Below are positions 1-64,000 of a stretch of DNA of 64,000 nt, one piece after another. Positions within the stretch are counted from its first letter, which is position 1. Every line of letters begins with the position of its first letter. The notes below the pieces were generated by a model. That model did not search any database. It was not told the DNA's origin and worked only from the letters and a program-made list of their open reading frames with translations. The stretch is from a phage. Location of the stretch: NCBI GenBank assembly GCA_024613925.1, contig GCA_024613925.1_4713.1; one strand, given 5' to 3'. The translations under genes were made by a program, and so were the position numbers.

Positions 1-199
1 ACCGACGTTCGAACCAATAGAACGGCCAGAAAATCGACCCGAGGGCGATAAAAGGGAATGCTCCCATCATTGCAATGCAATGTGCTGGAAGCGTATAGGT
101 TGGGGATTTGATACCGTGCTTATGTAACCCGATGATCACCGTAACCGTTTCAATTAGCCAGCCAGATAAATACAGGCAGCCAAGCATCTGTAGAATCAT
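1..199 (-). CDS. hypothetical membrane protein, N-terminal part (gene runs off the window start)
   Basis: ATG at 199..197 with GGAGGA 9 nt upstream; translation MILQMLGCLYLSGWLIETVTVIIGL... is hydrophobic. Absent from ORF track because truncated by window edge. Confidence 0.4.
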   Translation of the reverse strand, partial: MILQMLGCLYLSGWLIETVTVIIGLHKHGIKSPTYTLPAHCIAMMGAFPFIALGSIFWPFYWFERR

Positions 200-306
200 G
201 TTGTCGTTTCCTCCATACGAAACCAAAAAATTGTCAAAATGTACATCAGCATAACGCCCGTGCCCACCCACGATGGGAGGGACACAGGCAATACACTTTT
301 ATTTCG

Positions 307-939
307 TCAAGACTTCACGACGCATTCGACTTCGTCGTTCATATAAGCTTCGTATAACGACAGCACTTCCTTCATTTTAATTTCAGGTAACGCAACGGAA
401 CGAATCGCTTTCAGGATATTCCGTGTTTGATGGTGTTTAACCTTCGCTTCACGGGATTTACAGAATTGACGAATACAGGTATTAACCTTACCGCCTTCTG
501 CACGTTCGAGGGCGACATGCAGTTTCAGGTCAAGTAATACTTCCGTGAGTTCCTGGGTGGCAGGATCGTTACGAATAAGCCGCACCGTCCGTTCATCTGG
601 ATTCAGCATCTCGAGGAACTGAAGCTTGATCTGTTCGGGTACGGGTTTCGTGTTCATCATGATGGCATCAAGCTGTTCCTTAACACCCGGCTCATTGAAC
701 ACGTAACGTTCGATGCTTACGACGTGTGCTTTTCCTGACTCGCCATAAACCGCCATCGCACGATAGTCATCAAACAACACAGCATACAACAAATCCTGTT
801 CCGGTCCGATGGTACCATCCATGAGCTTCGGCGCATGCTTCTTCAGGAAGCCATAGCGAACAGCCTCATCCGGCATGAGCGTCCACGCATTAACGGGTTG
901 CTTTACGAGTTCCATGTAACACCTCATCAAGATTATCAC
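307..939 (-). CDS. hypothetical protein
   Basis: 210-aa ORF from track; start uncertain (in-frame Met at 939, 915 or 876; 876 avoids overlap with upstream gene). Confidence 0.5.
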   Translation of the reverse strand: MIILMRCYMELVKQPVNAWTLMPDEAVRYGFLKKHAPKLMDGTIGPEQDLLYAVLFDDYRAMAVYGESGKAHVVSIERYVFNEPGVKEQLDAIMMNTKPVPEQIKLQFLEMLNPDERTVRLIRNDPATQELTEVLLDLKLHVALERAEGGKVNTCIRQFCKSREAKVKHHQTRNILKAIRSVALPEIKMKEVLSLYEAYMNDEVECVVKS

Positions 940-1183
940 TTACACCTGGCGGTACCACGATACCAGTACGAATCACAGCAGCAACTTCCTGCATGCCTTT
1001 ACCCTTCAACGCATAGGTTTCATATACCGTATTACGACGCGTCGTTAACCCAACAAATTTACATACAACCATGTTGTTTTCTGAAAGGTAGGCGGTGTCG
1101 AGTTCACCGTGCAACAATTCTTTTTCTTTGGTGTCAATACCCAATAACGCAATTTGATAAGCTGAAAGTTTCCAATAACGCAT
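890..1183 (-). CDS. hypothetical protein
   Basis: ORF 890..1210 in track; start moved to Met10 (1183) to clear stop of upstream gene at 1200; fills the 260-nt gap. Confidence 0.35.
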   Translation of the reverse strand: MRYWKLSAYQIALLGIDTKEKELLHGELDTAYLSENNMVVCKFVGLTTRRNTVYETYALKGKGMQEVAAVIRTGIVVPPGVSDNLDEVLHGTRKATR

Positions 1184-1199
1184 GTTATCACCCAAACTG

Positions 1200-1616
1200 T
1201 TAAGAAGCATCCTGTTTAATGTTGATGAGTATTTCCGTTCGAACCGGATTAGTCAGCACGGCACGCATGCGTTCAAGCATCATTGGGTTATCCGTAACCA
1301 CCACATCGGCGTAACACAACGGATGACTTTCGAACGCTTCGGTGTCACTTACTAACAGAACACCCATCACATTTACGTATTGCGGTATGCGACCACGAAT
1401 GCGTTGCCACATGTCTTGAGTAAGGTCCTCGCTTTCTAATGCAACCACGACAACAGGACTGATATTTACCGGGAAACGCGGATGCACCGTGCGGCGAAAG
1501 GTTACCCAGCTTTCGACGTGGGATAATGCAAGTTCGAGAGAACAGCACTTTGGAGAAATCTGTATGTTTATTTGCTGAATCAATGAAAGGGGGTTTTGTA
1601 CAGTCGCTTCAGCCAT
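1200..1616 (-). CDS. hypothetical protein
   Basis: 138-aa ORF, contiguous with upstream gene (1617 stop / 1616 start). Confidence 0.5.
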   Translation of the reverse strand: MAEATVQNPLSLIQQINIQISPKCCSLELALSHVESWVTFRRTVHPRFPVNISPVVVVALESEDLTQDMWQRIRGRIPQYVNVMGVLLVSDTEAFESHPLCYADVVVTDNPMMLERMRAVLTNPVRTEILINIKQDAS

Positions 1617-2594
1617 TTACTTTTTCCTGAAAATTAATGTCGGTAAGCCGTTTCTTACAGCATAATACAACACTAAGAGGTTAATCTTGCCAGCGGATAC
1701 CGTAAGCATTTTACGACGACGTGGTAAACTAACCGGTACGGTAGATGCCATCGTTGCGCTGTTCTTGAACGTTTGGGAATAACGTCGCAGCGATGCTTCA
1801 CCTAACAATGGAAGGAACAGATCCTCAGTAAGAATATCATCGCAGATATACGTAATCGCAAGTAACGGCGGATTCCACTCGTTCAGGAACTCGAAAATCT
1901 CGTTTGCGATACCCAGCGCGTTATTGGGAAGCGGAACCTCACGAACGTATTTCTGATTGCCTTTATCCAGCAGGATTCTTGACATACAGTAATCGTGGAT
2001 TATACCCGAAATATCATCCGCTGTTTCTGCGCTCTGCATCAACGCCTGTGCTTCTTCCCAGGTCAGTTGACGTTTTGTTTCGTAGTAGGTTGGTTTCAAA
2101 ACCGCGTAAAAATCGTGGATTAAGCGACCAACGTCCCCGCGGGTTTTCTCCGCCAACGCGATCGCGTATGCTTTCTTCTCCGCATCCGTTAAGATCTGAT
2201 TGCGCCACAGCTCGTATTCGTCTAACAGCTCGGTATATTTAGCTGTCCATTCAGAGGAAAGATAATAACCAATACTGTCAATCAATGCGTGCGTTAAAAC
2301 ACCCAGACGCTCCCGTCTTGGATCGACCGACGGCTCATAGACAAAAGGTAGCTTCGGTTTTTCAAAGCCGCTGGCTACGACGGTATCTGAAAAAGCGTTA
2401 GCGAAAACACCCATCGGTTTCCACGACGTAAGGAGATCCTGATACAGCATTGGATGAACGTTATTAATCGCTGTGAGTTTGTCATCGAAAAGACTCACGC
2501 TTGGATGTTCGGCATTCGCAAGCTCAAAATAAATTCTTTCGAGCAATGCCTTTACCGCATCGCGTGTCTTATCGATTGGGCCAACAGAAGCCAT
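1617..2594 (-). CDS. hypothetical protein
   Basis: 325-aa ORF, no recognisable motif. Confidence 0.6.
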   Translation of the reverse strand: MASVGPIDKTRDAVKALLERIYFELANAEHPSVSLFDDKLTAINNVHPMLYQDLLTSWKPMGVFANAFSDTVVASGFEKPKLPFVYEPSVDPRRERLGVLTHALIDSIGYYLSSEWTAKYTELLDEYELWRNQILTDAEKKAYAIALAEKTRGDVGRLIHDFYAVLKPTYYETKRQLTWEEAQALMQSAETADDISGIIHDYCMSRILLDKGNQKYVREVPLPNNALGIANEIFEFLNEWNPPLLAITYICDDILTEDLFLPLLGEASLRRYSQTFKNSATMASTVPVSLPRRRKMLTVSAGKINLLVLYYAVRNGLPTLIFRKK

Positions 2595-2608
2595 GTAAAT
2601 TATCCTCG

Positions 2609-2875
2609 TTAAAAAGTACCCATGATCGATAGGGCAATATGGTCTTTGTTCGCACGCGCTTGTAACGACATATCAAGACCGCTTTTCTTAATATGCCAAC
2701 GTGCCACCAGTTCCGGTTGGTCAACGGAATACAGCCCTTCTCGATGTTGATTCAACCATTTAGCAATTGGATGCAATTTATCAGGATCGACCACACCCAA
2801 TTCCAACCCACCGGGTGTTAATGGTTTAGAATAAAAGTCAAGTGCGTTCCGTAAAAAGTCATCCTCGATGCTCAT
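2609..2875 (-). CDS. hypothetical protein
   Basis: 88-aa ORF; its ATG overlaps the TGA of the small upstream ORF (ATGA). Confidence 0.5.
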   Translation of the reverse strand: MSIEDDFLRNALDFYSKPLTPGGLELGVVDPDKLHPIAKWLNQHREGLYSVDQPELVARWHIKKSGLDMSLQARANKDHIALSIMGTF

Positions 2876-2988
2876 CGTAGCATACCTACCATGCCGATTA
2901 CAGCAAACAGTACGCCGACAGCGCTATACGCAAGCAGCGCTTTAGCAACCCAAGTTTTTATTTCTGTATACTCTTCATTATTCACCAT
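2872..2988 (-). CDS. small membrane protein (38 aa), not in ORF track
   Basis: ATG 2988..2986 with GAGGTG upstream; MVNNEEYTEIKTWVAKALLAYSAVGVLFAVIGMVGMLR has one predicted TM helix; TGA overlaps next ATG. Confidence 0.35.
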   Translation of the reverse strand: MVNNEEYTEIKTWVAKALLAYSAVGVLFAVIGMVGMLR

Positions 2989-3040
2989 GTTTCACCTCGT
3001 TCGGCTGTTGTCTGATCTCATACCTTTACTTAAGCGTATC

Positions 3041-3059
3041 CCCCGTCATTAAGACGGGG
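3041..3059 (-). terminator. GC hairpin (ccccgtc-attaa-gacgggg) at 3' end of gene 3066..3440
   Basis: Perfect 7-bp stem read directly; 7 nt after stop on minus strand. Confidence 0.4.
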
Positions 3060-3065
3060 TGTTTA

Positions 3066-3440
3066 TCACCAGAGACGATTACCTTCCTCGTCCCACCAAG
3101 CAATCGCTCGTGTCGACTCGAATGTGTTAGGGCGTAACGTCATGCCCTTGTGGTCAACGATTAACCGCAACTCAGTACCGAACCATTCAATCGAGATAAA
3201 CAAACCCTTCCGAATGATTGCTTGATAACCTGATAGCCGCTCAAAGAGTCGTTGAAAGATCTCATCGTGCCCACACGACACTAATGCTTCTGAATAGCGT
3301 CGCATCGATATTGCATCGCTAGGTAAGCGTGTTTTACAGTCCCACCATAACACAGCGTACATCAGTGCAGCATTACGCAATCGTAGCGATTGAACCGGTG
3401 TTAATTGTCGTCCTTCAACATCGTCGATAATAACGTACAT
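3066..3440 (-). CDS. hypothetical protein
   Basis: 124-aa ORF. Confidence 0.55.
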   Translation of the reverse strand: MYVIIDDVEGRQLTPVQSLRLRNAALMYAVLWWDCKTRLPSDAISMRRYSEALVSCGHDEIFQRLFERLSGYQAIIRKGLFISIEWFGTELRLIVDHKGMTLRPNTFESTRAIAWWDEEGNRLW

Positions 3441-3446
3441 TGCGTC

Positions 3447-3653
3447 TTATTCCGCACTTGTTTCCTTAACATGGACACATTCCGCATCGATAGTCACACC
3501 GGTAGAACGACTGGTCTCGTGGGTAGAATCAAATCCGCTGTTGAACAACATGGCGAACGTGTTATTATCCATACGAGCAAAGGTCTCCGCAATACGATCG
3601 GGATGAAAATCGGTGCGGTTGATGGTCGATTTCACAAAAACTCCTATAAACAA
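3447..3653 (-). CDS. hypothetical protein
   Basis: 68-aa ORF packed between neighbours. Confidence 0.4.
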   Translation of the reverse strand: MFIGVFVKSTINRTDFHPDRIAETFARMDNNTFAMLFNSGFDSTHETSRSTGVTIDAECVHVKETSAE

Positions 3654-3674
3654 TTTAATTATTGGTATTAAAGA

Positions 3675-4160
3675 TTAAAGCAGGATCTGCGGACAGCAGC
3701 ATGATTCGTAACCGCCTTCATGTGGTAACGTATTGCTGGTGTCAGGCCAAACAAGCTGAATACCTGCAACTTTTTTACCATATCGAGCGAAAGCCGCTAT
3801 CGCATACACTTCGTTGAAGGATTCAATATCCTCGATTTCGCGTACGTCAAGACGCAAGGTTTCACCCGTACCTTTCAGAGTTAGATTACCATCGAACGCG
3901 CCTAACGGGATGGTCTTTGCCTTCACCATGAAGTTACCCAGTTTGTTGATTGCTGAACCGAGGGCAGGGCAGTAACCGGATACGAAGATTTCCGGCATTC
4001 CGTATTCGGTTAGACCAACAGTATACATAAAGCCAGGCTCGTCGCTTCCCTCATCAGGAGCGACACTGATAATAGCCCATTGCTTTTTCTCGATATATTC
4101 TTCGATAAAATCGTCCAGTTTTGAAAAATTGTTTTCATTAAGTTTAACAGTGTTACTCAT
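3675..4160 (-). CDS. hypothetical protein (FMYTVGL...GMPEIFVSG motif; possibly DUF4262-like)
   Basis: 161-aa ORF; family assignment is from memory of the motif only. Confidence 0.5.
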   Translation of the reverse strand: MSNTVKLNENNFSKLDDFIEEYIEKKQWAIISVAPDEGSDEPGFMYTVGLTEYGMPEIFVSGYCPALGSAINKLGNFMVKAKTIPLGAFDGNLTLKGTGETLRLDVREIEDIESFNEVYAIAAFARYGKKVAGIQLVWPDTSNTLPHEGGYESCCCPQILL

Positions 4161-4446
4161 GTTCTTTATCCTTTAATGCGTTTTCTAACCAGCGGACATA
4201 ACTTTCACGATAAAGGTGAATGTGTCTTTTACCGTCGCGAAAGTTAGGGTCAATAAGATGAATCGCAGCATGGGTTGAAGTCATCGCATGCTGTAAATGT
4301 TTTCGTGTTAATCGCCCAAGTTTTACCCAGCGTTGAATATACCGTGCGTCTGCTGCTAAACAGGTACGTTCATCGATGAAGGGTACCAATACCTGAACGA
4401 TACTACCGTAATACACCATCGAGCTGTTGAACATCTGCGTCTCCAT
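4153..4446 (-). CDS. hypothetical protein
   Basis: 97-aa ORF, 8-nt overlap with upstream gene. Confidence 0.5.
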   Translation of the reverse strand: METQMFNSSMVYYGSIVQVLVPFIDERTCLAADARYIQRWVKLGRLTRKHLQHAMTSTHAAIHLIDPNFRDGKRHIHLYRESYVRWLENALKDKEHE

Positions 4447-4464
4447 GCAAATGGATGGGGTGGA

Positions 4465-4773
4465 TTAGTGAAGAATTACTGTTTGCGACCCTTTCTCGTA
4501 TTCGGTAAGTAACTCGTCGTACCGACGATCAACTGCCTTGATTGCATTATCGATCTCTGTCATGTCTGATGCAACAGATCGTTTCGCTTCCAGTCGATAT
4601 ACTAACGCATCACGCATACCCTCGGCTGCAGCGAGTTCACAGGTTGCTTGATGTTTATTATCCGAAAAGATGAAGAATGGTTTGTTCTCTTCATCAGCCA
4701 GGAAGTAGTTACGAATCTCAACCAACCTTTCATCTGGAACCAGATCGCAATTGTTTTCGTTCATTCTCATCAT
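4465..4773 (-). CDS. hypothetical protein
   Basis: 102-aa ORF. Confidence 0.5.
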   Translation of the reverse strand: MMRMNENNCDLVPDERLVEIRNYFLADEENKPFFIFSDNKHQATCELAAAEGMRDALVYRLEAKRSVASDMTEIDNAIKAVDRRYDELLTEYEKGSQTVILH

Positions 4774-4778
4774 CTCTC

Positions 4779-5105
4779 TTAAAGTTTTAACGTGTTGACG
4801 CCGCTTATAAAGGCGTTGATTTCATTGTCGATGTCGCCAGTTTGCTCGATAATCTTCTCCACCATCAATCTTGGTTTGTTGTAAGCAATACTTACAGCAT
4901 CGGGACCATTTCCATACATGCTCGCGACGTAAATTCGAAGTTCTTTTAAACGATCGAGCAACAACTGCGCGATTTCCAGAACTTCTTCTGTGGCGGTCTG
5001 TGTGTTGCATTCGCGTAACTTGTGCTCTAACAGCGAAGTCGCAGCATCGAGCATGGATGTGTATTTACGATAGTTATAAATATCAATTATAGCTGTCTGA
5101 TTCAT
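4779..5105 (-). CDS. hypothetical protein
   Basis: 108-aa ORF. Confidence 0.5.
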   Translation of the reverse strand: MNQTAIIDIYNYRKYTSMLDAATSLLEHKLRECNTQTATEEVLEIAQLLLDRLKELRIYVASMYGNGPDAVSIAYNKPRLMVEKIIEQTGDIDNEINAFISGVNTLKL

Positions 5106-5116
5106 ACATACGCTAC

Positions 5117-5485
5117 TTATTTGTTAGGGTCTATTAGCGTCAGATACAACGTATACAGATCGGTAATCCCTTTTCTAATATACCGTGCTTGAAGACGTCT
5201 CATATCCCGGGTTTTATAAGGGAAATCAGGATCCATATACAAACGATAATTCGCTTTCATTAAAACCAACACATCCTCTATAAACCGAAGATATTGCTTG
5301 ATAGCTGGGTCTGTATCATACGCGTAATGGCGCGCCCCACCGAATCCCAATTCCCTGTTCAGCTCTCTTAGTCGTATCGATACTAATCCGAAATCAACAA
5401 GCTCGACGAGCTGACGTAAATTACGATTAAACCAATATCGATACCAAAATGACTGTATACCCCAACCAGTTCTATTTAACTTCAT
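5117..5485 (-). CDS. hypothetical protein
   Basis: 122-aa ORF. Confidence 0.5.
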   Translation of the reverse strand: MKLNRTGWGIQSFWYRYWFNRNLRQLVELVDFGLVSIRLRELNRELGFGGARHYAYDTDPAIKQYLRFIEDVLVLMKANYRLYMDPDFPYKTRDMRRLQARYIRKGITDLYTLYLTLIDPNK

Positions 5486-6116
5486 TGATACCTTCTATTA
5501 GTTGTACAGCAACTTCTTTTTCGGTGCTATAAAAGAACTTGCGGTGGAACTGAACAAGAAGCTTTTCGAATTTACATTGAACGATCTTTTTGCGTTCGAT
5601 GTGACCCAGGGAGAGCAAAGCACCCATGCAACGTACCGCTTGTTCGAGAACCTGTTTCGCGGTATCGTGATCGTCCGGTAACGGTAAATCTTCCTCGTCA
5701 TCTTTAGCGATAAGACGTCTAATGATGTTATCGATACGTATCTCATCACCGTTAATGAAAGCGCCTTTCTCCCACTCTTCAAATCGTTGATGGATTCGAC
5801 GTTGTAAGTTGGCCCTGTCTTCCATTAACTCTTTCAACTGGCTTTCTAAGTGGGATACGGTACGACGGTCGGTATCAGTGAAGTTTTCCGATTCTTTATA
5901 CCACCAATCATTACGCGCTTGTAGGTCATTGATGCGAGAAATCGTCCGACGACACTCGTTAACAAACACATCACCGTTCGATAGCCCCGTACCGAAATAG
6001 CATTTGTATTTATAACGCATAACACGGATTAAACGTTTCGCTAGAAAACCTTGTTTCTCCAGTTTCTTCTTCAGTTGTGCGTATTTCTCTTCTTTTGTTT
6101 CCGCGATATCTTTCAT
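5472..6116 (-). CDS. hypothetical protein
   Basis: 214-aa ORF, charged/coiled-coil-like composition. Confidence 0.55.
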   Translation of the reverse strand: MKDIAETKEEKYAQLKKKLEKQGFLAKRLIRVMRYKYKCYFGTGLSNGDVFVNECRRTISRINDLQARNDWWYKESENFTDTDRRTVSHLESQLKELMEDRANLQRRIHQRFEEWEKGAFINGDEIRIDNIIRRLIAKDDEEDLPLPDDHDTAKQVLEQAVRCMGALLSLGHIERKKIVQCKFEKLLVQFHRKFFYSTEKEVAVQLIEGINEVK

Positions 6117-6460
6117 GCCATATTCTCCGTTATATGCTCTAAACTGTTACGTATACTTTTCAATCGATGGTTAAATCCGGAACGATAACATTTCCGTACA
6201 ACCCTTGGCGCTCGCACTTTATTCGCCTGATGAAGCTGTTCATTCACCTGCGACGCTATACGTAAACGTTCTAATAAAGACCTCAACCGAACGACAACCA
6301 ACGGTTGTTCTTTCACCTTCTCTAGTTTGAGTAAAGAGTCAATATGAAACTTTATATCGATAATCTGATTCCTGTTTTTGCGGTACTGATGAATATACCA
6401 GCATCGACGAAAATAAGTGATGCTAAGCATAGGGTAGATCCTCTTCAACGCTATCTTCAA
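6113..6460 (-). CDS. hypothetical protein
   Basis: 115-aa ORF, 4-nt overlap with neighbours. Confidence 0.5.
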   Translation of the reverse strand: MKIALKRIYPMLSITYFRRCWYIHQYRKNRNQIIDIKFHIDSLLKLEKVKEQPLVVVRLRSLLERLRIASQVNEQLHQANKVRAPRVVRKCYRSGFNHRLKSIRNSLEHITENMA

Positions 6461-6648
6461 TAATACACCGGATTAGGCGCTTTATGGCATTTATAAATAC
6501 TTACTTTCTTCTGTCTGCCTTTACCTGGGCCACGTTTAACGCGTTTGTTATAAACACGATCCAAATATCGAGTGGCGATAAATCGGGATGAATATATCGG
6601 GTCGATATATTCTAGCGTACCTGCTTCTGTCACTTCGAGACATTGCAT
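6457..6648 (-). CDS. small basic protein (KRGPGKGRQKK motif)
   Basis: 63-aa ORF; one of three consecutive small basic ORFs with K-G-rich motifs. Confidence 0.4.
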   Translation of the reverse strand: MQCLEVTEAGTLEYIDPIYSSRFIATRYLDRVYNKRVKRGPGKGRQKKVSIYKCHKAPNPVYY

Positions 6649-6673
6649 GCGTAACCTCTCTTTCCACTAAAAG

Positions 6674-6880
6674 TCAGTCCAACATAAGCCATGGCATCGC
6701 TTTCGCGATAGAATCCACCGCAGCATTTGCGATCCTTCGTTCAGTCGTTGGTACCACATGCGCCACGAACCGTTTTCCTTTATTGCAACCTTTCTTGTGT
6801 TTTCCTTTGACCAAACGAACACCAATCATGTCGTTGATAACATGATTTAGTATATGGCGCTGTAGAGAATTAATCATCAC
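6674..6880 (-). CDS. small basic protein (KGKHKKGCNKGKRF motif)
   Basis: 68-aa ORF; track start is GTG at 6880, ATG at 6877 is the likelier start. Confidence 0.4.
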   Translation of the reverse strand: MMINSLQRHILNHVINDMIGVRLVKGKHKKGCNKGKRFVAHVVPTTERRIANAAVDSIAKAMPWLMLD

Positions 6881-7016
6881 TTTTACTCCAGGCAGAGAAG
6901 ATTCTCGGTTTTAGTTCTATCTGTCCGCATATCCAGGTGTATCTCCATTTACCTTTACGGGGACCTTTCTTATTTTTAACACCTATCAGAATACGATAGG
7001 GGTATGACCAGGCCAT
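6870..7016 (-). CDS. small basic protein (48 aa, NKKGPRKGKW motif), not in ORF track
   Basis: ATG 7016..7014 with AGGAG 9 nt upstream; MAWSYPYRILIGVKNKKGPRKGKWRYTWICGQIELKPRIFSAWSKSDD; TAA overlaps start of next gene. Confidence 0.3.
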   Translation of the reverse strand: MAWSYPYRILIGVKNKKGPRKGKWRYTWICGQIELKPRIFSAWSKSDD

Positions 7017-7046
7017 TCTAAACTCCTAAAATAAATCTCGATATTC

Positions 7047-7340
7047 TTAATGCAATTGCTTCTTAAAACCTAATTTAAGAAGCGTCATTCTCTTGTCGAT
7101 GGTATCCAATGCTTCCAGCAAGGATTCACGCTGTTCTTTCGTAAGCGTATCGACGCGTAGACGCTCGTTAATTCTCGTCTTAAGCTGTATATGCATGGTT
7201 TGTGTAAGTATGCTATCAGCTTCTATCTCGTAACTATTCTTCGGTGGGGGTAATGCTGCAATAACACCAACGAGATAACAACCGAGAATGGTCATTCGTT
7301 TATCCATTGCTTCTAGCAGCTCAGAACTTACTTCATCCAT
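7047..7340 (-). CDS. hypothetical protein
   Basis: 97-aa ORF. Confidence 0.5.
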   Translation of the reverse strand: MDEVSSELLEAMDKRMTILGCYLVGVIAALPPPKNSYEIEADSILTQTMHIQLKTRINERLRVDTLTKEQRESLLEALDTIDKRMTLLKLGFKKQLH

Positions 7341-7341
7341 G

Positions 7342-7617
7342 TTAATCCTCCATGAGTTCCTTTATTTCTTTTACGATCTGTGTAATACGCGACGGTGTAA
7401 AGCCGTACCGTTTAGCTATTTCCTTATTGCTCGTGCCATTTAAATGGTCGCGATATATCATTGCACGATTTAGTATTTTGATATCGTCAGAAAGTTCTAA
7501 TAGTCTAGCGACCTCACGATCGTCAAGTTTGTTTTTCGTGTTTAAGCTATGTTCTATTACGCTTAACTCAGCCTTACAACTCTTGATAAAATCACCAACG
7601 GTGGTAATAACTTGCAT
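7342..7617 (-). CDS. small HTH protein resembling sigma-70 region 4
   Basis: 91 aa; ...DDREVARLLELSDDIKILNRAMIYRDHLNGTSNKEIAKRYGFTPSRITQIVKEIKELM matches the region-4 pattern (helix, then T-x-x-E-I-A, then S-R-I-x-Q-I) from memory. Confidence 0.45.
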   Translation of the reverse strand: MQVITTVGDFIKSCKAELSVIEHSLNTKNKLDDREVARLLELSDDIKILNRAMIYRDHLNGTSNKEIAKRYGFTPSRITQIVKEIKELMED

Positions 7618-7637
7618 AAATCACCTATTTCCGTGTT

Positions 7638-7659
7638 GCGGGTGGATGCGCCCACCCGC
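7638..7659 (-). terminator. GC hairpin (gcgggtgg-atgcg-ccacccgc) after thyA
   Basis: 8-bp perfect stem 10 nt after the thyA stop. Confidence 0.45.
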
Positions 7660-7668
7660 ATCGTTAAT

Positions 7669-8688
7669 TTACACCGCCACCTTAGCCTTGATAGCCGGAT
7701 GTGATTGATATCCAACGAACACAAAGTCTTCGTAACGGTAATCCGTAATACTTTCCGGTTTACGTACGATTGTTAGCTTCGGTAATGGGTACGGCTCACG
7801 ACCGAGCTGCTCTTTAACCTGTTCGAAGTGGTTGTGATAGATGTGGCAATCCCCACCCGTCCACACGAACTCACCAACGTCCATATTCAGCTGTTGGGCA
7901 AGCATATGCGTCAGCAACGAATATGATGCGATGTTGAACGGTGTTCCGAGCAACACGTCCTGTGATCTGGCTAACAGCATACAAGACAAGGCACGTGTTG
8001 GTACGTTATGCGCATTCAACCAAAGTTCCGTTTCACTATGTCGTACATCATCCGTAACCCACTGAGTTCTTAATACGTCGTTGCGTTGAACATAATCAAC
8101 GCGTTCATCGACTGTGAGTTCGTGGGTATAGAACTGATAGAAACTGTGGCATGCGGGAAGCGCCATATCGTCTAAATCGCCTACGTTCCACGCGCTAACG
8201 ATGATCCGTCGAGAATCAGGATCTTCTTTAAGCTGATGTATCACGTTTGCAATCTGATCGTGAGGTTTAACATACACGAGGTGTTTTAGCATACCGTCAT
8301 TAAGAATGCCGCAATACTCATAGCCGCGTTGCATCAACTCACGAGTACGTTCTGTATCGTGCGGAACAACCACTTTGTAGTCGATCCATTCCCGCCATTG
8401 TTTGCCGTAAATCGGTCCTAGATTCCCTTCTTCGTCAGCCCATTCATTCCAGATACGAACACCGTTATCTTGAAGATAAACAACGTTTGTGTCACCGTTA
8501 AGAAACCAGAGCAGTTCGTGGATAACGCTCTTAAGGTGAATCTTCTTGGTGGTTACCAGCGGGAATCCTTTCTTCAAGTCAAAACGCATTTGACGCCCGA
8601 ATACGGAACGGGTTCCGGTACCTGTACGATCGGCCTTATCGCGACCATTATCCATGATGTCTTGCAAAAGGTCCAAATACTGTTTCAT
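7669..8688 (-). CDS. thyA: thymidylate synthase (ThyA family) with two insertions
   Basis: Near-colinear with E. coli ThyA as I recall it (MKQYL..., [34 protein letters not shown], catalytic PACH, RSQD...PFNIASY, WTGGD). Asn in PFN argues dUMP rather than dCMP substrate. About 33 extra aa after GKQWREW and about 40 extra aa after FYQFY. Confidence 0.85.
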
Positions 8689-8897
8689 TTTAATCCTCTA
8701 AGTGTTTCGAGTAGTTCCTGAAATTTATAACGATATTTAGGATTGCTTAACGTGTAACAGCAACCATGTAACACGTTATACGCGTAATCAACTTGTAAAC
8801 CACGAACCTTCGGATCCAATGATAGATTCAACGGCGCATTATCAAAAATCCATGCTTCAATGTTCTTCTTGGATTCCTTCGTTAACATCGTTTTCAC
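8685..8897 (-). CDS. hypothetical protein
   Basis: 70-aa ORF overlapping thyA start by 4 nt. Confidence 0.45.
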
Positions 8898-9020
8898 CTC
8901 GTCGTAAAAGTAAATAGAGTTTTGTCGAGACGCCCTAATTACTTACAACGTCGGTTCTCCTGGCTTCAGAGAATTCTTAAAATCCGTTAGTTTTGATGGA
9001 CGGGATATGGCAGCATAAAA

Positions 9021-9039
9021 GCCTCCCATTACGGGAGGC
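9021..9039 (-). terminator. rho-independent-type terminator (gcctccc-attac-gggaggc followed by U-run on minus strand)
   Basis: 7-bp stem; plus-strand AAAA at 9017..9020 gives UUUU after the hairpin on the minus transcript; 14 nt after stop of 9053..9601. Confidence 0.55.
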
Positions 9040-9052
9040 TCCATCAATCAAC

Positions 9053-9601
9053 TTATTTCACGAGAACAGCGAATTCGAGAACGTAAATAATTTCGTCATC
9101 CATCGGATTTGTTGTGGTATAGCCAGCAAATTGATAACCCATATCCGCGATAAAATCGCTAAGTTTATCAATATCGCCTACATTGATACGATCGTCAACA
9201 GACAGACGACATTTACGGGTTATGCCGCATCCGCGAGGAACGCAAGATAACACAGTTAGGAAATGCGCGATCTGGTTATTGGTTGCGAACTGTGCATAAT
9301 CGTCGTAGCGTTTAAGGTCTTTCATCACAGACTCTACTGTCATACGGCGACCAGGTGACACGTACTCAGAATAAGAATAAGCTGCGATCGTGCGGCGGTC
9401 TTCAGTTAAGTAAGTGTTCCCTTCAGGATGATAACTCTCGATTGTTCCGTCTTCATAGGCGACGGTCACAACAGGTGCGCCGTACTCGTCGCGACCAAAA
9501 TCAATTTTACATTTATCCGAAAGCGGTAGAACTGTACAAGGCTTTGCGTTGTTCTCATCTGGAAGATCGTAACCGCTCATCATTTTCAAAAACATAGACA
9601 T
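9053..9601 (-). CDS. hypothetical protein, paralog of 9688..10221
   Basis: 182 aa; shares N-terminal pattern (NNAKP.T...IA.Y.YS) with the adjacent gene. Confidence 0.55.
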   Translation of the reverse strand: MSMFLKMMSGYDLPDENNAKPCTVLPLSDKCKIDFGRDEYGAPVVTVAYEDGTIESYHPEGNTYLTEDRRTIAAYSYSEYVSPGRRMTVESVMKDLKRYDDYAQFATNNQIAHFLTVLSCVPRGCGITRKCRLSVDDRINVGDIDKLSDFIADMGYQFAGYTTTNPMDDEIIYVLEFAVLVK

Positions 9602-9653
9602 AATAGAACCTCATGATAATAGATAATAGAAATGATAGATAGTACAACAAATT

Positions 9654-9677
9654 GAGGGGGTATTATCCCACCCCCTC
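9654..9677 (-). terminator. GC hairpin (gagggggt-attatccc-accccctc)
   Basis: 8-bp stem between the two paralogs. Confidence 0.45.
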
Positions 9678-9687
9678 GTAGGGATTA

Positions 9688-10221
9688 TTATCTGACGACT
9701 GCGGTGATTTTGCCATCCATGCCGTCGTAATATGCTGTTAACTTACCAGTAAACAACTCTTCTAAAAGATGATTTACATCACTAACAAAGTTAGGATTGC
9801 CCGCTTTTACAAACTCGATATGACGCGTTTGTTTTACATCACGATCGATTAAACGGATTTCCAACAACGCACAAATAAGGCTATCGTTAAGTTTGCCATT
9901 CAAATCCAACGCTTTCCCATACGTCGTAGCACGGACGTCTGCATACATACGGTCAACATCATCCTTCCCAAAACCACAGGAATAGGCATACGTTGCGATG
10001 GTGTTACCATTGTCCATCACATAAACGTTACCACCTGGGTAATCGATAAATCGTTGATCCTTATCACCATGAGCGACGAACTCCAGTGTCGGTCTACCCA
10101 TCGAATCACGGTTGAATTCAATTGTGGTCAAGCGATCTGGTACCACATGCAACGTAAACGGTTTCGCATTGTTACGATCACTGGTATCGCAGTTGCCCAT
10201 TACTTTTACAATAACACTCAT
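9688..10221 (-). CDS. hypothetical protein, paralog of 9053..9601
   Basis: 177 aa; see paralog. Confidence 0.55.
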   Translation of the reverse strand: MSVIVKVMGNCDTSDRNNAKPFTLHVVPDRLTTIEFNRDSMGRPTLEFVAHGDKDQRFIDYPGGNVYVMDNGNTIATYAYSCGFGKDDVDRMYADVRATTYGKALDLNGKLNDSLICALLEIRLIDRDVKQTRHIEFVKAGNPNFVSDVNHLLEELFTGKLTAYYDGMDGKITAVVR

Positions 10222-10330
10222 GTTTTATTCCTTAGTAGTCCTAGTAGTAGTATTGAGGAATTTCACCTCATTAGATAGTCTAATTTAGTAATGTTTTACT
10301 GAGCTATTGTTAACCCCAATACGAGCATAA

Positions 10331-10362
10331 CCCTCCTCCAACCCAACAGGGAAGGAGGAGGG
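10331..10362 (-). terminator. hairpin ccctcctcc / ggaggaggg
   Basis: 9-bp stem, 14-nt loop, 10 nt after stop of 10372..10686. Confidence 0.45.
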
Positions 10363-10371
10363 AATATGCTG

Positions 10372-10686
10372 TTATTCTGTTTTCGGTGTTGAACCGTTCT
10401 TCTTGAAGTCGGATTCGTATTTCACGTTAGAATCGAGAACCTCACGAACGGTTTTATCTGTACAACCACGAGCGATGTACGCATTAAGATCGTCGCGTAA
10501 TTTACGCATCGTTGTTTTATTAGCATCAGAAATATCTGACTTGGTAAGACGGAATGCAATTGCATCACGAACTTTATTCAGCGTTGCTGGGTTATTACGC
10601 TGTTCTGCAAATACCGCTTTGATGAATGTACCGCTATCTTTCGAAGCGATGGCTGCATCAAGAATTTCAATATGCTTTTCAGACAT
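10372..10686 (-). CDS. hypothetical protein
   Basis: 104-aa ORF. Confidence 0.5.
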   Translation of the reverse strand: MSEKHIEILDAAIASKDSGTFIKAVFAEQRNNPATLNKVRDAIAFRLTKSDISDANKTTMRKLRDDLNAYIARGCTDKTVREVLDSNVKYESDFKKNGSTPKTE

Positions 10687-10737
10687 CTTCTTTCCTTTAA
10701 TAAACGATCATCGTCATATTCATTGCGCAGGGTGCTA

Positions 10738-12063
10738 TCACTTCAGTAGCTTAGACGTCGCCATGCTTCGCGCTAACGCAACGTCATACGCATCCATGAT
10801 TGCGTCACCGATAGCGGTATGACGGATCAGCGGAATACCCATGTCTGGATACTCTTTGGTGCCTAAGATGGATACCGGTTTGTCTTGATACGCAGCAATC
10901 ATCGAACGAATATCCTGAACCTGGTTATAACGACAAACTGGCTTAAAGCCCGCTTTACGGAACCAATGCTCTAATTGAGGCCAATCTGTTTCACCGCGAG
11001 CAAGATAATAGAAGGTATCTTTACCGTAGTATTCGGTCATTTTGTCACGAATACTGTTGACGAACGCATTTACTTCGGCGATGGCTTCTTTATAACCCAT
11101 TGCCTTACAATGTTGAAAACAATAGTCGCGCGCTTCCTTTGGTGCTTTGGTTTGCCACCATTCTACTGTTGATTCACTGATACGACCACCGTCAGCGATT
11201 TGACCATGAACGTCAGGGAAGATATCTATACGCGGACCGTTAACAATGGATTCTGGATTAGCCAGATCGAAGAACACGATACCGATTTCCAGCAATACTC
11301 CATTCTTTTCCAGACTAAGGTTTTCAACATCTAAACAAAATGCAGGCTTCTCTACCGCTAACGGCTCGAACGAATGGTTGCTGGTATCCGATTCGGTTTT
11401 AAGTTCGACGACAACCGGATCGGTATCCGTAGGTTTCAGTTCTACTACAGCATCATCGAGTCCCGATAATGAAAAATAGTCTTCGAAGAAATCGGGTATC
11501 GTCATACCATGCAAATTGATATCGCAATCTTCCAACCATTGCTTCAACTGGTGCTCACCGGCATGAATCGCTAAACGGCATGGTCCGGAACGATCATCTA
11601 GCGCTGCATCGATCCAGAAGAAAGCACGTATAAGTAAGTAAGGATTATACTCCGCGATGATTTCTTGGCTAGCCGAGAAATCGTACACCATTAGTTGTAT
11701 TATTCCCTTACGTGTGTTATACGGATCAACTTTCAATCGACGCACTATTTCTTCTACGAATTCCAGCGCACGCGTGTACGATGTGGACCCACCTTGTTCA
11801 TACGAACATATACCCGTCAAAAGTTCCTTATAGGACGCATATGGAACCATAGGCGATAATTTGTACGACAGTTCAGTATTGTAATTATCGCATAATTTCT
11901 TCGGGGCGATAGCATCCTGTATCGCTGTAATAAACGCCGGTCCATCAATATCAAACAACCATCCTTGACGCCGGTATGCAGTGTATCGTAATAACGCACC
12001 GATAACTGCCTGGGGCGGTGTATATTCTTTCCCGTTAATTTCAAACAGTAGTTTGCTCATCAT
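10738..12063 (-). CDS. protein with C-terminal DEDDh-type (DnaQ-like) 3'-5' exonuclease domain
   Basis: 441 aa; C-terminal half has FCLDVENLSL (D-x-E) and HTAIGDAIMDAYD (H-x-A-x-x-DA); N-terminal about 230 aa unassigned. Confidence 0.55.
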   Translation of the reverse strand: MMSKLLFEINGKEYTPPQAVIGALLRYTAYRRQGWLFDIDGPAFITAIQDAIAPKKLCDNYNTELSYKLSPMVPYASYKELLTGICSYEQGGSTSYTRALEFVEEIVRRLKVDPYNTRKGIIQLMVYDFSASQEIIAEYNPYLLIRAFFWIDAALDDRSGPCRLAIHAGEHQLKQWLEDCDINLHGMTIPDFFEDYFSLSGLDDAVVELKPTDTDPVVVELKTESDTSNHSFEPLAVEKPAFCLDVENLSLEKNGVLLEIGIVFFDLANPESIVNGPRIDIFPDVHGQIADGGRISESTVEWWQTKAPKEARDYCFQHCKAMGYKEAIAEVNAFVNSIRDKMTEYYGKDTFYYLARGETDWPQLEHWFRKAGFKPVCRYNQVQDIRSMIAAYQDKPVSILGTKEYPDMGIPLIRHTAIGDAIMDAYDVALARSMATSKLLK

Positions 12064-12075
12064 AACACCTTTTCA

Positions 12076-12411
12076 TTATTCTGGTTTATCTGTTGTCAGG
12101 CCGAGTCCAGCCAATATCACGTAGTCGTACCAAGCTTTTACTTTTGCTTTCGCTTCATCTAAACTATCAGCGTTGATGTGCGGAAACTCCTCGTTGATTG
12201 GGAAAGGTAAATCGCAGTCGTAGCTGGTATAATCCTTCCAGCCTTTCCATTCGATAGTTAGAGAACCAAAAACGGTCTCAGCGACAACATGGTTATAGCG
12301 ACAGTTTTCACATGGCGCGCGCTCTTCCGACCAAACAAGCTCATGCTGCGCTAAAAGTTGTTGTACGACCGATAATGGCTGCTCTTCATTAAGTTCGATA
12401 CTGTCTATCAT
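12076..12411 (-). CDS. hypothetical protein
   Basis: 111-aa ORF. Confidence 0.5.
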   Translation of the reverse strand: MIDSIELNEEQPLSVVQQLLAQHELVWSEERAPCENCRYNHVVAETVFGSLTIEWKGWKDYTSYDCDLPFPINEEFPHINADSLDEAKAKVKAWYDYVILAGLGLTTDKPE

Positions 12412-13004
12412 CGCATACCCTCCTTTTCCTTATCGTAATCGCTGCAAATATTGACAAACGCCGTATTATCAGACAGCCTGCTGACCATCTGACGTATTGC
12501 GGCCAATGGTTCAAGTTTAGGATTGATTGATTCACCGGTCAACGCGCTTATTGCTCGTGTGATCTCAACCAAATTAACGTTCGGGTCTTTGTCATCAATA
12601 ATGAGCAGATTCTTCGCTGGTTTCTGACGACGTTTGATGATCAACAAATACGTGATGAGGTTCTCACGCCAAGCATCAGAATCCAGATTACGTATTACGG
12701 TTAACGCGCGACGTTCTTCCGCCCATGATGGTTTCTCACGGATAACGGGCATGTAAGATAATTGCTCAGCAAGCCCTTTCAAACTGACACGGTTGGTGCC
12801 ACCAGGATGCTCACTAATCCGCAACATCTCGGTTAACAAACGGACGTAGGCGGCCGTTGTCGAAACACCCCGCAGCGGCAGGAACAAATTATGTCCTGGA
12901 ACCCCATCATGACTCAGCGGTGCGATATATGCCATGAATCGCCGAATATCATCGTCGGTCTGTTCTCCAGCAACGAACTTAAACGCTTCACGTAAAACGC
13001 TCAC
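12408..13004 (-). CDS. hypothetical protein
   Basis: 198-aa ORF. Confidence 0.5.
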   Translation of the reverse strand: MSVLREAFKFVAGEQTDDDIRRFMAYIAPLSHDGVPGHNLFLPLRGVSTTAAYVRLLTEMLRISEHPGGTNRVSLKGLAEQLSYMPVIREKPSWAEERRALTVIRNLDSDAWRENLITYLLIIKRRQKPAKNLLIIDDKDPNVNLVEITRAISALTGESINPKLEPLAAIRQMVSRLSDNTAFVNICSDYDKEKEGMR

Positions 13005-13290
13005 TATGACGTCTCCTTAATGTTTCTTGTATATGCAGTCTCTCCGGCAGGTACAGACGTTTGTACAGATCAACTAACAGATAACGCATAACGGAAGCAA
13101 CCACCAGGTATTCGCCTTCAGCTTCCGAATAACGTATCATGTTAATCGGGTAGTTCAAATAAGAATAAGAAAAGAGATCATCGTTGGTGAGGCGATGATC
13201 TTCAAGATACTGACGAAACAATTTTGCTAAGGCATCGTACTCCATTCCGTAGTAACACAACGACACCTGTCTTGCAGATAGTCGTTTCAT
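12988..13290 (-). CDS. hypothetical protein
   Basis: 100-aa ORF. Confidence 0.45.
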   Translation of the reverse strand: MKRLSARQVSLCYYGMEYDALAKLFRQYLEDHRLTNDDLFSYSYLNYPINMIRYSEAEGEYLVVASVMRYLLVDLYKRLYLPERLHIQETLRRRHSERFT

Positions 13291-14129
13291 GCTGGGTTAC
13301 CTTTTAGTTTTCCACGTACCATGTCGACAACGCGTGAGGGATCAGAAATAACAGTGGCGATAAGATGATCGATAGGTAAGTCGAGAATGATATTCTTCAG
13401 CTGGAAAGCCGTATCTTTACGACGCACGCCGTAGAACACGCCATCTTTAAACACAACCTCGTACGAAATGGGGAGCTGGCTAATAACCGTGTTAGCGTAA
13501 TCACCCAACCACATCGACCCCGCCATCAGATGCGCACAAACCGCATGACTAATACGCACATCTTTGTTCTTCCGGCTAACGTCTTTGGTTTTCGACATGG
13601 TGACCAGAAGCTCACCGATCTTACTCAGCATATCGTCGTATACCCCAAAGAACTTAATCAGTTGTCGGGCACCTAACGATATATATGTTTCTCGCGGTAA
13701 GACACAACACACCTGCGGTAACGTTCCAACCCCATAGACACAACTGTGTGGTGATAATGGGAGCAAATCAGCAACCGCGTTCTTGATGTTGTTATACTCA
13801 ACGATGTCGTTGAACGGTGAAAGACCTTTCGTAATCGGTTTATCGATCGCCACATCGAACTCCGCGAACGTCCATGCTGCTTTACGGGGTTTCCCTTTCT
13901 GGTACGGTGGAGCCAGTACCGCGACAACACGAAGTCGATGTTCATGGGTATCACGTAGCTTAAGTTGGATACCCTCATCGCCACCCTCACGCACAAGCGA
14001 GTAGCGGCTTGCGCAGTCATCACATACCACCGTTGGTTCGTGTTGACCGTATGCTGCAAGCATCGGTTTACTAAGATCTTTATCACAGTGTTTACAGCGA
14101 TGATCCTGTTCCTGATAACTGATTTTCAC
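13287..14129 (-). CDS. hypothetical protein with N-terminal zinc-ribbon (CxxC...CxxC)
   Basis: 280 aa; CKHCDKD...VVCDDCASRY at N-terminus. Confidence 0.55.
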   Translation of the reverse strand: MKISYQEQDHRCKHCDKDLSKPMLAAYGQHEPTVVCDDCASRYSLVREGGDEGIQLKLRDTHEHRLRVVAVLAPPYQKGKPRKAAWTFAEFDVAIDKPITKGLSPFNDIVEYNNIKNAVADLLPLSPHSCVYGVGTLPQVCCVLPRETYISLGARQLIKFFGVYDDMLSKIGELLVTMSKTKDVSRKNKDVRISHAVCAHLMAGSMWLGDYANTVISQLPISYEVVFKDGVFYGVRRKDTAFQLKNIILDLPIDHLIATVISDPSRVVDMVRGKLKGNPA

Positions 14130-14144
14130 ACCGAGACCCCTTTG

Positions 14145-15101
14145 TTAATGCAAGACACGATCTGCCGGAATTATCGAGGCATTGCTGTCGGACAGATTCG
14201 TCGCTTTACGATCAGGACTGAATCGACGCGCATTCTCTTCATGGTGGTTGACAGGGTTATCCTGTTTTAACAGTTCCATTGCCTCATCAAACGTTAGTTC
14301 CCGAAATCCTCTTGGATAGAGGAACAGGGGTTCATCAACATCCAACCCTTTAACAAACCCGTGCGACAACCAGACGCTACCATCAGCACTGTAAAGAACC
14401 GGCTCAACGTCATAATCCAAGACGTATTGATACCAATAATTAAACAGTTGAGCAATCCACCGATTACGTAATAAGTAATCGATCACAACCGCACTACGCA
14501 CGCTGTGACACCAGCCCATCTTACCATCGACTTTCTGCAACAACGTACCCTCATTTGCTTGATGAATAACCGCATTAAATAACCACGCAAGATCGGTTGC
14601 GAAAAGTGCGGCTTCTTGAATATCGCTAATGTAACGCACGGGTATCGTCAGATGCGTGCGGTAATGCGACATCGCCTCTTCGTAGTTGTCTCCTTCGATG
14701 CAGAGAGTCCCGTTTGGTGACAGATGCCCTTGATTCAACGACTGACCAATATAAAGATCGGCGATCGCGTTAATATGTTCGACGGTGCCCAAGGTTAACT
14801 CGGACATAAAACAATCGACATCAACAGCCATCGATGTACTGGAAACAAACGGATTGGCTGGGCGAGTTGTATTAGAGAAAATAATCGACCAAATCGCTTC
14901 ATGCTTTTCATCCGATGGCAAAAACGAAATATGGCGTTCTGCGCTGTTATCGACAACAAATACCTTTACGGTTTTCAAGCAGTTAGTACAAACGTAGCAC
15001 GTGTTCGGCAACGGCATATCCGAAAACATATCGTAACGAATCGATGCCAGCGAAATGTCATGTCCGCAATGAGGGCATGTCGTATCAATAAGCGTTTTCA
15101 T
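14145..15101 (-). CDS. hypothetical protein with N-terminal zinc-ribbon (CxxC...CxxC)
   Basis: 318 aa; TCPHCGHD...YVCTNCLKT at N-terminus. Confidence 0.55.
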   Translation of the reverse strand: MKTLIDTTCPHCGHDISLASIRYDMFSDMPLPNTCYVCTNCLKTVKVFVVDNSAERHISFLPSDEKHEAIWSIIFSNTTRPANPFVSSTSMAVDVDCFMSELTLGTVEHINAIADLYIGQSLNQGHLSPNGTLCIEGDNYEEAMSHYRTHLTIPVRYISDIQEAALFATDLAWLFNAVIHQANEGTLLQKVDGKMGWCHSVRSAVVIDYLLRNRWIAQLFNYWYQYVLDYDVEPVLYSADGSVWLSHGFVKGLDVDEPLFLYPRGFRELTFDEAMELLKQDNPVNHHEENARRFSPDRKATNLSDSNASIIPADRVLH

Positions 15102-15331
15102 TATTGAATTCCTTTTGATAAGAATAACTGAATATCGGTAAACTGTTCTTCAGGAACATCGTCAGCAGCCGTTAGAACCTTATGGCCGTGTTCATTGAGG
15201 TAAGCTTCCCGTAGACAACGATGACGTCGATTGGCTTCCTGGAACTCAGTGTCCGTCATGTAAACCAGCGTAAACTTCGAACGTTTATTCGGATTATATC
15301 TCTTATTACGTTTCTTTGGTTTCTTCGCCAT
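15101..15331 (-). CDS. small basic protein
   Basis: Track ORF 15101..15364; start moved to Met12 (MAKKPKKRNKR...) because upstream codons overlap the 15344..15371 hairpin. Confidence 0.4.
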   Translation of the reverse strand: MAKKPKKRNKRYNPNKRSKFTLVYMTDTEFQEANRRHRCLREAYLNEHGHKVLTAADDVPEEQFTDIQLFLSKGIQ

Positions 15332-15343
15332 AATAGCCTCGTG

Positions 15344-15371
15344 AAGGTGGATGGGCACACCCATCCACCTT
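15344..15371 (-). terminator. hairpin aaggtggatggg-caca-cccatccacctt
   Basis: 12-bp perfect stem, 9 nt after stop of 15380..15901. Confidence 0.5.
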
Positions 15372-15379
15372 CCTCCATG

Positions 15380-15901
15380 TTAAAGTGCGTTCATTTCTTC
15401 AGGTGTGCGTACAGTACGCGTGTTGGGATCAACCATTGCTGGCACGCCCGCTGGGCATTTACGGACATCGATTCGCATCTCCGGTTCGATCGGACGAACG
15501 CGATACGTTTTGCCGTCATCGGTTAACACCGAAATGGTCAACGCCTGATTCAATTCACTAACGAAGTTCACCAAACGTTGTTGTCCGCCCTTCGACCAGA
15601 AGTTAAGATCGGTTTCTCCATTGAAATAACTGATTCCATCAGCGGTTCCAATCGTGATTTTAACGATACCTGGATAGTCACGAAGAAGAGGTGCCTGATA
15701 ACCTTCATCTTCCGTATCCAGTTTTACCCACGCGCCTCCCGTAGACAAGCAGTTAACTTCCAGGGCGGTTGGTGCACTGACTTCTGCTGATGACCAGGTA
15801 TACATCGTGCCTAGTTTAGCGTGCCCAGTTTCCAGTTCGCTATAATCCCAAGCATGTGCTGAAGCCGTAATAAACAAAGTCGCAAGAAACAACTTTTTCA
15901 T
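15380..15901 (-). CDS. secreted protein with Sec-type signal peptide
   Basis: 173 aa; MKKLFLATLFITASAHA followed by WDY (AXA cleavage motif). Confidence 0.55.
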   Translation of the reverse strand: MKKLFLATLFITASAHAWDYSELETGHAKLGTMYTWSSAEVSAPTALEVNCLSTGGAWVKLDTEDEGYQAPLLRDYPGIVKITIGTADGISYFNGETDLNFWSKGGQQRLVNFVSELNQALTISVLTDDGKTYRVRPIEPEMRIDVRKCPAGVPAMVDPNTRTVRTPEEMNAL

Positions 15902-15955
15902 TCTTTCGATTCCTATTAAAAGTGACCGATTTCTGTGGTCGAGATTGCTAATAAA

Positions 15956-16417
15956 TTAATTCCGGTTTTGTTTCCGTATTGCACGGTTACGTTTACGTTC
16001 TTGGTCTTTGATGACACCAAGAAACTTCTTTAATTCTGACGGTTCGAGTGTACCCTCACGTACCACACCGTTTTGTTCGATATGGTACGACCAATAACCA
16101 ACTTCAGCCGTTAAGGATAACGTTGTCGGTTGCTCATCGGGTAACGATCGGGGTGAGAAAATAAAGAGTAATTCAAAAGGCATTTCTCGGCTGATGGTGG
16201 GACGGATACTAACGTCAAGCCCCTCCCATCGCTGAGGTTTAAATATTCCTCCGGCGGCGATGATTGTCTCCGAGCGCTGGTCTACAAGCTCAGCTAATTC
16301 ACGATCATCATTGAAATAAATATCGTGAAGGATATCCGTATCGATAAAAAACCCGCGATCCGAATCGTGACGAACAATGGAATTCTTCATTCTAACGCCT
16401 TTATTGTTTGTTTTCAT
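15956..16417 (-). CDS. hypothetical protein
   Basis: 153-aa ORF. Confidence 0.5.
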   Translation of the reverse strand: MKTNNKGVRMKNSIVRHDSDRGFFIDTDILHDIYFNDDRELAELVDQRSETIIAAGGIFKPQRWEGLDVSIRPTISREMPFELLFIFSPRSLPDEQPTTLSLTAEVGYWSYHIEQNGVVREGTLEPSELKKFLGVIKDQERKRNRAIRKQNRN

Positions 16418-16466
16418 GTCCTATACGAACATGAAAAACCGTTAATTTTTACCATAGCCGCGTGTG

Positions 16467-16742
16467 TTAAAAATCCACACCGCGACCCGTCATCGACGAA
16501 GGAACCGCGCGATAATAGAAGTAGATGTAATGGTCACGATGGCTAAAATAGTTTTTGCAAGCATAGAACTCTCCAGATCCAATGAATGATTTAATACGTG
16601 TAACTTGAGGGTGTCGTGTGAGTAACGCCTGTAGAACGATTTCCATTTGGTGTGCGCTCAAACCCGGTCGAGCTGCGACATGATAATGAAGCTCCTTAAG
16701 AAATCGCTTCCAGGGGTCAGGTTGTGTCGATGATCGAGACAT
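16467..16742 (-). CDS. hypothetical protein
   Basis: 91-aa ORF. Confidence 0.45.
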   Translation of the reverse strand: MSRSSTQPDPWKRFLKELHYHVAARPGLSAHQMEIVLQALLTRHPQVTRIKSFIGSGEFYACKNYFSHRDHYIYFYYRAVPSSMTGRGVDF

Positions 16743-16779
16743 CTTTATCTCCTTAACAGGTGCTGGTAACGCAGCATAA

Positions 16780-16799
16780 GCCCTCCCCGAAGGGAGGGC
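16780..16799 (-). terminator. hairpin gccctccc-cgaa-gggagggc
   Basis: 8-bp stem, 4-nt loop, 10 nt after stop of 16809..17366. Confidence 0.5.
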
Positions 16800-16808
16800 G
16801 GTTAACGA

Positions 16809-17366
16809 TCACTCCATCCATACTTCTTCGTCGTAATGATTTTCTATCGCATTACGCCAAAAACGCACGGTGTCCAAACTAATCGGTGCGTAAAAGTGTT
16901 GGTCAACGCCTACGTTAAGTCCGTTGGCCTTCGCTAACATACAACGATGAATATGCCCGAATAGATTAAAGTAGCCTGGATTTCTTTCGCTGGGCTTATG
17001 GCATAGCCAGTAGGATTCGTCATTGCTAATCGGCAACACCAACGGGTGTTCATAAACAGCAGCAAACCCCATACCGAGCAGTTTATCACGCCACGCTTCG
17101 AAGCTTAATCCTGTCGCTTTGTATGCGTCTTCGTCCCAATTCCCCAATACCAATTGAACCTGGATATCAGAACGAATGGCTTCCACGAACTCGAACTTAC
17201 CCCAATCACCTAAATGCCACAACACACTGTTCTTTGGAAGCTTGTTGATGGCTTTCAGCATATGCTGGTTCATATCGGCGACGCTTGCGAACGGACGGCG
17301 TGAATACGTCCATGTACGCTCGCTATCAAAATGGGTATCCGACATAAAGAAGATGGGTGGGGTCAT
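16809..17366 (-). CDS. calcineurin-like metallophosphoesterase (YfcE/MJ0936-type)
   Basis: 185 aa; ordered motifs FMSDTHF, LGDWG, GNWD, GHIH. Confidence 0.6.
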   Translation of the reverse strand: MTPPIFFMSDTHFDSERTWTYSRRPFASVADMNQHMLKAINKLPKNSVLWHLGDWGKFEFVEAIRSDIQVQLVLGNWDEDAYKATGLSFEAWRDKLLGMGFAAVYEHPLVLPISNDESYWLCHKPSERNPGYFNLFGHIHRCMLAKANGLNVGVDQHFYAPISLDTVRFWRNAIENHYDEEVWME

Positions 17367-17845
17367 TGATCTAATTGCTCCAGAAACGCACGACCCGATT
17401 TACTTGCTTTTAAATGCTGTTCTGCGGAAGTAAGCAGAAGATCGGTTGGTGTGAATGCAGCGCTACCTTTCCACGCTGTTTTCAGTTTGCCCTTTTCGAT
17501 ACTGAACTGAATCAGTTGCTGGGTACCGAAGTTAAGCGTGTTCGTCGCGGCGCTAAATACACCACCCATCATGCTGTAACCAAAGACTTTCACGTTTTCC
17601 GTGTAGAAGTCATTGTCGATCAATTTGTTCTGGAGCTCGAGTTGGTCGGACGGCAGCAATCCCCCATCAAAGATGCTTAAAATACCAGCCAGGCGATACA
17701 TACTCACCTTTCCTGAAACACCCACCACGTAATTGCCGTACACGGTTTCTTCCAGTTTAGCAACAACGGTGCGATCGTCGGAGGTTTTCATCGAAACCTC
17801 AATACCATCACCAACTTCTGTTAATGTTAAATCAACGATACTCAT
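17363..17845 (-). CDS. hypothetical protein
   Basis: 160-aa ORF. Confidence 0.5.
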   Translation of the reverse strand: MSIVDLTLTEVGDGIEVSMKTSDDRTVVAKLEETVYGNYVVGVSGKVSMYRLAGILSIFDGGLLPSDQLELQNKLIDNDFYTENVKVFGYSMMGGVFSAATNTLNFGTQQLIQFSIEKGKLKTAWKGSAAFTPTDLLLTSAEQHLKASKSGRAFLEQLDQ

Positions 17846-17867
17846 TCATTATTCTCCGCTTTCATGT

Positions 17868-18554
17868 TTAACACATGATTTCACCATGTTTCTTTTCAAC
17901 ATACGTATAAACGTCATCCAAATAAGCAATGAGTTTATCACGATCCGCACACAGCGATTTAATCACCGCAATCTCTTTCATATAAAGCTGCTGACCTAAC
18001 GCCGGATAGGTAATCCAAGCGTAGCCGTCAGGCGCAAATTTAGAAATAAGATAATCAGCGGTTTCCTGCAAGGCGAACTCTTTGCTCATCTGGCCGTAAC
18101 GGTGTTCGATTGCACGGATACCAAAACGTTCGCTATCAAGACGACCCATATCCGCCAGACGAAGCACCTGAGAAGCAACCGAGCTACGTGGACCAGAGTA
18201 CGAGGCGCGGTGTTCAGCAATAAGTACGCGTATCTCCTCGATGTCTTCCGGTGTGAAAATATGCTGCTCGTTACGAAGCAGGATAACCGATGCACGAATA
18301 CCCCCGATAAGGTGGTGGTATGTTCTGTTTTCGTGGCAAGCGATATCATGCATAAAAGCAGCGGTTAATAGACGACGACGTTCCGTAGGTCTGATGATCC
18401 CAACCACATCAGCAAGTTCATTTGCCAGTTCAACAACAGCAAGCACATGTTCTTCTTGATGGGCAAGATCGTTCTTCCGAATATTTTCAATTACTTCAGC
18501 GCGAGTTTCCTGAGATAAGAAATTTAAACAATCCAACGAATATAAAGATTTCAT
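17868..18554 (-). CDS. HD-domain phosphohydrolase-like protein
   Basis: 228 aa; H...HD pattern (EEHVLAV ... AAFMHDIACHE). Confidence 0.5.
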   Translation of the reverse strand: MKSLYSLDCLNFLSQETRAEVIENIRKNDLAHQEEHVLAVVELANELADVVGIIRPTERRRLLTAAFMHDIACHENRTYHHLIGGIRASVILLRNEQHIFTPEDIEEIRVLIAEHRASYSGPRSSVASQVLRLADMGRLDSERFGIRAIEHRYGQMSKEFALQETADYLISKFAPDGYAWITYPALGQQLYMKEIAVIKSLCADRDKLIAYLDDVYTYVEKKHGEIMC

Positions 18555-18602
18555 CGCACGTACCTCTTTGAATCGGTAGATAGATTAATAGATATTGATT
18601 AC

Positions 18603-18627
18603 TCACGTAAGTAATATAGCCGTGAAA
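18603..18627 (-). promoter_or_regulatory. conserved promoter-like motif (minus-strand reading TTTCACGGCTATATTACTTACGTGA)
   Basis: One of four near-identical 25-mers; lies 49 nt upstream of start of 17868..18554. Confidence 0.45.
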
Positions 18628-18676
18628 GGATTTGTGTTGGTCCGTTTCGATGCCTATCGTATTTTATGGATTGTCG

Positions 18677-18688
18677 AATGACGTCATT
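18677..18688. promoter_or_regulatory. perfect palindrome AATGACGTCATT in divergent intergenic region
   Basis: Same 12-mer recurs at 47694..47705. Confidence 0.35.
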
Positions 18689-18706
18689 TTAAGGGACATC
18701 CCCGGC

Positions 18707-18740
18707 CTCCTCCCCAGGAAAGGTGTGGGGAGGAGTTTTT
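18707..18740 (+). terminator. hairpin cctcctcccc/ggggaggag followed by TTTTT, upstream of the helicase gene
   Basis: Stem arms 18707..18716 and 18727..18735, T5 at 18736..18740; terminator-like but located 5' of a plus-strand gene (possible attenuator). Confidence 0.35.
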
Positions 18741-18770
18741 ATCATACATTCTATTAAATCGAGCGCGATT

Positions 18771-20852
18771 ATGTTGGATAGAATCAATCGTTTAATGAAC
18801 CGAATAACGGTTAAAAATCAGAGTAACAATACCGTGCATATCGGGGGTATCGATGCCTGGCGTCTTTCAGATGACATTCAGCGAATATGGGGTACCTCCC
18901 GATTTATGAAACATATGTTTCGTAATTTCTCTTCTAGTGGACTCAGTCTCCACAACTTTTACCTTCCCGATTTCGTTTATATTCTCGAAACGATCATCGA
19001 GGCAAAGAATACTCGCAGTAATAAACGCATGCTGAAACACCTTATTGAGGTACTGCTGCAGGAAACCTGGTTGCAAAATACCACAATCGAGCAACCTGCA
19101 ATCCTCGATAAAGCACGCATGAACAAAATGCTAACGCTCTCCCTGTTCGATTATCAAGATGAGTTTATCGACATCTATAACCGTAACGTACCTAAATATC
19201 GACTGAAAGGATACGTGTGCGCGATGGGTGCGGGTGCGGGTAAAACAATCACCGCATTGGCTTTAAGCGCCGCAATGAACGTCGATGTATTTGTGGTTTG
19301 CTGTCCTAAGAACACCATGCGTTCAGCATGGCAATCCGATGTAAACAAAGCCATCGTTGACCCTGCAACAGAAACCGCGTTCTGGTCAGATACAATGCCC
19401 CCATCACAGCTGCAGAAAAGCGATAAGTATTATTTTCTGCATTACGAGTCGATGGGTTTATTAAACGAAGTAATGATCAAGCATAAACGCACAGCGAAGC
19501 GCGTGTTGATCGTGGTTGACGAAAGCCATAACTTCAACGACAAGAACAGCCAACGTTCCCAACGACTGGTTGATCTCGTACAGACGATGCGTCAGACCAT
19601 GAATGCGGATGTGCATGTCTTGTTTATGTCGGGTACGCCTGTTAAACAGATGGGTTCTGAGATGATCCCCTGTTTAGGTTGTATCGACCCGATGTTCCAA
19701 GGACAGGTGGTCGATAGCTTCAAAGCAATTTACGGTTTAACCAGCAGTCGCGCTAACGATATCCTCAGACATCGTCTTGGGTTCATGATGCATGTCGTAC
19801 CTAAAGAGGCTTACCGTAAAACCCGTCCGGAAGTTCAGGATGTTTACGTGAAGCTTCCTAACGGTAGCGATTATACCATCTCGAGCATTCGTGACGATAT
19901 GGCGATATTTGTACGCGATCGGGCGAAGTATTACAAGGATAACTGGGGGCATTACAGAAAGATTTTTGATGACGCGTTGGACTACTATCGCAAGACTATT
20001 CGTACCGATGGTGAACGTAAAGAGCTATCTCGATACGAATCGATTGTTGCTCGTTTCCAGAAAGGTTACGACCCCGTCAGAGACAAAGAAGATGCGATGT
20101 TCTGCAACACGTTTGAAAAACGAGCGATCATGCCGGTTCTTCCTTCCGATTTAAGGGTTGCTTTCAAAGACGCCAAGAGCGTCATCAAGTACGTTGGGTT
20201 GAAAATTCAGGGTGAAGCGTTGGCGCGTGTTCTAGGTGCAGCCCGCATTCGGTGTCATGTCGACATGGTGGAATACATCGACTTCGAAGGGTACATCAAC
20301 AACGCTGAAGCCAAGGTGTTGATCTTCACGTCGTATGTTCAGGTGGTTGAGCGCGTCGACAACCTGCTTCGTGATGCGGGTTTCTTACCTGAACCCATTT
20401 ACGGGAAGACCAACAAGAACATCAACCAGATACTTGTTCGTCTACGGGACGATCCTGACAGCGGTCCCGCTATCGCAACATTTGATAGCTTAGCTGAAGG
20501 GGTTCCGATGCTGATGTGTAATGTGGGTCTTTTCCTGAACAACCCGTGGCGTTCGTCCGATGAAATCCAAGCCATCAGCCGTCTCGATCGTGTAGGGCAA
20601 ACGCAACCTGTTCGGATTTATCGTTTCATGTTGGATACAGGAAGCGAGGGTAACGTTTCTACACGTAGCCACGAAATCATGGAGTTAAGTCGGCAGCTTG
20701 TTGAAGAAATCACGGGTGTCAAATACGTGGTGAACAAGCAAGACGATGTTAACTTGCAAGAAACGTTGGCGATGGAAGGATACGATCAATACGTTACCGT
20801 AAACACCACGGAATACGATATTAAACCGCGACCTGCGTTCTTGGAATGGTAA
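18771..20852 (+). CDS. SNF2-family (SF2) helicase/ATPase
   Basis: Walker A GAGAGKT, DESH box (VVDESHNF), SGTP, C-terminal Q..R..R.GQ motifs. Track ORF starts 18723; start moved to Met 18771 to clear the upstream hairpin. Confidence 0.65.
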   Translation: MLDRINRLMNRITVKNQSNNTVHIGGIDAWRLSDDIQRIWGTSRFMKHMFRNFSSSGLSLHNFYLPDFVYILETIIEAKNTRSNKRMLKHLIEVLLQETWLQNTTIEQPAILDKARMNKMLTLSLFDYQDEFIDIYNRNVPKYRLKGYVCAMGAGAGKTITALALSAAMNVDVFVVCCPKNTMRSAWQSDVNKAIVDPATETAFWSDTMPPSQLQKSDKYYFLHYESMGLLNEVMIKHKRTAKRVLIVVDESHNFNDKNSQRSQRLVDLVQTMRQTMNADVHVLFMSGTPVKQMGSEMIPCLGCIDPMFQGQVVDSFKAIYGLTSSRANDILRHRLGFMMHVVPKEAYRKTRPEVQDVYVKLPNGSDYTISSIRDDMAIFVRDRAKYYKDNWGHYRKIFDDALDYYRKTIRTDGERKELSRYESIVARFQKGYDPVRDKEDAMFCNTFEKRAIMPVLPSDLRVAFKDAKSVIKYVGLKIQGEALARVLGAARIRCHVDMVEYIDFEGYINNAEAKVLIFTSYVQVVERVDNLLRDAGFLPEPIYGKTNKNINQILVRLRDDPDSGPAIATFDSLAEGVPMLMCNVGLFLNNPWRSSDEIQAISRLDRVGQTQPVRIYRFMLDTGSEGNVSTRSHEIMELSRQLVEEITGVKYVVNKQDDVNLQETLAMEGYDQYVTVNTTEYDIKPRPAFLEW

Positions 20853-20859
20853 TTAAGAA

Positions 20860-20883
20860 GCTCTGCCTGATGTCAGGCAGAGC
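20860..20883 (+). terminator. hairpin ctctgcctg / caggcagag after helicase gene
   Basis: 9-10-bp stem 8 nt after stop, followed by TTTATG. Confidence 0.5.
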
Positions 20884-20912
20884 TTTATGCTGCGTTCGCT
20901 GCAAAATCGTAT

Positions 20913-20926
20913 GACGTATATACGTC
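20913..20926. promoter_or_regulatory. perfect 14-bp palindrome GACGTATATACGTC upstream of DUF285 gene
   Basis: Read directly; about 30 nt upstream of ATG 20953. Confidence 0.3.
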
Positions 20927-20952
20927 GTAATTATTAAAATAGGGCAGAATAC

Positions 20953-22410
20953 ATGAAACTCAAACAAAGCTGGAAAGACGAACTTCTCGCGTTAGTAAAT
21001 AGCAAAAACGGTTTACAGCTGACATTAGCCGACGTAAAATTTGAACTAACTGAACCGGTAAGCGAAGTGCCCGGAACGGTTGTTGTTACGATCAAACCGA
21101 ACGATAATAGCCGTTACTTTAACGAGCAGTCTCTGACCTACATCCGTCGAGACATCGCTAAAAACTTCACCGGGATCCCGTTACGGGTTATCGTTAAAAA
21201 TGATACTGCTGTACGGGATATCATCAACACGATCGCCGAACGTTACGGATTAGTATTTGACACAACCGTCGACTTCCTCGAATCCGAGCTGAATAAACAA
21301 ATTACGTTCGAAGACACCGGTATTAAAGACATTACGGTTCCGGTTGCAAACACGTCTTATGTTTGGGCTGGTAATCTTCAGTTCAATATCGCTAACGATA
21401 CGTTGAGCTTGATTACAATCATCAAGCAAACCAATCTTACGAATCTGGTTTATCTGGATGGTGTTGAAGCTGACACATCGGGTTCGTTACTATTAGCGAC
21501 GGCCTCGATTATTGACGATACCGGAAATACCGAAGCGGCTGAAGGTATCCTTGACGCCGCGTACTTCCAGAATGTCCTGAACGTCATGGTTCGTTATGGT
21601 GATATTACCAGCGAACAAATGCAACAAGCAATGCAGACAATTAACCAAAGCGAAGACGCACGTAAAGTAGTGACGAGGTCATACGGTGACGTCGAATTAC
21701 TGGTAACCGCCAAGAAAGATTGGGTTATCGGTAGCCTTAAGGGTGTTATGGCTGTTGTTCGCGTTCTACCTAAACCAATCCAATACGTTTTTAAAACAAA
21801 AGGCGGCAGCGTTGCAATGTCATTAGCAGGTTGGAAAAATGTTTCCATCGATTGGGGTGATGGGACTAAGACGACGGAGACCGCCAGCAATAATGAATAT
21901 CGGCACTACTATGCGGACGGTGACACTACAGAACGTACGGTCGTCGCTACGGGTACTCCCTCCATAATCGTCGATACATCCGCAATGCATGGCTTCATTG
22001 GTGAAAACATCACTGAAATCGTTGACTGGAACAACGGATTACCTTACGCCCCAGTATACCTTTCGAGGTACAATTTAATTAAGGTTCCCGATTATATCCC
22101 GTCATATTGGACATCGTTAAATGGTATGTTTATGCAATGCCGCGCTCTTAACGACGTGAACATCACCAAATGGAACACCAGCAACATTACTTCAATGGAT
22201 AACCTCTTCTACAATTGCGCTGCGTTCAATCAGCCGATCGGTTCGTGGGATGTTTCGTCTGTTAAGAGTGTAAACAATATGTTGTCTGGGTGCTCCGCGT
22301 TCAATCAGGATCTGAGTGGTTGGACATTCCCGGCAGGCACTTCACACATCGACTACGACAACACTACCCACGCATGGCAGTCCGATTACAAACCACACTT
22401 CACCGAGTAA
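20953..22410 (+). CDS. DUF285-type repeat protein (BspA-like)
   Basis: 485 aa; C-terminal repeats NLFYNCAAFNQPIGSWDVSSVKSVNNMLSGCSAFNQDLSGW match the DUF285 F-N-Q-(D/P)-I-x-x-W-D-V-S pattern from memory. Confidence 0.55.
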   Translation: MKLKQSWKDELLALVNSKNGLQLTLADVKFELTEPVSEVPGTVVVTIKPNDNSRYFNEQSLTYIRRDIAKNFTGIPLRVIVKNDTAVRDIINTIAERYGLVFDTTVDFLESELNKQITFEDTGIKDITVPVANTSYVWAGNLQFNIANDTLSLITIIKQTNLTNLVYLDGVEADTSGSLLLATASIIDDTGNTEAAEGILDAAYFQNVLNVMVRYGDITSEQMQQAMQTINQSEDARKVVTRSYGDVELLVTAKKDWVIGSLKGVMAVVRVLPKPIQYVFKTKGGSVAMSLAGWKNVSIDWGDGTKTTETASNNEYRHYYADGDTTERTVVATGTPSIIVDTSAMHGFIGENITEIVDWNNGLPYAPVYLSRYNLIKVPDYIPSYWTSLNGMFMQCRALNDVNITKWNTSNITSMDNLFYNCAAFNQPIGSWDVSSVKSVNNMLSGCSAFNQDLSGWTFPAGTSHIDYDNTTHAWQSDYKPHFTE

Positions 22411-22431
22411 AAAAAAAAATAGTTAGCACAT

Positions 22432-22464
22432 CTTCCTCCCTACCCATAACGGGCGGGGAGGAAG
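22432..22464. terminator. hairpin cttcctccc / gggaggaag between convergent genes
   Basis: 9-bp stem; preceded by an A11 run (22409..22419) immediately after the DUF285 stop. Confidence 0.5.
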
Positions 22465-22481
22465 GTTTATGTCAATTTAAT

Positions 22482-22820
22482 TTAGAACCAGAGTTCTTTC
22501 ATGAGATAGGCTTCCATATCGTAGATAAGCCATTCGTCAGGGATTTCTAAAGGATCGTCTTCGGTTAAGGTCAGCATGTGCAGAGCGAACGCACGCTTAA
22601 TATCGTTCAGCAGTTTCTCGTCGTCGTAACCTTCGGGTAGTTTACGGTCAACCAGCTGGGTTTGTTTATAGACGTCGCGGAACGCTTCAGGGCTGTGTTT
22701 ATCCATCGGGAATTGTTCAGCAGCCTGAACCATCGAAAGCGTCCAGCTTACAACATTGTAACGCTCACCGTTAATTTCACTGAACTGATCATCGATTAAA
22801 CAGATTTGTTGTACGTTCAT
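22482..22820 (-). CDS. hypothetical protein
   Basis: 112-aa ORF. Confidence 0.5.
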   Translation of the reverse strand: MNVQQICLIDDQFSEINGERYNVVSWTLSMVQAAEQFPMDKHSPEAFRDVYKQTQLVDRKLPEGYDDEKLLNDIKRAFALHMLTLTEDDPLEIPDEWLIYDMEAYLMKELWF

Positions 22821-23710
22821 TCATTTTCTCCATTCTTATCTTGGTCGCAATCACACTCTTCGATGTCTTTCTTACTTAAACGTAAGACACTGAGTGCAGC
22901 ATGCTTAAGTTCTTGCAACGCGCTTTTCAGCTGACCTTCTTCATCGAAATCAAAATACTTCTCGTTGTAGCTTAACGCTGGAATCATATTTACGAGAGGT
23001 TCGATGGCGGGCATCAGCATTTCAATGACGACCTTAGGATCAACAAAGCGATCGAACCCTTCAGGAAGTTTGCTCGCTACAACCTTATCGTTTTTGATGT
23101 AGAATTTGTTCTTGAACAAATCGTCAAGAATAGCATTCTCTTCATCCGTACGTTTTGCGTAAGGACGATCGATCATCTGCACAAACACACCGCTCAACGC
23201 TTCAGGCAACGTCGGATTTTCACGAAGATAAGTTCCAGCCGGAATTTCAATATCGATCTTCGTCCACTCAACAACCTGATGGTCTCGCGTATAGATGACG
23301 TCAACTTCCCATGCCAGGCCATCAGCGCTTTCTACGGTGTAACGTGTTTTCGCCTGTCCTTCAGGAGCCATGCGTTCGATCGCGTCAAACATCTCGACTG
23401 GAATTTCGACTTCGCTTTCCGTTGCGTCACCTGGACCACGATACACCTTCGTGGTCATGATGTATTTCGGTTCTTCGTTATCGATCTGTATCGCACGTGC
23501 TCGTACTTGACCTTTCACACCACCAACAGCCGTGTTATCAAACAACCATTGATGTTGCACCATATGTTCGATTTTTGATGCGACTTGACGAAGACGTTCA
23601 ACACCGTCTTCAGCCAGTTTGCCAAAGAAGACCAGCTCACGTTCCTGCTGTGTCTCACCACTTAACATCATTAAATTGGCGATTTGTTTCACGCCTCTTA
23701 CTTGTGACAT
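22817..23710 (-). CDS. hypothetical protein
   Basis: 297-aa ORF. Confidence 0.55.
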   Translation of the reverse strand: MSQVRGVKQIANLMMLSGETQQERELVFFGKLAEDGVERLRQVASKIEHMVQHQWLFDNTAVGGVKGQVRARAIQIDNEEPKYIMTTKVYRGPGDATESEVEIPVEMFDAIERMAPEGQAKTRYTVESADGLAWEVDVIYTRDHQVVEWTKIDIEIPAGTYLRENPTLPEALSGVFVQMIDRPYAKRTDEENAILDDLFKNKFYIKNDKVVASKLPEGFDRFVDPKVVIEMLMPAIEPLVNMIPALSYNEKYFDFDEEGQLKSALQELKHAALSVLRLSKKDIEECDCDQDKNGENE

Positions 23711-23779
23711 ACATGCTCCGGTTATAAGGGCCTACATCGAGGCCCCTCATTGATTTTTTGATTCCATCAAACGCTATCG

Positions 23780-25354
23780 TTACAATTCAAAATCTTCATC
23801 GATAACGCGCTGGGTAAGCACTTTGTCGCTGAAGAACTCCACCTTGCGCTGATGGTATTTACGGTGCGCTTCAATAGAAGTACATACCAGATACCAGAAC
23901 GTTGGTGTCATTCCTTCAAACTTCCCTTTCAGCTGACGCAGTCGCCCCAACACCTGAATGTTACCGGTTCGTGACCCCATCGCTAATGTCATGAACGTCA
24001 TCACCAAGTCAGGAAGGTCGATACCTGTACCTGCCGATTTCACGGTTGTAACGCTGATATCGTTATCCAACAAGACCATGAAATCTTCTTCAGCAGTATA
24101 AGGACCAATCTCTAACTCAGGAATACGTTCACTGAGATAATGCGATAACGACTTACACATATCAACGGTTGCACAATACACCAGCATCTTCATACCTTCC
24201 TGATACTGGTTCATGAAACCTTTGATGATAACCGTATAGATAAAGTTGAAATAGGCGAGTTTGAGTTGCTTGTTCTTCATGATAGACTGTTCGAATATCG
24301 TGTGAGAATAAGAACCCCCAAACCCTTTGTATCTGACTTTATCTGTACTGCGTAGTCGATACGTCACGGCATTTACCGCAATGTATTTCTTGTATTCGCA
24401 TTTCGCATAACGCGCTTCTTTCGGATACATCAAATACAACATCCGCTCGATGAACGGATCGTCAGACACCGCTGTTGCCGACAGATAGATGATTTCCGGA
24501 ATATTTGCATAGCACTTCACTTTGAACAAGAAATGCAAGGCTTCATGGCATTCATCGTGGATCAACAACCCAATACCTGTTTTCTCCCAGAACTCGGCGG
24601 GATGGAAAACATAAGGTGCGACACAATTGTTCTTTTCATAATCGGTTATGTATCTCTGAAACATGTTCAGCGAGAATAACGCAATTTTGAAATCCAGCTC
24701 ACCTTGTTCCACCAACGTCTGGAATTCCAGCATGCTGTAACGAGGAATGTCTGGATGCGGTGGGTCAGATTGGGCTGTACCGCGTATCTCGATAACATCG
24801 CCTGGTTCCATACCGAAGAAACTTAGCAACGAGCTGCGCCATCCAGGCATGTATCTCGGTGACAGAATAATGCCCGTCCGTACACCACGTCGGAAGGTGA
24901 TCTCCTGCGACATGGCTGTTTTACCACTGCCCGTGCCTGCGGTGTTTAGGCTCATTCTGAAGGGGGTATCCTTACCCCCATCCATGTACTCCAACCATTC
25001 TTGCTGATCTTCGCGCCACGGGAACTTCCATTTCTTTACGAACTCCACTTCCTTACCTGGCACCGGATCGTGATAAACGATTTCCAACCACTCTTTTCGG
25101 ATTCCTCGAGAGAAGATAAAATCCAAAAACGATTTCAACTGTTCACGGAGTAAGTATACCTCGCTATAATCGCTTCTTGCCGCGGCATACGTGTTTATGG
25201 TATCGGTAACCATTCTCCGTGTACGAGGGTCACGTCGTTTCCTCAGATGCAAACAACGGTCTCGAAGGTAATGGCCGATAAGATGGGCAAATCGAAGTCC
25301 GTATCCGCTCAGCCTCATGCCATGCGAGAAGACGTCGATACGAGCTAACTTCAT
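23780..25354 (-). CDS. SF2 DExH-box helicase-like protein
   Basis: 524 aa; Walker A GTGSGKT, DExH (LIHDECHE), motif III LSAT. Confidence 0.6.
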   Translation of the reverse strand: MKLARIDVFSHGMRLSGYGLRFAHLIGHYLRDRCLHLRKRRDPRTRRMVTDTINTYAAARSDYSEVYLLREQLKSFLDFIFSRGIRKEWLEIVYHDPVPGKEVEFVKKWKFPWREDQQEWLEYMDGGKDTPFRMSLNTAGTGSGKTAMSQEITFRRGVRTGIILSPRYMPGWRSSLLSFFGMEPGDVIEIRGTAQSDPPHPDIPRYSMLEFQTLVEQGELDFKIALFSLNMFQRYITDYEKNNCVAPYVFHPAEFWEKTGIGLLIHDECHEALHFLFKVKCYANIPEIIYLSATAVSDDPFIERMLYLMYPKEARYAKCEYKKYIAVNAVTYRLRSTDKVRYKGFGGSYSHTIFEQSIMKNKQLKLAYFNFIYTVIIKGFMNQYQEGMKMLVYCATVDMCKSLSHYLSERIPELEIGPYTAEEDFMVLLDNDISVTTVKSAGTGIDLPDLVMTFMTLAMGSRTGNIQVLGRLRQLKGKFEGMTPTFWYLVCTSIEAHRKYHQRKVEFFSDKVLTQRVIDEDFEL

Positions 25355-27357
25355 AACGTGATTACATCCTCCGGTTTAGGTTCTTTACGCGGTAACAGCA
25401 TGTAGTCGATCGGATGATCCGGCTTCATGGTTGGGATATAACTGTTCGGGTTTTGGAACGCATCCAGCTGCTCTTGGTGAGCGAACTTCATACTCAAGGA
25501 GCGCATGTTCATGTTCTTCTTGAAGGTACTGAAGTATCGTGTTGTTCCCTGTTTCGGCATGCGATAATCTTTCGTGTGTGGCGAACGAATCATGCTGGCG
25601 TAGAGAATAACATCGAGATGCGAAAGGTTCATTCGCAGACGCTGGGCACACAGACGATGCCAATAGTACAGCACGTTTGCAACTTCCTCCGGTGTTGCTT
25701 CGTCTTCCGAGAGGAATCCGGCACTGAAAGAACATTTCCCGAATTTGAACTCACGTTCGATTTCTTTTGCGTACTCCATCATGTTTTTGTGGATTAACGG
25801 CATCTGGAATAACGTACGTGAATTGTCCCAGTGTTTCAAGTCGAAAATCACAATCCCGTCAGACGTCACTTCCCAGCTATGGCGTTTGAGGTAACGGATA
25901 AACGCTTTACTCGGTACAACAGGACGACCACAGAAATCGAAATTGACTTTGAGCTTACGATAGCTTTCATCTTTCCTGTCGTAAATCTCCATATCGCAAA
26001 GCGTCATGTTAAACAGACGTTGCGGTATCAGCGAACTGATTTCTTCCGCTTCCGCTACGTCATACAACATGTTCGCAAGACCTAACTTCATCTTAATCAA
26101 CACGTGTTTACCTTTCAGCTCACGTGCGAGTTTGATGTCGTTCATGTTCTGGCTGTAGCGAAGGATATGTTGATATTCCGGTGGGATTGGTGCTGTGGAT
26201 ACCGTTGACGAACCATCGTGATGTTTGGTAGAAAGAATGTTCTGCGTTACCTGTTGCGAACAGGTACGTGCTGCACCATCACCGACATTATCAGTCAATG
26301 CGAAGTTATGACTTAATTCACCGTAACACGTCGTACATACCCCAGCAGGATCGGGATGATGACAATAGTTAACGGAGCGCATGCGTACCGTCGTACCAAT
26401 CAATTCTTTCATGTGTGGCTGTATCGCTACCAACGAACCGTCATCACGAATAATGAATCGACCGTGGAAGCCACGCAGGTCGGTCTCATCACGGATTGGC
26501 ATCGGGATGGTCTCTTTACTACCACAATCACCAGGATGGAGTCGCTGTACAACCGCCGTCGCTATCTGAAGTTCACGACCGAAATATTCAGACTTTTTAA
26601 TCTGCTCTTTGTTGAACAGCAACGATTTCGCCGCAGAACGACTTTCTTTCAAGCTGTCAGGAAGAGAGATCAAACCGGCTGCATACGACCGCATTACCGG
26701 ATCGCGGAATATCTCGGAGTTAATATCGGTCAAGAATCCACGCATCCCAATACACTGCAGCACCTGCCCAATCGAAACGTGTTCGGTTCTTACCGCACGT
26801 GCAATAGGGTTTGCATGTAGCGTTTTATCGGTGCTCAGTACCTTCGTCAGTTTCTTGTATGCGCTTTCAATGCCTTCGCGGGTGGGTTCCGCTTCGGCGA
26901 TGATTTTCTTAACTTCGGGATGTACGGTAATCTGATAAAAATCGTCCGCGCAAATCGTTGTTACGTATTCCTCCAACGCATACGTAAAGAAGTTATATAC
27001 ATTGTTAAACATATCGAACAATGCTTTCCAGAGAACCTCACGATTCTCTTGCGGATAAGCATACATGCATTGACGATACGCGGCGCTTTGCAACGCAACC
27101 GATGAACCCGCTGTGAACTTGCGTTTATCAACCAGGTTCTCTTTTGTCAGTGGGGTCTCAGGATACATGCGATGCACAGACCAGTGCATGTAACTAAAGA
27201 AAATGCGTCGCGCACGCAATTCATGAACGCCATCGTCCATCTCGATATACACACGGTCATTAGGCTGTGCCCACTCGAACACCTCATCAACCGGCCAATG
27301 CATAAGCTCGCGTGCCCTCACACGACGTTTCGTGGTGGTTGTCTGTGTTGTAATCAT
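25351..27357 (-). CDS. RNA polymerase beta-prime, C-terminal fragment
   Basis: 668 aa; MRSVNYCHHPDPAGVCTTCYGELSH resembles E. coli beta-prime VRSVVSCDTDFGVCAHCYG; also DS...SAAK and IGMRGF (cf. DSGARGSAAQ, AGMRGL). Alignment is by eye from memory. Confidence 0.65.
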   Translation of the reverse strand: MITTQTTTTKRRVRARELMHWPVDEVFEWAQPNDRVYIEMDDGVHELRARRIFFSYMHWSVHRMYPETPLTKENLVDKRKFTAGSSVALQSAAYRQCMYAYPQENREVLWKALFDMFNNVYNFFTYALEEYVTTICADDFYQITVHPEVKKIIAEAEPTREGIESAYKKLTKVLSTDKTLHANPIARAVRTEHVSIGQVLQCIGMRGFLTDINSEIFRDPVMRSYAAGLISLPDSLKESRSAAKSLLFNKEQIKKSEYFGRELQIATAVVQRLHPGDCGSKETIPMPIRDETDLRGFHGRFIIRDDGSLVAIQPHMKELIGTTVRMRSVNYCHHPDPAGVCTTCYGELSHNFALTDNVGDGAARTCSQQVTQNILSTKHHDGSSTVSTAPIPPEYQHILRYSQNMNDIKLARELKGKHVLIKMKLGLANMLYDVAEAEEISSLIPQRLFNMTLCDMEIYDRKDESYRKLKVNFDFCGRPVVPSKAFIRYLKRHSWEVTSDGIVIFDLKHWDNSRTLFQMPLIHKNMMEYAKEIEREFKFGKCSFSAGFLSEDEATPEEVANVLYYWHRLCAQRLRMNLSHLDVILYASMIRSPHTKDYRMPKQGTTRYFSTFKKNMNMRSLSMKFAHQEQLDAFQNPNSYIPTMKPDHPIDYMLLPRKEPKPEDVITL

Positions 27358-27502
27358 TATTACTTTCCGATTTAAATGGTTTTATCATACGGTTTACCAA
27401 TTCCGTTGGAATTTACTATCATCATGATAGCATCGGGAATCCCTTCTCTTAGGTTATGTAGGTGTTAATATATCTCCACTACCGGAGTAAAAGTCGGCAA
27501 CA

Positions 27503-27988
27503 TTACCCGGCTTTCTGTCGTAGAGCGTACGGATCCATAGCGTCTGATATATCCGAAACAACCGTGAGAATGAAGCCCTTTATCTGTCTCACTTCGGTCA
27601 CACGCAATCCTTTATCGTTACGATATACGTTTTCTTCACCAACCAACTTTGGTCGGATAACATAAACGCCATCAACAAACGGGAATGTCGAATACGGATA
27701 AACACCAATAGAAATGATGTTTGGATAATCGCCTCGAAGGTCACGTCCGAACTTATCGACTCGACCATAAATCGTTCCATCCGCACCCTCCACTTCAATG
27801 AGGTCGTTACGAATATCCTGAAATAGCTGTTCTAAGGTGTCGACAGGATACGTATATGCGACGCCTAACGCAGGATCCTCGATCGTTTTGACATTGAATC
27901 CGTTAAGCCAAACAATCCGTTCATTCGCCCATGTTTCTTCATATACCGTTAACCCATCGCCGTATATGTTGGCGTGTACTATCTCCAT
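27503..27988 (-). CDS. hypothetical protein
   Basis: 161-aa ORF. Confidence 0.5.
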   Translation of the reverse strand: MEIVHANIYGDGLTVYEETWANERIVWLNGFNVKTIEDPALGVAYTYPVDTLEQLFQDIRNDLIEVEGADGTIYGRVDKFGRDLRGDYPNIISIGVYPYSTFPFVDGVYVIRPKLVGEENVYRNDKGLRVTEVRQIKGFILTVVSDISDAMDPYALRQKAG

Positions 27989-28102
27989 AATCTCATTTCC
28001 TCTTCTACGTAGAAATAGATGACATGTTGGATATACGTTGCCTTTGCATATATTGCTTTATTTCCGTCAGAAATAACGGAAAATAAAAACAACGACATAA
28101 TT

Positions 28103-28132
28103 CCCTCCCACCTCCACATGGGAGAGGGAGGG
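28103..28132 (-). terminator. hairpin ccctccc / gggaggg (imperfect)
   Basis: After stop of 28146..28508. Confidence 0.4.
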
Positions 28133-28145
28133 TTATTCGTGTTTA

Positions 28146-28508
28146 TTATTCTACGCTGTCTTCTTCCGTATCGTCCTCTTCAGAACCATCGAATGTTTTC
28201 ATTGTGACGGTGGTATCCCAGTTAGCTGCGTAATCGGCCATCGCTTCACGCAATGCTTCTTCACCAGCATCACCAGCCAGGTCAAGTACAACCAAACCCT
28301 GTGCGACGTTTTGAGCAACGGTATCAATAACGGTTGCATCTTCTTCAAAACTACGTACGGGTTCAATGGTACCTACATCAACAGCGTAGTTCGTGGTTGC
28401 TGTAAACACGGCGACTTGTAGCGCATTGCTATCTTCATCATGCAGTGCTGCTTCAATACCGATTGGACGAGCCAGTTCTTGCAGTGTTAATTTGCGAATT
28501 AAGTTCAT
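28146..28508 (-). CDS. hypothetical acidic protein
   Basis: 120 aa, strongly acidic (ends ...DGSEEDDTEEDSVE). Confidence 0.5.
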   Translation of the reverse strand: MNLIRKLTLQELARPIGIEAALHDEDSNALQVAVFTATTNYAVDVGTIEPVRSFEEDATVIDTVAQNVAQGLVVLDLAGDAGEEALREAMADYAANWDTTVTMKTFDGSEEDDTEEDSVE

Positions 28509-28530
28509 TATGTTTTTCCTCAGGTGAATG

Positions 28531-28881
28531 TTAGCAATCGTTTAAAACTTTTTCGATACGATGGTTGACGAATTCATTGAACGACTCTTCGGCTTGTTCG
28601 ATAATTTCATCAACATCGATATCTAATTGTTGGGGTTGGATAACATGCTCTTTCATGGTTTCCAGCCAGTATTCAGCTTTAACCATAACGTTAGCGACGT
28701 GTTCGACCTGGCTGCGTATGTCGACGATCTGGCAATCAGGATTGTTAATATCGATGATGTGTCCGTGGTGTTTGATAAACCCTAACTTATTCGACGCCCT
28801 TACCGCATCGCGGGCAAGGTCTTGCAAGATTAAATTATTGACGTAGTTCACTGCTATGGAACGATTTTCTTTATCACTCAT
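28531..28881 (-). CDS. hypothetical protein
   Basis: 116-aa ORF. Confidence 0.5.
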   Translation of the reverse strand: MSDKENRSIAVNYVNNLILQDLARDAVRASNKLGFIKHHGHIIDINNPDCQIVDIRSQVEHVANVMVKAEYWLETMKEHVIQPQQLDIDVDEIIEQAEESFNEFVNHRIEKVLNDC

Positions 28882-28960
28882 ACCAGGGATCCTCTTTTAA
28901 GTGTTCACATTCTAGTGTTAAGCAGTTAAAATAAACCGTCCCTTTAATCAGCATAAACAT

Positions 28961-28989
28961 CCTCCTCCCACCACATGGGCAGGAGGAGG
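28961..28989 (-). terminator. hairpin cctcctcc / ggaggagg
   Basis: 8-bp stem, 13-nt loop, after stop of 29001..29411. Confidence 0.45.
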
Positions 28990-29000
28990 CGTAATATGCA

Positions 29001-29411
29001 TCAGAAAGGAGGACGATCTTTAAATTCTAGCAATGTATCTTCGAAGCAAGCGATAAGTTCAGACTGCAATTCGGTACGGCCTTGTTCACCGAAGAGTTCC
29101 AGCAACATTAACCCCCGAGCGGTCTTCGTAGCAACCTCTTCGCAGATGCGGAGATCGCGAACTTCATCATCGCCGACATCTTTACGTAACTGCGCTGCAA
29201 TGGGCTTAAGATTGCCGTTTTCATCGTGTTCGTCACGAAATGCATCATAAGCCGCATCGATGTTCGCGATCCGTGTCAATCCTTCAGAATCCCGCCAGTC
29301 TCGATATAATCCAAGCAGACGGTTATGATTCTTCGTTTTGACGTTCGGTGCTGGAAGGTTGCGCAACAGATGTGGTGTAATCATTGCTATCACGCTATCC
29401 GAATGATCCAT
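29001..29411 (-). CDS. hypothetical protein
   Basis: 136-aa ORF. Confidence 0.5.
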   Translation of the reverse strand: MDHSDSVIAMITPHLLRNLPAPNVKTKNHNRLLGLYRDWRDSEGLTRIANIDAAYDAFRDEHDENGNLKPIAAQLRKDVGDDEVRDLRICEEVATKTARGLMLLELFGEQGRTELQSELIACFEDTLLEFKDRPPF

Positions 29412-29422
29412 CGTATACCTCG

Positions 29423-31591
29423 TTAGCTTTCGCAGTCATCTGCGTCGATGATTTGTCCGCCAGCAACGTTCAGTTGATGATACAGAATCCTCAACGCACG
29501 GTTGCCGCCAATTGGATACTTCTCGAAGTTGGTCGCAATAGGAATCGCTGACGGTTTATCGGTCGCATAGATGCTTTCAGTGATGCTATCCACCTGTTTT
29601 GGATTGTTCGCATAATCCATAAAGACGCTTGCGAACCATCCGCCAGCAAAGGCGGTAACTTCGCGATGCTCAGATTCACCACAGTAACGAGTTGGTTGCT
29701 CTTTACCCGGAGAACTGTATTTATCGCTATTACTGAGTTTCGACGGTAATCCGTGCGCTTGCAGTTTAGGAATACCCACCGCTGACCAATCGTTCGCCGT
29801 CTTCTCCAGCATCATGATGTACGTGTCACCGATCGCAATATCGTTCTTGGTTGTCCGCCACTGCCCGGAACGCCCACGATACCGTACAGGACCTTTCTTC
29901 AACGGGAACTCACGAATCAGATTCTCCATACGTTCTGAACCTGCTGCGATACTGTCCGTCGGGATATAAACTTCCGTACCGTGGCGTTGTACGTACCGTA
30001 AATGATCCCATTTATCCTCATCCGTGATACAGTATTTTTCAACAACCTGTTCCACGAATTCAGGACTGACGATATAGTAGTAGCGCATCAGTGTGTTCCA
30101 AGCGGTCTCCAGATCGCCTGCATCCATCACCGGTTTCAGTTCACGCATGATCTGATCACCAACGCCGTTGATGTACGGTGCGTTAACACGACTTAAACTC
30201 ATCCTTTTGATTACCGTACTATCGTCGAACATGAAGTCCGCAACATTACCCCATTGGTCAACCGGCATTTCATCGTCTTCCATGATGTCGGTTACAACGA
30301 ATTTATCACCCGCCATACCGGTGAATTTAAACCCGATACCTGGAACAACGTCATACGTGTACGTGATGGTCACACGCCAATCATCGAGATTCTCTTTGCG
30401 GTAATCGCGGGTCGGTAGCACATGACGTAGCTGTCCGTTGGGATTGCGGATATCAATACCATGTTCAGCATCAGCCAGGTTCAACCACCACATCACCGTT
30501 TGATGATGACGTATCGGCGTACCAACGCGTTCACGTTCGTACTTACGAACAGCATCCTGAATTCGGGTGTAAAGCAAACCGATCGCGTTCTCGTATTTCA
30601 GGAATTGACGATACGGAGGACGCATCTTCTCTTCCATCATAATCGCACGCTCGCGGGCTTGACGTCCAGAACGACGATGTCGATCGCTGACAACATCGAT
30701 ATCCGTTACACGCGCATTCGGTTCCGCGTAAGTGAGATCATCGTAAACATAATCCACACGCTGAAGGTTACACGTCATCATGTCAACAACGCTGAGGATA
30801 GGATCGATTTCGCGTGTTGCTGCAAGCAACCCATCTTTACGAATACGCTCGCCGTTCTCGGGTATTGCTTGGTATACTTCGTCATCACCGTAGAGATTGA
30901 TTGGGTATCGCGATTTACCTGACGTGATTGTTCGCTTCTCAATACCTGTGCTGGTGAAATGCTTCAATACACCACGACGGGCAACGCCACCATCTTCAAT
31001 ACATTGGTAGAAGCTACCGAAACACACCTTGCAATCGCGACCGTAACCCCACTCACGTGTTTCTTGATTGATCGCTGGGCTTTCCATCAAACGAGAATAT
31101 CGCGGTACGATCTGGCCTCGACGGAGGGAATGGAACAAGTTGGTTGGTCGAAAACGGAAACCGTACTGCTGATGCATGATGTGATGCTCAGGCACTTCAA
31201 GCAAGCGTAGCTCGTGACGGTTACCATCCTCTTGGTTTTCGTACAGCACGTAATGCATCGTGTTTGTTTTGATGCTGTTTGCTGTATGCCCCGGTTGGAA
31301 ACGTGGGATGATATCTATGATGCGAGATTCGACTGGAAACTCTACTGACCACGTGTTCTGTCCGTACTGGTATTCGATCCCCGTCGTCAGTCGGGACGGT
31401 TTCGCATCTTTGATAACCAACGCTTGGCTAAGATGTCCACCAAACATCGCAGCGCGCTGTGCTGAGTTATAATGCAATAGCCCGTTAAGTCCAGTCCCTA
31501 CGCCAGTATACTCCTGTTTAATGGGAATGATTTTACCTTCAGCGATTGCCTGCTTCACAGATTCATAAAGAGGTTTTTCTTTATAATGCAT
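29423..31591 (-). CDS. RNA polymerase beta subunit (C-terminal two-thirds homolog)
   Basis: [36 protein letters not shown] resembles E. coli beta [50 protein letters not shown] resembles GGQRFGEMEVWALEAYG. Track ORF reaches 31756; start moved to Met56 (31591, AGGAAG upstream) to clear the divergent plus gene. Confidence 0.65.
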   Translation of the reverse strand: [722 protein letters not shown]

Positions 31592-31622
31592 AGGACTTCC
31601 TATTATCGAATTGAGGTACGTC

Positions 31623-31976
31623 ATGTCTAACACGCCCCTGAACGACTTTCTTAAGACAAACCCCGATGACCTCATCCACGATCTTGATTTCAGGAACGTT
31701 GTTGAGATGCATCTGGAATATTTCAAAAATGCCGGACTGGTCTCTACGATAGACATACCACCCGAACGTGCCTACGAATTCGATGGTAACTTTTATGGAT
31801 TGTGCCGTGTTCTGCTCGGTGAGGGCAGTGAACCAATGCACTGGATAACCATGAGACTCAATGGCTATCGTGACCCCACGGAATACACCGCCGATGTTCT
31901 AACCATGAAGATTGTCGATACAAGCGCAATCAACACATTAAAACAACAGTACCGCACAATCCACTACAGCGCTTAA
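31623..31976 (+). CDS. hypothetical protein
   Basis: 117 aa from ATG 31623 (GAGGT upstream); track lists a TTG start at 31611. Confidence 0.5.
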   Translation: MSNTPLNDFLKTNPDDLIHDLDFRNVVEMHLEYFKNAGLVSTIDIPPERAYEFDGNFYGLCRVLLGEGSEPMHWITMRLNGYRDPTEYTADVLTMKIVDTSAINTLKQQYRTIHYSA

Positions 31977-31981
31977 GATAA

Positions 31982-32010
31982 CCCTCCCACAGCGTAAAGC
32001 GTAGGGAGGG
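31982..32010. terminator. hairpin ccctccc / gggaggg between convergent genes
   Basis: 7-bp stem, 15-nt loop. Confidence 0.5.
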
Positions 32011-32041
32011 CATTTATGCCGTCGTTCGATGACTTAATACA

Positions 32042-33322
32042 TCAGAAACGATTTACAGTACGTCCTGTCCACGCGCTCAGGATGTTGTTACGTTCCATCT
32101 CAGCACGACGACGTAAACCGTTTGGCGACTGCGGTGCTTGCGGCATCCCCCATCCAGCCGGTTGCATACCCATGCCCGGCCAAGCAGCGTTATTGAACAT
32201 CGTACCGTTACGTTCCGCAACACGGTTCATCAACGCATCAAACGTGCTATTACCTGCCGGTTGGTTACCGCCACTTTCCCACTGATTAGGTTGGACAGGT
32301 GCGGTTTTACCTAACAGGTTATCGATCACACTGCTTGTTGCAGCAGGACGCGGTTGCATACCTTCATGTGCGGCTGCTGATGGATTTGGCTTAACCGTCG
32401 GCTGTGGACGACTGTTCAGCGTTACACCCATGTTGTATTTCGCTGGCGGAATTTGACCACGATGTTGGTTAATCGGTTCAAAATCCTCGACCCAGGTAAC
32501 ATCACAATAACCGTTTTCTTTACCGTCGTACTTATCACCAAACAGTTTGATAAGATTGTTCAGCGGTTCCATCAGCTTCGCGAAGCTGTGGATAAGACAA
32601 TCGAAATACGGAGCATGAGGATCGCTTGACCCAGCATTGTACGTTTCGCTTACTTCACCCGCATGCGGGATAACGTACTCGACCAGGTTTCTCAGCATGT
32701 TAAGATCTTTCTTGGAAATCTCAACACCACACCAGTACGTTTTCTTATCTTTCGTGCTGATGTGTTCTTCTTCCATGAACGGGAAAGTAACGACCGCAAC
32801 GCGAGTCATCTTCTTACCCATGTAGGTTGCACCAGTACGACGAAGATAGATTTTGGACAGCGTATACGGCGTGTCGCGTTTCAGCCAAACAGTGACCAGT
32901 TTACCCAGGGTCGTTAATGTTTTATCGCTGGCGTCCGCAAGGATGTTGAAGAACTCTTTTTGCTTCGGTCCGAAACGTTTTGCTTCTTTAGGATTGATTG
33001 CGGTTTCAACCATCCAAATCAGCATGGAGCATAGCGTGGCGTTAAAACGAACAACCATCGCACGACGCAGGAACTGAAGTACTTCCGATTCGCCGTTCAT
33101 CACGTCTTCACTTAGCGGATGGAACAGCACGCGTTCAGCCAGCTGATTTCCGGTACGAACTTCGGAAACCGGCATCAGCAACGGCATGCTTTCCACGGTA
33201 GCGGCAACCGCAACAACTTTACCATCCCCATCCGTAAAACGATATTCTAATTCGTGGGCGTCATTCTCAAAATAGTTAACGCTCTGTAGTGCTTTGCGAT
33301 AAGCTTCGATAAGCTTCGACAT
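32042..33322 (-). CDS. hypothetical protein with C-terminal low-complexity (P/Q/G/N/M-rich) region
   Basis: 426 aa; last about 120 aa compositionally biased. Confidence 0.55.
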   Translation of the reverse strand: MSKLIEAYRKALQSVNYFENDAHELEYRFTDGDGKVVAVAATVESMPLLMPVSEVRTGNQLAERVLFHPLSEDVMNGESEVLQFLRRAMVVRFNATLCSMLIWMVETAINPKEAKRFGPKQKEFFNILADASDKTLTTLGKLVTVWLKRDTPYTLSKIYLRRTGATYMGKKMTRVAVVTFPFMEEEHISTKDKKTYWCGVEISKKDLNMLRNLVEYVIPHAGEVSETYNAGSSDPHAPYFDCLIHSFAKLMEPLNNLIKLFGDKYDGKENGYCDVTWVEDFEPINQHRGQIPPAKYNMGVTLNSRPQPTVKPNPSAAAHEGMQPRPAATSSVIDNLLGKTAPVQPNQWESGGNQPAGNSTFDALMNRVAERNGTMFNNAAWPGMGMQPAGWGMPQAPQSPNGLRRRAEMERNNILSAWTGRTVNRF

Positions 33323-33349
33323 ATTGTATTTCCTTTTCTTTACGTCAAC

Positions 33350-33371
33350 GGTCCCCCTACAACAGGGGACC
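33350..33371 (-). terminator. hairpin ggtcccc-ctacaaca-ggggacc
   Basis: 7-bp stem after stop of 33378..34964. Confidence 0.45.
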
Positions 33372-33377
33372 TATGGA

Positions 33378-34964
33378 TTAGAAGTTGCCTTTGGTAGTTA
33401 CCGCATCCACCAGGTTAAACAAATCAACGCTCAGCTTGTACACCTCCTGCTGGCTACGGTTGAGCAGCGGGCTGTATGCAGATGGGTTGATGTTCGGCAT
33501 GGTGTACGGAATCGGTGCAGAACCGTCAACGCTGATCTTGAACTGGCTGTCCAGGAACAGGTTAATCGCGCCGCTCACCATAACCGCATTCGGGTTGTTA
33601 CCCAACATGGAGGGTAGGATATTGGTAATCATGTCAGAACGCATTTGTTCAGCAGCACGGTTACAATCGTATCCTTTAATGAACGGTACAGCGTCGGTAA
33701 CCGCAACAGCCCACTGACCAGGCATGATACCGAGTTCTGGGTGACCGTGGTTGTCAGCAATGAAACGGAACGACTCCAACATGCGATACGTCATCGCAGC
33801 AGGCATCATTGCAGCAAGCGATGAACAGTACAGCGTTGGATAATCGATCACGTCCCAGCTCTGGCTGTCGGTCGGCATCCAACCAAACTCGGTGGTTGCT
33901 GACGTACCGCGACGAGCTTCCACATACGGGAATAACGTTAAGACATCACGGATATGTTCACCAAACATCCGTTTCATGTCAGCCCAACTCAGGCTACCGC
34001 TGAAAGCGAATCCTTCATCACGCATAATCGCACCGAATACCGGATGTGCAACCAGCGGTTCTTCACGAACAGCTTGAGCAGCTTCTACGTAAATATCCTC
34101 GTTCTCTGCGCTACCTGGATGAGACCCGCTTTCGTACGTCTGACGAATAGCTCCAACATTATCGAAGGCTTTTCTTAGATAGATGGTTGGGATGTTCGTA
34201 TCAGCACTAGCTGGTTTGATTTTCTCCGTTGCGAAACACATTGCTGCTTCCACACCACGGAAAACCGGTTCCGGCTGCGGCGGATAGGATGTACGATGAA
34301 CCACGTCAGCGTAGGCGGGATCGAACTGTTGCATCACGTTCTGCATGGCTGGGTCCATGAACTGGTTATCAAAACCACCATTGCCTACCCAACGTGCTGT
34401 TGATGCATAAGTCAGCGTATCCTGAACACGAGTACTGAACTGAACATCACGATTAACAGGGTCGTATGCACCGGTCAACAGGTTCGTTGCATCCATCGGG
34501 GTTGCACGAACGATTTGCTTACCGAACATATCCGTTGTGGTTGTTTCGGTTACCTGGATTACGTTCGTGAAGAAGAACACCAGTTCATTCGGCAGATCGA
34601 TAGCACGCGTTGTAAACGCATCGAGGCTTACAGAATGGTCGGTGTATCCAGAAATGTAATGGACACGCTTGGTTCCTGGTGCGAGGGCCAAGGATTCTTC
34701 TACCGCCATCATGAAATGGAAACGGCGTGTACCCCAACCATTTGCAATCTCCGAAACCCCCTCAGGTTCTGCAGACTGTTGTAACAAACCGGTTGCAAGC
34801 TTGTTGATTGCTGATGGTGTTGTTGCCGTACCGAACCGCGTCGTGTTAATGAAGTCTTCGATGCTACGCATGCTATCTGCGTGGAATCGTAGCGGACGAC
34901 GTTGTACGTTGTTGTACGGTGCGGTTTCAACCATCAGTATTTCACGAACATTCATCGGGATCAT
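33378..34964 (-). CDS. hypothetical protein
   Basis: 528-aa ORF; no motif recognised. Confidence 0.5.
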   Translation of the reverse strand: MIPMNVREILMVETAPYNNVQRRPLRFHADSMRSIEDFINTTRFGTATTPSAINKLATGLLQQSAEPEGVSEIANGWGTRRFHFMMAVEESLALAPGTKRVHYISGYTDHSVSLDAFTTRAIDLPNELVFFFTNVIQVTETTTTDMFGKQIVRATPMDATNLLTGAYDPVNRDVQFSTRVQDTLTYASTARWVGNGGFDNQFMDPAMQNVMQQFDPAYADVVHRTSYPPQPEPVFRGVEAAMCFATEKIKPASADTNIPTIYLRKAFDNVGAIRQTYESGSHPGSAENEDIYVEAAQAVREEPLVAHPVFGAIMRDEGFAFSGSLSWADMKRMFGEHIRDVLTLFPYVEARRGTSATTEFGWMPTDSQSWDVIDYPTLYCSSLAAMMPAAMTYRMLESFRFIADNHGHPELGIMPGQWAVAVTDAVPFIKGYDCNRAAEQMRSDMITNILPSMLGNNPNAVMVSGAINLFLDSQFKISVDGSAPIPYTMPNINPSAYSPLLNRSQQEVYKLSVDLFNLVDAVTTKGNF

Positions 34965-34965
34965 T

Positions 34966-36552
34966 TTATTTTTTTCCTCTTAAATTTACTACGTGTTCAT
35001 TTAATCGAACAACTAATTGCACAAGCTGCTGACGGATATCTGCTGGACAAAGCATCAATCCCTTACGGTCAGCTGGGACTTTCTCAAGGATTTCCGGGCC
35101 TGCTGCTGAAACATCCCAGTCCCATTCACAAAACGCATCGGCCACCATGTTAATACCGACAACCGGTAAAGTTGTACGTTCATCTTCATACATGGCGTGT
35201 GGATACAATTTATTGACAGTAATGATCTCCTGTGGTTTTAATTGGTGGATAATCTGATAAACATCGTCACGTTTAACCTGGATGCCTACGGTCAGCGCTG
35301 CCAGTTGAGGAAAACCCCAATGGTCTAATAAGCAAGCTGCAATCGCTAACGCTTTTGCCTGATGCACGGCTTCAATCGGTGCCAGACTTCTCGCCGGAAG
35401 ATGGCTATCAAGCAACCATTGTGCCAGTGCTCGGCATCCACGGTTGATTGGTTTTAACTCAACGGTGTCATCATGTTTAGCGTACGTGTATCCGTCGTAA
35501 CGTTTTGCGATACGCGCATACATGTCTTCAACTTTACCGTAAGGTGCTGTTTCGTCGACGTCGTGCAACACACGTTCCATCTGGGTAAGATACGCGATAT
35601 CAAGAATGAGTACACGCGGTGAACGTTTATCTTTCACCATCAACGCATCAATCACGCCTTGACTGTCTTCATCTTGCGCGTTCCCTCGTGGGGTTTTCTC
35701 ACGAATCGGTCCACTGAAACGTCGTTCCGTACAAAGGTTATTCACATAGCTAAAGATCAGTGTTACCAGATGCGTACAACTCACCAACACCCCATCTTTA
35801 ACGACAGGCTGTACGGCTTGGTCCAAGTCGCGTACGGCGAGACGACGGACGATGGCTTGTGAACGCAACCAACCGGGCACTTTCTCCGTCGACATGTAAT
35901 CCACGGTCATCGACAGCGTGATCTTTTTATCACCCGTCTGTGCGCGGATATAATCTTCCAGTCGGTCGTAAGCGGCGATATCATGAATGCGTGTTTTATA
36001 CATCAACGACATAGCCACTTCTTCTTTACGGACTGTCCCGTACGTTTTCCCTGCGTCAATCAGAAACTCTGCCCAAATCGGCACCATCAGACGGACGTAG
36101 ATCGCTAACGCCGTTAACTCAACGTAATCATTTCGTAAATAGGTTTTCTCAGGTATGTCATCCTCACCTAATGTTGTTTTCATGTCCGGTGGTAATTTTA
36201 CCCAACCTGGGGTATTACACAACGCCAGAATCTCTTCATACACAACCGGTTTGTAAATTTCACCAACAGCGCGACTCAACTCCTCCATTTGTTGTTGTGG
36301 AGCAATGTAGTTATCCATCGCTTCACGTGCTTTAACGAACCCTTCGAAGATGTCGTCAATTCGACGTGGGTTCTTTTGTTCTATCCAGGCGAGATACTTG
36401 TTAATCTCCCGCATCTGATTACTAGCCATATCCCCATCGATCTTGATATAACCCTGACCTGAAAATTCCACAGTACGTCCATCACGGTGTTTGATGAGGT
36501 AGTGATCCAGCTTTTCTTTTCCTTGCGTCGTAATGACGGGCACTATGTGCAT
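34966..36552 (-). CDS. hypothetical protein
   Basis: Track ORF reaches 36687; start moved to MHIVPV (36552, AGAGGT 6 nt upstream). Confidence 0.5.
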   Translation of the reverse strand: MHIVPVITTQGKEKLDHYLIKHRDGRTVEFSGQGYIKIDGDMASNQMREINKYLAWIEQKNPRRIDDIFEGFVKAREAMDNYIAPQQQMEELSRAVGEIYKPVVYEEILALCNTPGWVKLPPDMKTTLGEDDIPEKTYLRNDYVELTALAIYVRLMVPIWAEFLIDAGKTYGTVRKEEVAMSLMYKTRIHDIAAYDRLEDYIRAQTGDKKITLSMTVDYMSTEKVPGWLRSQAIVRRLAVRDLDQAVQPVVKDGVLVSCTHLVTLIFSYVNNLCTERRFSGPIREKTPRGNAQDEDSQGVIDALMVKDKRSPRVLILDIAYLTQMERVLHDVDETAPYGKVEDMYARIAKRYDGYTYAKHDDTVELKPINRGCRALAQWLLDSHLPARSLAPIEAVHQAKALAIAACLLDHWGFPQLAALTVGIQVKRDDVYQIIHQLKPQEIITVNKLYPHAMYEDERTTLPVVGINMVADAFCEWDWDVSAAGPEILEKVPADRKGLMLCPADIRQQLVQLVVRLNEHVVNLRGKK

Positions 36553-36601
36553 AACAACCTCTTTTCGCGGTTCCCTGTTAAAACGTCTTCTGTGACGTCT
36601 A

Positions 36602-36626
36602 CCACAAAGGTAATATAAGCGTGAAT
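36602..36626 (-). promoter_or_regulatory. conserved promoter-like motif (variant ...GGTAATATAAGCGTGAAT on plus strand)
   Basis: Fourth copy of the 25-nt motif, 50 nt upstream of the revised start 36552. Confidence 0.4.
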
Positions 36627-36756
36627 AATTTTGGATTCCGGCTGAGTTATCGCTCAGCATGCAAGGCATCCCGCCGAAGCGAGACACCTTGCACTAACGG
36701 AAAATATTCGCGTTACCTTCTGAATCGGAGACTCAGAATGCGATGCTAAAGCATGA

Positions 36757-37545
36757 TTAGAACGCTAAGCCATCAAAGGCTACGGACGGATCATCGTCGT
36801 CATTTGCGCTTGGCGCATCCCAACGGGTATCAGGGGCCGCTGAAGCCGAACTTGATGCGTTAGAGTTACCGTTGTACTGGCCGTTACCAGCATTACGGTT
36901 ACCGCCGCCGTTGTTATTGTTACGGTTATAGCTATTGTTGCCATTACTTACGCTACGGCTTTCACCGTCGAAATTGGTTGCGAGGATGCTCGGCAACACC
37001 GCACGATGAATACGTACAAATTCCAACGCACAGAGCGGAGAAACAACCCCGATCTGTAAAGGTTGACCGGACTCATCAACCAGAGCGTGGAAACGCGGTG
37101 GCTTGAATACGAATTGGATGTTCGGTTTTTGGTACGCGGTTACAGCGATATATACCGAACCATCATCGTTCTTACCAACCCATGTTGTACTTTCGGTAAC
37201 CTGTTTCTTCTTACCTGGGTTATTGCGATCGTCGATAACCTTTTCGTTCTTCATCGCAAAACGTTGGCCTGGTTTACCCTTAGCAACCTGCTCGAGGATC
37301 GCAAGCAGGTTATAGAACGCGTATGAGCTCATGCGTGCCCAAATGCTTTCAGCGCGACCCTGCTGGTCTTTACGACCAGTGTAAACCGTGATACGCGGTT
37401 GATTCTTAGCAACGCTAATTTTCAATGAGGGGATTGAATTACCGCCCTCAACCTTTTCGTCCGCCCACAGTTTCCAGTTGTTGTCGTCATACGCTGTAGG
37501 AATAATGTTTCCTTGTGGTTTACTGCCCGAATTCCAATTGCTCAT
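36757..37545 (-). CDS. possible single-stranded DNA-binding protein
   Basis: 262 aa; N/G-rich linker then acidic tail (...NDDDDPSVAFDGLAF), an SSB-like architecture. Inferred from composition only. Confidence 0.35.
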   Translation of the reverse strand: MSNWNSGSKPQGNIIPTAYDDNNWKLWADEKVEGGNSIPSLKISVAKNQPRITVYTGRKDQQGRAESIWARMSSYAFYNLLAILEQVAKGKPGQRFAMKNEKVIDDRNNPGKKKQVTESTTWVGKNDDGSVYIAVTAYQKPNIQFVFKPPRFHALVDESGQPLQIGVVSPLCALEFVRIHRAVLPSILATNFDGESRSVSNGNNSYNRNNNNGGGNRNAGNGQYNGNSNASSSASAAPDTRWDAPSANDDDDPSVAFDGLAF

Positions 37546-37618
37546 TTTCAGCCTCGTTACGTAGTGTGAATCAATTTCTGGTTCAGATGATAGTCAATAT
37601 TAGTTAAAAATTACAGCC

Positions 37619-38452
37619 TCAGCGGAACATGTCCAACAGAAAACGTTTTGCGAAGGGGTCACGTAACTGGTTGACACCAAAGCGTGTACGGTCTTCCGTT
37701 GTTAGTGGATTCCATTGACTCTGTTTCGCAAGATCTAATAGCATCCTTTTTATTTTCACCGGCCCACTGTTGAACTGTACGGCTTGGTCACCGAACGTTC
37801 CCAATGTCATCTTTGTAAATGGAAGGTTCGCAACCTCTGGACGATCCCCACCAGTAAGTTTGGTTGACCACTGATGTTTTCGTTTCAAAGTTCCGGTATG
37901 GCTTTCTACCAAAATAAGTTCACCAAAACCGGTTCTTGCCAACAAGTCAGAAACATAGTGCGTGGTGATATACGATGTCTTGGTTATCGCGGGTAATTTA
38001 CAATCCATCGATTCGATATTAGGGAGTCGATCTACAGACGCCATCAACCCACGATAAAGTGTAGCGAGTCCTTTTTGTTTTTCGGTGTGTGGCTCCTTAT
38101 GTATAGCGTGCGGATAAACACGCTTTATTGACGCATAGGTTGGCGCATATATCCGCAAGCGAATATGGGGAACGAGTTCATTCACCAGCTGCCTTAGCTG
38201 TAGTAACTCGTTTTGAAAATCCCCTGTTATCATCGATAATGGTAATTTATGTTGTTCAACGTCTTCAAAGCTTTCAACGAAATTGCGTGCTAAAGTACGC
38301 AGGTTGAACAACCAATCCATCGGTGTTTCTGGCTGTTGCTGTACGGCTGATAATGTTGCAGACGTACCTACCGATAAAGGATAATCACCTAACGTGCGGG
38401 CGTACATATTGCTCATACCCCACAACTCCTTCTTATCATGGCAACGTATCAA
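37619..38452 (-). CDS. hypothetical protein
   Basis: 277-aa ORF. Confidence 0.5.
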   Translation of the reverse strand: MIRCHDKKELWGMSNMYARTLGDYPLSVGTSATLSAVQQQPETPMDWLFNLRTLARNFVESFEDVEQHKLPLSMITGDFQNELLQLRQLVNELVPHIRLRIYAPTYASIKRVYPHAIHKEPHTEKQKGLATLYRGLMASVDRLPNIESMDCKLPAITKTSYITTHYVSDLLARTGFGELILVESHTGTLKRKHQWSTKLTGGDRPEVANLPFTKMTLGTFGDQAVQFNSGPVKIKRMLLDLAKQSQWNPLTTEDRTRFGVNQLRDPFAKRFLLDMFR

Positions 38453-39578
38453 GCCAAGCAGAAACCTTTAAGGCATCAACGTTCGGGTATTTGTTACGAA
38501 TGCGTTCGACCAACAAACGCTTAACGTTGTCCTTTGTCAAGTCTCCACCTTTCTCGATAACGTTATTGACAAAACTGTTCTTTAATAGCGACTGGTTGTT
38601 CTTGGCGTCCGTTTTAATTGACCAGACAAAACCTGGATACAAAGAAGGGATAGAACGAAACGTTTTCGCCGCATCGTCTTCCTTATCACAGCGTATTCGG
38701 ATATGATCACCCTTCTTCAATGGAGCCAATTCCCGTTCCAACACGCGAATGATTTCATCTCCAACAAGACCATGCAGTTTTATCGTCTTGTAGACATCTG
38801 CTTTCTTGTTTTCAACAAATTCCCACTGGTCGTTAAACGTTTCCGTTAACATATAACGGAGGTATCCCTTCGGACCTTCTTCGCCGTGCGCCAAGCGACC
38901 AAATGAACCGCCAACCATGATACGTCCTTTCTGGGATTGTAAGTGGATATGTCCGCTCACAATCCATCCCTGGGTCTTCTCCACCATTGCGTTATACGCA
39001 TCGCTGCTATGAACACATGTTGCTTTTAACGCTTCTGGTGGAAGTTGATATTCAAACGCACCGTGCATCAGAATAAAGTCCGGCGATCCCTTCTCATCAA
39101 TAAGTCGGTTCACGGCCGACAACGTCACATCCGGGTCGTGGCTGTAGTTATCTGGAAGATAAAGTACTTTTAAACCAAAGTCTTCATCAACCATGCAGAG
39201 GTCATCGTAATAACGAACTTTCGCTCCTATCTCCATGACCTCGTTCTGTTCAACGAACCACTGACTTTGCTTCTGGTCGTGTAAATTGGTACCCTCAAGA
39301 AAGATCAATGTAATATCGTGTTTTCTCGCATACCGTAACAACCAGGTACCCCAGGCACGAACAGCAACCACGTCACTCGTCACAAATGTCGTAATACGAT
39401 CGAAGACATCGCCGCTGAACGTAATCACATCAAGCAGCGCAGGATCTTCTTTTGTAATGTAGTAACGTAGCTGACTAATCAGGTTTACTGTCGGCGTTTG
39501 ACGATGGATAAAGTGAATATCCGACAAGTTGATTCCACGTAATACCCCAGGCGTTTTATTTCGACTGAAGTCTCGCAT
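38436..39578 (-). CDS. Mre11/SbcD-like metallophosphoesterase
   Basis: 380 aa; ordered motifs LSDIHF, FSGDVFDR, GTNLHD, LMHGAFE, SGHIHLQ. Confidence 0.55.
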   Translation of the reverse strand: MRDFSRNKTPGVLRGINLSDIHFIHRQTPTVNLISQLRYYITKEDPALLDVITFSGDVFDRITTFVTSDVVAVRAWGTWLLRYARKHDITLIFLEGTNLHDQKQSQWFVEQNEVMEIGAKVRYYDDLCMVDEDFGLKVLYLPDNYSHDPDVTLSAVNRLIDEKGSPDFILMHGAFEYQLPPEALKATCVHSSDAYNAMVEKTQGWIVSGHIHLQSQKGRIMVGGSFGRLAHGEEGPKGYLRYMLTETFNDQWEFVENKKADVYKTIKLHGLVGDEIIRVLERELAPLKKGDHIRIRCDKEDDAAKTFRSIPSLYPGFVWSIKTDAKNNQSLLKNSFVNNVIEKGGDLTKDNVKRLLVERIRNKYPNVDALKVSAWLDTLP

Positions 39579-40360
39579 CAGAATTCCTCTAAGTTGCTGC
39601 TGCTAATAGTCCCCGTCGTAGACGGCACGTTTCTACTGCTTGCCGACGCTGTTGTTGAAGAAGTTCTGGCCAGATTCAATCCGTTTAATAACCCACGCTC
39701 TTTTACCGTACGACGTGAACCATCACGAACGTCGTAAAGGGGTACGTTATAATGGTCAAAAATCCGAAGCCATTGCACGTAATCAGCGACAACATGGTCT
39801 TTGCTTTCATTCGGGGCAAAGCGATCAAGCTGGTGGTCGACGTAAGCTTTAGCGCTTTCAGGATTGAAGTTATACTGTCGACGTGCTTTGTCCACCATCG
39901 CGAGGAAACATGTATTGGGGTCACGATTGATGTATGAACGCGTCCTGATAAAGATAGCCGGTACCGTAAACAGAACCTTGTTGTTATTCCCATCAGCAAC
40001 AATGTTAACGGCACGATGCGGTTGACCTGCTATCTTGCACCAATCGTGAACAATGGTACTGTTACTCAGCATCTCCGCGTATTCAGGATCCTGCGAAAAC
40101 ATTCCTGCGAACGGATACAAGAAATGTTTAACAAACAGCGATTCAGGCAGAATGTTGGGACGCGTCATCTCCTGTAAACCTTTTCGTAGAAGCTCGCTGT
40201 TGTCTACCAGCTCCTGCCACATATCCGGTCTTGTTTTCGGGATGGACGGGTCCTGAGCACGACGAATGCGTTCTTCTTCATTTACAACCACTACCCCAGC
40301 CGGATACCCCAATAAATCCGTTCCTTCGCTAACGTTGCTGTTAGTTTGGCGCGCCTTCAT
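39578..40360 (-). CDS. hypothetical protein
   Basis: 260-aa ORF. Confidence 0.5.
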   Translation of the reverse strand: MKARQTNSNVSEGTDLLGYPAGVVVVNEEERIRRAQDPSIPKTRPDMWQELVDNSELLRKGLQEMTRPNILPESLFVKHFLYPFAGMFSQDPEYAEMLSNSTIVHDWCKIAGQPHRAVNIVADGNNNKVLFTVPAIFIRTRSYINRDPNTCFLAMVDKARRQYNFNPESAKAYVDHQLDRFAPNESKDHVVADYVQWLRIFDHYNVPLYDVRDGSRRTVKERGLLNGLNLARTSSTTASASSRNVPSTTGTISSSNLEEF

Positions 40361-40748
40361 TTACTTCCTCCTGCCACTTGATAAAATTACCACGCTCGGA
40401 TCGCAGAACACCACCCAGATCGTACGATATACCTTTCTCTGTGACAATCCCACCAATCTGGAGATCGACACGTTCCGTCGTCGGATCGATATACTTGACA
40501 CGGACTTTCAATTCCACGCGATCGTAATAACGCATTAAATAATCATACAGCATCCGGTACGTCGCATCTTCCAATTTGGGTGCGCTATACTGCGATGTTG
40601 CAATGAGGTACGGTAGTGAAACGATAGAGCCTTGATAGCAATACGACTGGGAATAATTCGATATTGCGAAATTGGTCATTAACCCATCCAACTTTTTACC
40701 CGACGCGGTTAAAAAGCTCGACAGCCCAGGTAACGGATTCGATGCCAT
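40341..40748 (-). CDS. hypothetical protein
   Basis: 135-aa ORF. Confidence 0.5.
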   Translation of the reverse strand: MASNPLPGLSSFLTASGKKLDGLMTNFAISNYSQSYCYQGSIVSLPYLIATSQYSAPKLEDATYRMLYDYLMRYYDRVELKVRVKYIDPTTERVDLQIGGIVTEKGISYDLGGVLRSERGNFIKWQEEVNEGAPN

Positions 40749-40761
40749 GAGGAACTCCTCT

Positions 40762-41235
40762 TTAAGCGTAATTCATTCCAACCAATCTATCGTAGTTAGG
40801 CATATGCCCTAACTCCAGTTCGACGGGCATGGATACATTGGTGCGTGGTGCGTAAAATGTTCGCGTATGCATATCGATATACCCACAGTCCAAATAAACA
40901 ATATTGGACAACTCCGCTGGATGTTTAGGTGCGGGAATCTTTAGTCGATTATAACACTCAAGCTGCCACCAGGCATGAAAAAAGTTATTGTAGGCGTACG
41001 ATTTACTGTTGGCAACTTTAAGTCCGTAGATCACCCATAACGCCGCCATGAAGTTGGTTGCGTTAATTCGCATCGGTTGTTCATTATTGAGCATGTACGT
41101 GTAGGTAAACAACGGTGTGTTACCATCACCGAAACGCCCGACTAAGGTATTGTTCGTGTGTTCGACCTCGAAGGAAAAATGCTGGCTGCTATTGCCATCA
41201 AAATGGATCATTCCGTTCTCCTCAAGCTTTTTCAT
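40762..41235 (-). CDS. hypothetical protein
   Basis: Track ORF 40762..41301; start moved to Met23 (MKKLEENG...) because upstream codons are the 41290..41319 hairpin. Confidence 0.5.
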   Translation of the reverse strand: MKKLEENGMIHFDGNSSQHFSFEVEHTNNTLVGRFGDGNTPLFTYTYMLNNEQPMRINATNFMAALWVIYGLKVANSKSYAYNNFFHAWWQLECYNRLKIPAPKHPAELSNIVYLDCGYIDMHTRTFYAPRTNVSMPVELELGHMPNYDRLVGMNYA

Positions 41236-41289
41236 TTCATAGAGTGGTGGAAATTCGTAGAAAGTTACAAAAATAAAAAAGAATGGGCA

Positions 41290-41319
41290 GCCTCTCCCCA
41301 CCCGAAGGTAGGGAGAGGC
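41290..41319 (-). terminator. hairpin gcctctccc / gggagaggc
   Basis: 9-bp stem, 12-nt loop, 12 nt after stop of 41331..41816. Confidence 0.5.
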
Positions 41320-41330
41320 CGCAAATATAT

Positions 41331-41816
41331 TTAAACCAAAGCTGCGATAACGTCGTTAACATTGCGGCCTCGCAACTCTGCCGCTAAACGAATAACTTCA
41401 TCCAGGGAACGGTTTGTACGAATCTTGGCCACTTTCCAATTTTCAGGATACTGTTCGAAGTTAAGCAACCAAGTCATTACCTTTGCTTGTTCCATACCGT
41501 TGAGTTTGATTGTCGTACGCGGATTGGCTTTGAACCACTTCTTGCTCAGCTGTGCCATACGGCGAACAGGGTAAGCGTAAGCGCGAGTCCAGTCTTTAGA
41601 CAGATTGTCGAGTAATTCACAGTAGCTGCTGTCGTAGTCTTTGTTGATACGACGTAATAACCAGTTGGCGGTCATCTGATAAAGTTTATCATCTTCGCGT
41701 AACCGCATACCTGCTACTGCTAAATAAATGATAAGACCTGCGCCCAGGATGAGAGACAGGATAAACAGAATTTGGGTTTCTTGTGCTAAAGTCATTTTAC
41801 TATCCTCGGATTTCAT
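41331..41816 (-). CDS. membrane protein (single N-terminal TM helix)
   Basis: 161 aa; ILFILSLILGAGLIIYLAVAG hydrophobic segment near N-terminus. Confidence 0.5.
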   Translation of the reverse strand: MKSEDSKMTLAQETQILFILSLILGAGLIIYLAVAGMRLREDDKLYQMTANWLLRRINKDYDSSYCELLDNLSKDWTRAYAYPVRRMAQLSKKWFKANPRTTIKLNGMEQAKVMTWLLNFEQYPENWKVAKIRTNRSLDEVIRLAAELRGRNVNDVIAALV

Positions 41817-41880
41817 TAGGATTTAATTTCCAATATAAGGACTATGTGATATGCCTTATACAGTCGATTGATGTTGTACA

Positions 41881-41905
41881 TCACCTAAGTAATATAGCCG
41901 TGAAA
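41881..41905 (-). promoter_or_regulatory. conserved promoter-like motif (minus-strand reading TTTCACGGCTATATTACTTAGGTGA)
   Basis: 65 nt upstream of start of 41331..41816. Confidence 0.45.
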
Positions 41906-41914
41906 AATGTTGGA

Positions 41915-42712
41915 TTAACGTGTTCTCCTATCCCGATGCGTATACGACTGAAGACCGATGTCCATATGCGGTAACGTTAGCGTCTGCCAGATCTGTCGTG
42001 CGTAGCGATCAAGCGTATGATCGTCAGTAACACAATCGACGGGTTCGATGAGGTGAGTCGTATACTGGCTTTTCTCAGAGAAAGGTTCGAGGTTAGCTGT
42101 ATCTCCTAATCCGCTTTTCACCGTGAAGACAAGACGTGTGACTATCATCGCTTTATGTTGCTGTTCATTATAACGAAGGCTGCGGTATACTGCATAGCTC
42201 CCTCCTTTTAAGCTTCGGGTATAACGAAGGTCGGAGGTCGTCTCGGAAATCTGATACAGCATCCAATCCAACGTATCTCGCCAGTACGCATCATCCACAT
42301 CAGGAACCGTAATACCGTACCGCGTAGGCAGCAATTCTAAAAGCAATTTATAAAGTCCGCGACGCAAGCCATGCTCTTCTGTTTCCGACAAGCCGTTTCC
42401 AACGTAACGTGAAATACGTGTACGTAAATACGTACGGATGAACATATTCGCCATCAGTGTTTTCACTCTGCTACTGGTATCCTCAAAGCGATCAACGCTG
42501 AAACTCGTTTCAATCAACCGTCCATTAAAATACAATGCGGCAACATACATCGCGTTATTACTATCACGTTCAATGTTTAAACGGCCGCAGATATTGGCTG
42601 CGTCGTTCATGGTAAATTCTAATTTATCGTGTTCGATACGATAGATAATATCCTCTTGGGTTGCTAGGCTCGCAATGCGACGATAGCCCGGAGAAGTACG
42701 TTTTACACTCAT
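41915..42712 (-). CDS. hypothetical protein
   Basis: Track ORF 41915..42751; start moved to Met14 (GAGGA 5 nt upstream) to clear the hairpin. Confidence 0.5.
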   Translation of the reverse strand: MSVKRTSPGYRRIASLATQEDIIYRIEHDKLEFTMNDAANICGRLNIERDSNNAMYVAALYFNGRLIETSFSVDRFEDTSSRVKTLMANMFIRTYLRTRISRYVGNGLSETEEHGLRRGLYKLLLELLPTRYGITVPDVDDAYWRDTLDWMLYQISETTSDLRYTRSLKGGSYAVYRSLRYNEQQHKAMIVTRLVFTVKSGLGDTANLEPFSEKSQYTTHLIEPVDCVTDDHTLDRYARQIWQTLTLPHMDIGLQSYTHRDRRTR

Positions 42713-42754
42713 GATTGTCCTCGTTTTCAATTTTAAGATTGCATGCGGCATAAA

Positions 42755-42779
42755 CCCTCCCCGCCTTATGCAGGGAGGG
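42755..42779 (-). terminator. hairpin ccctccc / gggaggg
   Basis: 7-bp stem after stop of 42795..43433. Confidence 0.5.
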
Positions 42780-42794
42780 TAGCCATTAAATGGA

Positions 42795-43433
42795 TTAACC
42801 TAATTTACCACCGGCGATATTGGTGAAATCTTCGCCATCAGGAACTTGCAGTAGGATACGTGCCATGTCCCAGTTGGTTAGTGTGATTGCTTTATCATCG
42901 ATACTCAGTTCTGGTAGGTCGAGTTCATGATCATCAAACTCGTAGGAAATACTCCACGTTTCGTCTGTTTTAGGATCGGTTATCAACACACCGTCTGTTA
43001 CACGCATGTAGTCCGGATGCAGTTCATTACTGAACGTGCTGAACGGATCGGTGTAACATTCAGCATACCCCTCGATCTGCTGACGTTGTGCCTTCGTACG
43101 TAATTCAGGGCACGCCATGATCAGTTGTCGAGATATACCGTTTGCCGCACGGAAGTCTTCCACGGTGATACATGGCATAACCACATCGTCATGGAAGATG
43201 TTCTCCGATTGTCTCAACAGCGTCTTACGGAGTTCAGCATAGTTTATCTGATTGAACGCATCGAACGTTGCTAACGATTCAGCGTAAAAATGCTTTACGT
43301 GTTCGCTTGCGCCGCCGAGGCTATTCATCAGCTTGTGGCCGTACTCCATAAAGCTTTTATCGAGACCGGAGGACATTTCTCCGAACCTCAGTGCACGATA
43401 ACTGTCTCGTCCACCTGTAAATATTTGCGCCAT
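42795..43433 (-). CDS. hypothetical protein (possibly a further RNAP beta-prime segment)
   Basis: 212 aa; AAGGAGG 10 nt upstream of its ATG, overlapping the stop of the 43449..43694 exon; homology to beta-prime not demonstrable by eye. Confidence 0.5.
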   Translation of the reverse strand: MAQIFTGGRDSYRALRFGEMSSGLDKSFMEYGHKLMNSLGGASEHVKHFYAESLATFDAFNQINYAELRKTLLRQSENIFHDDVVMPCITVEDFRAANGISRQLIMACPELRTKAQRQQIEGYAECYTDPFSTFSNELHPDYMRVTDGVLITDPKTDETWSISYEFDDHELDLPELSIDDKAITLTNWDMARILLQVPDGEDFTNIAGGKLG

Positions 43434-43448
43434 TACAGGCGTCCTCCT

Positions 43449-43694
43449 TTAGCAATGGTTGTTAGTTGCTTCTATTTCGTCAAGATACGGTTCTACGTCA
43501 TCGCCCTCCACGAATTCGTTGAACCAACAGTCAATGGTAGAAATAACCGGCGACTGGTGTTCACATTTCTTAGATACCTTAAAAGGTACGTTATTATCCA
43601 TCATACCGAGTTCGGGTCGAAAACGCCCGAAATGTTTCGCAGTCCAAATATCTGGGACGATATGGTTGTTCATCGTAGTGTTCAGCATGAGTCG
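43449..43694 (-). CDS. RNA polymerase beta-prime N-fragment, exon 3 (or separately translated 79-aa segment from ATG 43688)
   Basis: Reading from 43694: RLMLNTTMNNHIVPD resembles E. coli beta-prime ARALMMSTNNILSPAN, directly downstream of NADFDGD in the alignment. Begins CGAC after G43695. Confidence 0.5.
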   Translation of the reverse strand, partial: RLMLNTTMNNHIVPDIWTAKHFGRFRPELGMMDNNVPFKVSKKCEHQSPVISTIDCWFNEFVEGDDVEPYLDEIEATNNHC

Positions 43695-44028
43695 CTACCT
43701 CATACCCGCAGCTTTACCTGCAGCTTCCGGTGTTACCGGAATGACCAGAATACATCTTATCCATATTCCAAATGGAACGTAGGACTTCCGCGCTGGATCT
43801 CGCTTGAGACCACGTATTCGTTGAACGTTCTCCTGAACGGAGCTTCGCTGCTGATCGAACATTGTCACGTACGGTAGGCGTCCCCGAAGGGATTGTCATT
43901 GAAGCCGCGTACATCCGCTACCTTGTTTCTACCTTATCGGTTCCTCTTACGAGGCGTAGCGGCCTTAGCCCTTCCCAGCAATTCACGGAATCCAAGCTCT
44001 TCCTTTCGGAAGGCAGGGCCTATGATTA
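43695..44028 (-). ncRNA. group I intron-like core, copy 2
   Basis: Minus-strand P (AATTGCTGGGAAG, 43983..43971), Q (GATCAGCAGC, 43856..43847), R (GTTCAACGAATACG, 43826..43813), S (AAGATGTATTCTGG, 43758..43745). P4 and P7 pairings hold with compensatory changes relative to copy 1. No ORF on coding strand. No IGS identified for its 5' junction. Confidence 0.5.
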
Positions 44029-44041
44029 AGCGTCACCGTCG
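44029..44041 (-). CDS. micro-exon CGACGGTGACGCT encoding the catalytic D-G-D of beta-prime
   Basis: Only GAYGGNGAY in the 725-nt interruption; follows G44042; joins exon 1 (...AAC GCA GAT TT) in frame to give NADFDGDA; CGACGGU is complementary 7/7 to ACCGUCG at 44375..44369 (P10). Confidence 0.55.
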
Positions 44042-44419
44042 CTGTTTATCGACTATATCTTCATCCTCGTTGCGAGGAGTCTCCCGTTTTGGTCTGTGTT
44101 TAACAGAGCCTACTCTACTCGACATCGCGTCTTTCGATAGTCTGTGAGCACACATCTTAACGAACATTCGTGGATTCCTAAACAGGTGAATGTTCTTGTT
44201 GAGATGCTTCGCTGCGGATTATTCCCGTCCTACCTCTTTTACCATATCCAGTTCATTACGCTGGCCCTCATCTGTGTCACCACGATGAGTTGGTGTGTAG
44301 TCCGATTACAGAAACTTCCCGTCAATTAGAGAGTTTTAACTATGTTCCTGTTACCAGAAACCAGATCCCGACGGTATCAATAAATCAACGTAAGTTATTG
44401 AATTTATTGAAAAAAACTG
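44042..44419 (-). ncRNA. group I intron, copy 1
   Basis: Minus-strand P (AATTGACGGGAAG, 44327..44315), Q (AATCCGCAGC, 44220..44211), R (GCTCACAGACTATCG, 44149..44135), S (AAGATATAGTCG, 44061..44050) match the classical consensus elements from memory. IGS GGAUCUG (44368..44362) pairs with exon-1 end CAGAUUU with U-G at the splice site; ends with G44042. Confidence 0.7.
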
Positions 44420-45675
44420 AAATCTGCGTTATAACCTTTGAGGATCATCACGCTTAACCCGATGGTGTTATCCTGCGGATCGCGTTTAACCTTGGTGATT
44501 TCAAGACATTGGTTACTGCTTCGGTCAAGTGATGGGTTTCGAACAAAACCACACACAATCCCATCGAACGGTGTATCAGCAATAAGCTCATCGTGCAGCT
44601 CGCTCATCATCGGATGATAATTACGGACATGTTCCGCAACGAACGCACGTGCTGCTCTCGGTGAATACCCACGATGGAATAGCTTGGATTGGATATGTTC
44701 TTTATTGGTTAAAGTAAATGGTGCGTATGGGAAATGCAGATGATAATAACGATGGTTCGCTGTTATCGAACTGATTACGGTACGCGTGGTGAATGGATGT
44801 AATGTACCTAATATGTTTTTACGTGTGATACCTTTCTTCTTACCGATGAACTCATCGAAAATCGCCGCATGGTATTGCAGCAGCTTCAATTGCACTTTCG
44901 CCATCCAGTTTTCTTTCTTTCTGGCGCTCAAAGGTGTTGTTGGATGATAGATGCTATTCAACGTACCGATAGCATCGATCGCACCTTCCATTTTGCTATC
45001 CGCATAACGACCGGTTGGCGTATTCTCGATAACGAACATCATGGCCGCAGGAAAGCTGATATACTGGCTGAAGAACTTATCACGATGGATACGGATGAAT
45101 TCTCGTAGTGTGTCAACTTTCTCCGTGTTCTTCGGTCCACGTAACGTCGGTCCTTTATACAAGATCTCCATGATGCGATCGAAGTTCTGTATAAAACTAT
45201 TTACGCCACGACGTATCCCGAATACATCGAATTGCTGCTCCAGATAGTTCTTGAGTTCGATGGGTCGTTTTACATTTGGACGGTAACTGGCATCAATGAG
45301 CCACGTCATCGTTTCAAAGCTTTTGATATTCAACTCGCTTGCCAGCACGAGATGGACCAACGGGTTAATGAACGCATCGATTCCTTCAGGAACGCGCGCC
45401 CAAACCGTCGAACGAATCTCTTGTTCTGCTGGGTAGGTTACAACCGTTTTACAGTTTGGACACACCGTGCCGAGCAGCTCACCACGATTGTAGAAACCAC
45501 AACCACATTGTGGTGTGATATCCAACGTATCGCTGGAGTAAACACGGGTGATAAAACTGTTTAATTTCTTCTTCTCTTCGACGACTTTTGTATCGTAATC
45601 GTTCAACAAAATCGGCGTAAAAGGAAGTTCTGCGAGCTGTCTATCGAAACTCACGATATCGAGCATGATGGCCAT
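44420..45675 (-). CDS. RNA polymerase beta-prime N-terminal fragment, exon 1
   Basis: GKKKGITRKNILGTLHPFTTRTVI resembles E. coli [31 protein letters not shown] resembles LNRAPTLHR; unspliced ORF ends ...GYNADF then SFFQ-stop, i.e. inside NADFDGD. N-terminal C-x-C...C-x-x-C zinc motif. AGGAGA upstream of ATG 45675. Confidence 0.7.
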
Positions 45676-45717
45676 GGGGTATCTCCTACAAATGAAAAAG
45701 AACGTTAGGACGTATAA

Positions 45718-45741
45718 GGGAGGGAGGTTGCCCTCCCTCCC
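45718..45741 (-). terminator. hairpin gggagggagg-ttgc-cctccctccc
   Basis: 10-bp perfect stem after stop of 45768..47663. Confidence 0.55.
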
Positions 45742-45767
45742 GTCAGATTACATCGAACGTTCTTCCA

Positions 45768-47663
45768 TTAGAACAGGTTGAATGCCCCACCCATGTTGTT
45801 ACCGCCAACATTCGGACGATCGCTACGTGCGTAGATGTTGCCGGAGATGTTACCCAGACCACGAGCACGTGCTGCCATGTTACCACGAACAGCGGTACCT
45901 GCCAGGTGCTGGATGTTCTCAGGACGGATGGTGAAGCCAGCATCAGCCGCAGCTTCGATCAGCGCCTGCAGTGCTAACGGATCGAAGTCGTAACGCATTG
46001 CCCAGCCGGTTTGTTCCCAGCTACCAGACAGAACACGATCAATGATTTCGTGACGAGCGACAACACGCTGAGACATCGTCATATCGGTACGGTCGAAGCT
46101 GTCTTCCCAAGCTTCTACGGTATCCGGGTTAGTGATGTTCATCATGTACAGATCGTCCATATCACGAATATCGTGACGGTGACCATCCTGGTGGTTGTAG
46201 TAACCCAGCGGGATACGGTTACCGGTAGCGTAGACCAGCGGTTGGCCGTATTGATATTTCTTGCTGAAGCAACCCAGGGTAGTATCATCGAAGGCACGGT
46301 AGAGTGCTTTGTAACCTTCGGAGATTTCTTGAACTTTACCGTCAACGTTGCCCGTAAAGATCTTCTCAGCCGCCGGGATCATACGCAGCAGCCAGCTATA
46401 CTCGCCTTCTTCCGGTACGTCGATAGAAATCAGCAGAGACGGATACAGAACCTGTTGCAGGAACTTGTAAATCTGCTCGTTGGTTTGCGTAGACAGATCC
46501 AGCGGTGCAGTCACTTCAGGATCCAGCACCATCGCCAGAGCACCTGGGTTATGCGGACCAATACCACGAGCCGCGTTGCTGATTAAAGACTGTGCCCATG
46601 CCATGCCGCTGTTCAGCGTAGCGATGGTACCAATCAGACCCAGCACGAAGCTGTTCGGTGTGAACGCATCCAGCTCCAGCGGGTAAACGCTGGTCATCAC
46701 GTAACGCGGCTGGTACTGTACAGTCGGCGGTACCGGATAGCCGTTAACCAGAACAGGGCCTTGGTTGAAGGTCGGGTTCTGCGGGCTGTAGGTCAGGTCA
46801 ATGTAACCGGTGGTGGCGACCAGACGCTGTTGACTATCGTAATCGCTCATCGCTTGACGGATGCGGTTAGAGATAGTTACAGTGATGTCAGAACGCACAG
46901 GGTTACCAACAATATCGCTGTCCTGCATACCGCTGGTGTTGTACTGAACGCTGCTGATTGGCTGATCGCTTGCCATCATGCCCAGGTTGAACTGCGGCAG
47001 ACCCAGTTTATCACCGAGACGGATTTCGATCGCGGTTTGGATTGCGTTATCTGCAGCAGACAGCAGGGTGGTTGCCAGATGCGCAGATTCAGCGGTGATT
47101 TCATTGGTCACCACAGCCAGACCAGCGATACGAACAGTACCGTTAGACTTACCGCCAATAGCTGAATACATTGCCGCCATGACTTCGTTGATGAACGTAC
47201 CGTTCAGGTTATCAACCCAGGTACGCGGTACCAGAATGTTACCATGCGGACCTTGTTCTTCACGACGCGGCAGCGGAGCCAGACCAGCAACCAGCGGCAG
47301 GACGTAACCGAAGAAGTGGTTATGATCACCAACTTTTGCACCGCTCATAACAACCAGGGTCGGATACGGTACGCTGTACTGGTTCGGGTCAACCGCAACA
47401 AAGATGAAGTCGTCTTTGAACTGGGTATCTTCCAGATATTTCTCCATCAGACGACGGAGATTCAGTACCTGCTCGGAGCCGGTATTACGGCTGATACGAC
47501 GGCTCAGTGTACGGTTGATCGTACGCATCGTATGAGTTACTTTAGGACGGTCGGCAAAATCTGCAGCGGTTTCCAGCGCCTCATCAGCACGTTGTGCGGT
47601 GCGGGTTTCAGCTGCACGAATTTCTACATTATCGTTACCGTTATTACGTACGTCTAAGCCCAT
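45768..47663 (-). CDS. abundant structural/shell-type protein; candidate chimallin (phage-nucleus shell), alternatively a virion protein
   Basis: 631 aa; lies immediately upstream of the beta-prime N gene, which I recall is the chimallin/nvRNAP arrangement in phiKZ; own promoter motif and strong hairpin. No sequence-level confirmation possible here. Confidence 0.3.
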   Translation of the reverse strand: MGLDVRNNGNDNVEIRAAETRTAQRADEALETAADFADRPKVTHTMRTINRTLSRRISRNTGSEQVLNLRRLMEKYLEDTQFKDDFIFVAVDPNQYSVPYPTLVVMSGAKVGDHNHFFGYVLPLVAGLAPLPRREEQGPHGNILVPRTWVDNLNGTFINEVMAAMYSAIGGKSNGTVRIAGLAVVTNEITAESAHLATTLLSAADNAIQTAIEIRLGDKLGLPQFNLGMMASDQPISSVQYNTSGMQDSDIVGNPVRSDITVTISNRIRQAMSDYDSQQRLVATTGYIDLTYSPQNPTFNQGPVLVNGYPVPPTVQYQPRYVMTSVYPLELDAFTPNSFVLGLIGTIATLNSGMAWAQSLISNAARGIGPHNPGALAMVLDPEVTAPLDLSTQTNEQIYKFLQQVLYPSLLISIDVPEEGEYSWLLRMIPAAEKIFTGNVDGKVQEISEGYKALYRAFDDTTLGCFSKKYQYGQPLVYATGNRIPLGYYNHQDGHRHDIRDMDDLYMMNITNPDTVEAWEDSFDRTDMTMSQRVVARHEIIDRVLSGSWEQTGWAMRYDFDPLALQALIEAAADAGFTIRPENIQHLAGTAVRGNMAARARGLGNISGNIYARSDRPNVGGNNMGGAFNLF

Positions 47664-47693
47664 TTGGGATTCCTCTTTTCTTAAACTTTATTA

Positions 47694-47705
47694 AATGACG
47701 TCATT
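47694..47705. promoter_or_regulatory. perfect palindrome AATGACGTCATT
   Basis: Second copy (first at 18677..18688); about 30 nt upstream of ATG 47663 on minus strand. Confidence 0.35.
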
Positions 47706-47727
47706 GAATCAGCTTCTACTCGCTCAT

Positions 47728-47752
47728 TCACCTAGGTAATATAACCCTGAAA
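47728..47752 (-). promoter_or_regulatory. conserved promoter-like motif (minus-strand reading TTTCAGGGTTATATTACCTAGGTGA)
   Basis: 65 nt upstream of start of 45768..47663. Confidence 0.45.
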
Positions 47753-47917
47753 TTTTTTTCAATATTGGTGTAACCACATTGAACGATATAAACCCCTAGG
47801 CGAACGCTGCCGAGAAGCAACATTCTTTCTACATATAATCAGGATATGTCTGTAAACTTTTACTTCTCTTATTGAGAGTAATGTCATATCCGTTTATTAC
47901 CTTCTTACGGAGTTCGT

Positions 47918-49012
47918 ATGTTTCGTGTTTTAAATAACCTCCCGCGAACATCATCGGGTGTGCAACCCGTCCCTCAGAAAGACTATCTAATACGCGAAGT
48001 TCAAAGAAACCTACAGACAATCCAGAACCACTATCAAGGTTTTACCTTCGCGGTTCAGAGCGATCACATCCTTGCGTTGCTGCTCGCACAGCTCCCTATG
48101 AGATACGACATCTCAGTACAAACTTACTACGACATGATTCTCGATCTTACCCCAGAATTGGGTAATCGTGTCAAGTTGACAACATCAAGATACGCGGGTA
48201 AGTTATTCGACGGTGCTTTCTATCCGGGATTGCACGAAGCTATTATCGCAACCGGTGAAAGTCGTCTTATTTCACGTGACATTCTTGACAACTGGCGTAA
48301 TTGGTCGCCGGTTAGAATCGTGACGCACCCGTACGCAAATCTTCGTTACATTCCTCTTCACCGAAAGCCGGTTGAAGAAGGACGAGGTTTTGCGGTCATT
48401 ATGGTTGATGTACCTTTATTAGCGCTACAGTATCGAATGTGGTCTTTGGTCATGGGTCATAACGTCGACGGTAAATGGGTGGTTAAAGAACCGGTTACAA
48501 GCTTCCTTGCGAGTTTTCCGTTGGTTAACGCATTATACTCACACAACGATGTTGTTATACGCAATCGTTGTTTATGGGTATCTCCGGCTAAGAATCCACT
48601 CAAATCACCCATTTACGTTAACGACCTTGATAACGTATTCAGCCAAGTCGTTCTGTCCGTACAGCATCATTTATTACGCAGAAGACGAAGCTACACCGAC
48701 ATGCTTAAACAGATACCGAGTTTATACGGGGATCAGTACCAAGCAACCCGAATGGGTTACACCGTCGATCTTCGACAAACACGATGGGCAAGGGATCTGG
48801 GTTGTCTGTCATTATGGCAACAACTCGTCACATTGCAAAACGTATCTGAAAGCGTCGGGTTCAGCAGTCAAGTCGATAATGACCTGTACCGTGCTGCCGA
48901 CCGGAGTCTAAAAGAAGGTAACTGGGAATCCTCTCCGTTACCTGGTGATTTAAGACGTGAAGTTATCGCACAGGTTGCCGACCTCTTAAAAATTCTTCCT
49001 GCTGGTGCATAA
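47918..49012 (+). CDS. hypothetical protein
   Basis: 364-aa ORF; TTTATTAC about 20 nt upstream of ATG. Confidence 0.55.
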   Translation: MFRVLNNLPRTSSGVQPVPQKDYLIREVQRNLQTIQNHYQGFTFAVQSDHILALLLAQLPMRYDISVQTYYDMILDLTPELGNRVKLTTSRYAGKLFDGAFYPGLHEAIIATGESRLISRDILDNWRNWSPVRIVTHPYANLRYIPLHRKPVEEGRGFAVIMVDVPLLALQYRMWSLVMGHNVDGKWVVKEPVTSFLASFPLVNALYSHNDVVIRNRCLWVSPAKNPLKSPIYVNDLDNVFSQVVLSVQHHLLRRRRSYTDMLKQIPSLYGDQYQATRMGYTVDLRQTRWARDLGCLSLWQQLVTLQNVSESVGFSSQVDNDLYRAADRSLKEGNWESSPLPGDLRREVIAQVADLLKILPAGA

Positions 49013-49031
49013 TCACCTCCCTCTTCCCTCG

Positions 49032-49063
49032 CATCCTCCCAACCCGTAAGGGAAGGGAGGATG
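49032..49063. terminator. hairpin catcctccc / gggaggatg between convergent genes
   Basis: 9-bp stem, 14-nt loop. Confidence 0.5.
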
Positions 49064-49078
49064 GGGTGGTGGATTATG

Positions 49079-51232
49079 TTACTCTGCGGTTTCTCGCTTC
49101 GGTAAATAACTTGCTGCGATGTCTTGGGCTAACAATGTATTGTTTTTATTCGAGATGAAAATACCGTAACTTTCCATTAACGCGTAATACGAACGAACGA
49201 GCGTAGAGATCAATCGACGAATATCCATACCTTGAATAAAGATATCAGGAAGCCCGGAGGCTTCGATCACCGGTAATGGTATCGTTAAGTTGCTTATCGT
49301 TTTCTTATCGTTACGTACAATCCAATCACGGAAACGTTGTTGTAACCCTTTATCCTCCCAGGAATCAATCCAATCGTTAAGAAGCGTTTTGTTCTTCGTC
49401 GCCAACGGCACACGAACCCCAACATAGGGTGGTTCCTGGCAATGGCCGTACGATTGAGCAAACACCTCTTCCCACATATCGTAAGACTGTTTCGTTACCG
49501 CAACATGTGGTTTCACTTTAACACGTGTTAAGAAATCAGGATCACCACGTTTCATGGACTCAACGATTTCGTTTTCTAACGAGATAATATCGTCAAGAAC
49601 CAATCGAATGCTGATCTTCTCATTACGTAACAGCTTATCCATGATACCGCACATCATGCGTTCAACACGTTTGACGATCATTTTTGGTGCTGACGCATCA
49701 CGCATAACCGGACCTTTCAATTCCAGCTTCGGTGGATTGATAGGAACCCCTTCACGCATGGTCATGTAACCGTAATAGTTTTTACCCATCGAGGTTAACG
49801 ACAGAATCAAGAACATATATTCGTTCTTCATTTCCATCACGTACATATGCTCTTTCGCTACACCGATATTACCAGAACACATCGCCATCAGATGAACCGT
49901 AATCTGCGTAACCAGATAGATAAGCGTGTTTGCTAAGCGCGTCGAAACTGGATTGATCTCCATATTTCCAAATCGCCACTGAACCCACTCCTGGCAGGTA
50001 AACACCGTCGAGTCGGTATCAGACAACACGCCCACTTCACGGATTGCCGACGGAAAAGCATAAACGCCAGCCGGTTGGTTCTCGGTACGCCAGAACGCCA
50101 TAATCAAGTCAGCATAACTTTGGATGCGTTGCAGCATTAATTTTGTTGTTGCTGCGGTAAGACGATAACCAAGCTCATTTCCTTTTTCTAGCGCTACGTA
50201 AATCGCTTCCCCATTCAAGAACTCCGTGCATTGTGCTGTAATCCAAGCGACCGTGTTGTTATCCATGGAAGCAATAATGGCTTTAGCCTCTTCCATCGTT
50301 TCAACAGGTTCGGATGCCAGCTCACACAACGAGTCAAGAAAATCTCGAACAAATTCAGGATTAAGCTCACGTAACGAGTACAGGTTATTGCTGTACATGT
50401 AGCAGGCGCGTTCCAACGGCGTTAAACCGGTAATTAACTCCCGGATAGTCAGTTCTTTCTCTGGGTCGAAAGTATACCGATGTAAGCATTTCGATACGTT
50501 AGCCCAAACCTCTTCCGGCGTAGGGTAATGCAGTTTGTATTTTACCATTACCTGCTCAATGGCTTTACGATCGCTGTTACGGACGATGCTTACGATGTTT
50601 TCAATTGCGATATCACAATCGTAATAATGGAAATTGCCCGCAAGGAAGCGTTCGTTGTTCGCATTGGCTGAACCTGAAGCACAGCGACATGTTGTCGTTA
50701 GACTCGGATGCGCAATCGGATTATAAAAAGGGTTGAACTTGGACGCCTGGGTTCCTGACAAACTGTTGTTGTCTAACTTGGTGTTGGTTTGTCGTTTATC
50801 GTGTAGCTCCGCTTCGTCTTTACGTCCGTGTGCTTGCGCTATCGACATTTGTTTCTTTTGTTTCTTACGCAACTTACCGTTTTCAACCGCAAAGTCGCTT
50901 AGCACACTGGAACGTGTTTCACGTGGATAACAGTTAGCCCACACCGGCGTGATAATTAAATTATTTTCTTTAATATCGTTGAAGTATTGGCTGAACTTGA
51001 TGACTTCTTTTTCTCGATTTCCTTCGGTACGCTGCGTTAGTACAAGGCAGTCGGGATCAACCATCCCGTATTTTCCACCAGGACGAACCGTTTCAAGAAC
51101 AAACTGCAACGCTTCCTGCTGAGATATCCCACGCATGCGCATTAAGAACAGGGTATAATCCTGTACCGCTTCTTTGGTCATATCCAACGTACGACCATAT
51201 CCGTTTTCATCGTAAAAGAACGGATTTTCCAT
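49079..51232 (-). CDS. polymerase-like protein (family B DNA polymerase-type motifs B and C), no exonuclease domain
   Basis: 717 aa; TKLMLQRIQSY (cf. phi29 KLMLNSLYG) followed by GVLSDTDS (cf. YGDTDS). GGAGGA upstream of ATG. Function is tentative. Confidence 0.4.
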   Translation of the reverse strand: MENPFFYDENGYGRTLDMTKEAVQDYTLFLMRMRGISQQEALQFVLETVRPGGKYGMVDPDCLVLTQRTEGNREKEVIKFSQYFNDIKENNLIITPVWANCYPRETRSSVLSDFAVENGKLRKKQKKQMSIAQAHGRKDEAELHDKRQTNTKLDNNSLSGTQASKFNPFYNPIAHPSLTTTCRCASGSANANNERFLAGNFHYYDCDIAIENIVSIVRNSDRKAIEQVMVKYKLHYPTPEEVWANVSKCLHRYTFDPEKELTIRELITGLTPLERACYMYSNNLYSLRELNPEFVRDFLDSLCELASEPVETMEEAKAIIASMDNNTVAWITAQCTEFLNGEAIYVALEKGNELGYRLTAATTKLMLQRIQSYADLIMAFWRTENQPAGVYAFPSAIREVGVLSDTDSTVFTCQEWVQWRFGNMEINPVSTRLANTLIYLVTQITVHLMAMCSGNIGVAKEHMYVMEMKNEYMFLILSLTSMGKNYYGYMTMREGVPINPPKLELKGPVMRDASAPKMIVKRVERMMCGIMDKLLRNEKISIRLVLDDIISLENEIVESMKRGDPDFLTRVKVKPHVAVTKQSYDMWEEVFAQSYGHCQEPPYVGVRVPLATKNKTLLNDWIDSWEDKGLQQRFRDWIVRNDKKTISNLTIPLPVIEASGLPDIFIQGMDIRRLISTLVRSYYALMESYGIFISNKNNTLLAQDIAASYLPKRETAE

Positions 51233-51532
51233 AAATCCTCCAAAAGTTATTTAGTCTGTCTACATCATCTCGTATATCTGTTAAAAAAGAAGGACGGCAT
51301 AAAAAAGAACCGATCCAGCCGAAGCCAGATCGGTTAAAAAAGGATAATAACTGACAGAAAGATATCGATGATGTTCGTGAAACAAGATCTTCTCTCGTGC
51401 ACAATGATGCTAGATCAGAGGGAGGTTGTAACACGAGAGGCGATTCGCCAAAGAAGGAATAAAAAACACGAATCTATCTTATTTCACTGATGGCACTAAC
51501 CACTCAAAATATATAGTACTGTATGTAAAAGT

Positions 51533-51946
51533 TTACTGATTAATCAAGTCGTTAGCAACAATCTTGGTGTAACCTGCCTGATTAAGAATTTGATTAATTT
51601 TCGTCACGTCGGTCGCATCCTCAATAACGATGCTGGGTTTATAGATCAGCGTCTTGGTAACGACGATTGTACTCTCCTTAATCCAAGGAATCCCTAGAAT
51701 CACATACTCGCCATCAGCTGTGATGACCTCGACGTAATTGTATTTCGTCGGATCGTTCGGTACACTGGACGGGAGCCGGGAATAAATCTGTTGATGAATA
51801 GCGTCTACATCACGGCCGTTGCGCACAGCCGTACGATAGTTGTACACGGCACTAATTTCTACTCCGTTGAAGTTAACCCCAAGTTCTGGGGCGTACACAT
51901 CAAAACTCACAACAGAGCCAATCTTTTCTAAATCAGAAGCTGGCAT
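51533..51946 (-). CDS. hypothetical protein
   Basis: 137-aa ORF. Confidence 0.55.
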   Translation of the reverse strand: MPASDLEKIGSVVSFDVYAPELGVNFNGVEISAVYNYRTAVRNGRDVDAIHQQIYSRLPSSVPNDPTKYNYVEVITADGEYVILGIPWIKESTIVVTKTLIYKPSIVIEDATDVTKINQILNQAGYTKIVANDLINQ

Positions 51947-51957
51947 AATAGCATCCT

Positions 51958-52479
51958 TTATTTAAAAATGTATTCGTATCCGAAGGTCGTCGCCGACCAG
52001 ACCCGGATAGATGATAGTGTTCCGCCACGATAAAACGTTTTTGTGAATTCCATATCCTGGGCAACACGATAATAAACACGTCCGATAATACGCACGATAA
52101 GGTTTCGTGATAACGATCTCTCCTCGCAGTATTCATCGATAAAGTCATCGTCGATATCCGATAAGACAACATCTGCAATTTCTTGCAGTAGATTCCTCAT
52201 CAGCATCTGCCTTCCTTCGGTACCCCACCCAGACAAACAGTAATCGTCTTCTGCCTGACTATAGATGTCGTTAACCGTCTGTTCGAGCAGTTGCTCAAGA
52301 TAGTAGTCATCGCGTTTTATAACGTGGCGACGGCGCTCAGTGGCGTATTTTTCCATCCTGTGTTTCTCTTGTTCGGCGTATGTATTAACGACGCCACAGT
52401 CTTTTCTGGATCGTCCCACAATGCACGACGAAAACTGGATACTACCATAACGGTAGGATAGATTTGTACAACCTCCCAT
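51958..52479 (-). CDS. hypothetical protein
   Basis: 173-aa ORF; start uncertain (overlaps next ORF in another frame). Confidence 0.45.
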   Translation of the reverse strand: MGGCTNLSYRYGSIQFSSCIVGRSRKDCGVVNTYAEQEKHRMEKYATERRRHVIKRDDYYLEQLLEQTVNDIYSQAEDDYCLSGWGTEGRQMLMRNLLQEIADVVLSDIDDDFIDEYCEERSLSRNLIVRIIGRVYYRVAQDMEFTKTFYRGGTLSSIRVWSATTFGYEYIFK

Positions 52480-52805
52480 CCGTAACGATGTGCGTTAGTC
52501 GTACGTCCGACATTGAACAGACATAACTGATTTAAGAAACAGAGCTGCATCTTCGTAAACAACACCCTGTCTTCACGTTTAACGTATCCGAGGATATACG
52601 CATTCTCGAACGCCTCGCGTGACAAGACGGGTCGATTAAGATACCGTAACGCTAGTACCAACAACGTTGTTATACGCAACGGATCTTCTGGGTCATTCAT
52701 GGTGCTCAGCTCTGCTTGTAACCAGTCAGGGATAGTAACCGTCAGGCGATAGGTATCTGTTCCACGATCAACCACATTCAATGTTGAAAAAGGCAACATA
52801 TCCAT
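52317..52805 (-). CDS. hypothetical protein
   Basis: 162-aa ORF; overlaps both neighbours. Confidence 0.4.
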   Translation of the reverse strand: MDMLPFSTLNVVDRGTDTYRLTVTIPDWLQAELSTMNDPEDPLRITTLLVLALRYLNRPVLSREAFENAYILGYVKREDRVLFTKMQLCFLNQLCLFNVGRTTNAHRYGWEVVQIYPTVMVVSSFRRALWDDPEKTVASLIHTPNKRNTGWKNTPLSAVATL

Positions 52806-53262
52806 GAATTCCTTCTAGCTCGAGGTTGTTCTCGCCGGTCTTCGGTAATAACCCACTGGCCGTTAACATCTGCGTCATCGAGTAGTCAAAGCACGGAAAT
52901 ATCAGGTTAACGGTTTCCTGGATCGCGTCAACATAACTATAAATGGCTTCATAATACTCACCGTCATGATCTACGCTAACCAGTTCCTGACACAGTTCTT
53001 CGCTTATCATTTCATATACCGGCGGATACCACGATTGAAATGGTCGCTGCATACGTAACGACCAGTACTCATACGTCGTATACTGAAGCACGTCATATGC
53101 CGATACGTTAATGCGGTCGAAGAAAGCATACTTGTCCATATGCTGATACAACATCGCCAGCACGGTTTCCAAGCACACCGATATCCGCACGCCGTCATCT
53201 TTCCCGTTAAGAAAATTAGGTTTCTGCCGATAACGCACAAATGCCGACGGCTTTGATTGCAT
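52768..53262 (-). CDS. hypothetical protein
   Basis: Track ORF 52768..53343 (GTG start); start moved to Met28 whose ATG (53262..53260) overlaps upstream TAA by 1 nt. Confidence 0.45.
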   Translation of the reverse strand: MQSKPSAFVRYRQKPNFLNGKDDGVRISVCLETVLAMLYQHMDKYAFFDRINVSAYDVLQYTTYEYWSLRMQRPFQSWYPPVYEMISEELCQELVSVDHDGEYYEAIYSYVDAIQETVNLIFPCFDYSMTQMLTASGLLPKTGENNLELEGIHGYVAFFNIECG

Positions 53263-53945
53263 TATTCCACCACCAACCATAACGTCATACTCGTATCTAA
53301 CGTAAAATTGAAATGCCACCAATCTTCTACACGTGGAACCCACGTACGAAGGATTTGGTTAACTTCGCTTCGCATCACCGATAAACGACAACGAAAGTCG
53401 AACTTCTCATCATGGCCGTAGTCTTCATGCATGAAAACTTCATCCAGAACGAACTCAAGTTGCATGTCGACATCACGGCCAGAGATATTCCGTTTGTACA
53501 AATACAACTCAATCGTGTCGTAAAGCAACGTATGAATATCATAATTTCCGTTCGGTGAGAAATAAGGTAATCGCTCATCGAGCATCGAAAACAGATATTC
53601 ACTGTAGTTTAATAACGGGATGATGTACCGACGCCCTGTCTGTGGTGTGCGAATATGTATCGAAACCTGACTTGGGCGCGGAATAACCGATGGCTTAGAA
53701 TCGTCTCTCTGAAATTGCTCTAAAGATCGCAACAAAGGTGGCCGCATTGTAACTCTCCAACGCCCAATTGTAAGGCCCTTCCAACATGTGTTCCCATACG
53801 TGAATAAACTCACTACCGAAGACAGGCTCCAGCGCCATGGTGAGATTCGTAAGTTCTGACGCGGCCGCATGGTAAGCATCAACATGTCTTTCCATTGACG
53901 GATCGTCTTCATTGAAAATACGTTCTGTATCGCCAGCCCGTTCAA
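53262..53945 (-). CDS. hypothetical protein
   Basis: 227-aa ORF; ATG 53945 overlaps upstream stop (ATGA); N-terminal third looks low-complexity, so true start may be internal. Confidence 0.4.
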   Translation of the reverse strand: MNGLAIQNVFSMKTIRQWKDMLMLTMRPRQNLRISPWRWSLSSVVSLFTYGNTCWKGLTIGRWRVTMRPPLLRSLEQFQRDDSKPSVIPRPSQVSIHIRTPQTGRRYIIPLLNYSEYLFSMLDERLPYFSPNGNYDIHTLLYDTIELYLYKRNISGRDVDMQLEFVLDEVFMHEDYGHDEKFDFRCRLSVMRSEVNQILRTWVPRVEDWWHFNFTLDTSMTLWLVVE

Positions 53946-54919
53946 TAAGTTCGGTAATGAGATCTGTCCATGTCTCGTGACACGTCATCATTTCCTGTTC
54001 TCGACTTAGTATGCCGATGTCTGCGTGGACGCTGGACTCGAACCGGTCTAAAAGGACCCGAAGAACGTGCACCTTGTCGATGTATTTCACCGTTATCCAA
54101 GAAAGCGGTTGCCACCGACTCAGCATCCATCCGGTACTCGGGAACCCCAAACTCATATAGTACGGGTTGCACCGGACCGAAGACGGAGCGGCGTTGTTTA
54201 AATCGCTCCTTAAGGGCAAGGCCTTGTTTAATATAAACGGGTTCATTGGCGAGTTGTTCCGCTTTTCGTTTTGCGTGAGCCAATCGAAGTTCTTCCAATT
54301 GCCCAAGCCATTCAAATTGTTCATCTGTTAGCTCCTGGGGACGTTCAACAATCGCGCCAGACGGGCAGATATTGATCGTAATGTTAATTGACGGCATCGC
54401 CATCACTCGAGGATTACTATTACGTACGCGGACAACGTGTTCGGTTGCTGATTTACGATCGACGCAATACTCTGTTTCTTGGAACTCAAATGCTTTTAAC
54501 GGCGTTGGTTTTGTTTGACGTTTAGGAACGCGGCCAAGATCAACAATATAGGCATAATCGCACACACGTTCTATTCCGTAAATACGGTTATCCGACCAGT
54601 TCTTACCAAACAGCTTATTGTGATGATAAGACAGATATTCGGTTACCATACCCTGGACAACATCGAAGTCTTCTCGAAATTCAGGTTGGTACCAAATCGG
54701 GCCGAGAATATCTGCGAACGATTCATGACGATATCGAGGATCATGTCGAGTCCAGGTCATTCTCTGATTAAGATCGAAATCCACCAACAACTCGGTTAAT
54801 TGCAATTTTTCCTTCGGAGAAAGCTGGCGTTGATGATGCAAACTCAGACAATCGATAAGCGGTAATGAAACCCACGATGCTAATGTGTACAAATCGATCC
54901 TGGCTAATCTCTTGGTCAT
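53942..54919 (-). CDS. hypothetical protein
   Basis: 325-aa ORF. Confidence 0.5.
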   Translation of the reverse strand: MTKRLARIDLYTLASWVSLPLIDCLSLHHQRQLSPKEKLQLTELLVDFDLNQRMTWTRHDPRYRHESFADILGPIWYQPEFREDFDVVQGMVTEYLSYHHNKLFGKNWSDNRIYGIERVCDYAYIVDLGRVPKRQTKPTPLKAFEFQETEYCVDRKSATEHVVRVRNSNPRVMAMPSINITINICPSGAIVERPQELTDEQFEWLGQLEELRLAHAKRKAEQLANEPVYIKQGLALKERFKQRRSVFGPVQPVLYEFGVPEYRMDAESVATAFLDNGEIHRQGARSSGPFRPVRVQRPRRHRHTKSRTGNDDVSRDMDRSHYRTY

Positions 54920-55009
54920 ACTCTTTTCCTAAGTCCCCATTGTTTATACACACGATATCTGGGAATAGTTAAAATATACGGCGTAAACGAAGCAGGAGAG
55001 TTTCTGACG

Positions 55010-55330
55010 TCATTTTCTCCCTCTTCGAATACCACCGATACCTCTTTCGTCTAAGACGTCCCAAGCACGCTTTATTTCATCCTCCGTTGCTCTGGTATCT
55101 GGAGGGACAACCATAACACAGTCGTGGAATGGCCAATGTGCGGGTCTGGGGCTCGCGAACAAATCATCCCATTCAAATGTCCATTCTTTCTTTGAGCGAT
55201 TGTAGTAGAGCGTAAGGTACGTGTTGGTATACGCTGGATAACCACGCATAACTTCAATATCCTTACGATCCCGCCGTTCCTGATCCCAATCGTTAAACCG
55301 CTTTCTTATTTTCTCCCACCACTTTCCCAT
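55010..55330 (-). CDS. hypothetical protein
   Basis: 106-aa ORF. Confidence 0.5.
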   Translation of the reverse strand: MGKWWEKIRKRFNDWDQERRDRKDIEVMRGYPAYTNTYLTLYYNRSKKEWTFEWDDLFASPRPAHWPFHDCVMVVPPDTRATEDEIKRAWDVLDERGIGGIRRGRK

Positions 55331-55353
55331 GCTTTCTCCTACGCGGCATAAAA

Positions 55354-55373
55354 GCCTGCCCCGAAGGACAGGC
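55354..55373 (-). terminator. hairpin gcctg...caggc (short, GAAG loop region)
   Basis: After stop of 55384..55584; weaker than the others. Confidence 0.3.
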
Positions 55374-55383
55374 TCGATAGAAC

Positions 55384-55584
55384 TTAACGACCATCCAATT
55401 TCAATGAAGGATGGTTGACGATATGTGCGTGTTTTGCTGGGTCATATAGCTGATATGGAAAATAGCCATGCCATTGACGGCCTTGGCATTTCGTACACAG
55501 AAACTGACCAACACCTTGTCGATTCTCGTAAGCGAGTTCGGTACTATCAACATGTTCGCAACGTTCGCAGATAAACAGCGACAT
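55384..55584 (-). CDS. small zinc-ribbon protein
   Basis: 66 aa; CERCEH...CTKCQG (two CxxC pairs). Confidence 0.45.
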   Translation of the reverse strand: MSLFICERCEHVDSTELAYENRQGVGQFLCTKCQGRQWHGYFPYQLYDPAKHAHIVNHPSLKLDGR

Positions 55585-55621
55585 AGCGCATCCCCATTCA
55601 CTTGAACCTTTTGGTTCGGCA

Positions 55622-56602
55622 TTAGAAAAGCAAGAAACCGCTATTCTTCGCTTCTGCTACAGTTTCGTCACCGACTTTCGGTGCTTGTTGACGTGCGTTA
55701 CGGTGTTCGATGTAACGTTTCGCTTCGTCCGCGATTTGTTTGATAATACCCCCTAAACGATCAGTACTTAAAACAAACGACGTCGCTTCACGAATTGGGC
55801 TGCTTTCAGGCACAAAACCATCGCAGCTGTAAATAGCGCTAACGCCCATGACTTTTGTCGCGTCTTTCGGATAAAGCGTACAGAAAGCAATCGGGCTATC
55901 GTTCTCTTTCGTCCAATCGTATCCCATGAACGTATTCAGTTCGGTGATCGTTGGTTCCAAACCGGTAACACGTGGATGGTTTAAGAAGTTTTCCAGGTCA
56001 GCGCTGTCAAGACGGCGGTTCTCGCCAGAAAACAGAACACAAAGCTGGCTGATAACAACCTGCACGTCCAGGTTGACATCCTGCTCCGATTTCCCATTTT
56101 CGCCATTCATGTGATAGCTAACAATCACTGGACGTTTCAACCCTTCTGCAGCTGCCATCAGTCCTTTGAAGGTGCGATCGGCGTTGATCGTTTGACGCTC
56201 ATCATCGAACGAGGCAACGATGCAACACACCACACGTTCACCGCGTTCCAGCAGGTTAGCAACCAACGCAGGACCGGCAACAGAACCTGAACCACCGCTC
56301 AAACTAAAGACCACGATATTAAATTTACCTGGCGTATGCTTATTGAGAATACCTGGGATTTGTGAACAGATCAGTTCAGCGTTCTCGTCACGCTTCTTAC
56401 CAGAACCGTCTAACTCACGACCGGCTGCATCTTTAAAGATGTAAATATGATCGTCGCCCAGTGTGCTATCGCGTAGGTTAGCGCGGCTGGTATCGACATA
56501 CGTCATGCTGTGTAATCCTTTCGCGACTTCGCCTTCAAATGCCGAGCCGATTTCGCCACCACAACCACCGACAGCCCAAATATGTACTTGGTTCTCTTGC
56601 AT
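55622..56602 (-). CDS. phuZ: tubulin/FtsZ-like GTPase (PhuZ-like)
   Basis: 326 aa; N-terminal IWAVGGCGGEIG (FtsZ GGGxG-like) and SLSGGSGSVAGP (tubulin signature-like). Confidence 0.65.
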   Translation of the reverse strand: MQENQVHIWAVGGCGGEIGSAFEGEVAKGLHSMTYVDTSRANLRDSTLGDDHIYIFKDAAGRELDGSGKKRDENAELICSQIPGILNKHTPGKFNIVVFSLSGGSGSVAGPALVANLLERGERVVCCIVASFDDERQTINADRTFKGLMAAAEGLKRPVIVSYHMNGENGKSEQDVNLDVQVVISQLCVLFSGENRRLDSADLENFLNHPRVTGLEPTITELNTFMGYDWTKENDSPIAFCTLYPKDATKVMGVSAIYSCDGFVPESSPIREATSFVLSTDRLGGIIKQIADEAKRYIEHRNARQQAPKVGDETVAEAKNSGFLLF

Positions 56603-56666
56603 GTGAACTCCTAACTTAATATGTATTTAACGCACAATGAATCTTTCTTTGCTAAAGGGGTGACCC

Positions 56667-57509
56667 ATGGGTGCTATTGACTACAGTGTAGATCGTATCT
56701 GTCGTACAATACCGGCAGATATCCTACAGTATTGCTATATCGATCGTTACGACTGGCGTAATCGCTATCCTCGTTCCGTAGAAGACATCATTACCGATTG
56801 GGTAATCCGTAAACGGGTTATCGGCGACATCGATATCTACGGGGGACTACAAACCGTTATCCCCCTTGATGATGCAGGTGTCACTATCGAAGAAGTCACC
56901 ATTAACTGTTATGTTTTCCACATTCCGTTGGAAGCCACGCAAGGACGTTACATCACGTCTGCATTATCCATTATTTCAGGGAGCGTGAACAACTACGGAA
57001 TAAACTATAACGGGCAATGGGGTGCTTTCAACCAAACCCAGTTTCAACGTCAGCTTTGTGGGTGGAACCCCGCAAGCAACACGTTACAGCAAGGGATGAA
57101 CGCATTCGGTCCCATGAACGTTCTTAGTACAGCCAACGTTGATATCATCGCCCCTAACACCATCATGGTGAACAACGTCACGCCTGTACAATTTCCCCTG
57201 AGTCTACGTTGTTTCCTTGCCCACGATCCGGAACTTACCAACCTCAGCATGGAGGTTTGGAACGACTTCTACAAACTCTGTTTATACGCCACACAAAGCG
57301 ACATCTACAACAGAACCGTTATCCGTCTTGACAGAGGTGTTACAGCACAAGGACAAGAAGTCGGTGCATTCAAGGAATACATCGATCGCTTTGCTGATGC
57401 TGAAAACACATATCAGGAATTCCTGAACGAAACGTGGGCTGGCGTTGCTGCCTGGAACGACCCACAAACTAAACGTCGCGCCATTCGATTACAAACCGGT
57501 TACTTCTGA
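56667..57509 (+). CDS. hypothetical protein
   Basis: 280-aa ORF. Confidence 0.55.
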   Translation: MGAIDYSVDRICRTIPADILQYCYIDRYDWRNRYPRSVEDIITDWVIRKRVIGDIDIYGGLQTVIPLDDAGVTIEEVTINCYVFHIPLEATQGRYITSALSIISGSVNNYGINYNGQWGAFNQTQFQRQLCGWNPASNTLQQGMNAFGPMNVLSTANVDIIAPNTIMVNNVTPVQFPLSLRCFLAHDPELTNLSMEVWNDFYKLCLYATQSDIYNRTVIRLDRGVTAQGQEVGAFKEYIDRFADAENTYQEFLNETWAGVAAWNDPQTKRRAIRLQTGYF

Positions 57510-58036
57510 TTAACAACAGCTTCCTCCCTCGGTGTTTTCGAGGGAGGTATTTGCCGTTTGAACACTTTCAGCACGTTCGCAAAATCAGCAGCAATAATAC
57601 AGGCCGAGGCTGATAGCTTATTGCTGAAAATGAGATCGTCCGGTAAACAATCGAACTGAATACCATATTGCGTCTTTGTCTCATCAACGATCAGTGACGG
57701 TGTCGATCCTGTCTTCGCGATGTCGGTGATATACAAACGTAAAAATAATTCACCGTCTTCGCTATCCATAAAACGATAGGCGTTACCAGAAAACGCAACA
57801 CTTGGCGTAACGATAAATTGAACACGATCGTCGGTCGGATGGATATTTAACCAACGTTCGATATCACTGCTACTCACATTCCGCATATTTACTACGGTAA
57901 AAGCAAATAGCGTATCGTGATGTTTGGAATAATGCAGCACATACGCCGCACCTTTCTTTTTGTGAATCCCTTCAATGTATTCTATTGTCGTATAGCCGGA
58001 TTTATATAGCTTTACTTGCGGTTTATCACTCATCAT
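57500..58036 (-). CDS. hypothetical protein
   Basis: Track ORF 57500..58117; start moved to Met28 (ATGA overlap with upstream stop). Confidence 0.5.
   Translation of the reverse strand: MMSDKPQVKLYKSGYTTIEYIEGIHKKKGAAYVLHYSKHHDTLFAFTVVNMRNVSSSDIERWLNIHPTDDRVQFIVTPSVAFSGNAYRFMDSEDGELFLRLYITDIAKTGSTPSLIVDETKTQYGIQFDCLPDDLIFSNKLSASACIIAADFANVLKVFKRQIPPSKTPREEAVVNQK
57523..57547 (+). terminator. hairpin cctccctcg-gtgtttt-cgagggagg after 56667..57509
   Basis: 9-bp stem 14 nt after stop; overlaps 3' end of convergent minus gene. Confidence 0.5.
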
Positions 58037-58332
58037 AACAACCCTTCCCGTTTCATCGCAGCACGCATACTTGCGTAAAGCGCATTCTTCATTGCACCTG
58101 GACGCAACGGATAACAAATCTCATATCGACGTCCTTGTTTTACAGCAATTTTCCTTCCGTTCAGAAACAACGTACCATTATCCAGCAACAACTCACCTTG
58201 TAGTACCATGAGTCCTGCTTTAACATGACGTCCTTCTTCTTTCGTTAAGACCTTATAGCCGTGTTTATCCAATAACCACAATTCGTAGATACCATGCGCA
58301 GCCTTCGGCATTACTTTCTTCTTCGTCGTCAT
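58033..58332 (-). CDS. hypothetical protein
   Basis: 99-aa ORF. Confidence 0.5.
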   Translation of the reverse strand: MTTKKKVMPKAAHGIYELWLLDKHGYKVLTKEEGRHVKAGLMVLQGELLLDNGTLFLNGRKIAVKQGRRYEICYPLRPGAMKNALYASMRAAMKREGLL

Positions 58333-58344
58333 GGAAGATCCTCC

Positions 58345-58719
58345 TTAAACTCCTTGTCGGATCATCACCAACCGGAGCATGTTGTATTCCAATGTAGCGC
58401 TTTCTAATTCGAATTCATATCGATACCAGAAATTCGGCTCTAATTGACCTACAACACATTTACGAACATCTGTCTGCACCTTCCTCGACAACACCTGTAA
58501 CAGTTGTGTTATCTCCGGCTTGAAGTAATACGCCAAACCTAACTGATCAGAATAAAACAGGCCACAATCAAAGATGGCCTGTAAAATAACATATTCAACC
58601 ATCAGGTGACGCGCATCGGGGTCAGGGAATGGTGAACGTAAAGCGAGATCTAACACATCGACAATTGGGCCGACATAAATGGCGGCACGGTACTCACGAA
58701 TAACACTGATGTTATCCAT
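58345..58719 (-). CDS. hypothetical protein
   Basis: 124-aa ORF. Confidence 0.5.
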   Translation of the reverse strand: MDNISVIREYRAAIYVGPIVDVLDLALRSPFPDPDARHLMVEYVILQAIFDCGLFYSDQLGLAYYFKPEITQLLQVLSRKVQTDVRKCVVGQLEPNFWYRYEFELESATLEYNMLRLVMIRQGV

Positions 58720-58732
58720 GATAACCTATTCG

Positions 58733-59557
58733 TTAACTGTCGCTTTCTGATGTATCAACGTAGTTGAAAATACGATCCCGTAAACACTCATAACGAGGCA
58801 ACGCACTAAGAATGATCATCTTCAACTGCATCGCGATCGATATGCGTTCTTCATCCGATGCATCATCTCCCCATTTACCCGGCTTAACCTGAATAGGTTC
58901 ATGCGGATCCTGCGGGAATATAAAACTTAACAACAGATAATCCGTACGGAACTCCCACACTTCTCGACCGTCGTTATCGGTTTCCTTACGCAACGTGAAG
59001 AGTTGACGTTCGGTGGTTGGATCCAGCATCAGCGGTCGACCACGAACAATCTCCAGTTTACGTGGGCTGACGAACGTTGTACGTTCCGGAAGGTATTTTT
59101 CAACATCATCCGTATCCAGCAAGAACAAAATGATGTCGTCGAAATACTTCGGTGCGTACGTGTGTATCGGTTCACCATCGCTATACGAAGAGATCTCTTG
59201 GAGTATTGGTGTCTTACACGAAAAGTTCTGGCATGAACCACGGGTGATCGGTAAGGTGGCCCATTGGTGTTCTGTAGACAACTCAACTGGCACCAACGGA
59301 TAATCATCGATGAAGACCACGCACGTTGTGCTAATGGGTATTCTTCCATCATTACCTGGTTCAAAAACCAAACGTATCTTACCGGTAATCAGCGCCATCT
59401 CGTCCGGCATTAAATGGCTTGCTGAACGGGCAAGCCTGAAACCGGCCGCCTGTTTATAAGGTTCAGGTTTATAGCCACGGACAATAAGAGAGACATCCGC
59501 AAGTTCAACGCTCACGAATACATCTTTGGTGTCTTCATTGTTCGTCGTTAACGTCAT
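58733..59557 (-). CDS. hypothetical protein (N-terminal DTKDVFVSV motif)
   Basis: 274 aa; N-terminus resembles an internal segment of the next gene. Confidence 0.55.
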   Translation of the reverse strand: MTLTTNNEDTKDVFVSVELADVSLIVRGYKPEPYKQAAGFRLARSASHLMPDEMALITGKIRLVFEPGNDGRIPISTTCVVFIDDYPLVPVELSTEHQWATLPITRGSCQNFSCKTPILQEISSYSDGEPIHTYAPKYFDDIILFLLDTDDVEKYLPERTTFVSPRKLEIVRGRPLMLDPTTERQLFTLRKETDNDGREVWEFRTDYLLLSFIFPQDPHEPIQVKPGKWGDDASDEERISIAMQLKMIILSALPRYECLRDRIFNYVDTSESDS

Positions 59558-60572
59558 TGTTCATTTTCTCCATTGCAACGAATCGTTCAAGCTCGCGTAA
59601 TAAACGCTCTTTTAACGCAGGATCAACTTCCGGAGCATGTTTATCGCGATACCATTCGGTCCCGTTGTATTGCAGGCTAACATGCCATGTTCCTAACGGG
59701 CTTTCCTCTGCAGCGGCGATGAAATTCTTAACGCCGGTTTTGGTAGGATACTCCATGATAGGAACGGCCTGCTTCAGATCCATTACGGTAAGATCCTGGA
59801 AGTTATAATCCAGAAGCGTTAATGCGCGTTTGTCGCGTAGCAGTAGCCCGCAATCTAAGATGGTGAAATCGATACCCCAGAAACGTAACTTGCCTCCAAC
59901 CCCAACAGGGGTATGGCCACGATAAACCGCGAGATAAATCTCACCTTTATCGGTTTCTTTGTTGTACCCAGCAATAAAAGCAGCTGTGATTAATGGTTGG
60001 TGTCCTTTCGCTAAGAAGGCAGGGTGGTTATGATACAACCAGTCACTACGAATCAGATCGGTAACCTGACCTAAACGTGCTGTTGGTACCATCACCGATC
60101 CCAGAGTTTCATCAACAGGAACCTGGTAATATTCAAACAGAACACCATCAATTTCTTCGGTAGCGTAAGGCGTACGTGTGGGATCGTTAAGGAGTTTACG
60201 GAGTTTTGTGTCGATTTCGTTAACACGGCTACCCTGTTCTTTCTCGCGGCTTCCGATAACAAAAGCAACAAGATTGCGTACGCTAACAAAAACATCATCT
60301 TTCTCGGTGTCGCTAAGATCAGCTTCATCAGGCATTGTTGTCCAATGTAGTGGACCTTCAACAACCTTAAGCCATTTATCTTCGCGTTCAGGATAAACAA
60401 AAGGCTTATGCACAGGAACACTGGTGTGCTGAACACGTAATAACAGATTGCATAACGATGGTAATGTTTTCTCTAGAGGCGGCACTATACCACTCGTGAC
60501 AGCGATGACGTGACGATTAAGAACAAGAGAAGCTGAATAGGTGATGTTATCTAATCCTGGTAATTGATCCAT
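59535..60572 (-). CDS. hypothetical protein (TEKDDVFVSV motif); true start may be Met80 at 60335
   Basis: 345-aa ORF; MPDEADLSDTEKDDVFVSV at residue 80 parallels the N-terminus of 58733..59557. Confidence 0.5.
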   Translation of the reverse strand: MDQLPGLDNITYSASLVLNRHVIAVTSGIVPPLEKTLPSLCNLLLRVQHTSVPVHKPFVYPEREDKWLKVVEGPLHWTTMPDEADLSDTEKDDVFVSVRNLVAFVIGSREKEQGSRVNEIDTKLRKLLNDPTRTPYATEEIDGVLFEYYQVPVDETLGSVMVPTARLGQVTDLIRSDWLYHNHPAFLAKGHQPLITAAFIAGYNKETDKGEIYLAVYRGHTPVGVGGKLRFWGIDFTILDCGLLLRDKRALTLLDYNFQDLTVMDLKQAVPIMEYPTKTGVKNFIAAAEESPLGTWHVSLQYNGTEWYRDKHAPEVDPALKERLLRELERFVAMEKMNNDVNDEQ

Positions 60573-60873
60573 GATAGAAATCCTTATTGGTTGCGATTAA
60601 CATATTAAGTTTAAAAGAGGTTATGTTTTACGTCATATTCGATGTATGTATTAATGAATTAGAATACTTGTATTTTTAAGTGAGTATAATAATAGTAATA
60701 AACCTAAATTAATCTCTATTGCTTATTGTTCTATCTAAAGATAGTAAACAGATATAATGCTCCCCACCTCCCCATTCTCCCAAGTAATACTGGCCTACCG
60801 GCCCTCTCCTTTTTAAGGGAGAGAGTAAGCATTCAGTATTGCTCAAATGAATAAGCAAAACAGTATAAACTTA

Positions 60874-60897
60874 CCGTCTCGAGATAACTCGAGACGG
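60874..60897 (-). terminator. hairpin ccgtctcgag-ataa-ctcgagacgg followed by U-rich tract on minus strand
   Basis: 10-bp perfect stem, 4-nt loop, about 30 nt after stop of 60927..61280. Confidence 0.6.
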
Positions 60898-60926
60898 CGT
60901 AGTAGTATCTGTTTATCTCTTTTATG

Positions 60927-61280
60927 CTAACAGCCTATTTCTGCATGAACCTTTAACGATTCGAATACATCTTCCTTCTTTATCATCGTCTTGTATAAAC
61001 GTGATTGAGCAATGATCTTTATCCATTGTTGCGGATCGCGTAAATTCACATTTTCAAAACGGGGTGGGGTATTAGCTCCGTCGAGTCGGATATACCCTAA
61101 GAGCAATCCTTCATGGTCTCCTCGACGGATTTCGATATGCGGTTTGAGGAAGACACGATTGTCTGGTGGATACCAGCTTACGGTGTAGTAATGGTTTCCT
61201 GAAACAACGAATTCGTGAACGGTTTTTGTCTCGTCATCAATGACCGCATTTACGCTGGGAATCATTAATTTTTGAAGCAT
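60927..61280 (-). CDS. hypothetical protein
   Basis: 117-aa ORF. Confidence 0.5.
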   Translation of the reverse strand: MLQKLMIPSVNAVIDDETKTVHEFVVSGNHYYTVSWYPPDNRVFLKPHIEIRRGDHEGLLLGYIRLDGANTPPRFENVNLRDPQQWIKIIAQSRLYKTMIKKEDVFESLKVHAEIGC

Positions 61281-61864
61281 GGGACATAAACCTCCATCAA
61301 CATCGCATAAAGCGCACCAAGCCCATGCAGGACTTGGTTAGGTGCAAAGGTCGGAGTGTAACATACTTGTTCGGTCGGTGCTTGTTGACGTAAGTCTAAC
61401 GGATCTCCGTTAATAAGCATCTGCAGGAGATCAGCATCATCTTGCAATGTGTCTTCATCGATATACGCATCAACACAAAGCAGTCGGTGTAACTGTTCTG
61501 GTTTAATTGAAATACCGACAACCATGCAGTTGTTGTAAGTGGCGTTGTCCAGAAAGAAGTGAATGACGCCCGCTTGAGGATCGCCACCGTAGTGAAGCCA
61601 ACGCGTAAAACCGGCCGACATCATCCATAGCGGGTTGTGTTGTAACGCGCTGACGACGCGGGTCTCGAAATCCAAACCAAACTTCTGGAAGATTGCACCC
61701 ATCTGGAAACGATCTTCATCGAGACGGTAGCGGAATATACAGGCATCCGAACCGGTTGAATTATCATACACCGAAAGATACCCACGATGGATTTCCACGG
61801 TAACATTGTTGTCGTCAAGCGTAGCGCTCGCAACGCCGTTAGAAAAGGTTGGAACAAAGCTCAT
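61265..61864 (-). CDS. hypothetical protein
   Basis: 199-aa ORF. Confidence 0.55.
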   Translation of the reverse strand: MSFVPTFSNGVASATLDDNNVTVEIHRGYLSVYDNSTGSDACIFRYRLDEDRFQMGAIFQKFGLDFETRVVSALQHNPLWMMSAGFTRWLHYGGDPQAGVIHFFLDNATYNNCMVVGISIKPEQLHRLLCVDAYIDEDTLQDDADLLQMLINGDPLDLRQQAPTEQVCYTPTFAPNQVLHGLGALYAMLMEVYVPCFKN

Positions 61865-62412
61865 CTTGTAATCCTTAATTTACCTGAATGAATTATCGTT
61901 GATGGGTCCACGACGCGACCGTATTTCGCGTTACGTAATACACGATGCCCAAAGAAGTCAGCGGTTTCCAAAACAACCGTATAACAACCCAGCTGGTGTT
62001 GGTGTCCCCAAAACCGTTCAATGGGGATCCAGCAGGGCGACATACCTTTGTGTCGCCAATCCGTAACACAGCCGAATTCAGCAAACTGTTCAGTAAACCA
62101 CTCGTCAATGTCGGTATCCGTAAAGAGAAACACGTGGTTTTTAACCAGATAAGCGAACCCAGGATAAAAAAGCTGAGGGTCATCCGGGTCACGTAGATAA
62201 ATACGAAGTTTGTCTAGCGTACCCTCGACAACGATTGTATCGGGTAATCCTGGCGGCGTGAACCGAAGTTGGAAGTTATCCTCGTTTGCCGAGGCGTTAA
62301 CCAAATACCCCAGTTGAAGGGGTCGATGCAGTTCGAAAAGGTTAAACGTTAATGCATATTCGATATACTCTAATCCTATATTCATGTCTGGCCTATGTGG
62401 TATGGTCGGCAC
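61861..62412 (-). CDS. hypothetical protein
   Basis: 183-aa ORF. Confidence 0.55.
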   Translation of the reverse strand: MPTIPHRPDMNIGLEYIEYALTFNLFELHRPLQLGYLVNASANEDNFQLRFTPPGLPDTIVVEGTLDKLRIYLRDPDDPQLFYPGFAYLVKNHVFLFTDTDIDEWFTEQFAEFGCVTDWRHKGMSPCWIPIERFWGHQHQLGCYTVVLETADFFGHRVLRNAKYGRVVDPSTIIHSGKLRITR

Positions 62413-62517
62413 TGCATTGCCTTCCGCGAGTGTAATCAGGAAGGTAATGTAGGTTTATTTTAATCTCCATTTCGCGATGATATGACAGTCTTTATTACGT
62501 TTACCATCTGAGGGAGC

Positions 62518-63762
62518 ATGCTCATGTCTTCTATTTTACAGGTGTTTAATGCGCATGCGGAAGGCATTGACATCGACGAGTATTTTGTTAATCAGGTTAT
62601 CCGTTACGCGACGCGCTTCCGTACGCAAGACCAAGAACATATGCGTTTTTTCGGTGGGGTTCTGTTAGGTGTACAAAAAATCCGATTCACAACAAGACAT
62701 AACGATATGTGGTTTTCCGACGTCTTGATGATGGATGAAGAAAGCTTACGGCGCGATTTGAGTAAACTGCCCTTTTACAATACGCAGACCAACCGTGTCG
62801 CCTCAAACGCCTTTAACCTAAGTTGCTGTTGGTTGCTTTATGCGATCTTCCACAGCAAACAAATCAAAAAAGAAAAGGTTCGTGAAGCCGGGATGCTTGC
62901 AGCAATGCAAGTCCTCCATTATAAATTTATTTGTGGTCTGGTAGCACGACGTTATCCTTATAACGCCGATCCGGCTATCGCCATTAAGGCGTACGATGAG
63001 TTAACACTCAAATCAGGCATCAAGCGCATGAATAGCTGGAATGAGTACATCGACGAACGCTGTAATGCCATCATTGCGCGTAATAGTACACATTTCAGTC
63101 GTTGGTCAACCCTGGAACCTGATAGCGTCGCCGAACGTTTTGTACGTGATGTGAATACCGGAATCCGTAAGGTTATCAACCGTATCACCGATACGTACTA
63201 TGCGATGTATGAAGAGGGTAAGAAGATAGGCACGTCCTCTCAAACTGTAGAGTTAGACGATGGTCTCGCTGTCCGCGATATTAAACGCAACGAAACCACT
63301 TATCGTCAATATCTGTTCGAAATCGCTTATGACCGAACAAGTTTCGTTAAACGTGAACTCATGGTCGTCATACTCGACGTGCATCATACGACCAATCTTT
63401 TATCCCTTGAGCGAGCGTTAAGCTATATCAGCGCTAACGTAGAACGACCGACAAGAGACGGAAAACAGGTCTCTCAGATGTTGCGGCTTGTAATGGAGCA
63501 TGCTATCGAGTATATCATCTTGAATAAGGTCGATATGCGCGATCTTACGTTCTTATTCTACATGCGTAACGTGTACACGTCTAACCGTACCAGCAACCCG
63601 AAACTGTTGGAACTGCGTAAAATTGGCTCTGAAGTCATTAAGAAAGCAACCAACGCGAGAAACGACGCTGAAGCTGCGGCGACGCGCACCGGTGTCTTTC
63701 TGTATATCCTGCTTCGTGTGTTTAGCCGTAACTATTACGTTCGACGTGCGATGTCACGTTAA
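62518..63762 (+). CDS. hypothetical protein
   Basis: 414-aa ORF; TTTATTAC about 20 nt upstream of ATG. Confidence 0.55.
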   Translation: MLMSSILQVFNAHAEGIDIDEYFVNQVIRYATRFRTQDQEHMRFFGGVLLGVQKIRFTTRHNDMWFSDVLMMDEESLRRDLSKLPFYNTQTNRVASNAFNLSCCWLLYAIFHSKQIKKEKVREAGMLAAMQVLHYKFICGLVARRYPYNADPAIAIKAYDELTLKSGIKRMNSWNEYIDERCNAIIARNSTHFSRWSTLEPDSVAERFVRDVNTGIRKVINRITDTYYAMYEEGKKIGTSSQTVELDDGLAVRDIKRNETTYRQYLFEIAYDRTSFVKRELMVVILDVHHTTNLLSLERALSYISANVERPTRDGKQVSQMLRLVMEHAIEYIILNKVDMRDLTFLFYMRNVYTSNRTSNPKLLELRKIGSEVIKKATNARNDAEAAATRTGVFLYILLRVFSRNYYVRRAMSR

Positions 63763-63914
63763 CAATGTAACGGTAAAACTTTACTGACGTTGGTTATTAT
63801 TTGAAGCATAGGGCTTCACCCAGGAGTACCATCCCTTTAAGTCGTTTGTCCTCTCCTGGTTAACTGTCGTTCTCTCACAGTGCTCGACAGACCAAAAATG
63901 CTCAGGCCTCATAG

Positions 63915-63943
63915 CCTCCTCTGGGAATGGAACCCAGAGGAGG
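63915..63943. terminator. hairpin cctcctctggg-aatggaa-cccagaggagg
   Basis: 11-bp perfect stem about 150 nt after stop of 62518..63762. Confidence 0.45.
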
Positions 63944-64000
63944 ACTATGTTTGCCTTAAAATTCAATGCGACCTTTTGTCGTAAACAATACACCTCTTTG

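What the first reader, a model, noticed from the sequence alone, without database searches (positions are those of the whole stretch)
9021..63943. Family of gene-end hairpins with polypyrimidine 5' arm and polypurine 3' arm (CCUCC...GGAGG)
At least 14 intergenic hairpins share a C/U-rich 5' arm and G/A-rich 3' arm (for example 10331, 16780, 18707, 22432, 28103, 28961, 31982, 41290, 42755, 45718, 49032, 57523, 63915). This arm arrangement reads the same on either strand, so they could act bidirectionally. Most lack a U-tract, suggesting factor- or phage-RNAP-specific termination or RNA processing. The 3' arm resembles a Shine-Dalgarno sequence.
Basis: seen in the sequence. Interest (0 to 1): 0.45.

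Follow-up and report, generated by a model that had tools for sequence, protein, structure and literature searches.

The report
Jumbo-phage transcription terminator hairpin family
The CCUCC...GGAGG hairpins are real and far from chance, but they are this Goslar-like E. coli jumbo phage's copies of a transcription-terminator motif (hairpin plus TTATGCYG) already mapped by experiment in the related phages phiKZ and 201phi2-1, so the finding is sound but largely known.

Summary
The window is 97% identical to Escherichia phage Goslar, a nucleus-forming jumbo phage with its own RNA polymerases. All 14 listed hairpins exist and fold at -17.5 to -34.9 kcal/mol. CCTCC(3-30 nt)GGAGG occurs 18 times against 0.3 expected. 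One locus (45718) has the opposite arm order. The stems start a median of 13 nt after stop codons.

On the strand of the gene that ends upstream, 13 of 24 flanks carry TATG within 12 nt (background 3%), with consensus TTATGCYG. This matches the published phiKZ terminator consensus BCCYCCCCHWWDGGGRRGGBYTTATKYYGT, found at 61 mapped RNA 3' ends, and motif A of 201phi2-1. A covariance model built only from phiKZ copies recovers 12 of the window's loci and about 30 loci across Goslar. Three published 201phi2-1 3' ends lie 7-8 nt after such stems, and those terminators worked in uninfected host cells.

Verdict: intrinsic-type terminators, some bidirectional, in which a short UUAUGCY stretch stands in for the U-tract. 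The Shine-Dalgarno idea is rejected. It is a new member of a known kind. Two points remain open: why the arm polarity is fixed, and why the flank contains TATG, the core of the phage polymerase's late promoter.

The parts
247..289 (-).
   Evidence: -27 kcal/mol. Stem starts 17 nt after the stop of the 307-939(-) ORF.
9010..9040 (-). AGCCTCCC gtaat GGGAGGCT + TTTATGCTGC.
   Evidence: The only site matching the strict phiKZ IUPAC consensus at <=3 mismatches; 0 expected. -17.5 kcal/mol. 12 nt after a stop codon. Goslar annotates a putative terminator here. Flank stays TTATGCYG in Goslar, with T->C.
10325..10369 (.). Two-tier hairpin CCCTCCTCC..CCC tgtt GGG..GGAGGAGGG with TATGC on both flanks.
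   Evidence: -26.6 kcal/mol; 9 nt after stop on the - strand; hit by the phiKZ model on both strands.
16772..16799 (-). GCCCTCCC uucg GGGAGGGC + TTATGCTG, the archetype copy.
   Evidence: phiKZ-only model E=2.7e-7. -18.8 kcal/mol. 9 nt after a stop. The next gene's ATG is about 38 nt after the stem with its own AAGGAG. In Goslar the outer pair becomes G.U only in the - strand RNA.
18707..18747 (+). CTCCTCCCCA..TGGGGAGGAG + TTTTTATCATAC in a divergent intergenic region, upstream of the helicase-like + gene.
   Evidence: Goslar annotates a + strand terminator; -20.6 kcal/mol. No gene ends upstream, so this is a 5'-UTR-type position, as reported for 42 terminators across the six phages of the phiKZ study.
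20858..20893 (+). Mixed-composition hairpin AAGCTCTGCCTGA tgtc ..AGCTT + TATGCTGCG; a member by flank, not by CCTCC arms.
   Evidence: -23.7 kcal/mol; 5 nt after stop. Annotated terminator in Goslar. The TATG is lost in Goslar, TTTATG->TTCATG.
22420..22473 (.). CTTCCTCCC..GGGAGGAAG between convergent genes; + flank GTTTATGTC, - flank followed by a T-run further on.
   Evidence: (-26.1 kcal/mol).
28093..28132 (-). CCCTCCCTCTCC caug UGGAGGUGGGAGGG + AATTATGTCG.
   Evidence: 13 nt after stop; -21.5 kcal/mol; E=0.011. Goslar's 31-aa gp167 is called from the ATG of this flank.
28949..29001 (-). CCTCCTCCTGCCC augug GUGGGAGGAGG + ATGTTTATGCTG; the + flank also has AATATGC.
   Evidence: 11 nt after stop; -23.6 kcal/mol.
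31970..32021 (.). CCCTCCC..GGGAGGG between convergent genes 31611-31976(+) and 32042-33322(-); + flank CATTTATGCCG, - flank TTATCT.
   Evidence: (-17.9 kcal/mol).
41275..41319 (-). GCCTCTCCCTACC uucg GGUGGGGAGAGGC followed by a T-rich tail (no TTATG).
   Evidence: -34.9 kcal/mol, z -7.4. Compared with Goslar it shows a compensatory T-A->C-G change, plus a change that stays G.U in the - strand RNA.
42746..42780 (-). ACCCTCCCTGC auaag GCGGGGAGGGT + TTATGCCG.
   Evidence: 14 nt after stop; -22.5 kcal/mol. The flank is identical to the validated 201phi2-1 terminator at 179,552.
45709..45741 (-). Reverse-polarity copy GGGAGGGAGG gcaa CCTCCCTCCC + TTATACG, between the nuclear shell gene (chmA) and the nvRNAP beta' gene.
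   Evidence: -23.8 kcal/mol. 100% identical in Goslar.
49010..49080 (.). Long two-tier hairpin (CATCCTCCC..CCC guaa GGG..GGGAGGATG inside an outer stem) between convergent genes; ATTATG after the outer stem on both sides.
   Evidence: (-43.4 kcal/mol for the whole intergenic region).
51295..51335 (-). Mixed hairpin AACCGATCTGGC uucg GCTGGATCGGTT + CTTTTTTATGCCG upstream of the DNA polymerase gene.
   Evidence: annotated terminator in Goslar; -17.4 kcal/mol.
55344..55374 (-). GCCTGTCC uucg GGGCAGGC + TTTTATGCCG.
   Evidence: annotated terminator; 8 nt after stop.
57523..57556 (+). CCTCCCTCG guguuuu CGAGGGAGG + TATTTGCCG, 13 nt after the stop of the + gene 56667-57509 and inside the 3' end of the convergent - ORF.
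   Evidence: (-18.8 kcal/mol).
63903..63955 (.). CCTCCTCTGGG..CCCAGAGGAGG with TATG directly on both flanks, downstream of the + gene 62518-63762.
   Evidence: -24.3 kcal/mol.

Best explanation
These hairpins are the transcription terminators of a Goslar-like nucleus-forming jumbo phage (Chimalliviridae). Each unit is a GC-rich RNA stem-loop with a C/U-rich 5' arm and a G/A-rich 3' arm, often extended into a two-tier stem. It starts about 13 nt after a stop codon and is followed within 0-6 nt by TTATGCYG.

Inferred mechanism. The stem forms in the nascent RNA behind the polymerase. The last 7-8 nt of RNA (UUUAUGCY, mostly pyrimidine) form a weak RNA:DNA hybrid that does the job of the usual U-tract. 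The transcript is released 7-8 nt after the stem. No ribosome or Rho is needed, which fits transcription inside a ribosome-free phage nucleus.

The arms read alike on both strands. Copies between convergent genes, or with TATG on both flanks, can therefore stop transcription from both directions.

What is shown here: the anatomy, its non-randomness, its position, its sequence kinship with phiKZ and 201phi2-1 terminators, and conservation of pairing. What is inferred: that RNA ends there in this phage, and the hybrid-weakness step.
For: - Identity of the phage: 97% identical to Goslar, with chmA, PhuZ and RNAP beta-subunit genes annotated in the matching Goslar region.
- Non-randomness.
- Position and flank: median 13 nt after stops. 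TATG within 12 nt in 13 of 24 gene-end flanks (background 3%), against 4 of 20 in the other orientation. 9 of the window's 12 TTATGCYG directly follow a hairpin.
- Published relatives: phiKZ consensus BCCYCCCCHWWDGGGRRGGBYTTATKYYGT at 61 terminators mapped by ONT-cappable-seq (PMC10914365). 201phi2-1 motif A, n=59 of 132 TTS (PMC11512511).
- Tests run here: the strict consensus hits 9010-9039, 0 expected. A 38-nt window unit finds 16-19 places per phiKZ-like genome by BLAST. A covariance model built only from 13 phiKZ copies puts 19 of its top 22 window hits on 12 of these loci, best E=2.7e-7. It finds about 30 mostly intergenic loci across Goslar, many already annotated as putative terminators.
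- The 201phi2-1 TTS coordinates 183,876, 179,552 and 189,851 fall 7-8 nt after such stems. One has the flank TTTATGCCGC, identical to window copies. Eight 201phi2-1 terminators, these three among them, worked in a terminator trap in uninfected host cells.
- Pairing is maintained across 83 distinct copies: 92.6% paired, all 8 pairs with double changes, covariation 0.539 against 0.233 in shuffles (0/500), slid controls <=0.13.
- Window versus Goslar: one compensatory T-A->C-G, and two changes that stay G.U only in the coding-strand RNA.
Against: - No 3'-end data exist for Goslar or this phage. The Goslar RNA-seq paper reports none.
- ONT 3' ends cannot separate termination from exonuclease trimming back to a hairpin.
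- About 10 of 24 gene-end flanks lack TTAT/TATG, and Goslar has lost the TATG at the 20858 copy. The flank is therefore not obligatory.
- 18707 is not downstream of any gene.
- The covariation alignment is fitted to the model and includes both strands of some hairpins.
- The model finds no copies in the first 50 kb of the chimallivirus Ea35-70 and only 2-3 in SPN3US. The motif is therefore not a universal requirement of these polymerases.
Confidence: 0.8

Rival explanations
1. Combined stop/restart units. The hairpin terminates, and the TATG just after it is a late-type promoter of the non-virion RNA polymerase (TATG with G as +1). Each unit would then insulate one gene from the next and restart transcription. 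Alternatively, the polymerase's TATG-reading pocket makes it pause there, and this substitutes for a U-tract. This adds to the terminator reading rather than replacing it.
For: - The phiKZ nvRNAP needs 5'-TATG-3' ending at +1 (PMC4666361).
- The beta-like subunit GP123 binds TATG on the non-template strand (PMC12809450).
- TATG is enriched about 18-fold in gene-end flanks and also occurs on the far flank in 4 of 20 cases.
- Several downstream genes have no room for any other promoter. For example, 16780 sits in a 66-nt gap, which would give a 33-nt leader from the G.
- Window copies match the published phiKZ/201phi2-1 flank TTATKYYG, so the flank is shared across distant hosts.
Against: - TATG alone is not sufficient for promoter activity.
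- The best-studied late promoter, P119L, has no upstream hairpin.
- Published late-promoter logos are described as short, weakly conserved motifs, not hairpin-linked.
- Intergenic regions without hairpins show no consistent TATG.
- No TSS data exist for this phage.
- The flank's conservation extends past TATG (CYG), which the promoter motif does not require.
Confidence: 0.25
2. The hairpins are not terminators. They would be 3'-end protective or processing structures: long read-through transcripts are cut or trimmed back by 3' exonucleases to a stable stem, and this creates the apparent 3' ends.
For: - The stems are very stable, -17 to -35 kcal/mol.
- 3'-end mapping in relatives cannot tell termination from trimming.
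- There is no long U-tract.
Against: - Mapped 3' ends in 201phi2-1 lie 7-8 nt beyond the stem, as in intrinsic termination, not at the stem base.
- Cloned units reduced downstream reporter expression in uninfected cells, as well as or better than lambda T0.
- A conserved downstream sequence is not expected for a mere exonuclease block.
Confidence: 0.1
3. Translation elements. The GGAGG arm would serve as a Shine-Dalgarno site, masked or unmasked, for a downstream ORF. Or the CCUCC arm would mimic the 16S anti-SD.
For: - GGAGG sits 3-6 nt before the ATG of TTATG.
- Gene callers start Goslar gp167 and gp183 at that ATG.
Against: - ORFs from that ATG are 3-43 codons long with no conservation. The longer ones run antisense to, or in frame into, known genes.
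- Real downstream genes start 17-130 nt away with their own SD.
- The SD-like arm is fully paired in a very stable stem.
- The same motif occurs in Pseudomonas phages at mapped RNA 3' ends.
Confidence: 0.03
4. DNA-level elements, such as cruciforms, protein-binding palindromes or REP-like repeats, unrelated to RNA.
For: - They are perfect inverted repeats.
- They are dispersed genome-wide.
Against: - Two window/Goslar differences keep pairing only as G.U in the coding-strand RNA and would be mismatches in DNA.
- 12 of 83 copies have U.G at one stem position.
- The flank motif tracks the direction of the gene upstream.
- Placement right after stop codons fits RNA function.
Confidence: 0.03

Closest known systems
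Conserved phiKZ terminator motif, 5'-BCCYCCCCHWWDGGGRRGGBYTTATKYYGT-3' (Putzeys et al. 2024, Microlife, PMC10914365)
   Same: - C/U-rich 5' arm, G/A-rich 3' arm and a tetraloop-size loop.
- The flank TTAT(G/T)YYG.
- Position after genes.
- Many copies per genome.
- Host is a chimallivirus with its own RNAPs.
- A model built from phiKZ copies alone finds the window copies.
- One window copy matches the strict consensus.
   Different: - The host is E. coli, not Pseudomonas.
- Most window copies have longer, two-tier stems and larger loops, so they score lower.
- The flank is more uniform (TTATGCYG).
- One reverse-polarity copy and several mixed-composition stems carry the same flank.
- There is no 3'-end mapping for this phage.
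201phi2-1 terminator motifs A and A/B (Microb Biotechnol 2024, PMC11512511)
   Same: - The same hairpin plus TTTATG flank.
- The elongated stems of the A/B combination resemble the window's two-tier stems.
- The published TTS at 179,552 has the flank TTTATGCCGC, identical to window 42755 and 55352.
- Bidirectional sites occur between convergent genes.
   Different: - Activity and 3' ends were measured there and not here.
- The sequences of motifs B-E could not be compared because the figures and tables are not held.
Canonical bacterial Rho-independent terminator (GC-rich hairpin + U-tract)
   Same: - A GC-rich stem.
- RNA end expected 7-9 nt after the stem.
- Works without added factors in host cells, as shown in the relative.
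   Different: - A U-tract (at least 5 T in 8) is present in only 7 of 24 flanks.
- A specific mixed sequence (UUAUGCY) is conserved instead.
- The arm polarity bias is strong: about 14 pyrimidine-first against 3-4 purine-first.
phiKZ nvRNAP late promoter core 5'-T(-3)ATG(+1)-3' (Yakunina 2015, PMC4666361; IUCrJ 2026, PMC12809450)
   Same: The same four bases lie directly after most hairpins, on the coding strand.
   Different: - Promoter activity needs further undefined context.
- The model promoter P119L has no hairpin.
- Whether the flank TATG initiates or pauses transcription is untested.

Membership tests
phiKZ/201phi2-1-type chimallivirus terminator motif | GC-rich stem-loop with CCYCCCC-like 5' arm and GGGRRGG-like 3' arm | tested here: met
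   13 CCTCC..GGAGG hairpin loci against 0.3 matches expected. Strict consensus hit at 9010-9039.
phiKZ/201phi2-1-type chimallivirus terminator motif | 3' flank TTAT(K)YYG within a few nt of the stem | tested here: met
   TTAT in 14 and TATG in 13 of 24 gene-end flanks (background 5% and 3%). 9 of 12 TTATGCYG in the window follow a hairpin. Absent from about 10 flanks.
phiKZ/201phi2-1-type chimallivirus terminator motif | Recognised by a sequence+structure model trained only on phiKZ copies | tested here: met
   Model R1 (13 phiKZ copies): 19 of its top 22 window hits lie on 12 of the hairpin loci. Best E=2.7e-7; most are weak (E 0.01-3) because of the longer stems. About 30 loci in Goslar.
phiKZ/201phi2-1-type chimallivirus terminator motif | Located just downstream of genes or between convergent genes | tested here: met
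   Stop-to-stem distance is 5-31 nt in 20 of 24 cases, median 13. Exceptions are 18707 (divergent region) and 57523 (inside a convergent ORF's end).
phiKZ/201phi2-1-type chimallivirus terminator motif | Genome is a chimallivirus encoding its own multisubunit RNAPs | tested here: met
   97% nt identity to Goslar. Nuclear shell, PhuZ and RNAP beta-subunit genes are annotated in the matching Goslar region.
phiKZ/201phi2-1-type chimallivirus terminator motif | RNA 3' ends map about 7-8 nt after the stem during infection | not testable with these tools
   No 3'-end data for Goslar-like phages in the held literature. In 201phi2-1 the published TTS coordinates fall 7-8 nt after the stems.
phiKZ/201phi2-1-type chimallivirus terminator motif | Reduces downstream expression in a terminator trap | not testable with these tools
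   Shown only for eight 201phi2-1 terminators.
Canonical Rho-independent terminator | U-tract (at least 5 U in 8) directly after the stem | tested here: not met
   Met by only 7 of 24 gene-end flanks. The consensus scan of 9000-28999 flags only 28961 and the purine-first hairpin 9654.
Shine-Dalgarno / ribosome-binding site | GGAGG 5-10 nt upstream of the start codon of a real, conserved ORF, accessible to the ribosome | tested here: not met
   Downstream genes start 17-130 nt away with their own SD. Flank-ATG ORFs are 3-43 codons and unconserved. The arm is paired in stems of -17 to -35 kcal/mol.
nvRNAP late promoter (TATG, +1 = G) | TATG on the non-template strand at the transcription start | tested here: inconclusive
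   TATG is present after 13 of 24 gene-end stems. No TSS data exist, TATG is not sufficient, and P119L lacks a hairpin.
Any Rfam RNA family | Match at the gathering score | tested here: not met
   0 matches in the whole window.

The most novel reading that the evidence does not exclude
The TTATG that follows the hairpins is read by the same non-template-strand TATG pocket of the phage's non-virion RNA polymerase that defines its late promoters. The unit would then work in one of two ways. Either sequence-specific pausing at TATG replaces the U-tract, giving a polymerase-tuned terminator conserved from Pseudomonas to E. coli phages. Or the unit is a coupled stop-and-restart insulator, with the next transcript starting at the G, 2-3 nt before the previous one ends. 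The strict pyrimidine-first arm polarity would be part of the same recognition.
Probability: 0.25. Interest if true: 0.6.

Novelty: new member of a known kind. Interest (0 to 1): 0.3.

Why it matters
- It extends a terminator motif defined experimentally in two Pseudomonas jumbo phages to an E. coli nucleus-forming phage. The hairpin polarity and the TTATGCYG flank are therefore tied to the phage lineage, and probably to its polymerases, not to the host.
- It gives a ready map of likely transcript ends: at least 18 units in this window and about 30 in Goslar. This helps in designing knock-downs, reporters and synthetic insulators in the genetically tractable E. coli/Goslar system.
- It flags annotation errors, namely tiny or over-long ORFs called from the flank ATG.
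- It raises a testable question: why does a terminator flank contain the polymerase's own promoter core?

Tried and rejected
- The strict published IUPAC consensus finds only one window site. It fixes a 7-bp stem and a 4-nt loop, so I used a covariance model instead.
- The first two MAFFT alignments of phiKZ copies (A1, A2) were out of structural register and were dropped. A3 uses equal-geometry copies with a hand-written structure.
- A perfect-stem scanner and a seed-and-extend scanner missed the two-tier hairpins. They were replaced by RNALfold.
- Supplementary TSS/TTS tables of the phiKZ and 201phi2-1 papers are not held, and Ceyssens 2014 is not held. I therefore could not test whether mapped TSSs coincide with the flank TATG.
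- The Goslar RNA-seq paper gives no transcript ends.
- The Shine-Dalgarno and mini-ORF idea is rejected.
- Rfam finds nothing for the hairpins.
- TATG is depleted on the + strand, 153 against 247 expected. I considered this as evidence of promoter avoidance but set it aside. On the coding strand it reads CATA, which codon constraints alone could deplete, and I ran no codon-aware control.
- Loci fetched in parallel calls (L003, L005-L007) were not readable from Python, so genome-wide work on them relied on the model search only.

Full report
**What the window is.** Bases 28000-48000 match Escherichia phage vB_EcoM_Goslar at 97.2% identity over their full length, and match nothing else in the phage collection. 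Goslar is a 237-kb nucleus-forming jumbo phage. The matching region carries the nuclear shell protein, tubulin PhuZ, DNA polymerase, helicases and several 'RNA polymerase beta subunit' genes. Most genes in the window are on the - strand. The relevant RNA for most hairpins is therefore the reverse complement of the sequence as given.

- Every listed position holds a stem-loop. Folded as RNA on the strand of the upstream gene, they reach -17.5 to -34.9 kcal/mol, with z-scores of -2.7 to -7.4.
- CCTCC followed within 3-30 nt by GGAGG occurs 18 times (overlapping), at 13 hairpin loci. The mean in 100 dinucleotide shuffles is 0.3. The opposite order occurs at one locus.
- An unbiased RNALfold census finds 18-23 compact strong hairpins per strand against 3.4 +/- 1.9 in shuffles. 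Pyrimidine-first hairpins number 9-10 against 0.06, and purine-first 2-4 against 0.19.
- After allowing for small spurious ORFs in my rough gene calls, almost all strong hairpins are intergenic.

- 45718 has the reverse polarity.
- 18707 lies between divergent genes.
- 57523 lies within the end of a convergent ORF.
- Further members exist at 256-289, 20858, 51308 and 55353.

On the coding strand the stems are followed by a conserved sequence.
- TTATGCYG occurs 12 times in the window, and 9 of these directly follow a GC-rich hairpin. Three of those hairpins lack CCTCC arms.
- Across 22 curated hairpins, the flank on the strand of the gene that ends upstream has TATG within 12 nt in 13 of 24 cases and TTAT in 14 of 24. 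Background rates are 3% and 5%. The opposite flank has TATG in 4 of 20 cases.
- Only 7 of 24 flanks have a U-tract.
- Stems begin 5-31 nt after the stop codon in 20 of 24 cases, median 13.

The exceptions are the copies between convergent genes (22432, 31982, 49032 and probably 63915, whose partner gene lies beyond the window end). Several of these, and a few tandem sites (10331, 28961), carry TATG(C) on both sides.

**What it is.** The literature held here describes this element in relatives.
- ONT-cappable-seq of phiKZ mapped transcript 3' ends. It found 61 terminators sharing 5'-BCCYCCCCHWWDGGGRRGGBYTTATKYYGT-3', a stem-loop followed by TTAT (PMC10914365).
- In 201phi2-1, 59 of 132 mapped termination sites carry a motif that 'strongly resembles' it. 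Combination with a second motif lengthens the stem. Fifteen sites are bidirectional. Eight terminators reduced downstream reporter expression in uninfected P. chlororaphis, and four did so better than lambda T0 (PMC11512511).

**Kinship tests run here.**
- The strict consensus hits window 9010-9039, with 0 expected.
- A 38-nt unit from 16780 finds phiKZ-like genomes at 16-19 places each by BLAST. The best phiKZ place, just after the major head gene, reads GGCCCTCCC TTCG GGGAGGGC TTTATGTTG. The window copy reads GCCCTCCC TTCG GGGAGGGC TTATGCTG.
- A covariance model built from 13 phiKZ copies only places 19 of its top 22 window hits on 12 of the hairpin loci, best E=2.7e-7. Most scores are weak because the window stems are longer.
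- The same model finds 47 hits at about 30 loci across the whole Goslar genome. Nearly all lie in intergenic gaps, and many coincide with features annotated as putative terminators.
- In 201phi2-1, the published termination coordinates 183,876, 179,552 and 189,851 fall 7-8 nt after such stems, right after TTTATGAC, TTTATGCC and TTATATGC. The second flank, TTTATGCCGC, is identical to window copies at 42755 and 55352.

**Structure conservation.**
- The model-fitted alignment has 83 distinct copies from the window, the rest of Goslar and phiKZ.
  - 92.6% of cells are paired.
  - All 8 pairs show changes on both sides (141 cells).
  - Covariation is 0.539 against 0.233 in shuffles (0/500), and at most 0.13 when partners are slid.
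- These are paralogous copies in a model-fitted alignment, so this shows pairing is maintained, not independent evolution.
- Between the window and Goslar, differences fall mainly in loops and flanks. 41290 has a compensatory T-A to C-G change. At 41290 and 16780, single changes keep a G.U pair only in the coding-strand RNA. This argues for an RNA-level rather than a DNA-level structure.
- The flank stays TTATGCYG at 9021, 55352, 22432 and 28103, but is lost at 20858 in Goslar.

**Mechanism.** The best reading is intrinsic-type termination.
- The stem forms in the nascent RNA.
- The last 7-8 nt (UUUAUGCY), mostly pyrimidines, give a weak RNA:DNA hybrid in place of a U-tract. This step is my inference from general knowledge of hybrid stability.
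- The RNA is released 7-8 nt past the stem, as seen in 201phi2-1.
- This needs no ribosome or Rho. It fits a phage that transcribes inside a ribosome-free compartment (established for Chimalliviridae; inference for this phage).
- Relatives work in uninfected cells.

**Rejected and open points.**
- The Shine-Dalgarno idea fails.
  - Real downstream genes start 17-130 nt away with their own SD.
  - The ATG inside TTATG opens ORFs of 3-43 codons without conservation.
  - The GGAGG is locked in the stem.
  - The resemblance does mislead gene callers: Goslar gp167 and the start of gp183 are called from that ATG.
- The flank contains TATG, which is the necessary core of phiKZ late promoters, with G as +1 (PMC4666361). 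[quoted passage not shown]
  - Whether the flank TATG restarts transcription, or makes the polymerase pause, is untested.
  - The model late promoter P119L has no hairpin, and TATG alone is insufficient.
  - I found no paper in the held library that discusses this overlap.
- The reason for the pyrimidine-first polarity is unknown. Counts are about 14 against 3-4 in the window and about 14 against 3 in the first 50 kb of phiKZ.
- The motif is not universal in the family. The model finds about 9 loci in 50 kb of 201phi2-1, 2-3 in SPN3US and none in Ea35-70.

**Verdict.** This is a real, strongly non-random family. It is the Goslar-lineage version of a known chimallivirus terminator motif, so it is a new member of a known kind. 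Interest is modest (0.3). The TATG overlap and the arm polarity are the parts worth an experiment.

Noticed in passing
window 47743, 41896, 36617, 18618 (- strand): A conserved motif of about 24 nt, tTTCAcGGcTATATTACyTAgGTGa, lies upstream of four genes: the nuclear shell gene (chmA), 41331-41816, the gp175-like gene and 17868-18554. It is probably an early (virion RNAP) promoter class. A TATATTAC also follows the phiKZ terminator at 120602.
   Followed up: partly
window 44042-44367 (-), junction at 44043/44046: There is a group I intron directly after the nvRNAP beta' ORF (RF00028, 44.6 bits, E=8e-10, below the gathering score of 50). Goslar's HNH endonuclease ORF (1,065 nt, L001 30044-31108) is precisely absent here. 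The window phage therefore carries an ORF-less version of the intron.
   Followed up: partly
window 28096-28098 and 42749-42751 (- strand ATGs): Goslar's 31-aa gp167, and the annotated start of gp183, begin at the ATG of the terminator flank TTATG, with the GGGAGGG arm acting as a pseudo-SD. These are likely annotation artefacts. gp183 has an in-frame ATG with its own SD 13 codons downstream.
   Followed up: partly
window 15343-15372: A purine-first 13-bp hairpin (GAAGGTGGATGGG ugug CCCATCCACCTTC, -25 kcal/mol) begins 6 nt after the start codon of the 15101-15364(-) ORF, within its first codons, only a few nt downstream of the stop of the upstream gene. It does not belong to the terminator family and may affect translation initiation.
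   Followed up: no
window 9654-9677 (-): A purine-first hairpin (GAGGGGGUGGG..CCCCCUC) is followed by AAUUUGUUGU. This is a canonical U-tract terminator 10 nt after a stop, and Goslar annotates it as such. Both terminator styles therefore coexist.
   Followed up: partly
whole window: TATG occurs 153 times on the + strand against 247 +/- 15 expected. GCATAA is enriched (33 against 18.5). The GCATAA excess is explained by the terminator flanks. The TATG deficit is unexplained: it could be codon bias of the mostly - strand genes or avoidance of antisense promoter cores.
   Followed up: no
L010 (Erwinia phage Ea35-70, 1-50000), L011 (Salmonella phage SPN3US, 1-50000): The phiKZ-derived terminator model finds no copy in 50 kb of Ea35-70 and only 2-3 in SPN3US. 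It finds about 9 in 50 kb of 201phi2-1. The motif is lineage-restricted within Chimalliviridae.
   Followed up: partly
window 60785-60840 and 60873-60898, 62409-62454: Further strong hairpins lie in two long intergenic regions: CTCTCTCCC uuaaaaa GGAGAGGG nested in a longer stem, a 12-bp CCGTCTCGAG palindrome, and CATTGCCTTCC..GGAAGGTAATG in the divergent gap before 62518(+). None has the TTATGCYG flank, and their role is unknown.
   Followed up: no

What the first reader, a model, noticed from the sequence alone, without database searches (positions are those of the whole stretch)
18603..47752. Conserved 25-nt promoter-like motif upstream of four minus-strand genes
Plus-strand TCAC(C/G)TA(A/G)GTAATATA(G/A)CC(G/C)TGAAA occurs at 18603..18627, 41881..41905 and 47728..47752, with a variant at 36602..36626, each 49-65 nt upstream of a minus-strand start codon (HD-domain gene, membrane-protein gene, chimallin candidate, 34966..36552). 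On the transcribed strand it reads TTTCACGGCTATATTACTTAGGTGA with a TATATTAC core. This looks like a phage-RNAP-specific promoter class rather than a sigma-70 promoter. A shorter TTTATTAC lies about 20 nt upstream of the plus-strand ATGs at 47918 and 62518.
Basis: seen in the sequence. Interest (0 to 1): 0.6.

Follow-up and report, generated by a model that had tools for sequence, protein, structure and literature searches.

The report
Jumbo-phage early promoters (phiKZ type)
The repeated 25-base motif is real and is the already known "early promoter" that phiKZ-like nucleus-forming jumbo phages use with the RNA polymerase they carry in the virion; here it is seen in a close relative of E. coli phage Goslar, so it is a useful annotation but not a new kind of element.

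Summary
The degenerate 25-mer occurs three times (0 expected) and the variant at 36602-36626 is real. The core TATATTAC occurs four times, always on the minus strand, in non-coding DNA, 49-65 nt before a minus-strand start codon. I found a fifth site, a TACATTAC variant at 62437-62451.

The window is about 96-97% identical to Escherichia phage Goslar (Chimalliviridae). In Goslar's 237 kb, TAYATWAC-N5-TG occurs 13 times, all on the minus strand. Twelve of the 13 lie in the 7% of the genome that is non-coding.

The motif matches published early-promoter consensuses of phiKZ-like phages:
- phiKZ: TATATTAC
- 201phi2-1: ...TTTRARR_BTATATTACDWHDGTG
- N1M2: ...TTTCARRYAKATATTATYWAAGTGWA

The same element lies upstream of the chimallin gene in phiKZ, RAY and Eowyn. 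A weight matrix trained only on phiKZ sites ranks the window's chimallin promoter first of 128,000 positions.

Sigma-70 and hairpin readings are not supported. The short plus-strand TTTATTAC is mostly inside genes, and the 47893 copy is not conserved in eight related genomes.

Verdict: virion-RNA-polymerase early promoters, with start sites predicted at the conserved G 6 nt after the core. This is a new member of a known kind, and interest is low.

The parts
18603..18648 (-). Early-promoter site 1, upstream of the HD-domain gene (17868-18554, Goslar gp159 homologue). Core TATATTAC is at 18611-18618. The predicted start is the G at 18604, giving a 50-nt leader.
   Evidence: The motif is identical in Goslar, while the leader just downstream differs by 5 substitutions and an 8-nt indel.
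36602..36647 (-). Early-promoter site 2, the variant (TTCACGCTTATATTACCTTTGTGG), upstream of 34966-36552 (Goslar gp175 homologue). Core is at 36610-36617. The predicted start is the G at 36603, giving a 51-nt leader.
   Evidence: A 14-bp hairpin with a TTCG loop (36661-36692, minus strand) lies just upstream, read directly from the sequence. This gives a terminator-then-promoter layout.
41881..41926 (-). Early-promoter site 3, upstream of the small membrane-protein gene (41331-41816, or 41331-41795 by the Goslar gp182 annotation). Core is at 41889-41896. The predicted start is the G at 41882.
   Evidence: Among four genome variants, the only changes inside the motif fall in the degenerate N5 spacer.
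47728..47773 (-). Early-promoter site 4, upstream of the chimallin (ChmA) gene 45768-47663, which is followed by an nvRNAP subunit gene. Core is at 47736-47743. The predicted start is the G at 47729, giving a 66-nt leader. It carries an A-tract upstream element (TTGAAAAAAATTTCAGGGT).
   Evidence: All 46 motif columns are invariant in nine Goslar-like genomes. It is the top hit of a phiKZ-trained matrix. The orthologous element is present in phiKZ, RAY and Eowyn.
62436..62481 (-). Early-promoter-type site 5, not in the original finding. It is a TACATTAC variant upstream of 61861-62412/62385 (Goslar gp225 homologue). Core is at 62444-62451. The predicted start is the G at 62437.
   Evidence: It is identical in Goslar at 187625-187639. 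Four further TACATTAC-core sites with fuller flanks exist elsewhere in Goslar. This is the weakest of the five: it scored below threshold with the full-length matrix.

Best explanation
These are early promoters of a Goslar-like nucleus-forming jumbo phage (Chimalliviridae). [quoted passage not shown]

Each site has four parts on the transcribed (minus) strand:
- an upstream A/T-rich element at about -35 to -20;
- TTTCA(C/G)G at about -22 to -16;
- the near-invariant core TA(T/C)ATTAC at -14 to -7;
- an invariant T-G, where the G, 6 nt after the core, is the predicted first transcribed base.

Transcription from these sites would start immediately after injection, without host RNA polymerase or new protein synthesis. 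It would drive minus-strand operons that begin with the HD-domain gene, the gp175 homologue, a small membrane protein, chimallin plus an nvRNAP subunit, and the gp225 homologue.

Shown here: the motif, its statistics, its placement, its conservation, and its identity with the published phiKZ-family consensus. Inferred: the start-site position, early timing, and which polymerase reads it.
For: Enrichment and placement.
- The 25-mer has 3 hits against 0 expected.
- TAYATWAC-N5-TG has 5 hits in the window against 0.67 expected. All are on the minus strand and all are non-coding.
- In Goslar it has 13 hits, all on the minus strand. Twelve of 13 lie in the 7.06% of the genome that is non-coding. 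Each is 25-152 nt upstream of a co-directional gene.
- A matrix scan separates the sites cleanly: 12 sites score at least 29 bits and nothing falls between 12 and 29 bits.

Identity with the known family.
- PMC7058600 Table 2 lists phiKZ TATATTAC, 201phi2-1 ...TTTRARR_BTATATTACDWHDGTG and N1M2 ...TTTCARRYAKATATTATYWAAGTGWA.
- AR9 early promoters read AAATATATATTAT-(6N)-G+1, and phiKZ and phiR1-37 have a conserved start site 6 nt after the element (PMC5312081).
- phiKZ itself has 23 TATATTAC-N5-TG sites on its plus strand and none on its minus strand.

Orthologous position.
- The element precedes the chimallin gene in phiKZ (tgaaaaaaatttgagattTATATTACtaaattG), RAY and Eowyn.
- PHIKZ054 has a mapped primary start site with the early motif (PMC8244752).

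Independent model. A matrix built only from phiKZ sites ranks the window's chimallin promoter 1st, and sites 3 and 2 as 2nd and 3rd, of 128,000 positions. A flanks-only version ranks the chimallin promoter 2nd.

Selection.
- 0 of 46 motif columns vary in nine Goslar-like genomes, against 57 of 270 flank columns.
- Over the five sites, 3 of 230 motif columns vary against 29 of 647 flank columns, Fisher p = 0.025.

Polymerase. Goslar packages a vRNAP (gp196) that co-localises with injected DNA and expresses the early programme (PMC10541120).
Against: - No 5'-end or timing data for this phage or for Goslar were available. The Goslar RNA-seq paper does not mention promoters and its supplements are not held.
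- Thirteen sites is fewer than phiKZ's 28-32. About 175 Goslar genes are reported as expressed at 5 min, so long read-through operons or further unrecognised promoters must exist.
- The vRNAP genes lie outside this window.
- Site 5 and the four TACATTAC-core sites elsewhere in Goslar deviate from the core, and may be weak or may belong to another temporal class.
- In 201phi2-1, not every motif-bearing site could be linked to the expected genes.
Confidence: 0.9

Rival explanations
1. Host sigma-70 promoters. TATATT would act as a -10 box, and E. coli RNA polymerase would transcribe the phage's first genes.
For: TATATT matches TATAAT at 5 of 6 positions, and the sites are non-coding and correctly oriented.
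Against: - The sigma-70 consensus scan flags none of the five sites. Sigma-70-like sites in 36000-48500 are fewer than in shuffles, 12 against 19.9.
- The invariant positions (the C ending TATATTAC, the T-G 5-6 nt later, and TTTCA at about -20) are not sigma-70 determinants.
- The same motif is kept in phages of Pseudomonas, Erwinia and Klebsiella.
- phiKZ-family infection is resistant to rifampicin, an inhibitor of host RNA polymerase (PMC4666361 abstract; PMC13282480).
Confidence: 0.03
2. Promoters of the non-virion polymerase (middle class), or dual-use promoters, rather than vRNAP early promoters.
For: PHIKZ054 carries both an early and a middle promoter. The TACATTAC variants might form a separate temporal class.
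Against: - Published phiKZ middle promoters are described by a TACT motif at about -22 after an A-rich run. Late promoters are described by TATG at the start site.
- Neither describes these sites, whereas the early consensus fits base for base.
Confidence: 0.04
3. Operator for a dimeric phage DNA-binding protein that uses the partial palindrome TCAC-N15-GTGA. The motif would be a regulator site and not the polymerase recognition element.
For: TTCAC and GTGAA are reverse complements in several copies.
Against: - Where the left arm changes (TTCAG, TTGAG, AACAG), the right arm does not change to match.
- The most conserved part is the asymmetric core TATATTAC.
- The same layout in AR9, phiKZ and phiR1-37 has a conserved start site 6 nt after the element.
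Confidence: 0.02
4. N4-style hairpin promoter, or another single-strand structure formed by the inverted repeat.
For: One copy (18603) folds at -3.2 kcal/mol with z = -2.5.
Against: - The other four copies fold at 0 to -1.7 kcal/mol and are not better than shuffles.
- 69% of cells pair, against 65.7% in shuffles (52 of 500 shuffles as high).
- Covariation score is 0.136 against 0.103 in shuffles (28 of 500 as high), and is exceeded when the partner is slid by +2.
Confidence: 0.01

Closest known systems
phiKZ early (vRNAP) promoters (Ceyssens 2014, as cited in PMC8244752, PMC7598289 and PMC7058600)
   Same: - Same core, TATATTAC, and the same T-G 5-6 nt after it.
- A/T-rich -20/-30 elements.
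- Non-coding and co-directional with the downstream gene, on the majority coding strand only.
- Present in front of the chimallin gene.
- Two upstream-element flavours are visible in both genomes.
   Different: - The Goslar-like -22 to -15 block is G/C-containing (TTTCACGGC, against phiKZ TTTAAACAG).
- There are fewer sites: 13 in 237 kb, against 23 by the same pattern in 280 kb.
- A TACATTAC sub-variant is used.
- No experimental start sites exist for the Goslar lineage.
Predicted early promoters of Klebsiella phage N1M2, Pseudomonas phage OBP and 201phi2-1 (PMC7058600 Table 2; PMC11512511)
   Different: - N1M2 and OBP end the core in T (TATATTAT), whereas the Goslar-like sites, phiKZ and 201phi2-1 end it in C.
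- N1M2 and OBP were called chimallin-less or distant in some studies; that was not tested here.
AR9 early promoters, AAATATATATTAT-(6N)-G+1 (PMC5312081)
   Same: The same TATATTA core, followed by 6 nt and then a G start. They are read by an injected multisubunit vRNAP and are insensitive to chloramphenicol.
   Different: AR9 has a uracil-containing genome, a Gram-positive host, a longer AT run, and no TTTCA or GTGA flanks.

Membership tests
phiKZ-type vRNAP early promoter | Highly conserved A/T-rich element of about 8-10 nt (TATATTAC/T), centred near -10 | tested here: met
   The core is invariant at 4 window sites and 8 Goslar sites. A TACATTAC variant occurs at 1 window site and 5 Goslar sites.
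phiKZ-type vRNAP early promoter | Conserved start nucleotide 6 nt downstream of the element | tested here: inconclusive
   The sequence signature is met: T-G is invariant at positions +6/+7 after the core in all 5 window sites, all 13 Goslar sites and 23 phiKZ sites. The start site itself was not measured.
phiKZ-type vRNAP early promoter | Conserved upstream -20/-30 elements (T-rich or A-rich; TTTCA/TTTAA) | tested here: met
   Alignment A1, matrix information content, and a flanks-only phiKZ matrix that ranks the chimallin site 2nd of 128,000 positions.
phiKZ-type vRNAP early promoter | Located in non-coding DNA at the head of operons, co-directional with the downstream genes | tested here: met
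   5 of 5 window sites and 12 of 13 Goslar sites are non-coding, against a 7.06% non-coding background. All are co-directional.
phiKZ-type vRNAP early promoter | Present at orthologous early genes in related phages (for example chimallin / PHIKZ054) | tested here: met
   Found in phiKZ, RAY and Eowyn. The mapped PHIKZ054 early start site is reported in PMC8244752.
phiKZ-type vRNAP early promoter | The genome encodes a virion-packaged multisubunit RNA polymerase | tested here: met
   Goslar's annotation carries split RNAP beta-type genes gp196, gp205 and gp207 next to homologues of phiKZ virion genes. GFP-tagged gp196 is packaged and injected (PMC10541120). These genes lie outside the window.
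phiKZ-type vRNAP early promoter | Transcripts appear within minutes and are independent of host RNA polymerase and of new protein synthesis | not testable with these tools
   This needs RNA 5'-end mapping with rifampicin or chloramphenicol. The supplements of the Goslar RNA-seq paper are not held.
Sigma-70 promoter | A -35 hexamer like TTGACA, 16-18 nt upstream of a -10 hexamer like TATAAT | tested here: not met
   No motif site passes the scan.
N4 vRNAP hairpin promoter | Stable short-loop DNA hairpin with a conserved stem | tested here: not met
   weak folds, a 13-nt loop, and no covariation.

The most novel reading that the evidence does not exclude
The early promoters fall into two upstream-element sub-classes that are shared between two distant genera.
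- Type A reads TCCAACATTTTTCACGGC in Goslar-like phages and TTCAAACATATTTAAACAG in phiKZ.
- Type B has an A-tract: TTGAAAAAAATTTCAGGGT in Goslar-like phages and ATGAAAAAAATTTGAGATT in phiKZ.

The chimallin promoter is type B in Goslar-like phages, phiKZ and RAY. If the split is functional (different strength, timing, or a co-injected specificity factor), it would point to two-tier control inside the 'early' class during the vesicle stage.

This rests only on inspection. I could not check whether it has already been described.
Probability: 0.3. Interest if true: 0.35.

Novelty: new member of a known kind. Interest (0 to 1): 0.17.

Why it matters
- The sites give a ready map of vRNAP start points for Goslar, the E. 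coli model for nucleus-forming phages: 5 in this window and 13 in Goslar.
- That map helps define early operons, including chimallin plus an nvRNAP subunit.
- It also helps in designing early-expression cassettes for phage engineering, and in reading existing Goslar RNA-seq data.
- It adds no new mechanism. The element type and its core sequence have been described for phiKZ and its relatives since at least 2014.

Tried and rejected
- Sigma-70 reading: no site passes the consensus scan.
- Hairpin or cruciform reading of TCAC...GTGA: pairing and covariation are no better than controls, and folds are weak.
- TTTATTAC as a plus-strand promoter class:
  - 8 copies in the window, 5 of them inside genes.
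  - It fails the matrix scan.
  - The 47893 copy is absent from eight related genomes.
- A weak look-alike at 27444-27490 (TACATAAC, no T-G, 15 bits), upstream of an RNAP beta gene. It is not counted, because the Goslar copy scores below threshold.
- Exact 16-mer scan of IMG/VR. Besides Goslar-like contigs it hit four unrelated contigs, which by a rough estimate is what chance would give. Only one of them even had the N5-TG tail.
- Searches for intermediate relatives for footprinting. Only genomes with 94-100% ChmA identity exist in the viral and metagenome collections, and the next chimallins are below 25% identical.
- Experimental Goslar or phiKZ start-site tables: no supplements are held, and Ceyssens 2014 is not held.
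- Literature search for a Goslar-specific promoter description: none found in the held library.
Full report
**What the window is**

The chimallin region (45768-47960) is 96.9% identical to Escherichia phage vB_EcoM_Goslar. The whole window aligns to Goslar 124248-189188 at 91-96% identity, with a few indels. The 631-aa product of 45768-47663 matches Pfam Chimallin_Phikzvirus, and 17868-18554 carries an HD domain. Goslar is a nucleus-forming jumbo phage (Chimalliviridae). Its lineage is isolated: other chimallins in the phage collection are below 25% identical. The viral and metagenome collections hold only genomes with 94-100% ChmA identity.

**The observation**

- The degenerate 25-mer matches at 18603-18627, 41881-41905 and 47728-47752, with none expected.
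- The variant at 36602-36626 is there.
- The core TATATTAC occurs exactly four times, all on the minus strand. The 8-mer alone is not above chance (2.6 expected); the extended motif is.
- TAYATWAC-N5-TG gives five hits against 0.67 expected, and no shuffle reached five.
It lies in the non-coding gap upstream of the minus-strand gene 61861-62412.
- The stated distances to start codons (49-65 nt) are correct.

**Genome-wide behaviour in Goslar**

I rebuilt the 237,307-bp Goslar genome from the RefSeq record.

- TAYATWAC-N5-TG occurs 13 times, all on the minus strand.
- Twelve of the 13 lie in the 7.06% of the genome that is non-coding. The thirteenth lies in the first 55 nt of a 62-aa hypothetical ORF.
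- Each sits 25-152 nt upstream of a co-directional gene.
- A matrix built from the eight TATATTAC sites gives 12 sites at 29-59 bits and nothing between 12 and 29 bits. The class is therefore discrete.
- Two bare TATATTAC 8-mers inside genes lack every flank.
- The refutation condition 'scattered inside coding regions' is not met.

**Anatomy on the transcribed strand** (alignment A1)

- An A/T-rich upstream element.
- TTTCA(C/G)G.
- The core TA(T/C)ATTAC.
- Five variable bases.
- An invariant T-G, usually followed by A.

**What it is**

Three published sources describe this family.

- A review of jumbo-phage RNA polymerases states that a conserved motif can be found bioinformatically upstream of early operons in every RNAP-encoding jumbo phage. 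It is an A/T-rich element of about 10 nt centred near -10, and it was confirmed as the early promoter wherever transcripts were mapped (PMC7598289).
- The AR9 study gives AAATATATATTAT-(6N)-G+1. It notes that phiKZ and phiR1-37 have a conserved start 6 nt after the element (PMC5312081).
- Table 2 of PMC7058600 lists the following:
  - phiKZ: TATATTAC
  - 201phi2-1: TTAWTAVAA_HYWTTTRARR_BTATATTACDWHDGTG
  - N1M2: TBYAWWWWWTTTCARRYAKATATTATYWAAGTGWA
  - OBP: a near-identical string
  - EL: WTTTYAAACCTACATTATY

The EL consensus contains a TACATTA core like the variant found here.

**Direct checks**

- The element precedes the chimallin gene in three other genera:
  - phiKZ: tgaaaaaaatttgagattTATATTACtaaattG
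  - RAY: ttcaaaaaaattacaagtcTATATTACgtatgtG
  - Eowyn: cgTATATTACttaggtGa
- PHIKZ054 has a mapped primary start site with the early motif (PMC8244752).
- In the full phiKZ genome, TATATTAC-N5-TG occurs 23 times on the plus strand and never on the minus strand. Publications report 28-32 early promoters.
- A matrix trained only on those 23 phiKZ sites ranks the window's chimallin promoter first of 128,000 positions (29.5 bits, against a background mean of -50.5 and sd of 12.1). Sites 3 and 2 rank second and third, and site 1 ranks sixth.
- With the core and T-G columns zeroed, the chimallin promoter still ranks second.

**Conservation**

- In nine distinct Goslar-like genomes, all 46 columns of the chimallin promoter are invariant, against 57 variable columns of 270 in the flanks.
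- Over the five window sites compared with Goslar and IMG/VR relatives, 3 of 230 motif columns vary against 29 of 647 flank columns (Fisher p = 0.025).
- Two of the three variable motif columns fall in the degenerate spacer.
- The leader just after site 1 differs by five substitutions and an 8-nt indel, while the motif is intact.

**Mechanism**

This part is inferred from the family.

- The virion-packaged multisubunit polymerase is injected with the DNA. Goslar gp196 is a packaged subunit that co-localises with injected DNA in the early vesicle (PMC10541120).
- It would recognise these sites and start at the conserved G: window 18604, 36603, 41882, 47729 and 62437.
- The resulting leaders are 25-87 nt and carry the ribosome-binding sites.
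- The chimallin promoter would also drive the nvRNAP subunit gene just downstream (44404-45675). This mirrors PHIKZ054-055.
- How vRNAP reads the DNA is not known for any member of the family.

**Rivals**

- Sigma-70: none of the five sites passes the consensus scan, and sigma-70-like sites are fewer than in shuffles.
- Hairpin or operator: TCAC...GTGA is a partial palindrome.
  - The right arm does not follow changes in the left arm.
  - Pairing is 69%, against 65.7% in shuffles.
  - Covariation is matched by a slid control.
  - Folds are 0 to -3.2 kcal/mol.
- Middle or late nvRNAP promoters are described by other motifs: TACT at -22, and TATG at +1.

**The TTTATTAC addendum**

- The 8-mer occurs eight times, five of them inside genes.
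- It lacks the T-G and scores below threshold.
- The copy at 47893-47900 reads TTTACTAC, TTTACCAT or TTTACTAT in the other eight Goslar-like genomes.
- It is not supported as a promoter signal.

**Novelty**

The element type, its core and its flanks are published for phiKZ-like phages. I found no paper in the held library that lists it for Goslar. The Goslar RNA-seq paper does not use the word promoter. I therefore file it as a new member of a known kind, with low interest.

The most novel reading left open is that two upstream-element sub-types (CAAACAT-type and A-tract-type) are shared by Goslar-like phages and phiKZ, with chimallin on the A-tract type in three genera. This rests on inspection only.

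Noticed in passing
window plus strand 20884-20890, 22466-22472, 32013-32019; minus strand 55346-55352, 51297-51303, 42748-42754, 28951-28957, 9013-9019: G/C-rich hairpins in non-coding DNA are followed at once by TTTATGC(C/T)G. TTTATGC is found in 13 of 123 Goslar upstream regions against 1.2 expected. The string tttatg also lies about 25 nt before several phiKZ early promoters. This is probably the conserved jumbo-phage terminator tail. It contains TATG, the phiKZ late-promoter consensus, so it could in principle also serve as a late start.
   Followed up: partly
window 44042-44367 (-): A group I intron lies in the nvRNAP subunit gene just downstream of chimallin (RF00028, full model length, 44.6 bits, which is below the gathering score of 50; E = 9e-10). 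Next to it Goslar carries a 1,065-nt insertion with an HNH endonuclease (gp186, 168217-169281) that this phage lacks.
   Followed up: partly
window 36661-36692 (-): A 14-bp hairpin with a TTCG loop lies directly after the gp176 homologue and about 15 nt before the upstream edge of promoter site 2 (36647). This gives a terminator-then-promoter arrangement. It was read from the sequence and was not listed by the terminator scan, because it has no T-run.
   Followed up: no
window 27444-27490 (-): A weak look-alike (TACATAAC, no T-G, 15 bits) lies in the gap upstream of the RNAP beta-type gene 25351-27357. The Goslar copy scores below threshold. It is probably not a site.
   Followed up: partly
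window 7352-7629, 10303-10307, 11358-12071: These are the places where the window and Goslar do not align. One is a replaced segment. One is a 292-nt stretch, overlapping the plus-strand gene gp145, that is present only in Goslar. One is a divergent block inside the exoribonuclease gene.
   Followed up: no
window 47728-47773, compared with phiKZ 45538-45582 and RAY L012 about 596-640: The chimallin promoters of three genera share an A-tract upstream element (GAAAAAAATTT). Other early promoters in Goslar-like phages and in phiKZ share a CAAACAT-type element. This suggests two conserved sub-types.
   Followed up: partly

What the first reader, a model, noticed from the sequence alone, without database searches (positions are those of the whole stretch)
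25351..45675. RNAP subunit genes are split and dispersed (beta-prime C and beta at 25-31 kb, beta-prime N at 43-45 kb)
Three ORFs carry bacterial-type RNAP motifs but are fragments, and beta-prime N is 15-18 kb from beta-prime C. I recall this as the hallmark of phiKZ-like jumbo phages, which encode their own virion and non-virion RNAPs. These fragments may belong to one or two enzymes, and no beta N-terminal fragment was recognised in the window.
Basis: partly seen in the sequence, partly recalled or inferred. Interest (0 to 1): 0.55.

Follow-up and report, generated by a model that had tools for sequence, protein, structure and literature searches.

The report
Jumbo-phage RNA polymerase genes, intron-split active site
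The window comes from a close relative of E. coli jumbo phage Goslar and carries four of the five genes of the phage's own non-virion RNA polymerase, which is ordinary for this phage family; less ordinary, the gene holding the catalytic site is cut by two self-splicing introns only 13 bases apart.

Summary
The window is 97% identical to Escherichia phage Goslar, a phiKZ-like nucleus-forming jumbo phage.

The three ORFs match subunits of a single enzyme, the non-virion RNA polymerase:
- 25351-27357: beta-prime C, like phiKZ gp74.
- 29423-31591: beta C, like gp71/73.
- 44404-45675: beta-prime N, like gp55.

A fourth subunit, like gp68, lies between them at 34966-36552. The "dispersal" is the conserved phiKZ gp54-gp75 gene order. 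Beta N and all the virion polymerase genes lie outside the window. All of this is already known biology.

Two group I introns (44419-44042 and 44028-43674) flank a 13-nt mini-exon, CGACGGUGACGCU. Joining the three exons gives a 497-aa protein reading ...YNADFDGDAMNNH.

These junctions are supported by:
- guide sequences in each intron that pair with the joined exons;
- base-pair covariation;
- near-identical relatives that lack the intron at a given site;
- a public contig 100% identical to Goslar with both introns precisely removed.

Goslar-like genomes carry six intron combinations at four sites (five counting phiKZ's) within 26 nt. The window's first intron lacks the HNH endonuclease gene found in Goslar.

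The parts
25351..27357 (-). Non-virion RNA polymerase beta-prime C-terminal subunit (phiKZ gp74 orthologue, 668 aa). Its stop overlaps the start of the downstream helicase gene by 4 nt.
   Evidence: PHROG 3015 at E 6e-170. PDB 7ogp_D (PHIKZ074) at E 2e-86. blastp to gp74 at 7e-95 against the virion paralogue gp80 at 0.003.
29423..31591 (-). Non-virion RNA polymerase beta C-terminal subunit (phiKZ gp71/73 orthologue, 722 aa from the ATG at 31591). It is uninterrupted here, whereas the phiKZ gene carries an intron with the gp72 ORF.
   Evidence: PHROG 3295 at E 2e-180 and weak Pfam Rpb2_6. PDB 7ogp_C at E 1e-85. One ORF covers both gp71 and gp73. Start site chosen from the ribosome-binding site and the Goslar annotation.
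34966..36552 (-). Fifth non-virion RNA polymerase subunit (phiKZ gp68 orthologue, 528 aa from the ATG at 36552).
   Evidence: tblastn with phiKZ gp68 at E 2e-35. PDB 7ogp_B/9rjs_B (PHIKZ068) at E 5e-28. AAGAGG ribosome-binding site upstream of 36552.
44420..45675 (-). Beta-prime N gene, exon 1 (1256 nt). It ends ...AAC GCA GAU UU, that is N-A-D plus the first two bases of the Phe codon.
   Evidence: PDB 7ogp_A (PHIKZ055) at E 4e-62. In the genome the ORF reads on into the intron as ...GYNADFSFFQ*.
44042..44419 (-). Group I intron 1 (378 nt, no ORF). The last exon base is U and the last intron base is G (44042). The guide sequence CCGUCGGGAUCU lies at 44374-44363.
   Evidence: Rfam Intron_gpI at 44.6 bits, E 4e-8 over the whole window, just under the curated cut-off of 50. 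The guide pairs with the joined junction AGAUUU|CGACGG over 12 bp, two of them G-U. Exon and guide covary between the window and Goslar.
44029..44041 (-). 13-nt mini-exon CGACGGUGACGCU. It completes the Phe codon and encodes D-G-D-A, including two of the three catalytic aspartates.
   Evidence: Sequence. Without it no DGD is available in frame. Present and contiguous in the intron-free contigs L032 and L031 and in the alleles L025 and L019.
43674..44028 (-). Group I intron 2 (355 nt, no ORF). Its guide sequence UCAUAGGC lies at 44025-44018 and its terminal G at 43674. It is related to the phiKZ gene 55 intron.
   Evidence: Rfam gives only a partial hit (16.7 bits). An alignment with two homologues folds into a group I-type topology, assigned here as P2-P9.2 plus the P7 pseudoknot: 98.6% of cells paired and 30 of 94 pairs with compensatory changes, against 1-2 in shifted controls. 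The 3' end CUGAACACUACG resembles phiKZ's CUGAACAAUACG.
43449..43673 (-). Beta-prime N gene, exon 3 (74 codons plus stop, MNNHIVPD...NNHC*). Goslar annotates it as a separate hypothetical protein, gp185.
   Evidence: Aligns with the C-terminus of mature phiKZ gp55 (PHIKZ056.1) once the exons are joined. Matches uninterrupted relatives P0002 and P0003.
45768..47663 (-). Chimallin (nuclear shell protein). This is a context marker showing the block is the phiKZ gp54-gp55 neighbourhood.
   Evidence: Pfam Chimallin_Phikzvirus at E 4e-28 and the PHROG 'nuclear shell protein' family.
23780..25354 (-). Helicase (phiKZ gp75 orthologue). This is the context marker closing the conserved block.
   Evidence: tblastn with gp75 at E 1e-49. 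PHROG 16 'DNA helicase'.

Best explanation
The window is a stretch of a Goslar-like nucleus-forming jumbo phage.

**Gene assignment.** The three ORFs, plus a fourth that was not recognised, encode four of the five subunits of one enzyme, the phiKZ-type non-virion RNA polymerase:
- beta-prime N, like gp55;
- the gp68-like fifth subunit;
- beta C, like gp71/73;
- beta-prime C, like gp74.

They sit in the same order as phiKZ genes 54 to 75. The fifth subunit, beta N (like gp123), and the whole virion-packaged polymerase are encoded elsewhere in the genome. By analogy with phiKZ (inferred, not tested here), the five proteins assemble into an alpha-less, rifampicin-insensitive polymerase that transcribes middle and late phage genes.

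**The split active site.** The beta-prime N gene is itself broken. Two ORF-less group I introns of 378 and 355 nt lie 13 nt apart inside the codons of the Mg-binding motif NADFDGD.
- Intron 1's internal guide pairs with the end of exon 1 (AGAUUU) and with the first six bases of the mini-exon (CGACGG).
- Intron 2's guide lies next to its 5' end. It pairs with the last bases of the mini-exon and with the first four bases of exon 3 (AUGA).

Two self-splicing reactions join exon 1, the mini-exon CGACGGUGACGCU and exon 3. The result is an mRNA for a 497-aa subunit reading ...GYNADFDGDAMNNHIVPD....

**What is shown and what is inferred.** Shown by sequence and comparison: the gene assignments, the intron structures, the junctions, and a Goslar-identical contig with both introns exactly removed. 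Inferred: that splicing is autocatalytic in vivo, the order of the two reactions, and the enzyme's role.
For: **Identity of the window.** It is 96.9% identical to Goslar over 20.3 kb.

**Subunit assignment.**
- PDB matches: 7ogp chain A at 4e-62, chain D at 2e-86, chain C at 1e-85 and chain B at 6e-28.
- Reciprocal BLAST against all nine phiKZ polymerase subunits picks only non-virion partners.
- tblastn shows the window is collinear with phiKZ gp50 to gp75.
- The virion genes and beta N are found in Goslar outside the window.

**Introns.**
- The ORF stops as ...NADFSFFQ*, inside the catalytic motif.
- Rfam scores intron 1 at 44.6 bits, E 4e-8.
- Intron 2's family folds into a group I-type topology. 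30 of 94 pairs show compensatory changes, and no shuffle out of 500 reached the observed percentage paired, number of pairs or cells with compensatory change, or covariation score.
- In the P7 helix, two of the five pairs carry compensatory changes across the three aligned copies.

**Junctions.**
- The 12-bp guide of intron 1 matches the joined exons.
- That guide covaries with synonymous exon changes: window AGAUUU/GGAUCU, Goslar CGACUU/GAGUCG.
- Uninterrupted relatives read YNADFDGDAMNHH (P0002, 65% identical) and YNADFDGDEMNNH (P0003).
- Near-identical alleles L025 and L019 carry ...UUC GAC GGN GAC GCN AUG AAC contiguously.
- Joining the exons raises Pfam Rpb1_2 from 15.8 to 36.9 bits (cut-off 25.3). 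It also extends the alignment to mature phiKZ gp55 through to residue 476.
- The exact predicted 497-aa proteins of both Goslar and the window exist in public assemblies.
- Contig L032 is 100.000% identical to Goslar over 6.7 kb, with both introns (1440 and 355 nt) precisely absent.
Against: - No transcript data were inspected directly. I could not verify the library type of SRR32224763, so L032 could in principle be an intron-free Goslar derivative rather than cDNA.
- Intron 1 scores just under Rfam's curated cut-off (44.6 against 50).
- Intron 2 gets only a partial 16.7-bit Rfam hit.
- P1 of intron 2 is short: 3 bp, or 7 of 9 if extended. In the window its splice-site U can pair with either A or G.
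- The covariation alignment has only three sequences.
- Enzyme assembly and function are inferred from phiKZ, not tested.
Confidence: 0.92

Rival explanations
1. The fragments belong to two different enzymes: a mixture of virion-packaged and non-virion RNA polymerase subunits.
For: phiKZ-like phages do encode two split polymerases. The beta-prime C ORF gives a weak paralogous hit to the virion subunit gp80 at E 0.003.
Against: Every ORF's best phiKZ partner is a non-virion subunit by 35 to 90 orders of magnitude. The gene order equals phiKZ gp54-gp75. Goslar's homologues of gp80, gp149, gp178 and gp180 map to 88 kb, 229 kb and 207-215 kb of that genome, outside the window.
Confidence: 0.02
2. 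The beta-prime N gene is truly truncated or decaying. The 423-aa ORF and the downstream 79-aa ORF are separate products or pseudogene remnants, and the material between them is non-functional debris of old mobile elements.
For: GenBank and RefSeq annotate them as separate CDSs, gp247 and gp185. Rfam scores are below the curated cut-off. Intron 1 in the window has lost the endonuclease gene.
Against: - The 423-aa ORF lacks the DGD of the catalytic triad, so an essential polymerase would be inactive.
- The missing codons sit exactly between the two ribozyme cores.
- Both intervening sequences keep group I pairings with compensatory changes.
- Their guide sequences track exon changes.
- Contigs with precisely joined exons exist.
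Confidence: 0.03
3. There is one composite intervening element, either a twintron (an intron nested in an intron) or a single long intron with duplicated cores, rather than two independent introns separated by a real exon.
For: The two cores are only 13 nt apart. Other group I introns of the same locus share a conserved 3' region.
Against: - The 13 nt between them are kept in the intron-free contigs and encode the required (F)DGDA.
- Each intron occurs alone, or in other combinations, in near-identical genomes.
- Each has its own guide sequence matching its own junction.
Confidence: 0.02

Closest known systems
phiKZ non-virion RNA polymerase (gp55, gp68, gp71/73, gp74, gp123; PDB 7OGP/7OGR)
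   Same: Four orthologous subunits are present, each matching the corresponding PDB chain over most of its length. The gene order matches from chimallin to the gp75 helicase. The beta-prime subunit has the NADFDGD catalytic loop once the exons are joined. Beta N is encoded far away next to the major capsid gene, as in phiKZ.
   Different: - Protein identity is about 24-31%.
- Beta C is uninterrupted here, while phiKZ has an intron with the gp72 ORF.
- About 2 kb of small ORFs (27503-29411) separates beta C from beta-prime C, whereas in phiKZ these genes are adjacent.
- Beta-prime N has two introns at sites different from phiKZ's single intron.
Escherichia phage vB_EcoM_Goslar (NC_048170), genes gp165, gp171, gp175, gp247, gp186 and gp185
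   Same: 96.9% nucleotide identity, the same genes, and the same two intron positions.
   Different: Goslar's intron 1 carries a 336-aa HNH/NUMOD1 endonuclease gene (gp186). It sits in the loop of a 14-bp terminal hairpin just before the 3' splice site. The window lacks the hairpin and ORF cleanly, a 1065-bp difference. The record annotates only one intron, and annotates the exons as separate genes.
phiKZ gene 55 group I intron (with the HNH gene gp56)
   Same: It interrupts the same gene in the same catalytic motif. Its core and 3' end resemble window intron 2. The mature protein in PDB 7OGP joins PHIKZ055 to PHIKZ056.1.
   Different: phiKZ has a single intron, inserted between the Asn and Ala codons (AAU|GCU). 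It carries the endonuclease ORF near its 5' end and scores 75.6 bits in Rfam. The window has two ORF-less introns, 8 and 21 nt further downstream.
Multi-intron phage genes and intron-endonuclease competition: Twort orf142 (three group I introns, exon skipping), the SPO1/SP82 DNA polymerase introns, Bastillevirinae, Jug phages, and PhiPA3 gp210
   Same: Self-splicing group I introns sit in conserved active-site codons of essential phage genes. Closely related phages differ in which introns are present. HNH endonucleases of the HNH_3/NUMOD1 type are involved, with a weak sub-threshold I-HmuI-like NUMOD hit for Goslar's. Sources: PMC11620839, PMC11878797, PMC12880540. The Twort and SPO1 work is known to me only from citations in those papers and from memory.
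   Different: Here two or three introns are stacked 13 nt apart, and four insertion sites (five with phiKZ's) fall within 26 nt of one catalytic loop. I found no paper describing this for Goslar or for any non-virion polymerase gene. The library searched is incomplete.

Membership tests
phiKZ-type non-virion multisubunit RNA polymerase | Separate beta-prime N, beta-prime C and beta C polypeptides homologous to gp55, gp74 and gp71/73 | tested here: met
   PDB 7ogp chains A, D and C at E 4e-62, 2e-86 and 1e-85. Reciprocal BLAST picks the non-virion paralogues.
phiKZ-type non-virion multisubunit RNA polymerase | A fifth, lineage-specific subunit (gp68-like) | tested here: met
   ORF 34966-36552. 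tblastn at E 2e-35, and PDB PHIKZ068 at E 5e-28.
phiKZ-type non-virion multisubunit RNA polymerase | A beta N subunit (gp123-like) | tested here: not met
   Not in the window: best tblastn E is 2.4. It is present in the Goslar genome as gp039 at E 3e-53, outside the window. The family criterion is therefore met by the genome, not by this window.
phiKZ-type non-virion multisubunit RNA polymerase | An intact Mg-binding NADFDGD loop in beta-prime | tested here: met
   Absent from the genomic ORF (NADFSFFQ*) and restored by joining the three exons. Pfam Rpb1_2 then scores 36.9 bits against a cut-off of 25.3.
phiKZ-type non-virion multisubunit RNA polymerase | Not packaged in virions; transcribes middle and late genes | not testable with these tools
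   Needs proteomics or transcription assays.
phiKZ-type virion RNA polymerase (gp80, gp149, gp178, gp180) | Homology to the virion subunits | tested here: not met
   tblastn of all four subunits on the window gives E above 0.7, apart from the paralogous gp80 hit at 0.005 on the gp74-like ORF.
Group I intron (intron 1, 44419-44042) | Match to the Rfam RF00028 covariance model at the curated cut-off | tested here: inconclusive
   44.6 bits against a gathering score of 50. E is 4e-8 for the whole window, with a full-length model match 1-253.
Group I intron (intron 1, 44419-44042) | U before the 5' splice site paired to G in P1, a terminal G, and P10 pairing to the 3' exon from one continuous guide sequence | tested here: met
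   The guide CCGUCG-GGAUCU pairs with AGAUUU|CGACGG. Exon and guide covary with Goslar.
Group I intron (intron 2, 44028-43674) | Match to the Rfam RF00028 model at the curated cut-off | tested here: not met
   Only a partial hit: 16.7 bits, model positions 50-157. Its phiKZ relative scores 75.6 bits.
Group I intron (intron 2, 44028-43674) | Conserved P3-P9 core, including the P7 pseudoknot, supported by covariation | tested here: met
   98.6% of cells paired and 30 of 94 pairs with changes on both sides, against 1-2 in shifted controls. Two P7 pairs are compensated. Only three sequences were available.
Group I intron (both introns) | Self-splicing that yields precisely joined exons | tested here: inconclusive
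   Contig L032 equals Goslar with both introns exactly removed. This is most simply cDNA, but I could not check the library type. Autocatalysis was not tested.
Mobile intron with a homing endonuclease | An endonuclease ORF inside the intron | tested here: not met
   Neither intron in the window carries the endonuclease ORF. The window lacks the 1065 bp that hold the HNH gene in Goslar's intron 1.

The most novel reading that the evidence does not exclude
The 26 nt that encode the catalytic loop of the non-virion polymerase beta-prime subunit may be a contested landing strip for a swarm of related group I introns.

Counting phiKZ, five insertion sites fall within those 26 nt. Among 13 Goslar-like genomic alleles there are six intron combinations, and none is intron-free.

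The 13-nt mini-exons would be the shortest spacing that still leaves about six bases for the upstream intron's P10 and about six for the downstream intron's P1. On this reading, stacked introns persist because each one destroys the target of a neighbour's HNH endonuclease. That would give immunity in co-infections of the kind shown for PhiPA3 gp210. It would also make synthesis of the polymerase's catalytic subunit depend on two or three ribozyme reactions.
Probability: 0.4. Interest if true: 0.65.

Novelty: new variant of a known kind. Interest (0 to 1): 0.45.

Why it matters
The finding as handed over is textbook for this phage family, and the genome is a near-copy of a sequenced phage. That part adds nothing new beyond a correct assignment: one enzyme, four of its five subunits, in conserved gene order.

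**Annotation.** Public Goslar-type records split the catalytic subunit into a truncated "RNA polymerase beta subunit" and a "hypothetical protein", and they mark only one intron. The real product is a 497-aa protein made from three exons, one of them 13 nt long.

**Biology.** The allele series gives a natural experiment on how closely group I introns can be packed, on whether their splicing must be ordered, and on intron-endonuclease competition between co-infecting jumbo phages. The series comprises introns at four sites (five with phiKZ's) within 26 nt, with and without HNH genes, in genomes about 97% identical. Goslar grows on E. coli, so these questions can be tested at the bench.

Tried and rejected
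- **Rfam at curated thresholds over the whole window** found nothing. Only the E-value mode exposed intron 1, and intron 2 only weakly.
- **Pfam on the genomic ORFs** gave only sub-threshold hits. PHROGs and PDB sequence searches were needed.
- **Beta N and virion subunits in the window.** tblastn was negative. I checked that this was not a sensitivity failure by finding all of them in Goslar outside the window.
- **Alternative 3' splice sites for intron 2** (exon 3 starting at CUG AAC ACU ACG...). Rejected for four reasons: it adds 3-4 residues relative to all homologues; the phiKZ intron ends with the homologous CUGAACAAUACG; P10 fits AUGA; and alleles L025, L019 and L032 read GCN AUG AAC.
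- **Exon skipping** (exon 1 joined directly to exon 3). This gives a frameshift and stop...NADL*.
- **P0001 (449 aa)** looked like a longer variant of the protein. It is exon 1 read through into a third intron.
- **Literature searches** for a description of the Goslar polymerase introns, or of mini-exons between phage group I introns, found none. The Goslar genome paper does not mention introns or RNA polymerase at all.
- **A covariance model for the intron-2 family** was not built, because the 366-column alignment was expected to exceed the calibration time limit. No structure prediction was run, because sequence matches to solved phiKZ subunits were already decisive.

Full report
**1. What the window is.**
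The span 25351-45675 matches Escherichia phage vB_EcoM_Goslar over its full length at 96.9% identity. The window as a whole is collinear with Goslar positions of roughly 124-189 kb. Goslar is a phiKZ-like, nucleus-forming jumbo phage. The window carries its chimallin gene at 45768-47663 (Pfam Chimallin_Phikzvirus, E 4e-28), a DNA polymerase, and a region matching Goslar's annotated PhuZ gene.

**2.
All three ORFs are on the minus strand at the stated coordinates.
- 25351-27357: PHROG 3015 at E 6e-170, and phiKZ gp74 in PDB 7OGP at E 2e-86. Weaker hits fall on the C-terminal half of bacterial beta-prime.
- 29423-31756: PHROG 3295 at E 2e-180, and phiKZ gp71/73 at E 1e-85. Weak hits fall on the C-terminal part of bacterial beta and on Pfam Rpb2_6.
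- 44404-45675: PHROG 2987 at E 2e-117, and phiKZ gp55 at E 4e-62.

The likely start of the beta C gene is 31591 rather than 31756.

**3. One enzyme, not two, and not really dispersed.**
I compared the ORFs with all phiKZ polymerase subunits. Each pairs with a non-virion subunit: gp74 at 7e-95, gp71 at 9e-42, gp73 at 3e-39 and gp55 at 9e-66. The best virion paralogue is gp80 at 0.003.

tblastn of phiKZ gp50 to gp75 onto the window shows an unbroken shared order. It runs DNA polymerase, gp52, chimallin, gp55, gp59, gp62, SbcD-like gp65, gp66, gp67, gp68, gp69, gp70, gp71/73, gp74 and helicase gp75. The 17 kb between the beta-prime N and beta-prime C genes is therefore a conserved block.

Inside that block, ORF 34966-36552 is the orthologue of gp68, the fifth non-virion subunit (tblastn E 2e-35; PDB PHIKZ068 E 5e-28).

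Beta N (gp123-like) and the virion subunits are not in the window. As a positive control, the same queries find them in Goslar:
- gp039 at about 40 kb, next to the major capsid gene as in phiKZ;
- gp078;
- gp196;
- gp205 and gp207.

**4. The beta-prime N ORF ends inside the catalytic motif.**
Its last residues are ...GYNADF-SFFQ*, so the invariant NADFDGD is cut after F. The PHROG profile has about 59 further positions that the ORF does not cover.

Downstream on the same strand, Rfam finds a full-length group I intron match at 44367-44042: 44.6 bits, E 8e-10 locally and 4e-8 for the whole window, just under the curated score of 50. It also finds a second, partial match at 43990-43786 of 16.7 bits.

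Between the two lies ...CAG|CGACGGUGACGCU|UAAUC.... This contains GAC GGU GAC, which is D-G-D. The ORF that Goslar annotates as hypothetical gp185 begins ...MNNHIVPD. That aligns with the residues following NADFDGD in uninterrupted homologues such as PhiPA3 gp54, 201phi2-1 gp107 and Noxifer gp51, which read NADFDGDQLNLTLMPD.

**5. Splice model.**

| Element | Window coordinates (minus strand) | Size |
|---|---|---|
| Exon 1 | 45675-44420 | 1256 nt |
| Intron 1 | 44419-44042 | 378 nt |
| Mini-exon | 44041-44029 | 13 nt |
| Intron 2 | 44028-43674 | 355 nt |
| Exon 3 | 43673-43449 | 225 nt |

The joined message encodes 497 aa...ILKGYNADFDGDAMNNHIVPD....
- Both 5' exons end in U and both introns end in G.
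- Intron 1 carries the guide 5'-CCGUCG-GGAUCU-3' at 44374-44363. It is complementary to the joined junction AGAUUU|CGACGG over 12 bp, two of them G-U. Six of these pairs form P1 and six form P10.
- In Goslar the exon reads CGACUU and the guide reads GAGUCG. Two synonymous exon changes are therefore matched by changes in the guide.
- Intron 2 has its guide, UCAUAGGC, a few bases after its 5' end. It pairs with GCU|AUGA. In locus L017 the junction is GCC|AUG and the guide is CAUGGC, which is again matched.

**6. Intron 2 is a real ribozyme-type RNA.**
I aligned it with two homologues from L017 (82-86% identity over aligned positions, by a gap-permissive alignment with a background near 70%). The alignment folds into a group I-type topology, which I read as P2, P3, P4, P5 with an extension, P6, P8, P9, P9.1 and P9.2.

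With the P7 pseudoknot added, 98.6% of cells pair. 30 of 94 pairs show changes on both sides, against 1-2 when partners are shifted by 1-3 columns. No shuffle out of 500 reached the observed percentage paired, number of pairs or cells with compensatory change, or covariation score. In P7, two of the five pairs carry compensatory changes across the three copies.

The phiKZ gene 55 intron has a similar core and 3' end and scores 75.6 bits in Rfam. The caveat is that only three sequences were available for the covariation test.

**7. Independent checks of the junctions.**
- (a) Uninterrupted relatives from metagenomes read ...GYNADFDGDAMNHH (P0002, 65% identical, with chimallin upstream) and ...YNADFDGDEMNNH (P0003).
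- (b) In near-identical genomes that carry an intron at another site, the DNA is contiguous across my two junctions. L025 reads AU AAU GCU GAU UUC GAC GGG GAC GCG AUG AAC. L019 reads GAC UUU GAC GGC GAC GCA AUG AAC.
- (c) Joining the exons lifts Pfam Rpb1_2 from 15.8 to 36.9 bits (cut-off 25.3). It also extends the alignment to mature phiKZ gp55 from residue 420 to residue 476, improving E from 4e-62 to 1e-74. The PDB entry itself names that chain PHIKZ055 plus PHIKZ056.1, which are exons joined across the phiKZ intron.
- (d) The exact 497-aa sequences predicted for the window and for Goslar both exist in the 15-billion-protein collection. The Goslar version lies on contig L032 (Logan assembly of SRR32224763). 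That contig is 100.000% identical to Goslar over 1475 + 5225 nt, with both introns (1440 and 355 nt) precisely missing. The simplest reading is assembled cDNA, which would be direct evidence of splicing. I could not verify the library type.
- (e) The window's version lies on L031, an intron-free contig from a different, roughly 98% identical strain.

**8. The endonuclease difference.**
Goslar has 1065 bp that the window lacks. They hold gp186, which has HNH_3 and NUMOD1 domains and a weak, sub-threshold I-HmuI-like NUMOD hit. The gene sits in the loop of a perfect 14-bp hairpin, UUACGUGCACCGAC...GUCGGUGCACGUAA, placed one base before the terminal G of intron 1. The window reads GAUAA-ACA-G at that point. 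The window's intron 1 therefore carries no endonuclease ORF.

**9. A crowded insertion hot spot.**
I compared related loci from IMG/VR, metagenomes and Logan assemblies. Sites are numbered from the first base of the Tyr codon, as U1AU AAC GCA GAU UUC GAC GGU GAC GCU27.

| Site | Position | Codon context |
|---|---|---|
| a | after base 1 | inside the Tyr codon |
| b | after base 6 | Asn\|Ala; phiKZ only |
| c | after base 9 | Ala\|Asp |
| d | after base 14 | inside the Phe codon |
| e | after base 27 | after DGDA |

| Intron combination | Genomes |
|---|---|
| d (with HNH) + e | Goslar |
| d + e | the window |
| a + d + e | L011, L018, L022, L023, L024, L026 |
| c + e | L017 |
| c only | L019, L020, L021 |
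| a only (with a 324-aa HNH-type ORF) | L025 |

- The three-intron alleles have two 13-nt mini-exons, AUAAUGCAGAUUU and CGACGGGGAUGCU.
- In both 13-nt mini-exons the first half pairs with the upstream intron's guide as P10 and the second half with the downstream intron's guide as P1. This suggests that about 13 nt is close to the smallest workable spacing. That is my inference.
- Synonymous differences are visibly dense in these codons among genomes that are about 97% identical overall.

**10. Comparison with what is known.**
Split virion and non-virion polymerases are the defining transcription machinery of phiKZ-like phages (review PMC7598289). Group I introns with HNH genes in their polymerase genes are also known: phiKZ gp56 and gp72 (and the gp179 ORF between gp178 and gp180), and PhiPA3 gp210, which acts in competition between co-infecting phages (PMC11620839). 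Phage genes with two or three group I introns are known as well, in Bastillevirinae and Jug phages (PMC11878797, PMC12880540). Twort is cited in those papers.

I found no description of the tandem arrangement, the 13-nt mini-exons or the allele series at the non-virion beta-prime catalytic loop. The Goslar genome paper does not mention introns or RNA polymerase. The Goslar records annotate one intron and treat the exons as separate genes.

**11. Verdict.**
The finding as written is correct and is already-known biology, now resolved to one enzyme with four of its five subunits in conserved order. The added value is the exon-intron structure of the catalytic subunit gene and its population polymorphism. 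This is a new variant of a known kind of element. It is of moderate interest and can be tested directly in an E. coli phage.

Noticed in passing
window 44043-44045, compared with L001 24693-25757: Goslar carries a 1065-bp cassette that the window lacks: a 14-bp inverted repeat plus the HNH/NUMOD1 gene gp186, one base before the 3' end of intron 1. The window reads GAUAA-ACA-G at that point. This looks like clean gain or loss of an endonuclease module, independent of the intron.
   Followed up: yes
L011 1468-1833; also L018, L022, L023, L024 and L026: Six Goslar-like contigs have a third group I intron of about 366 nt (Rfam 31 bits). It is inserted at the window-equivalent position 44434/44433, inside the Tyr codon. 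This creates a second 13-nt mini-exon, AUAAUGCAGAUUU.
   Followed up: yes
L025 858-2241: One allele has only the Tyr-codon intron, and there it is 1384 nt long with a 324-aa HNH-type ORF near its 5' end. Downstream the coding sequence is contiguous. I did not test whether this ORF is related to Goslar gp186 or phiKZ gp56.
   Followed up: partly
L017 5252-5601 and 5620-5976; L019-L021 4751-5101: A homologue of window intron 2 sits at a different site in these genomes, between the Ala and Asp codons. In L017 it is accompanied by the site-e intron, giving an 18-nt mini-exon. In L019-L021 it is the only intron. The same intron family therefore occupies several sites in this 26-nt stretch.
   Followed up: yes
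L032 (Logan SRR32224763) and L031 (Logan SRR17070135): L032 is 100% identical to Goslar over 6.7 kb, with both introns exactly removed. It is probably cDNA. L031 is an intron-free version from a strain about 98% identical, whose hot-spot codons are the same as the L017 exons. The library types are unknown.
   Followed up: partly
alignment A1 columns 7-9 with 361-363 (window about 44022-44020 with 43679-43677): RNAalifold paired three bases of intron 2's guide region with three bases just before its terminal G. All three sequences differ there (U-A, A-U, G-C). This may be an alternative or P9.0-like contact, or it may be chance.
   Followed up: no
window 27503-29411, minus strand: Several small ORFs, four of them 116-161 aa and mostly acidic (Goslar annotates five here, gp166-gp170), lie between the beta-prime C and beta C genes. 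They have no counterpart in phiKZ, where gp73 and gp74 are adjacent. Goslar annotates them as hypothetical. Function unknown.
   Followed up: no
window 29423-31591: The beta C gene is uninterrupted here. Its phiKZ orthologue is split by an intron carrying the gp72 ORF. Intron occupancy therefore differs gene by gene between the two phages.
   Followed up: partly
protein cluster of P0001: The cluster has 159 members. Among the listed members are truncated exon-1 ORFs of 421-449 aa, which sources name as hypothetical proteins of Salmonella enterica, E. coli, Shigella sonnei and Enterobacter hormaechei (a Shigella flexneri member is a 79-aa exon-3 ORF). They sit on contigs of about 236-247 kb. 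Goslar-like phage genomes appear to be common passengers in enterobacterial genome assemblies.
   Followed up: no
Goslar 207-215 kb (L028 16724-24764), outside the window: Goslar's virion polymerase genes gp207 and gp205 are separated by another annotated group I intron and an ORF resembling phiKZ gp179. The same layout is seen in phiKZ gp178-gp180.
   Followed up: no
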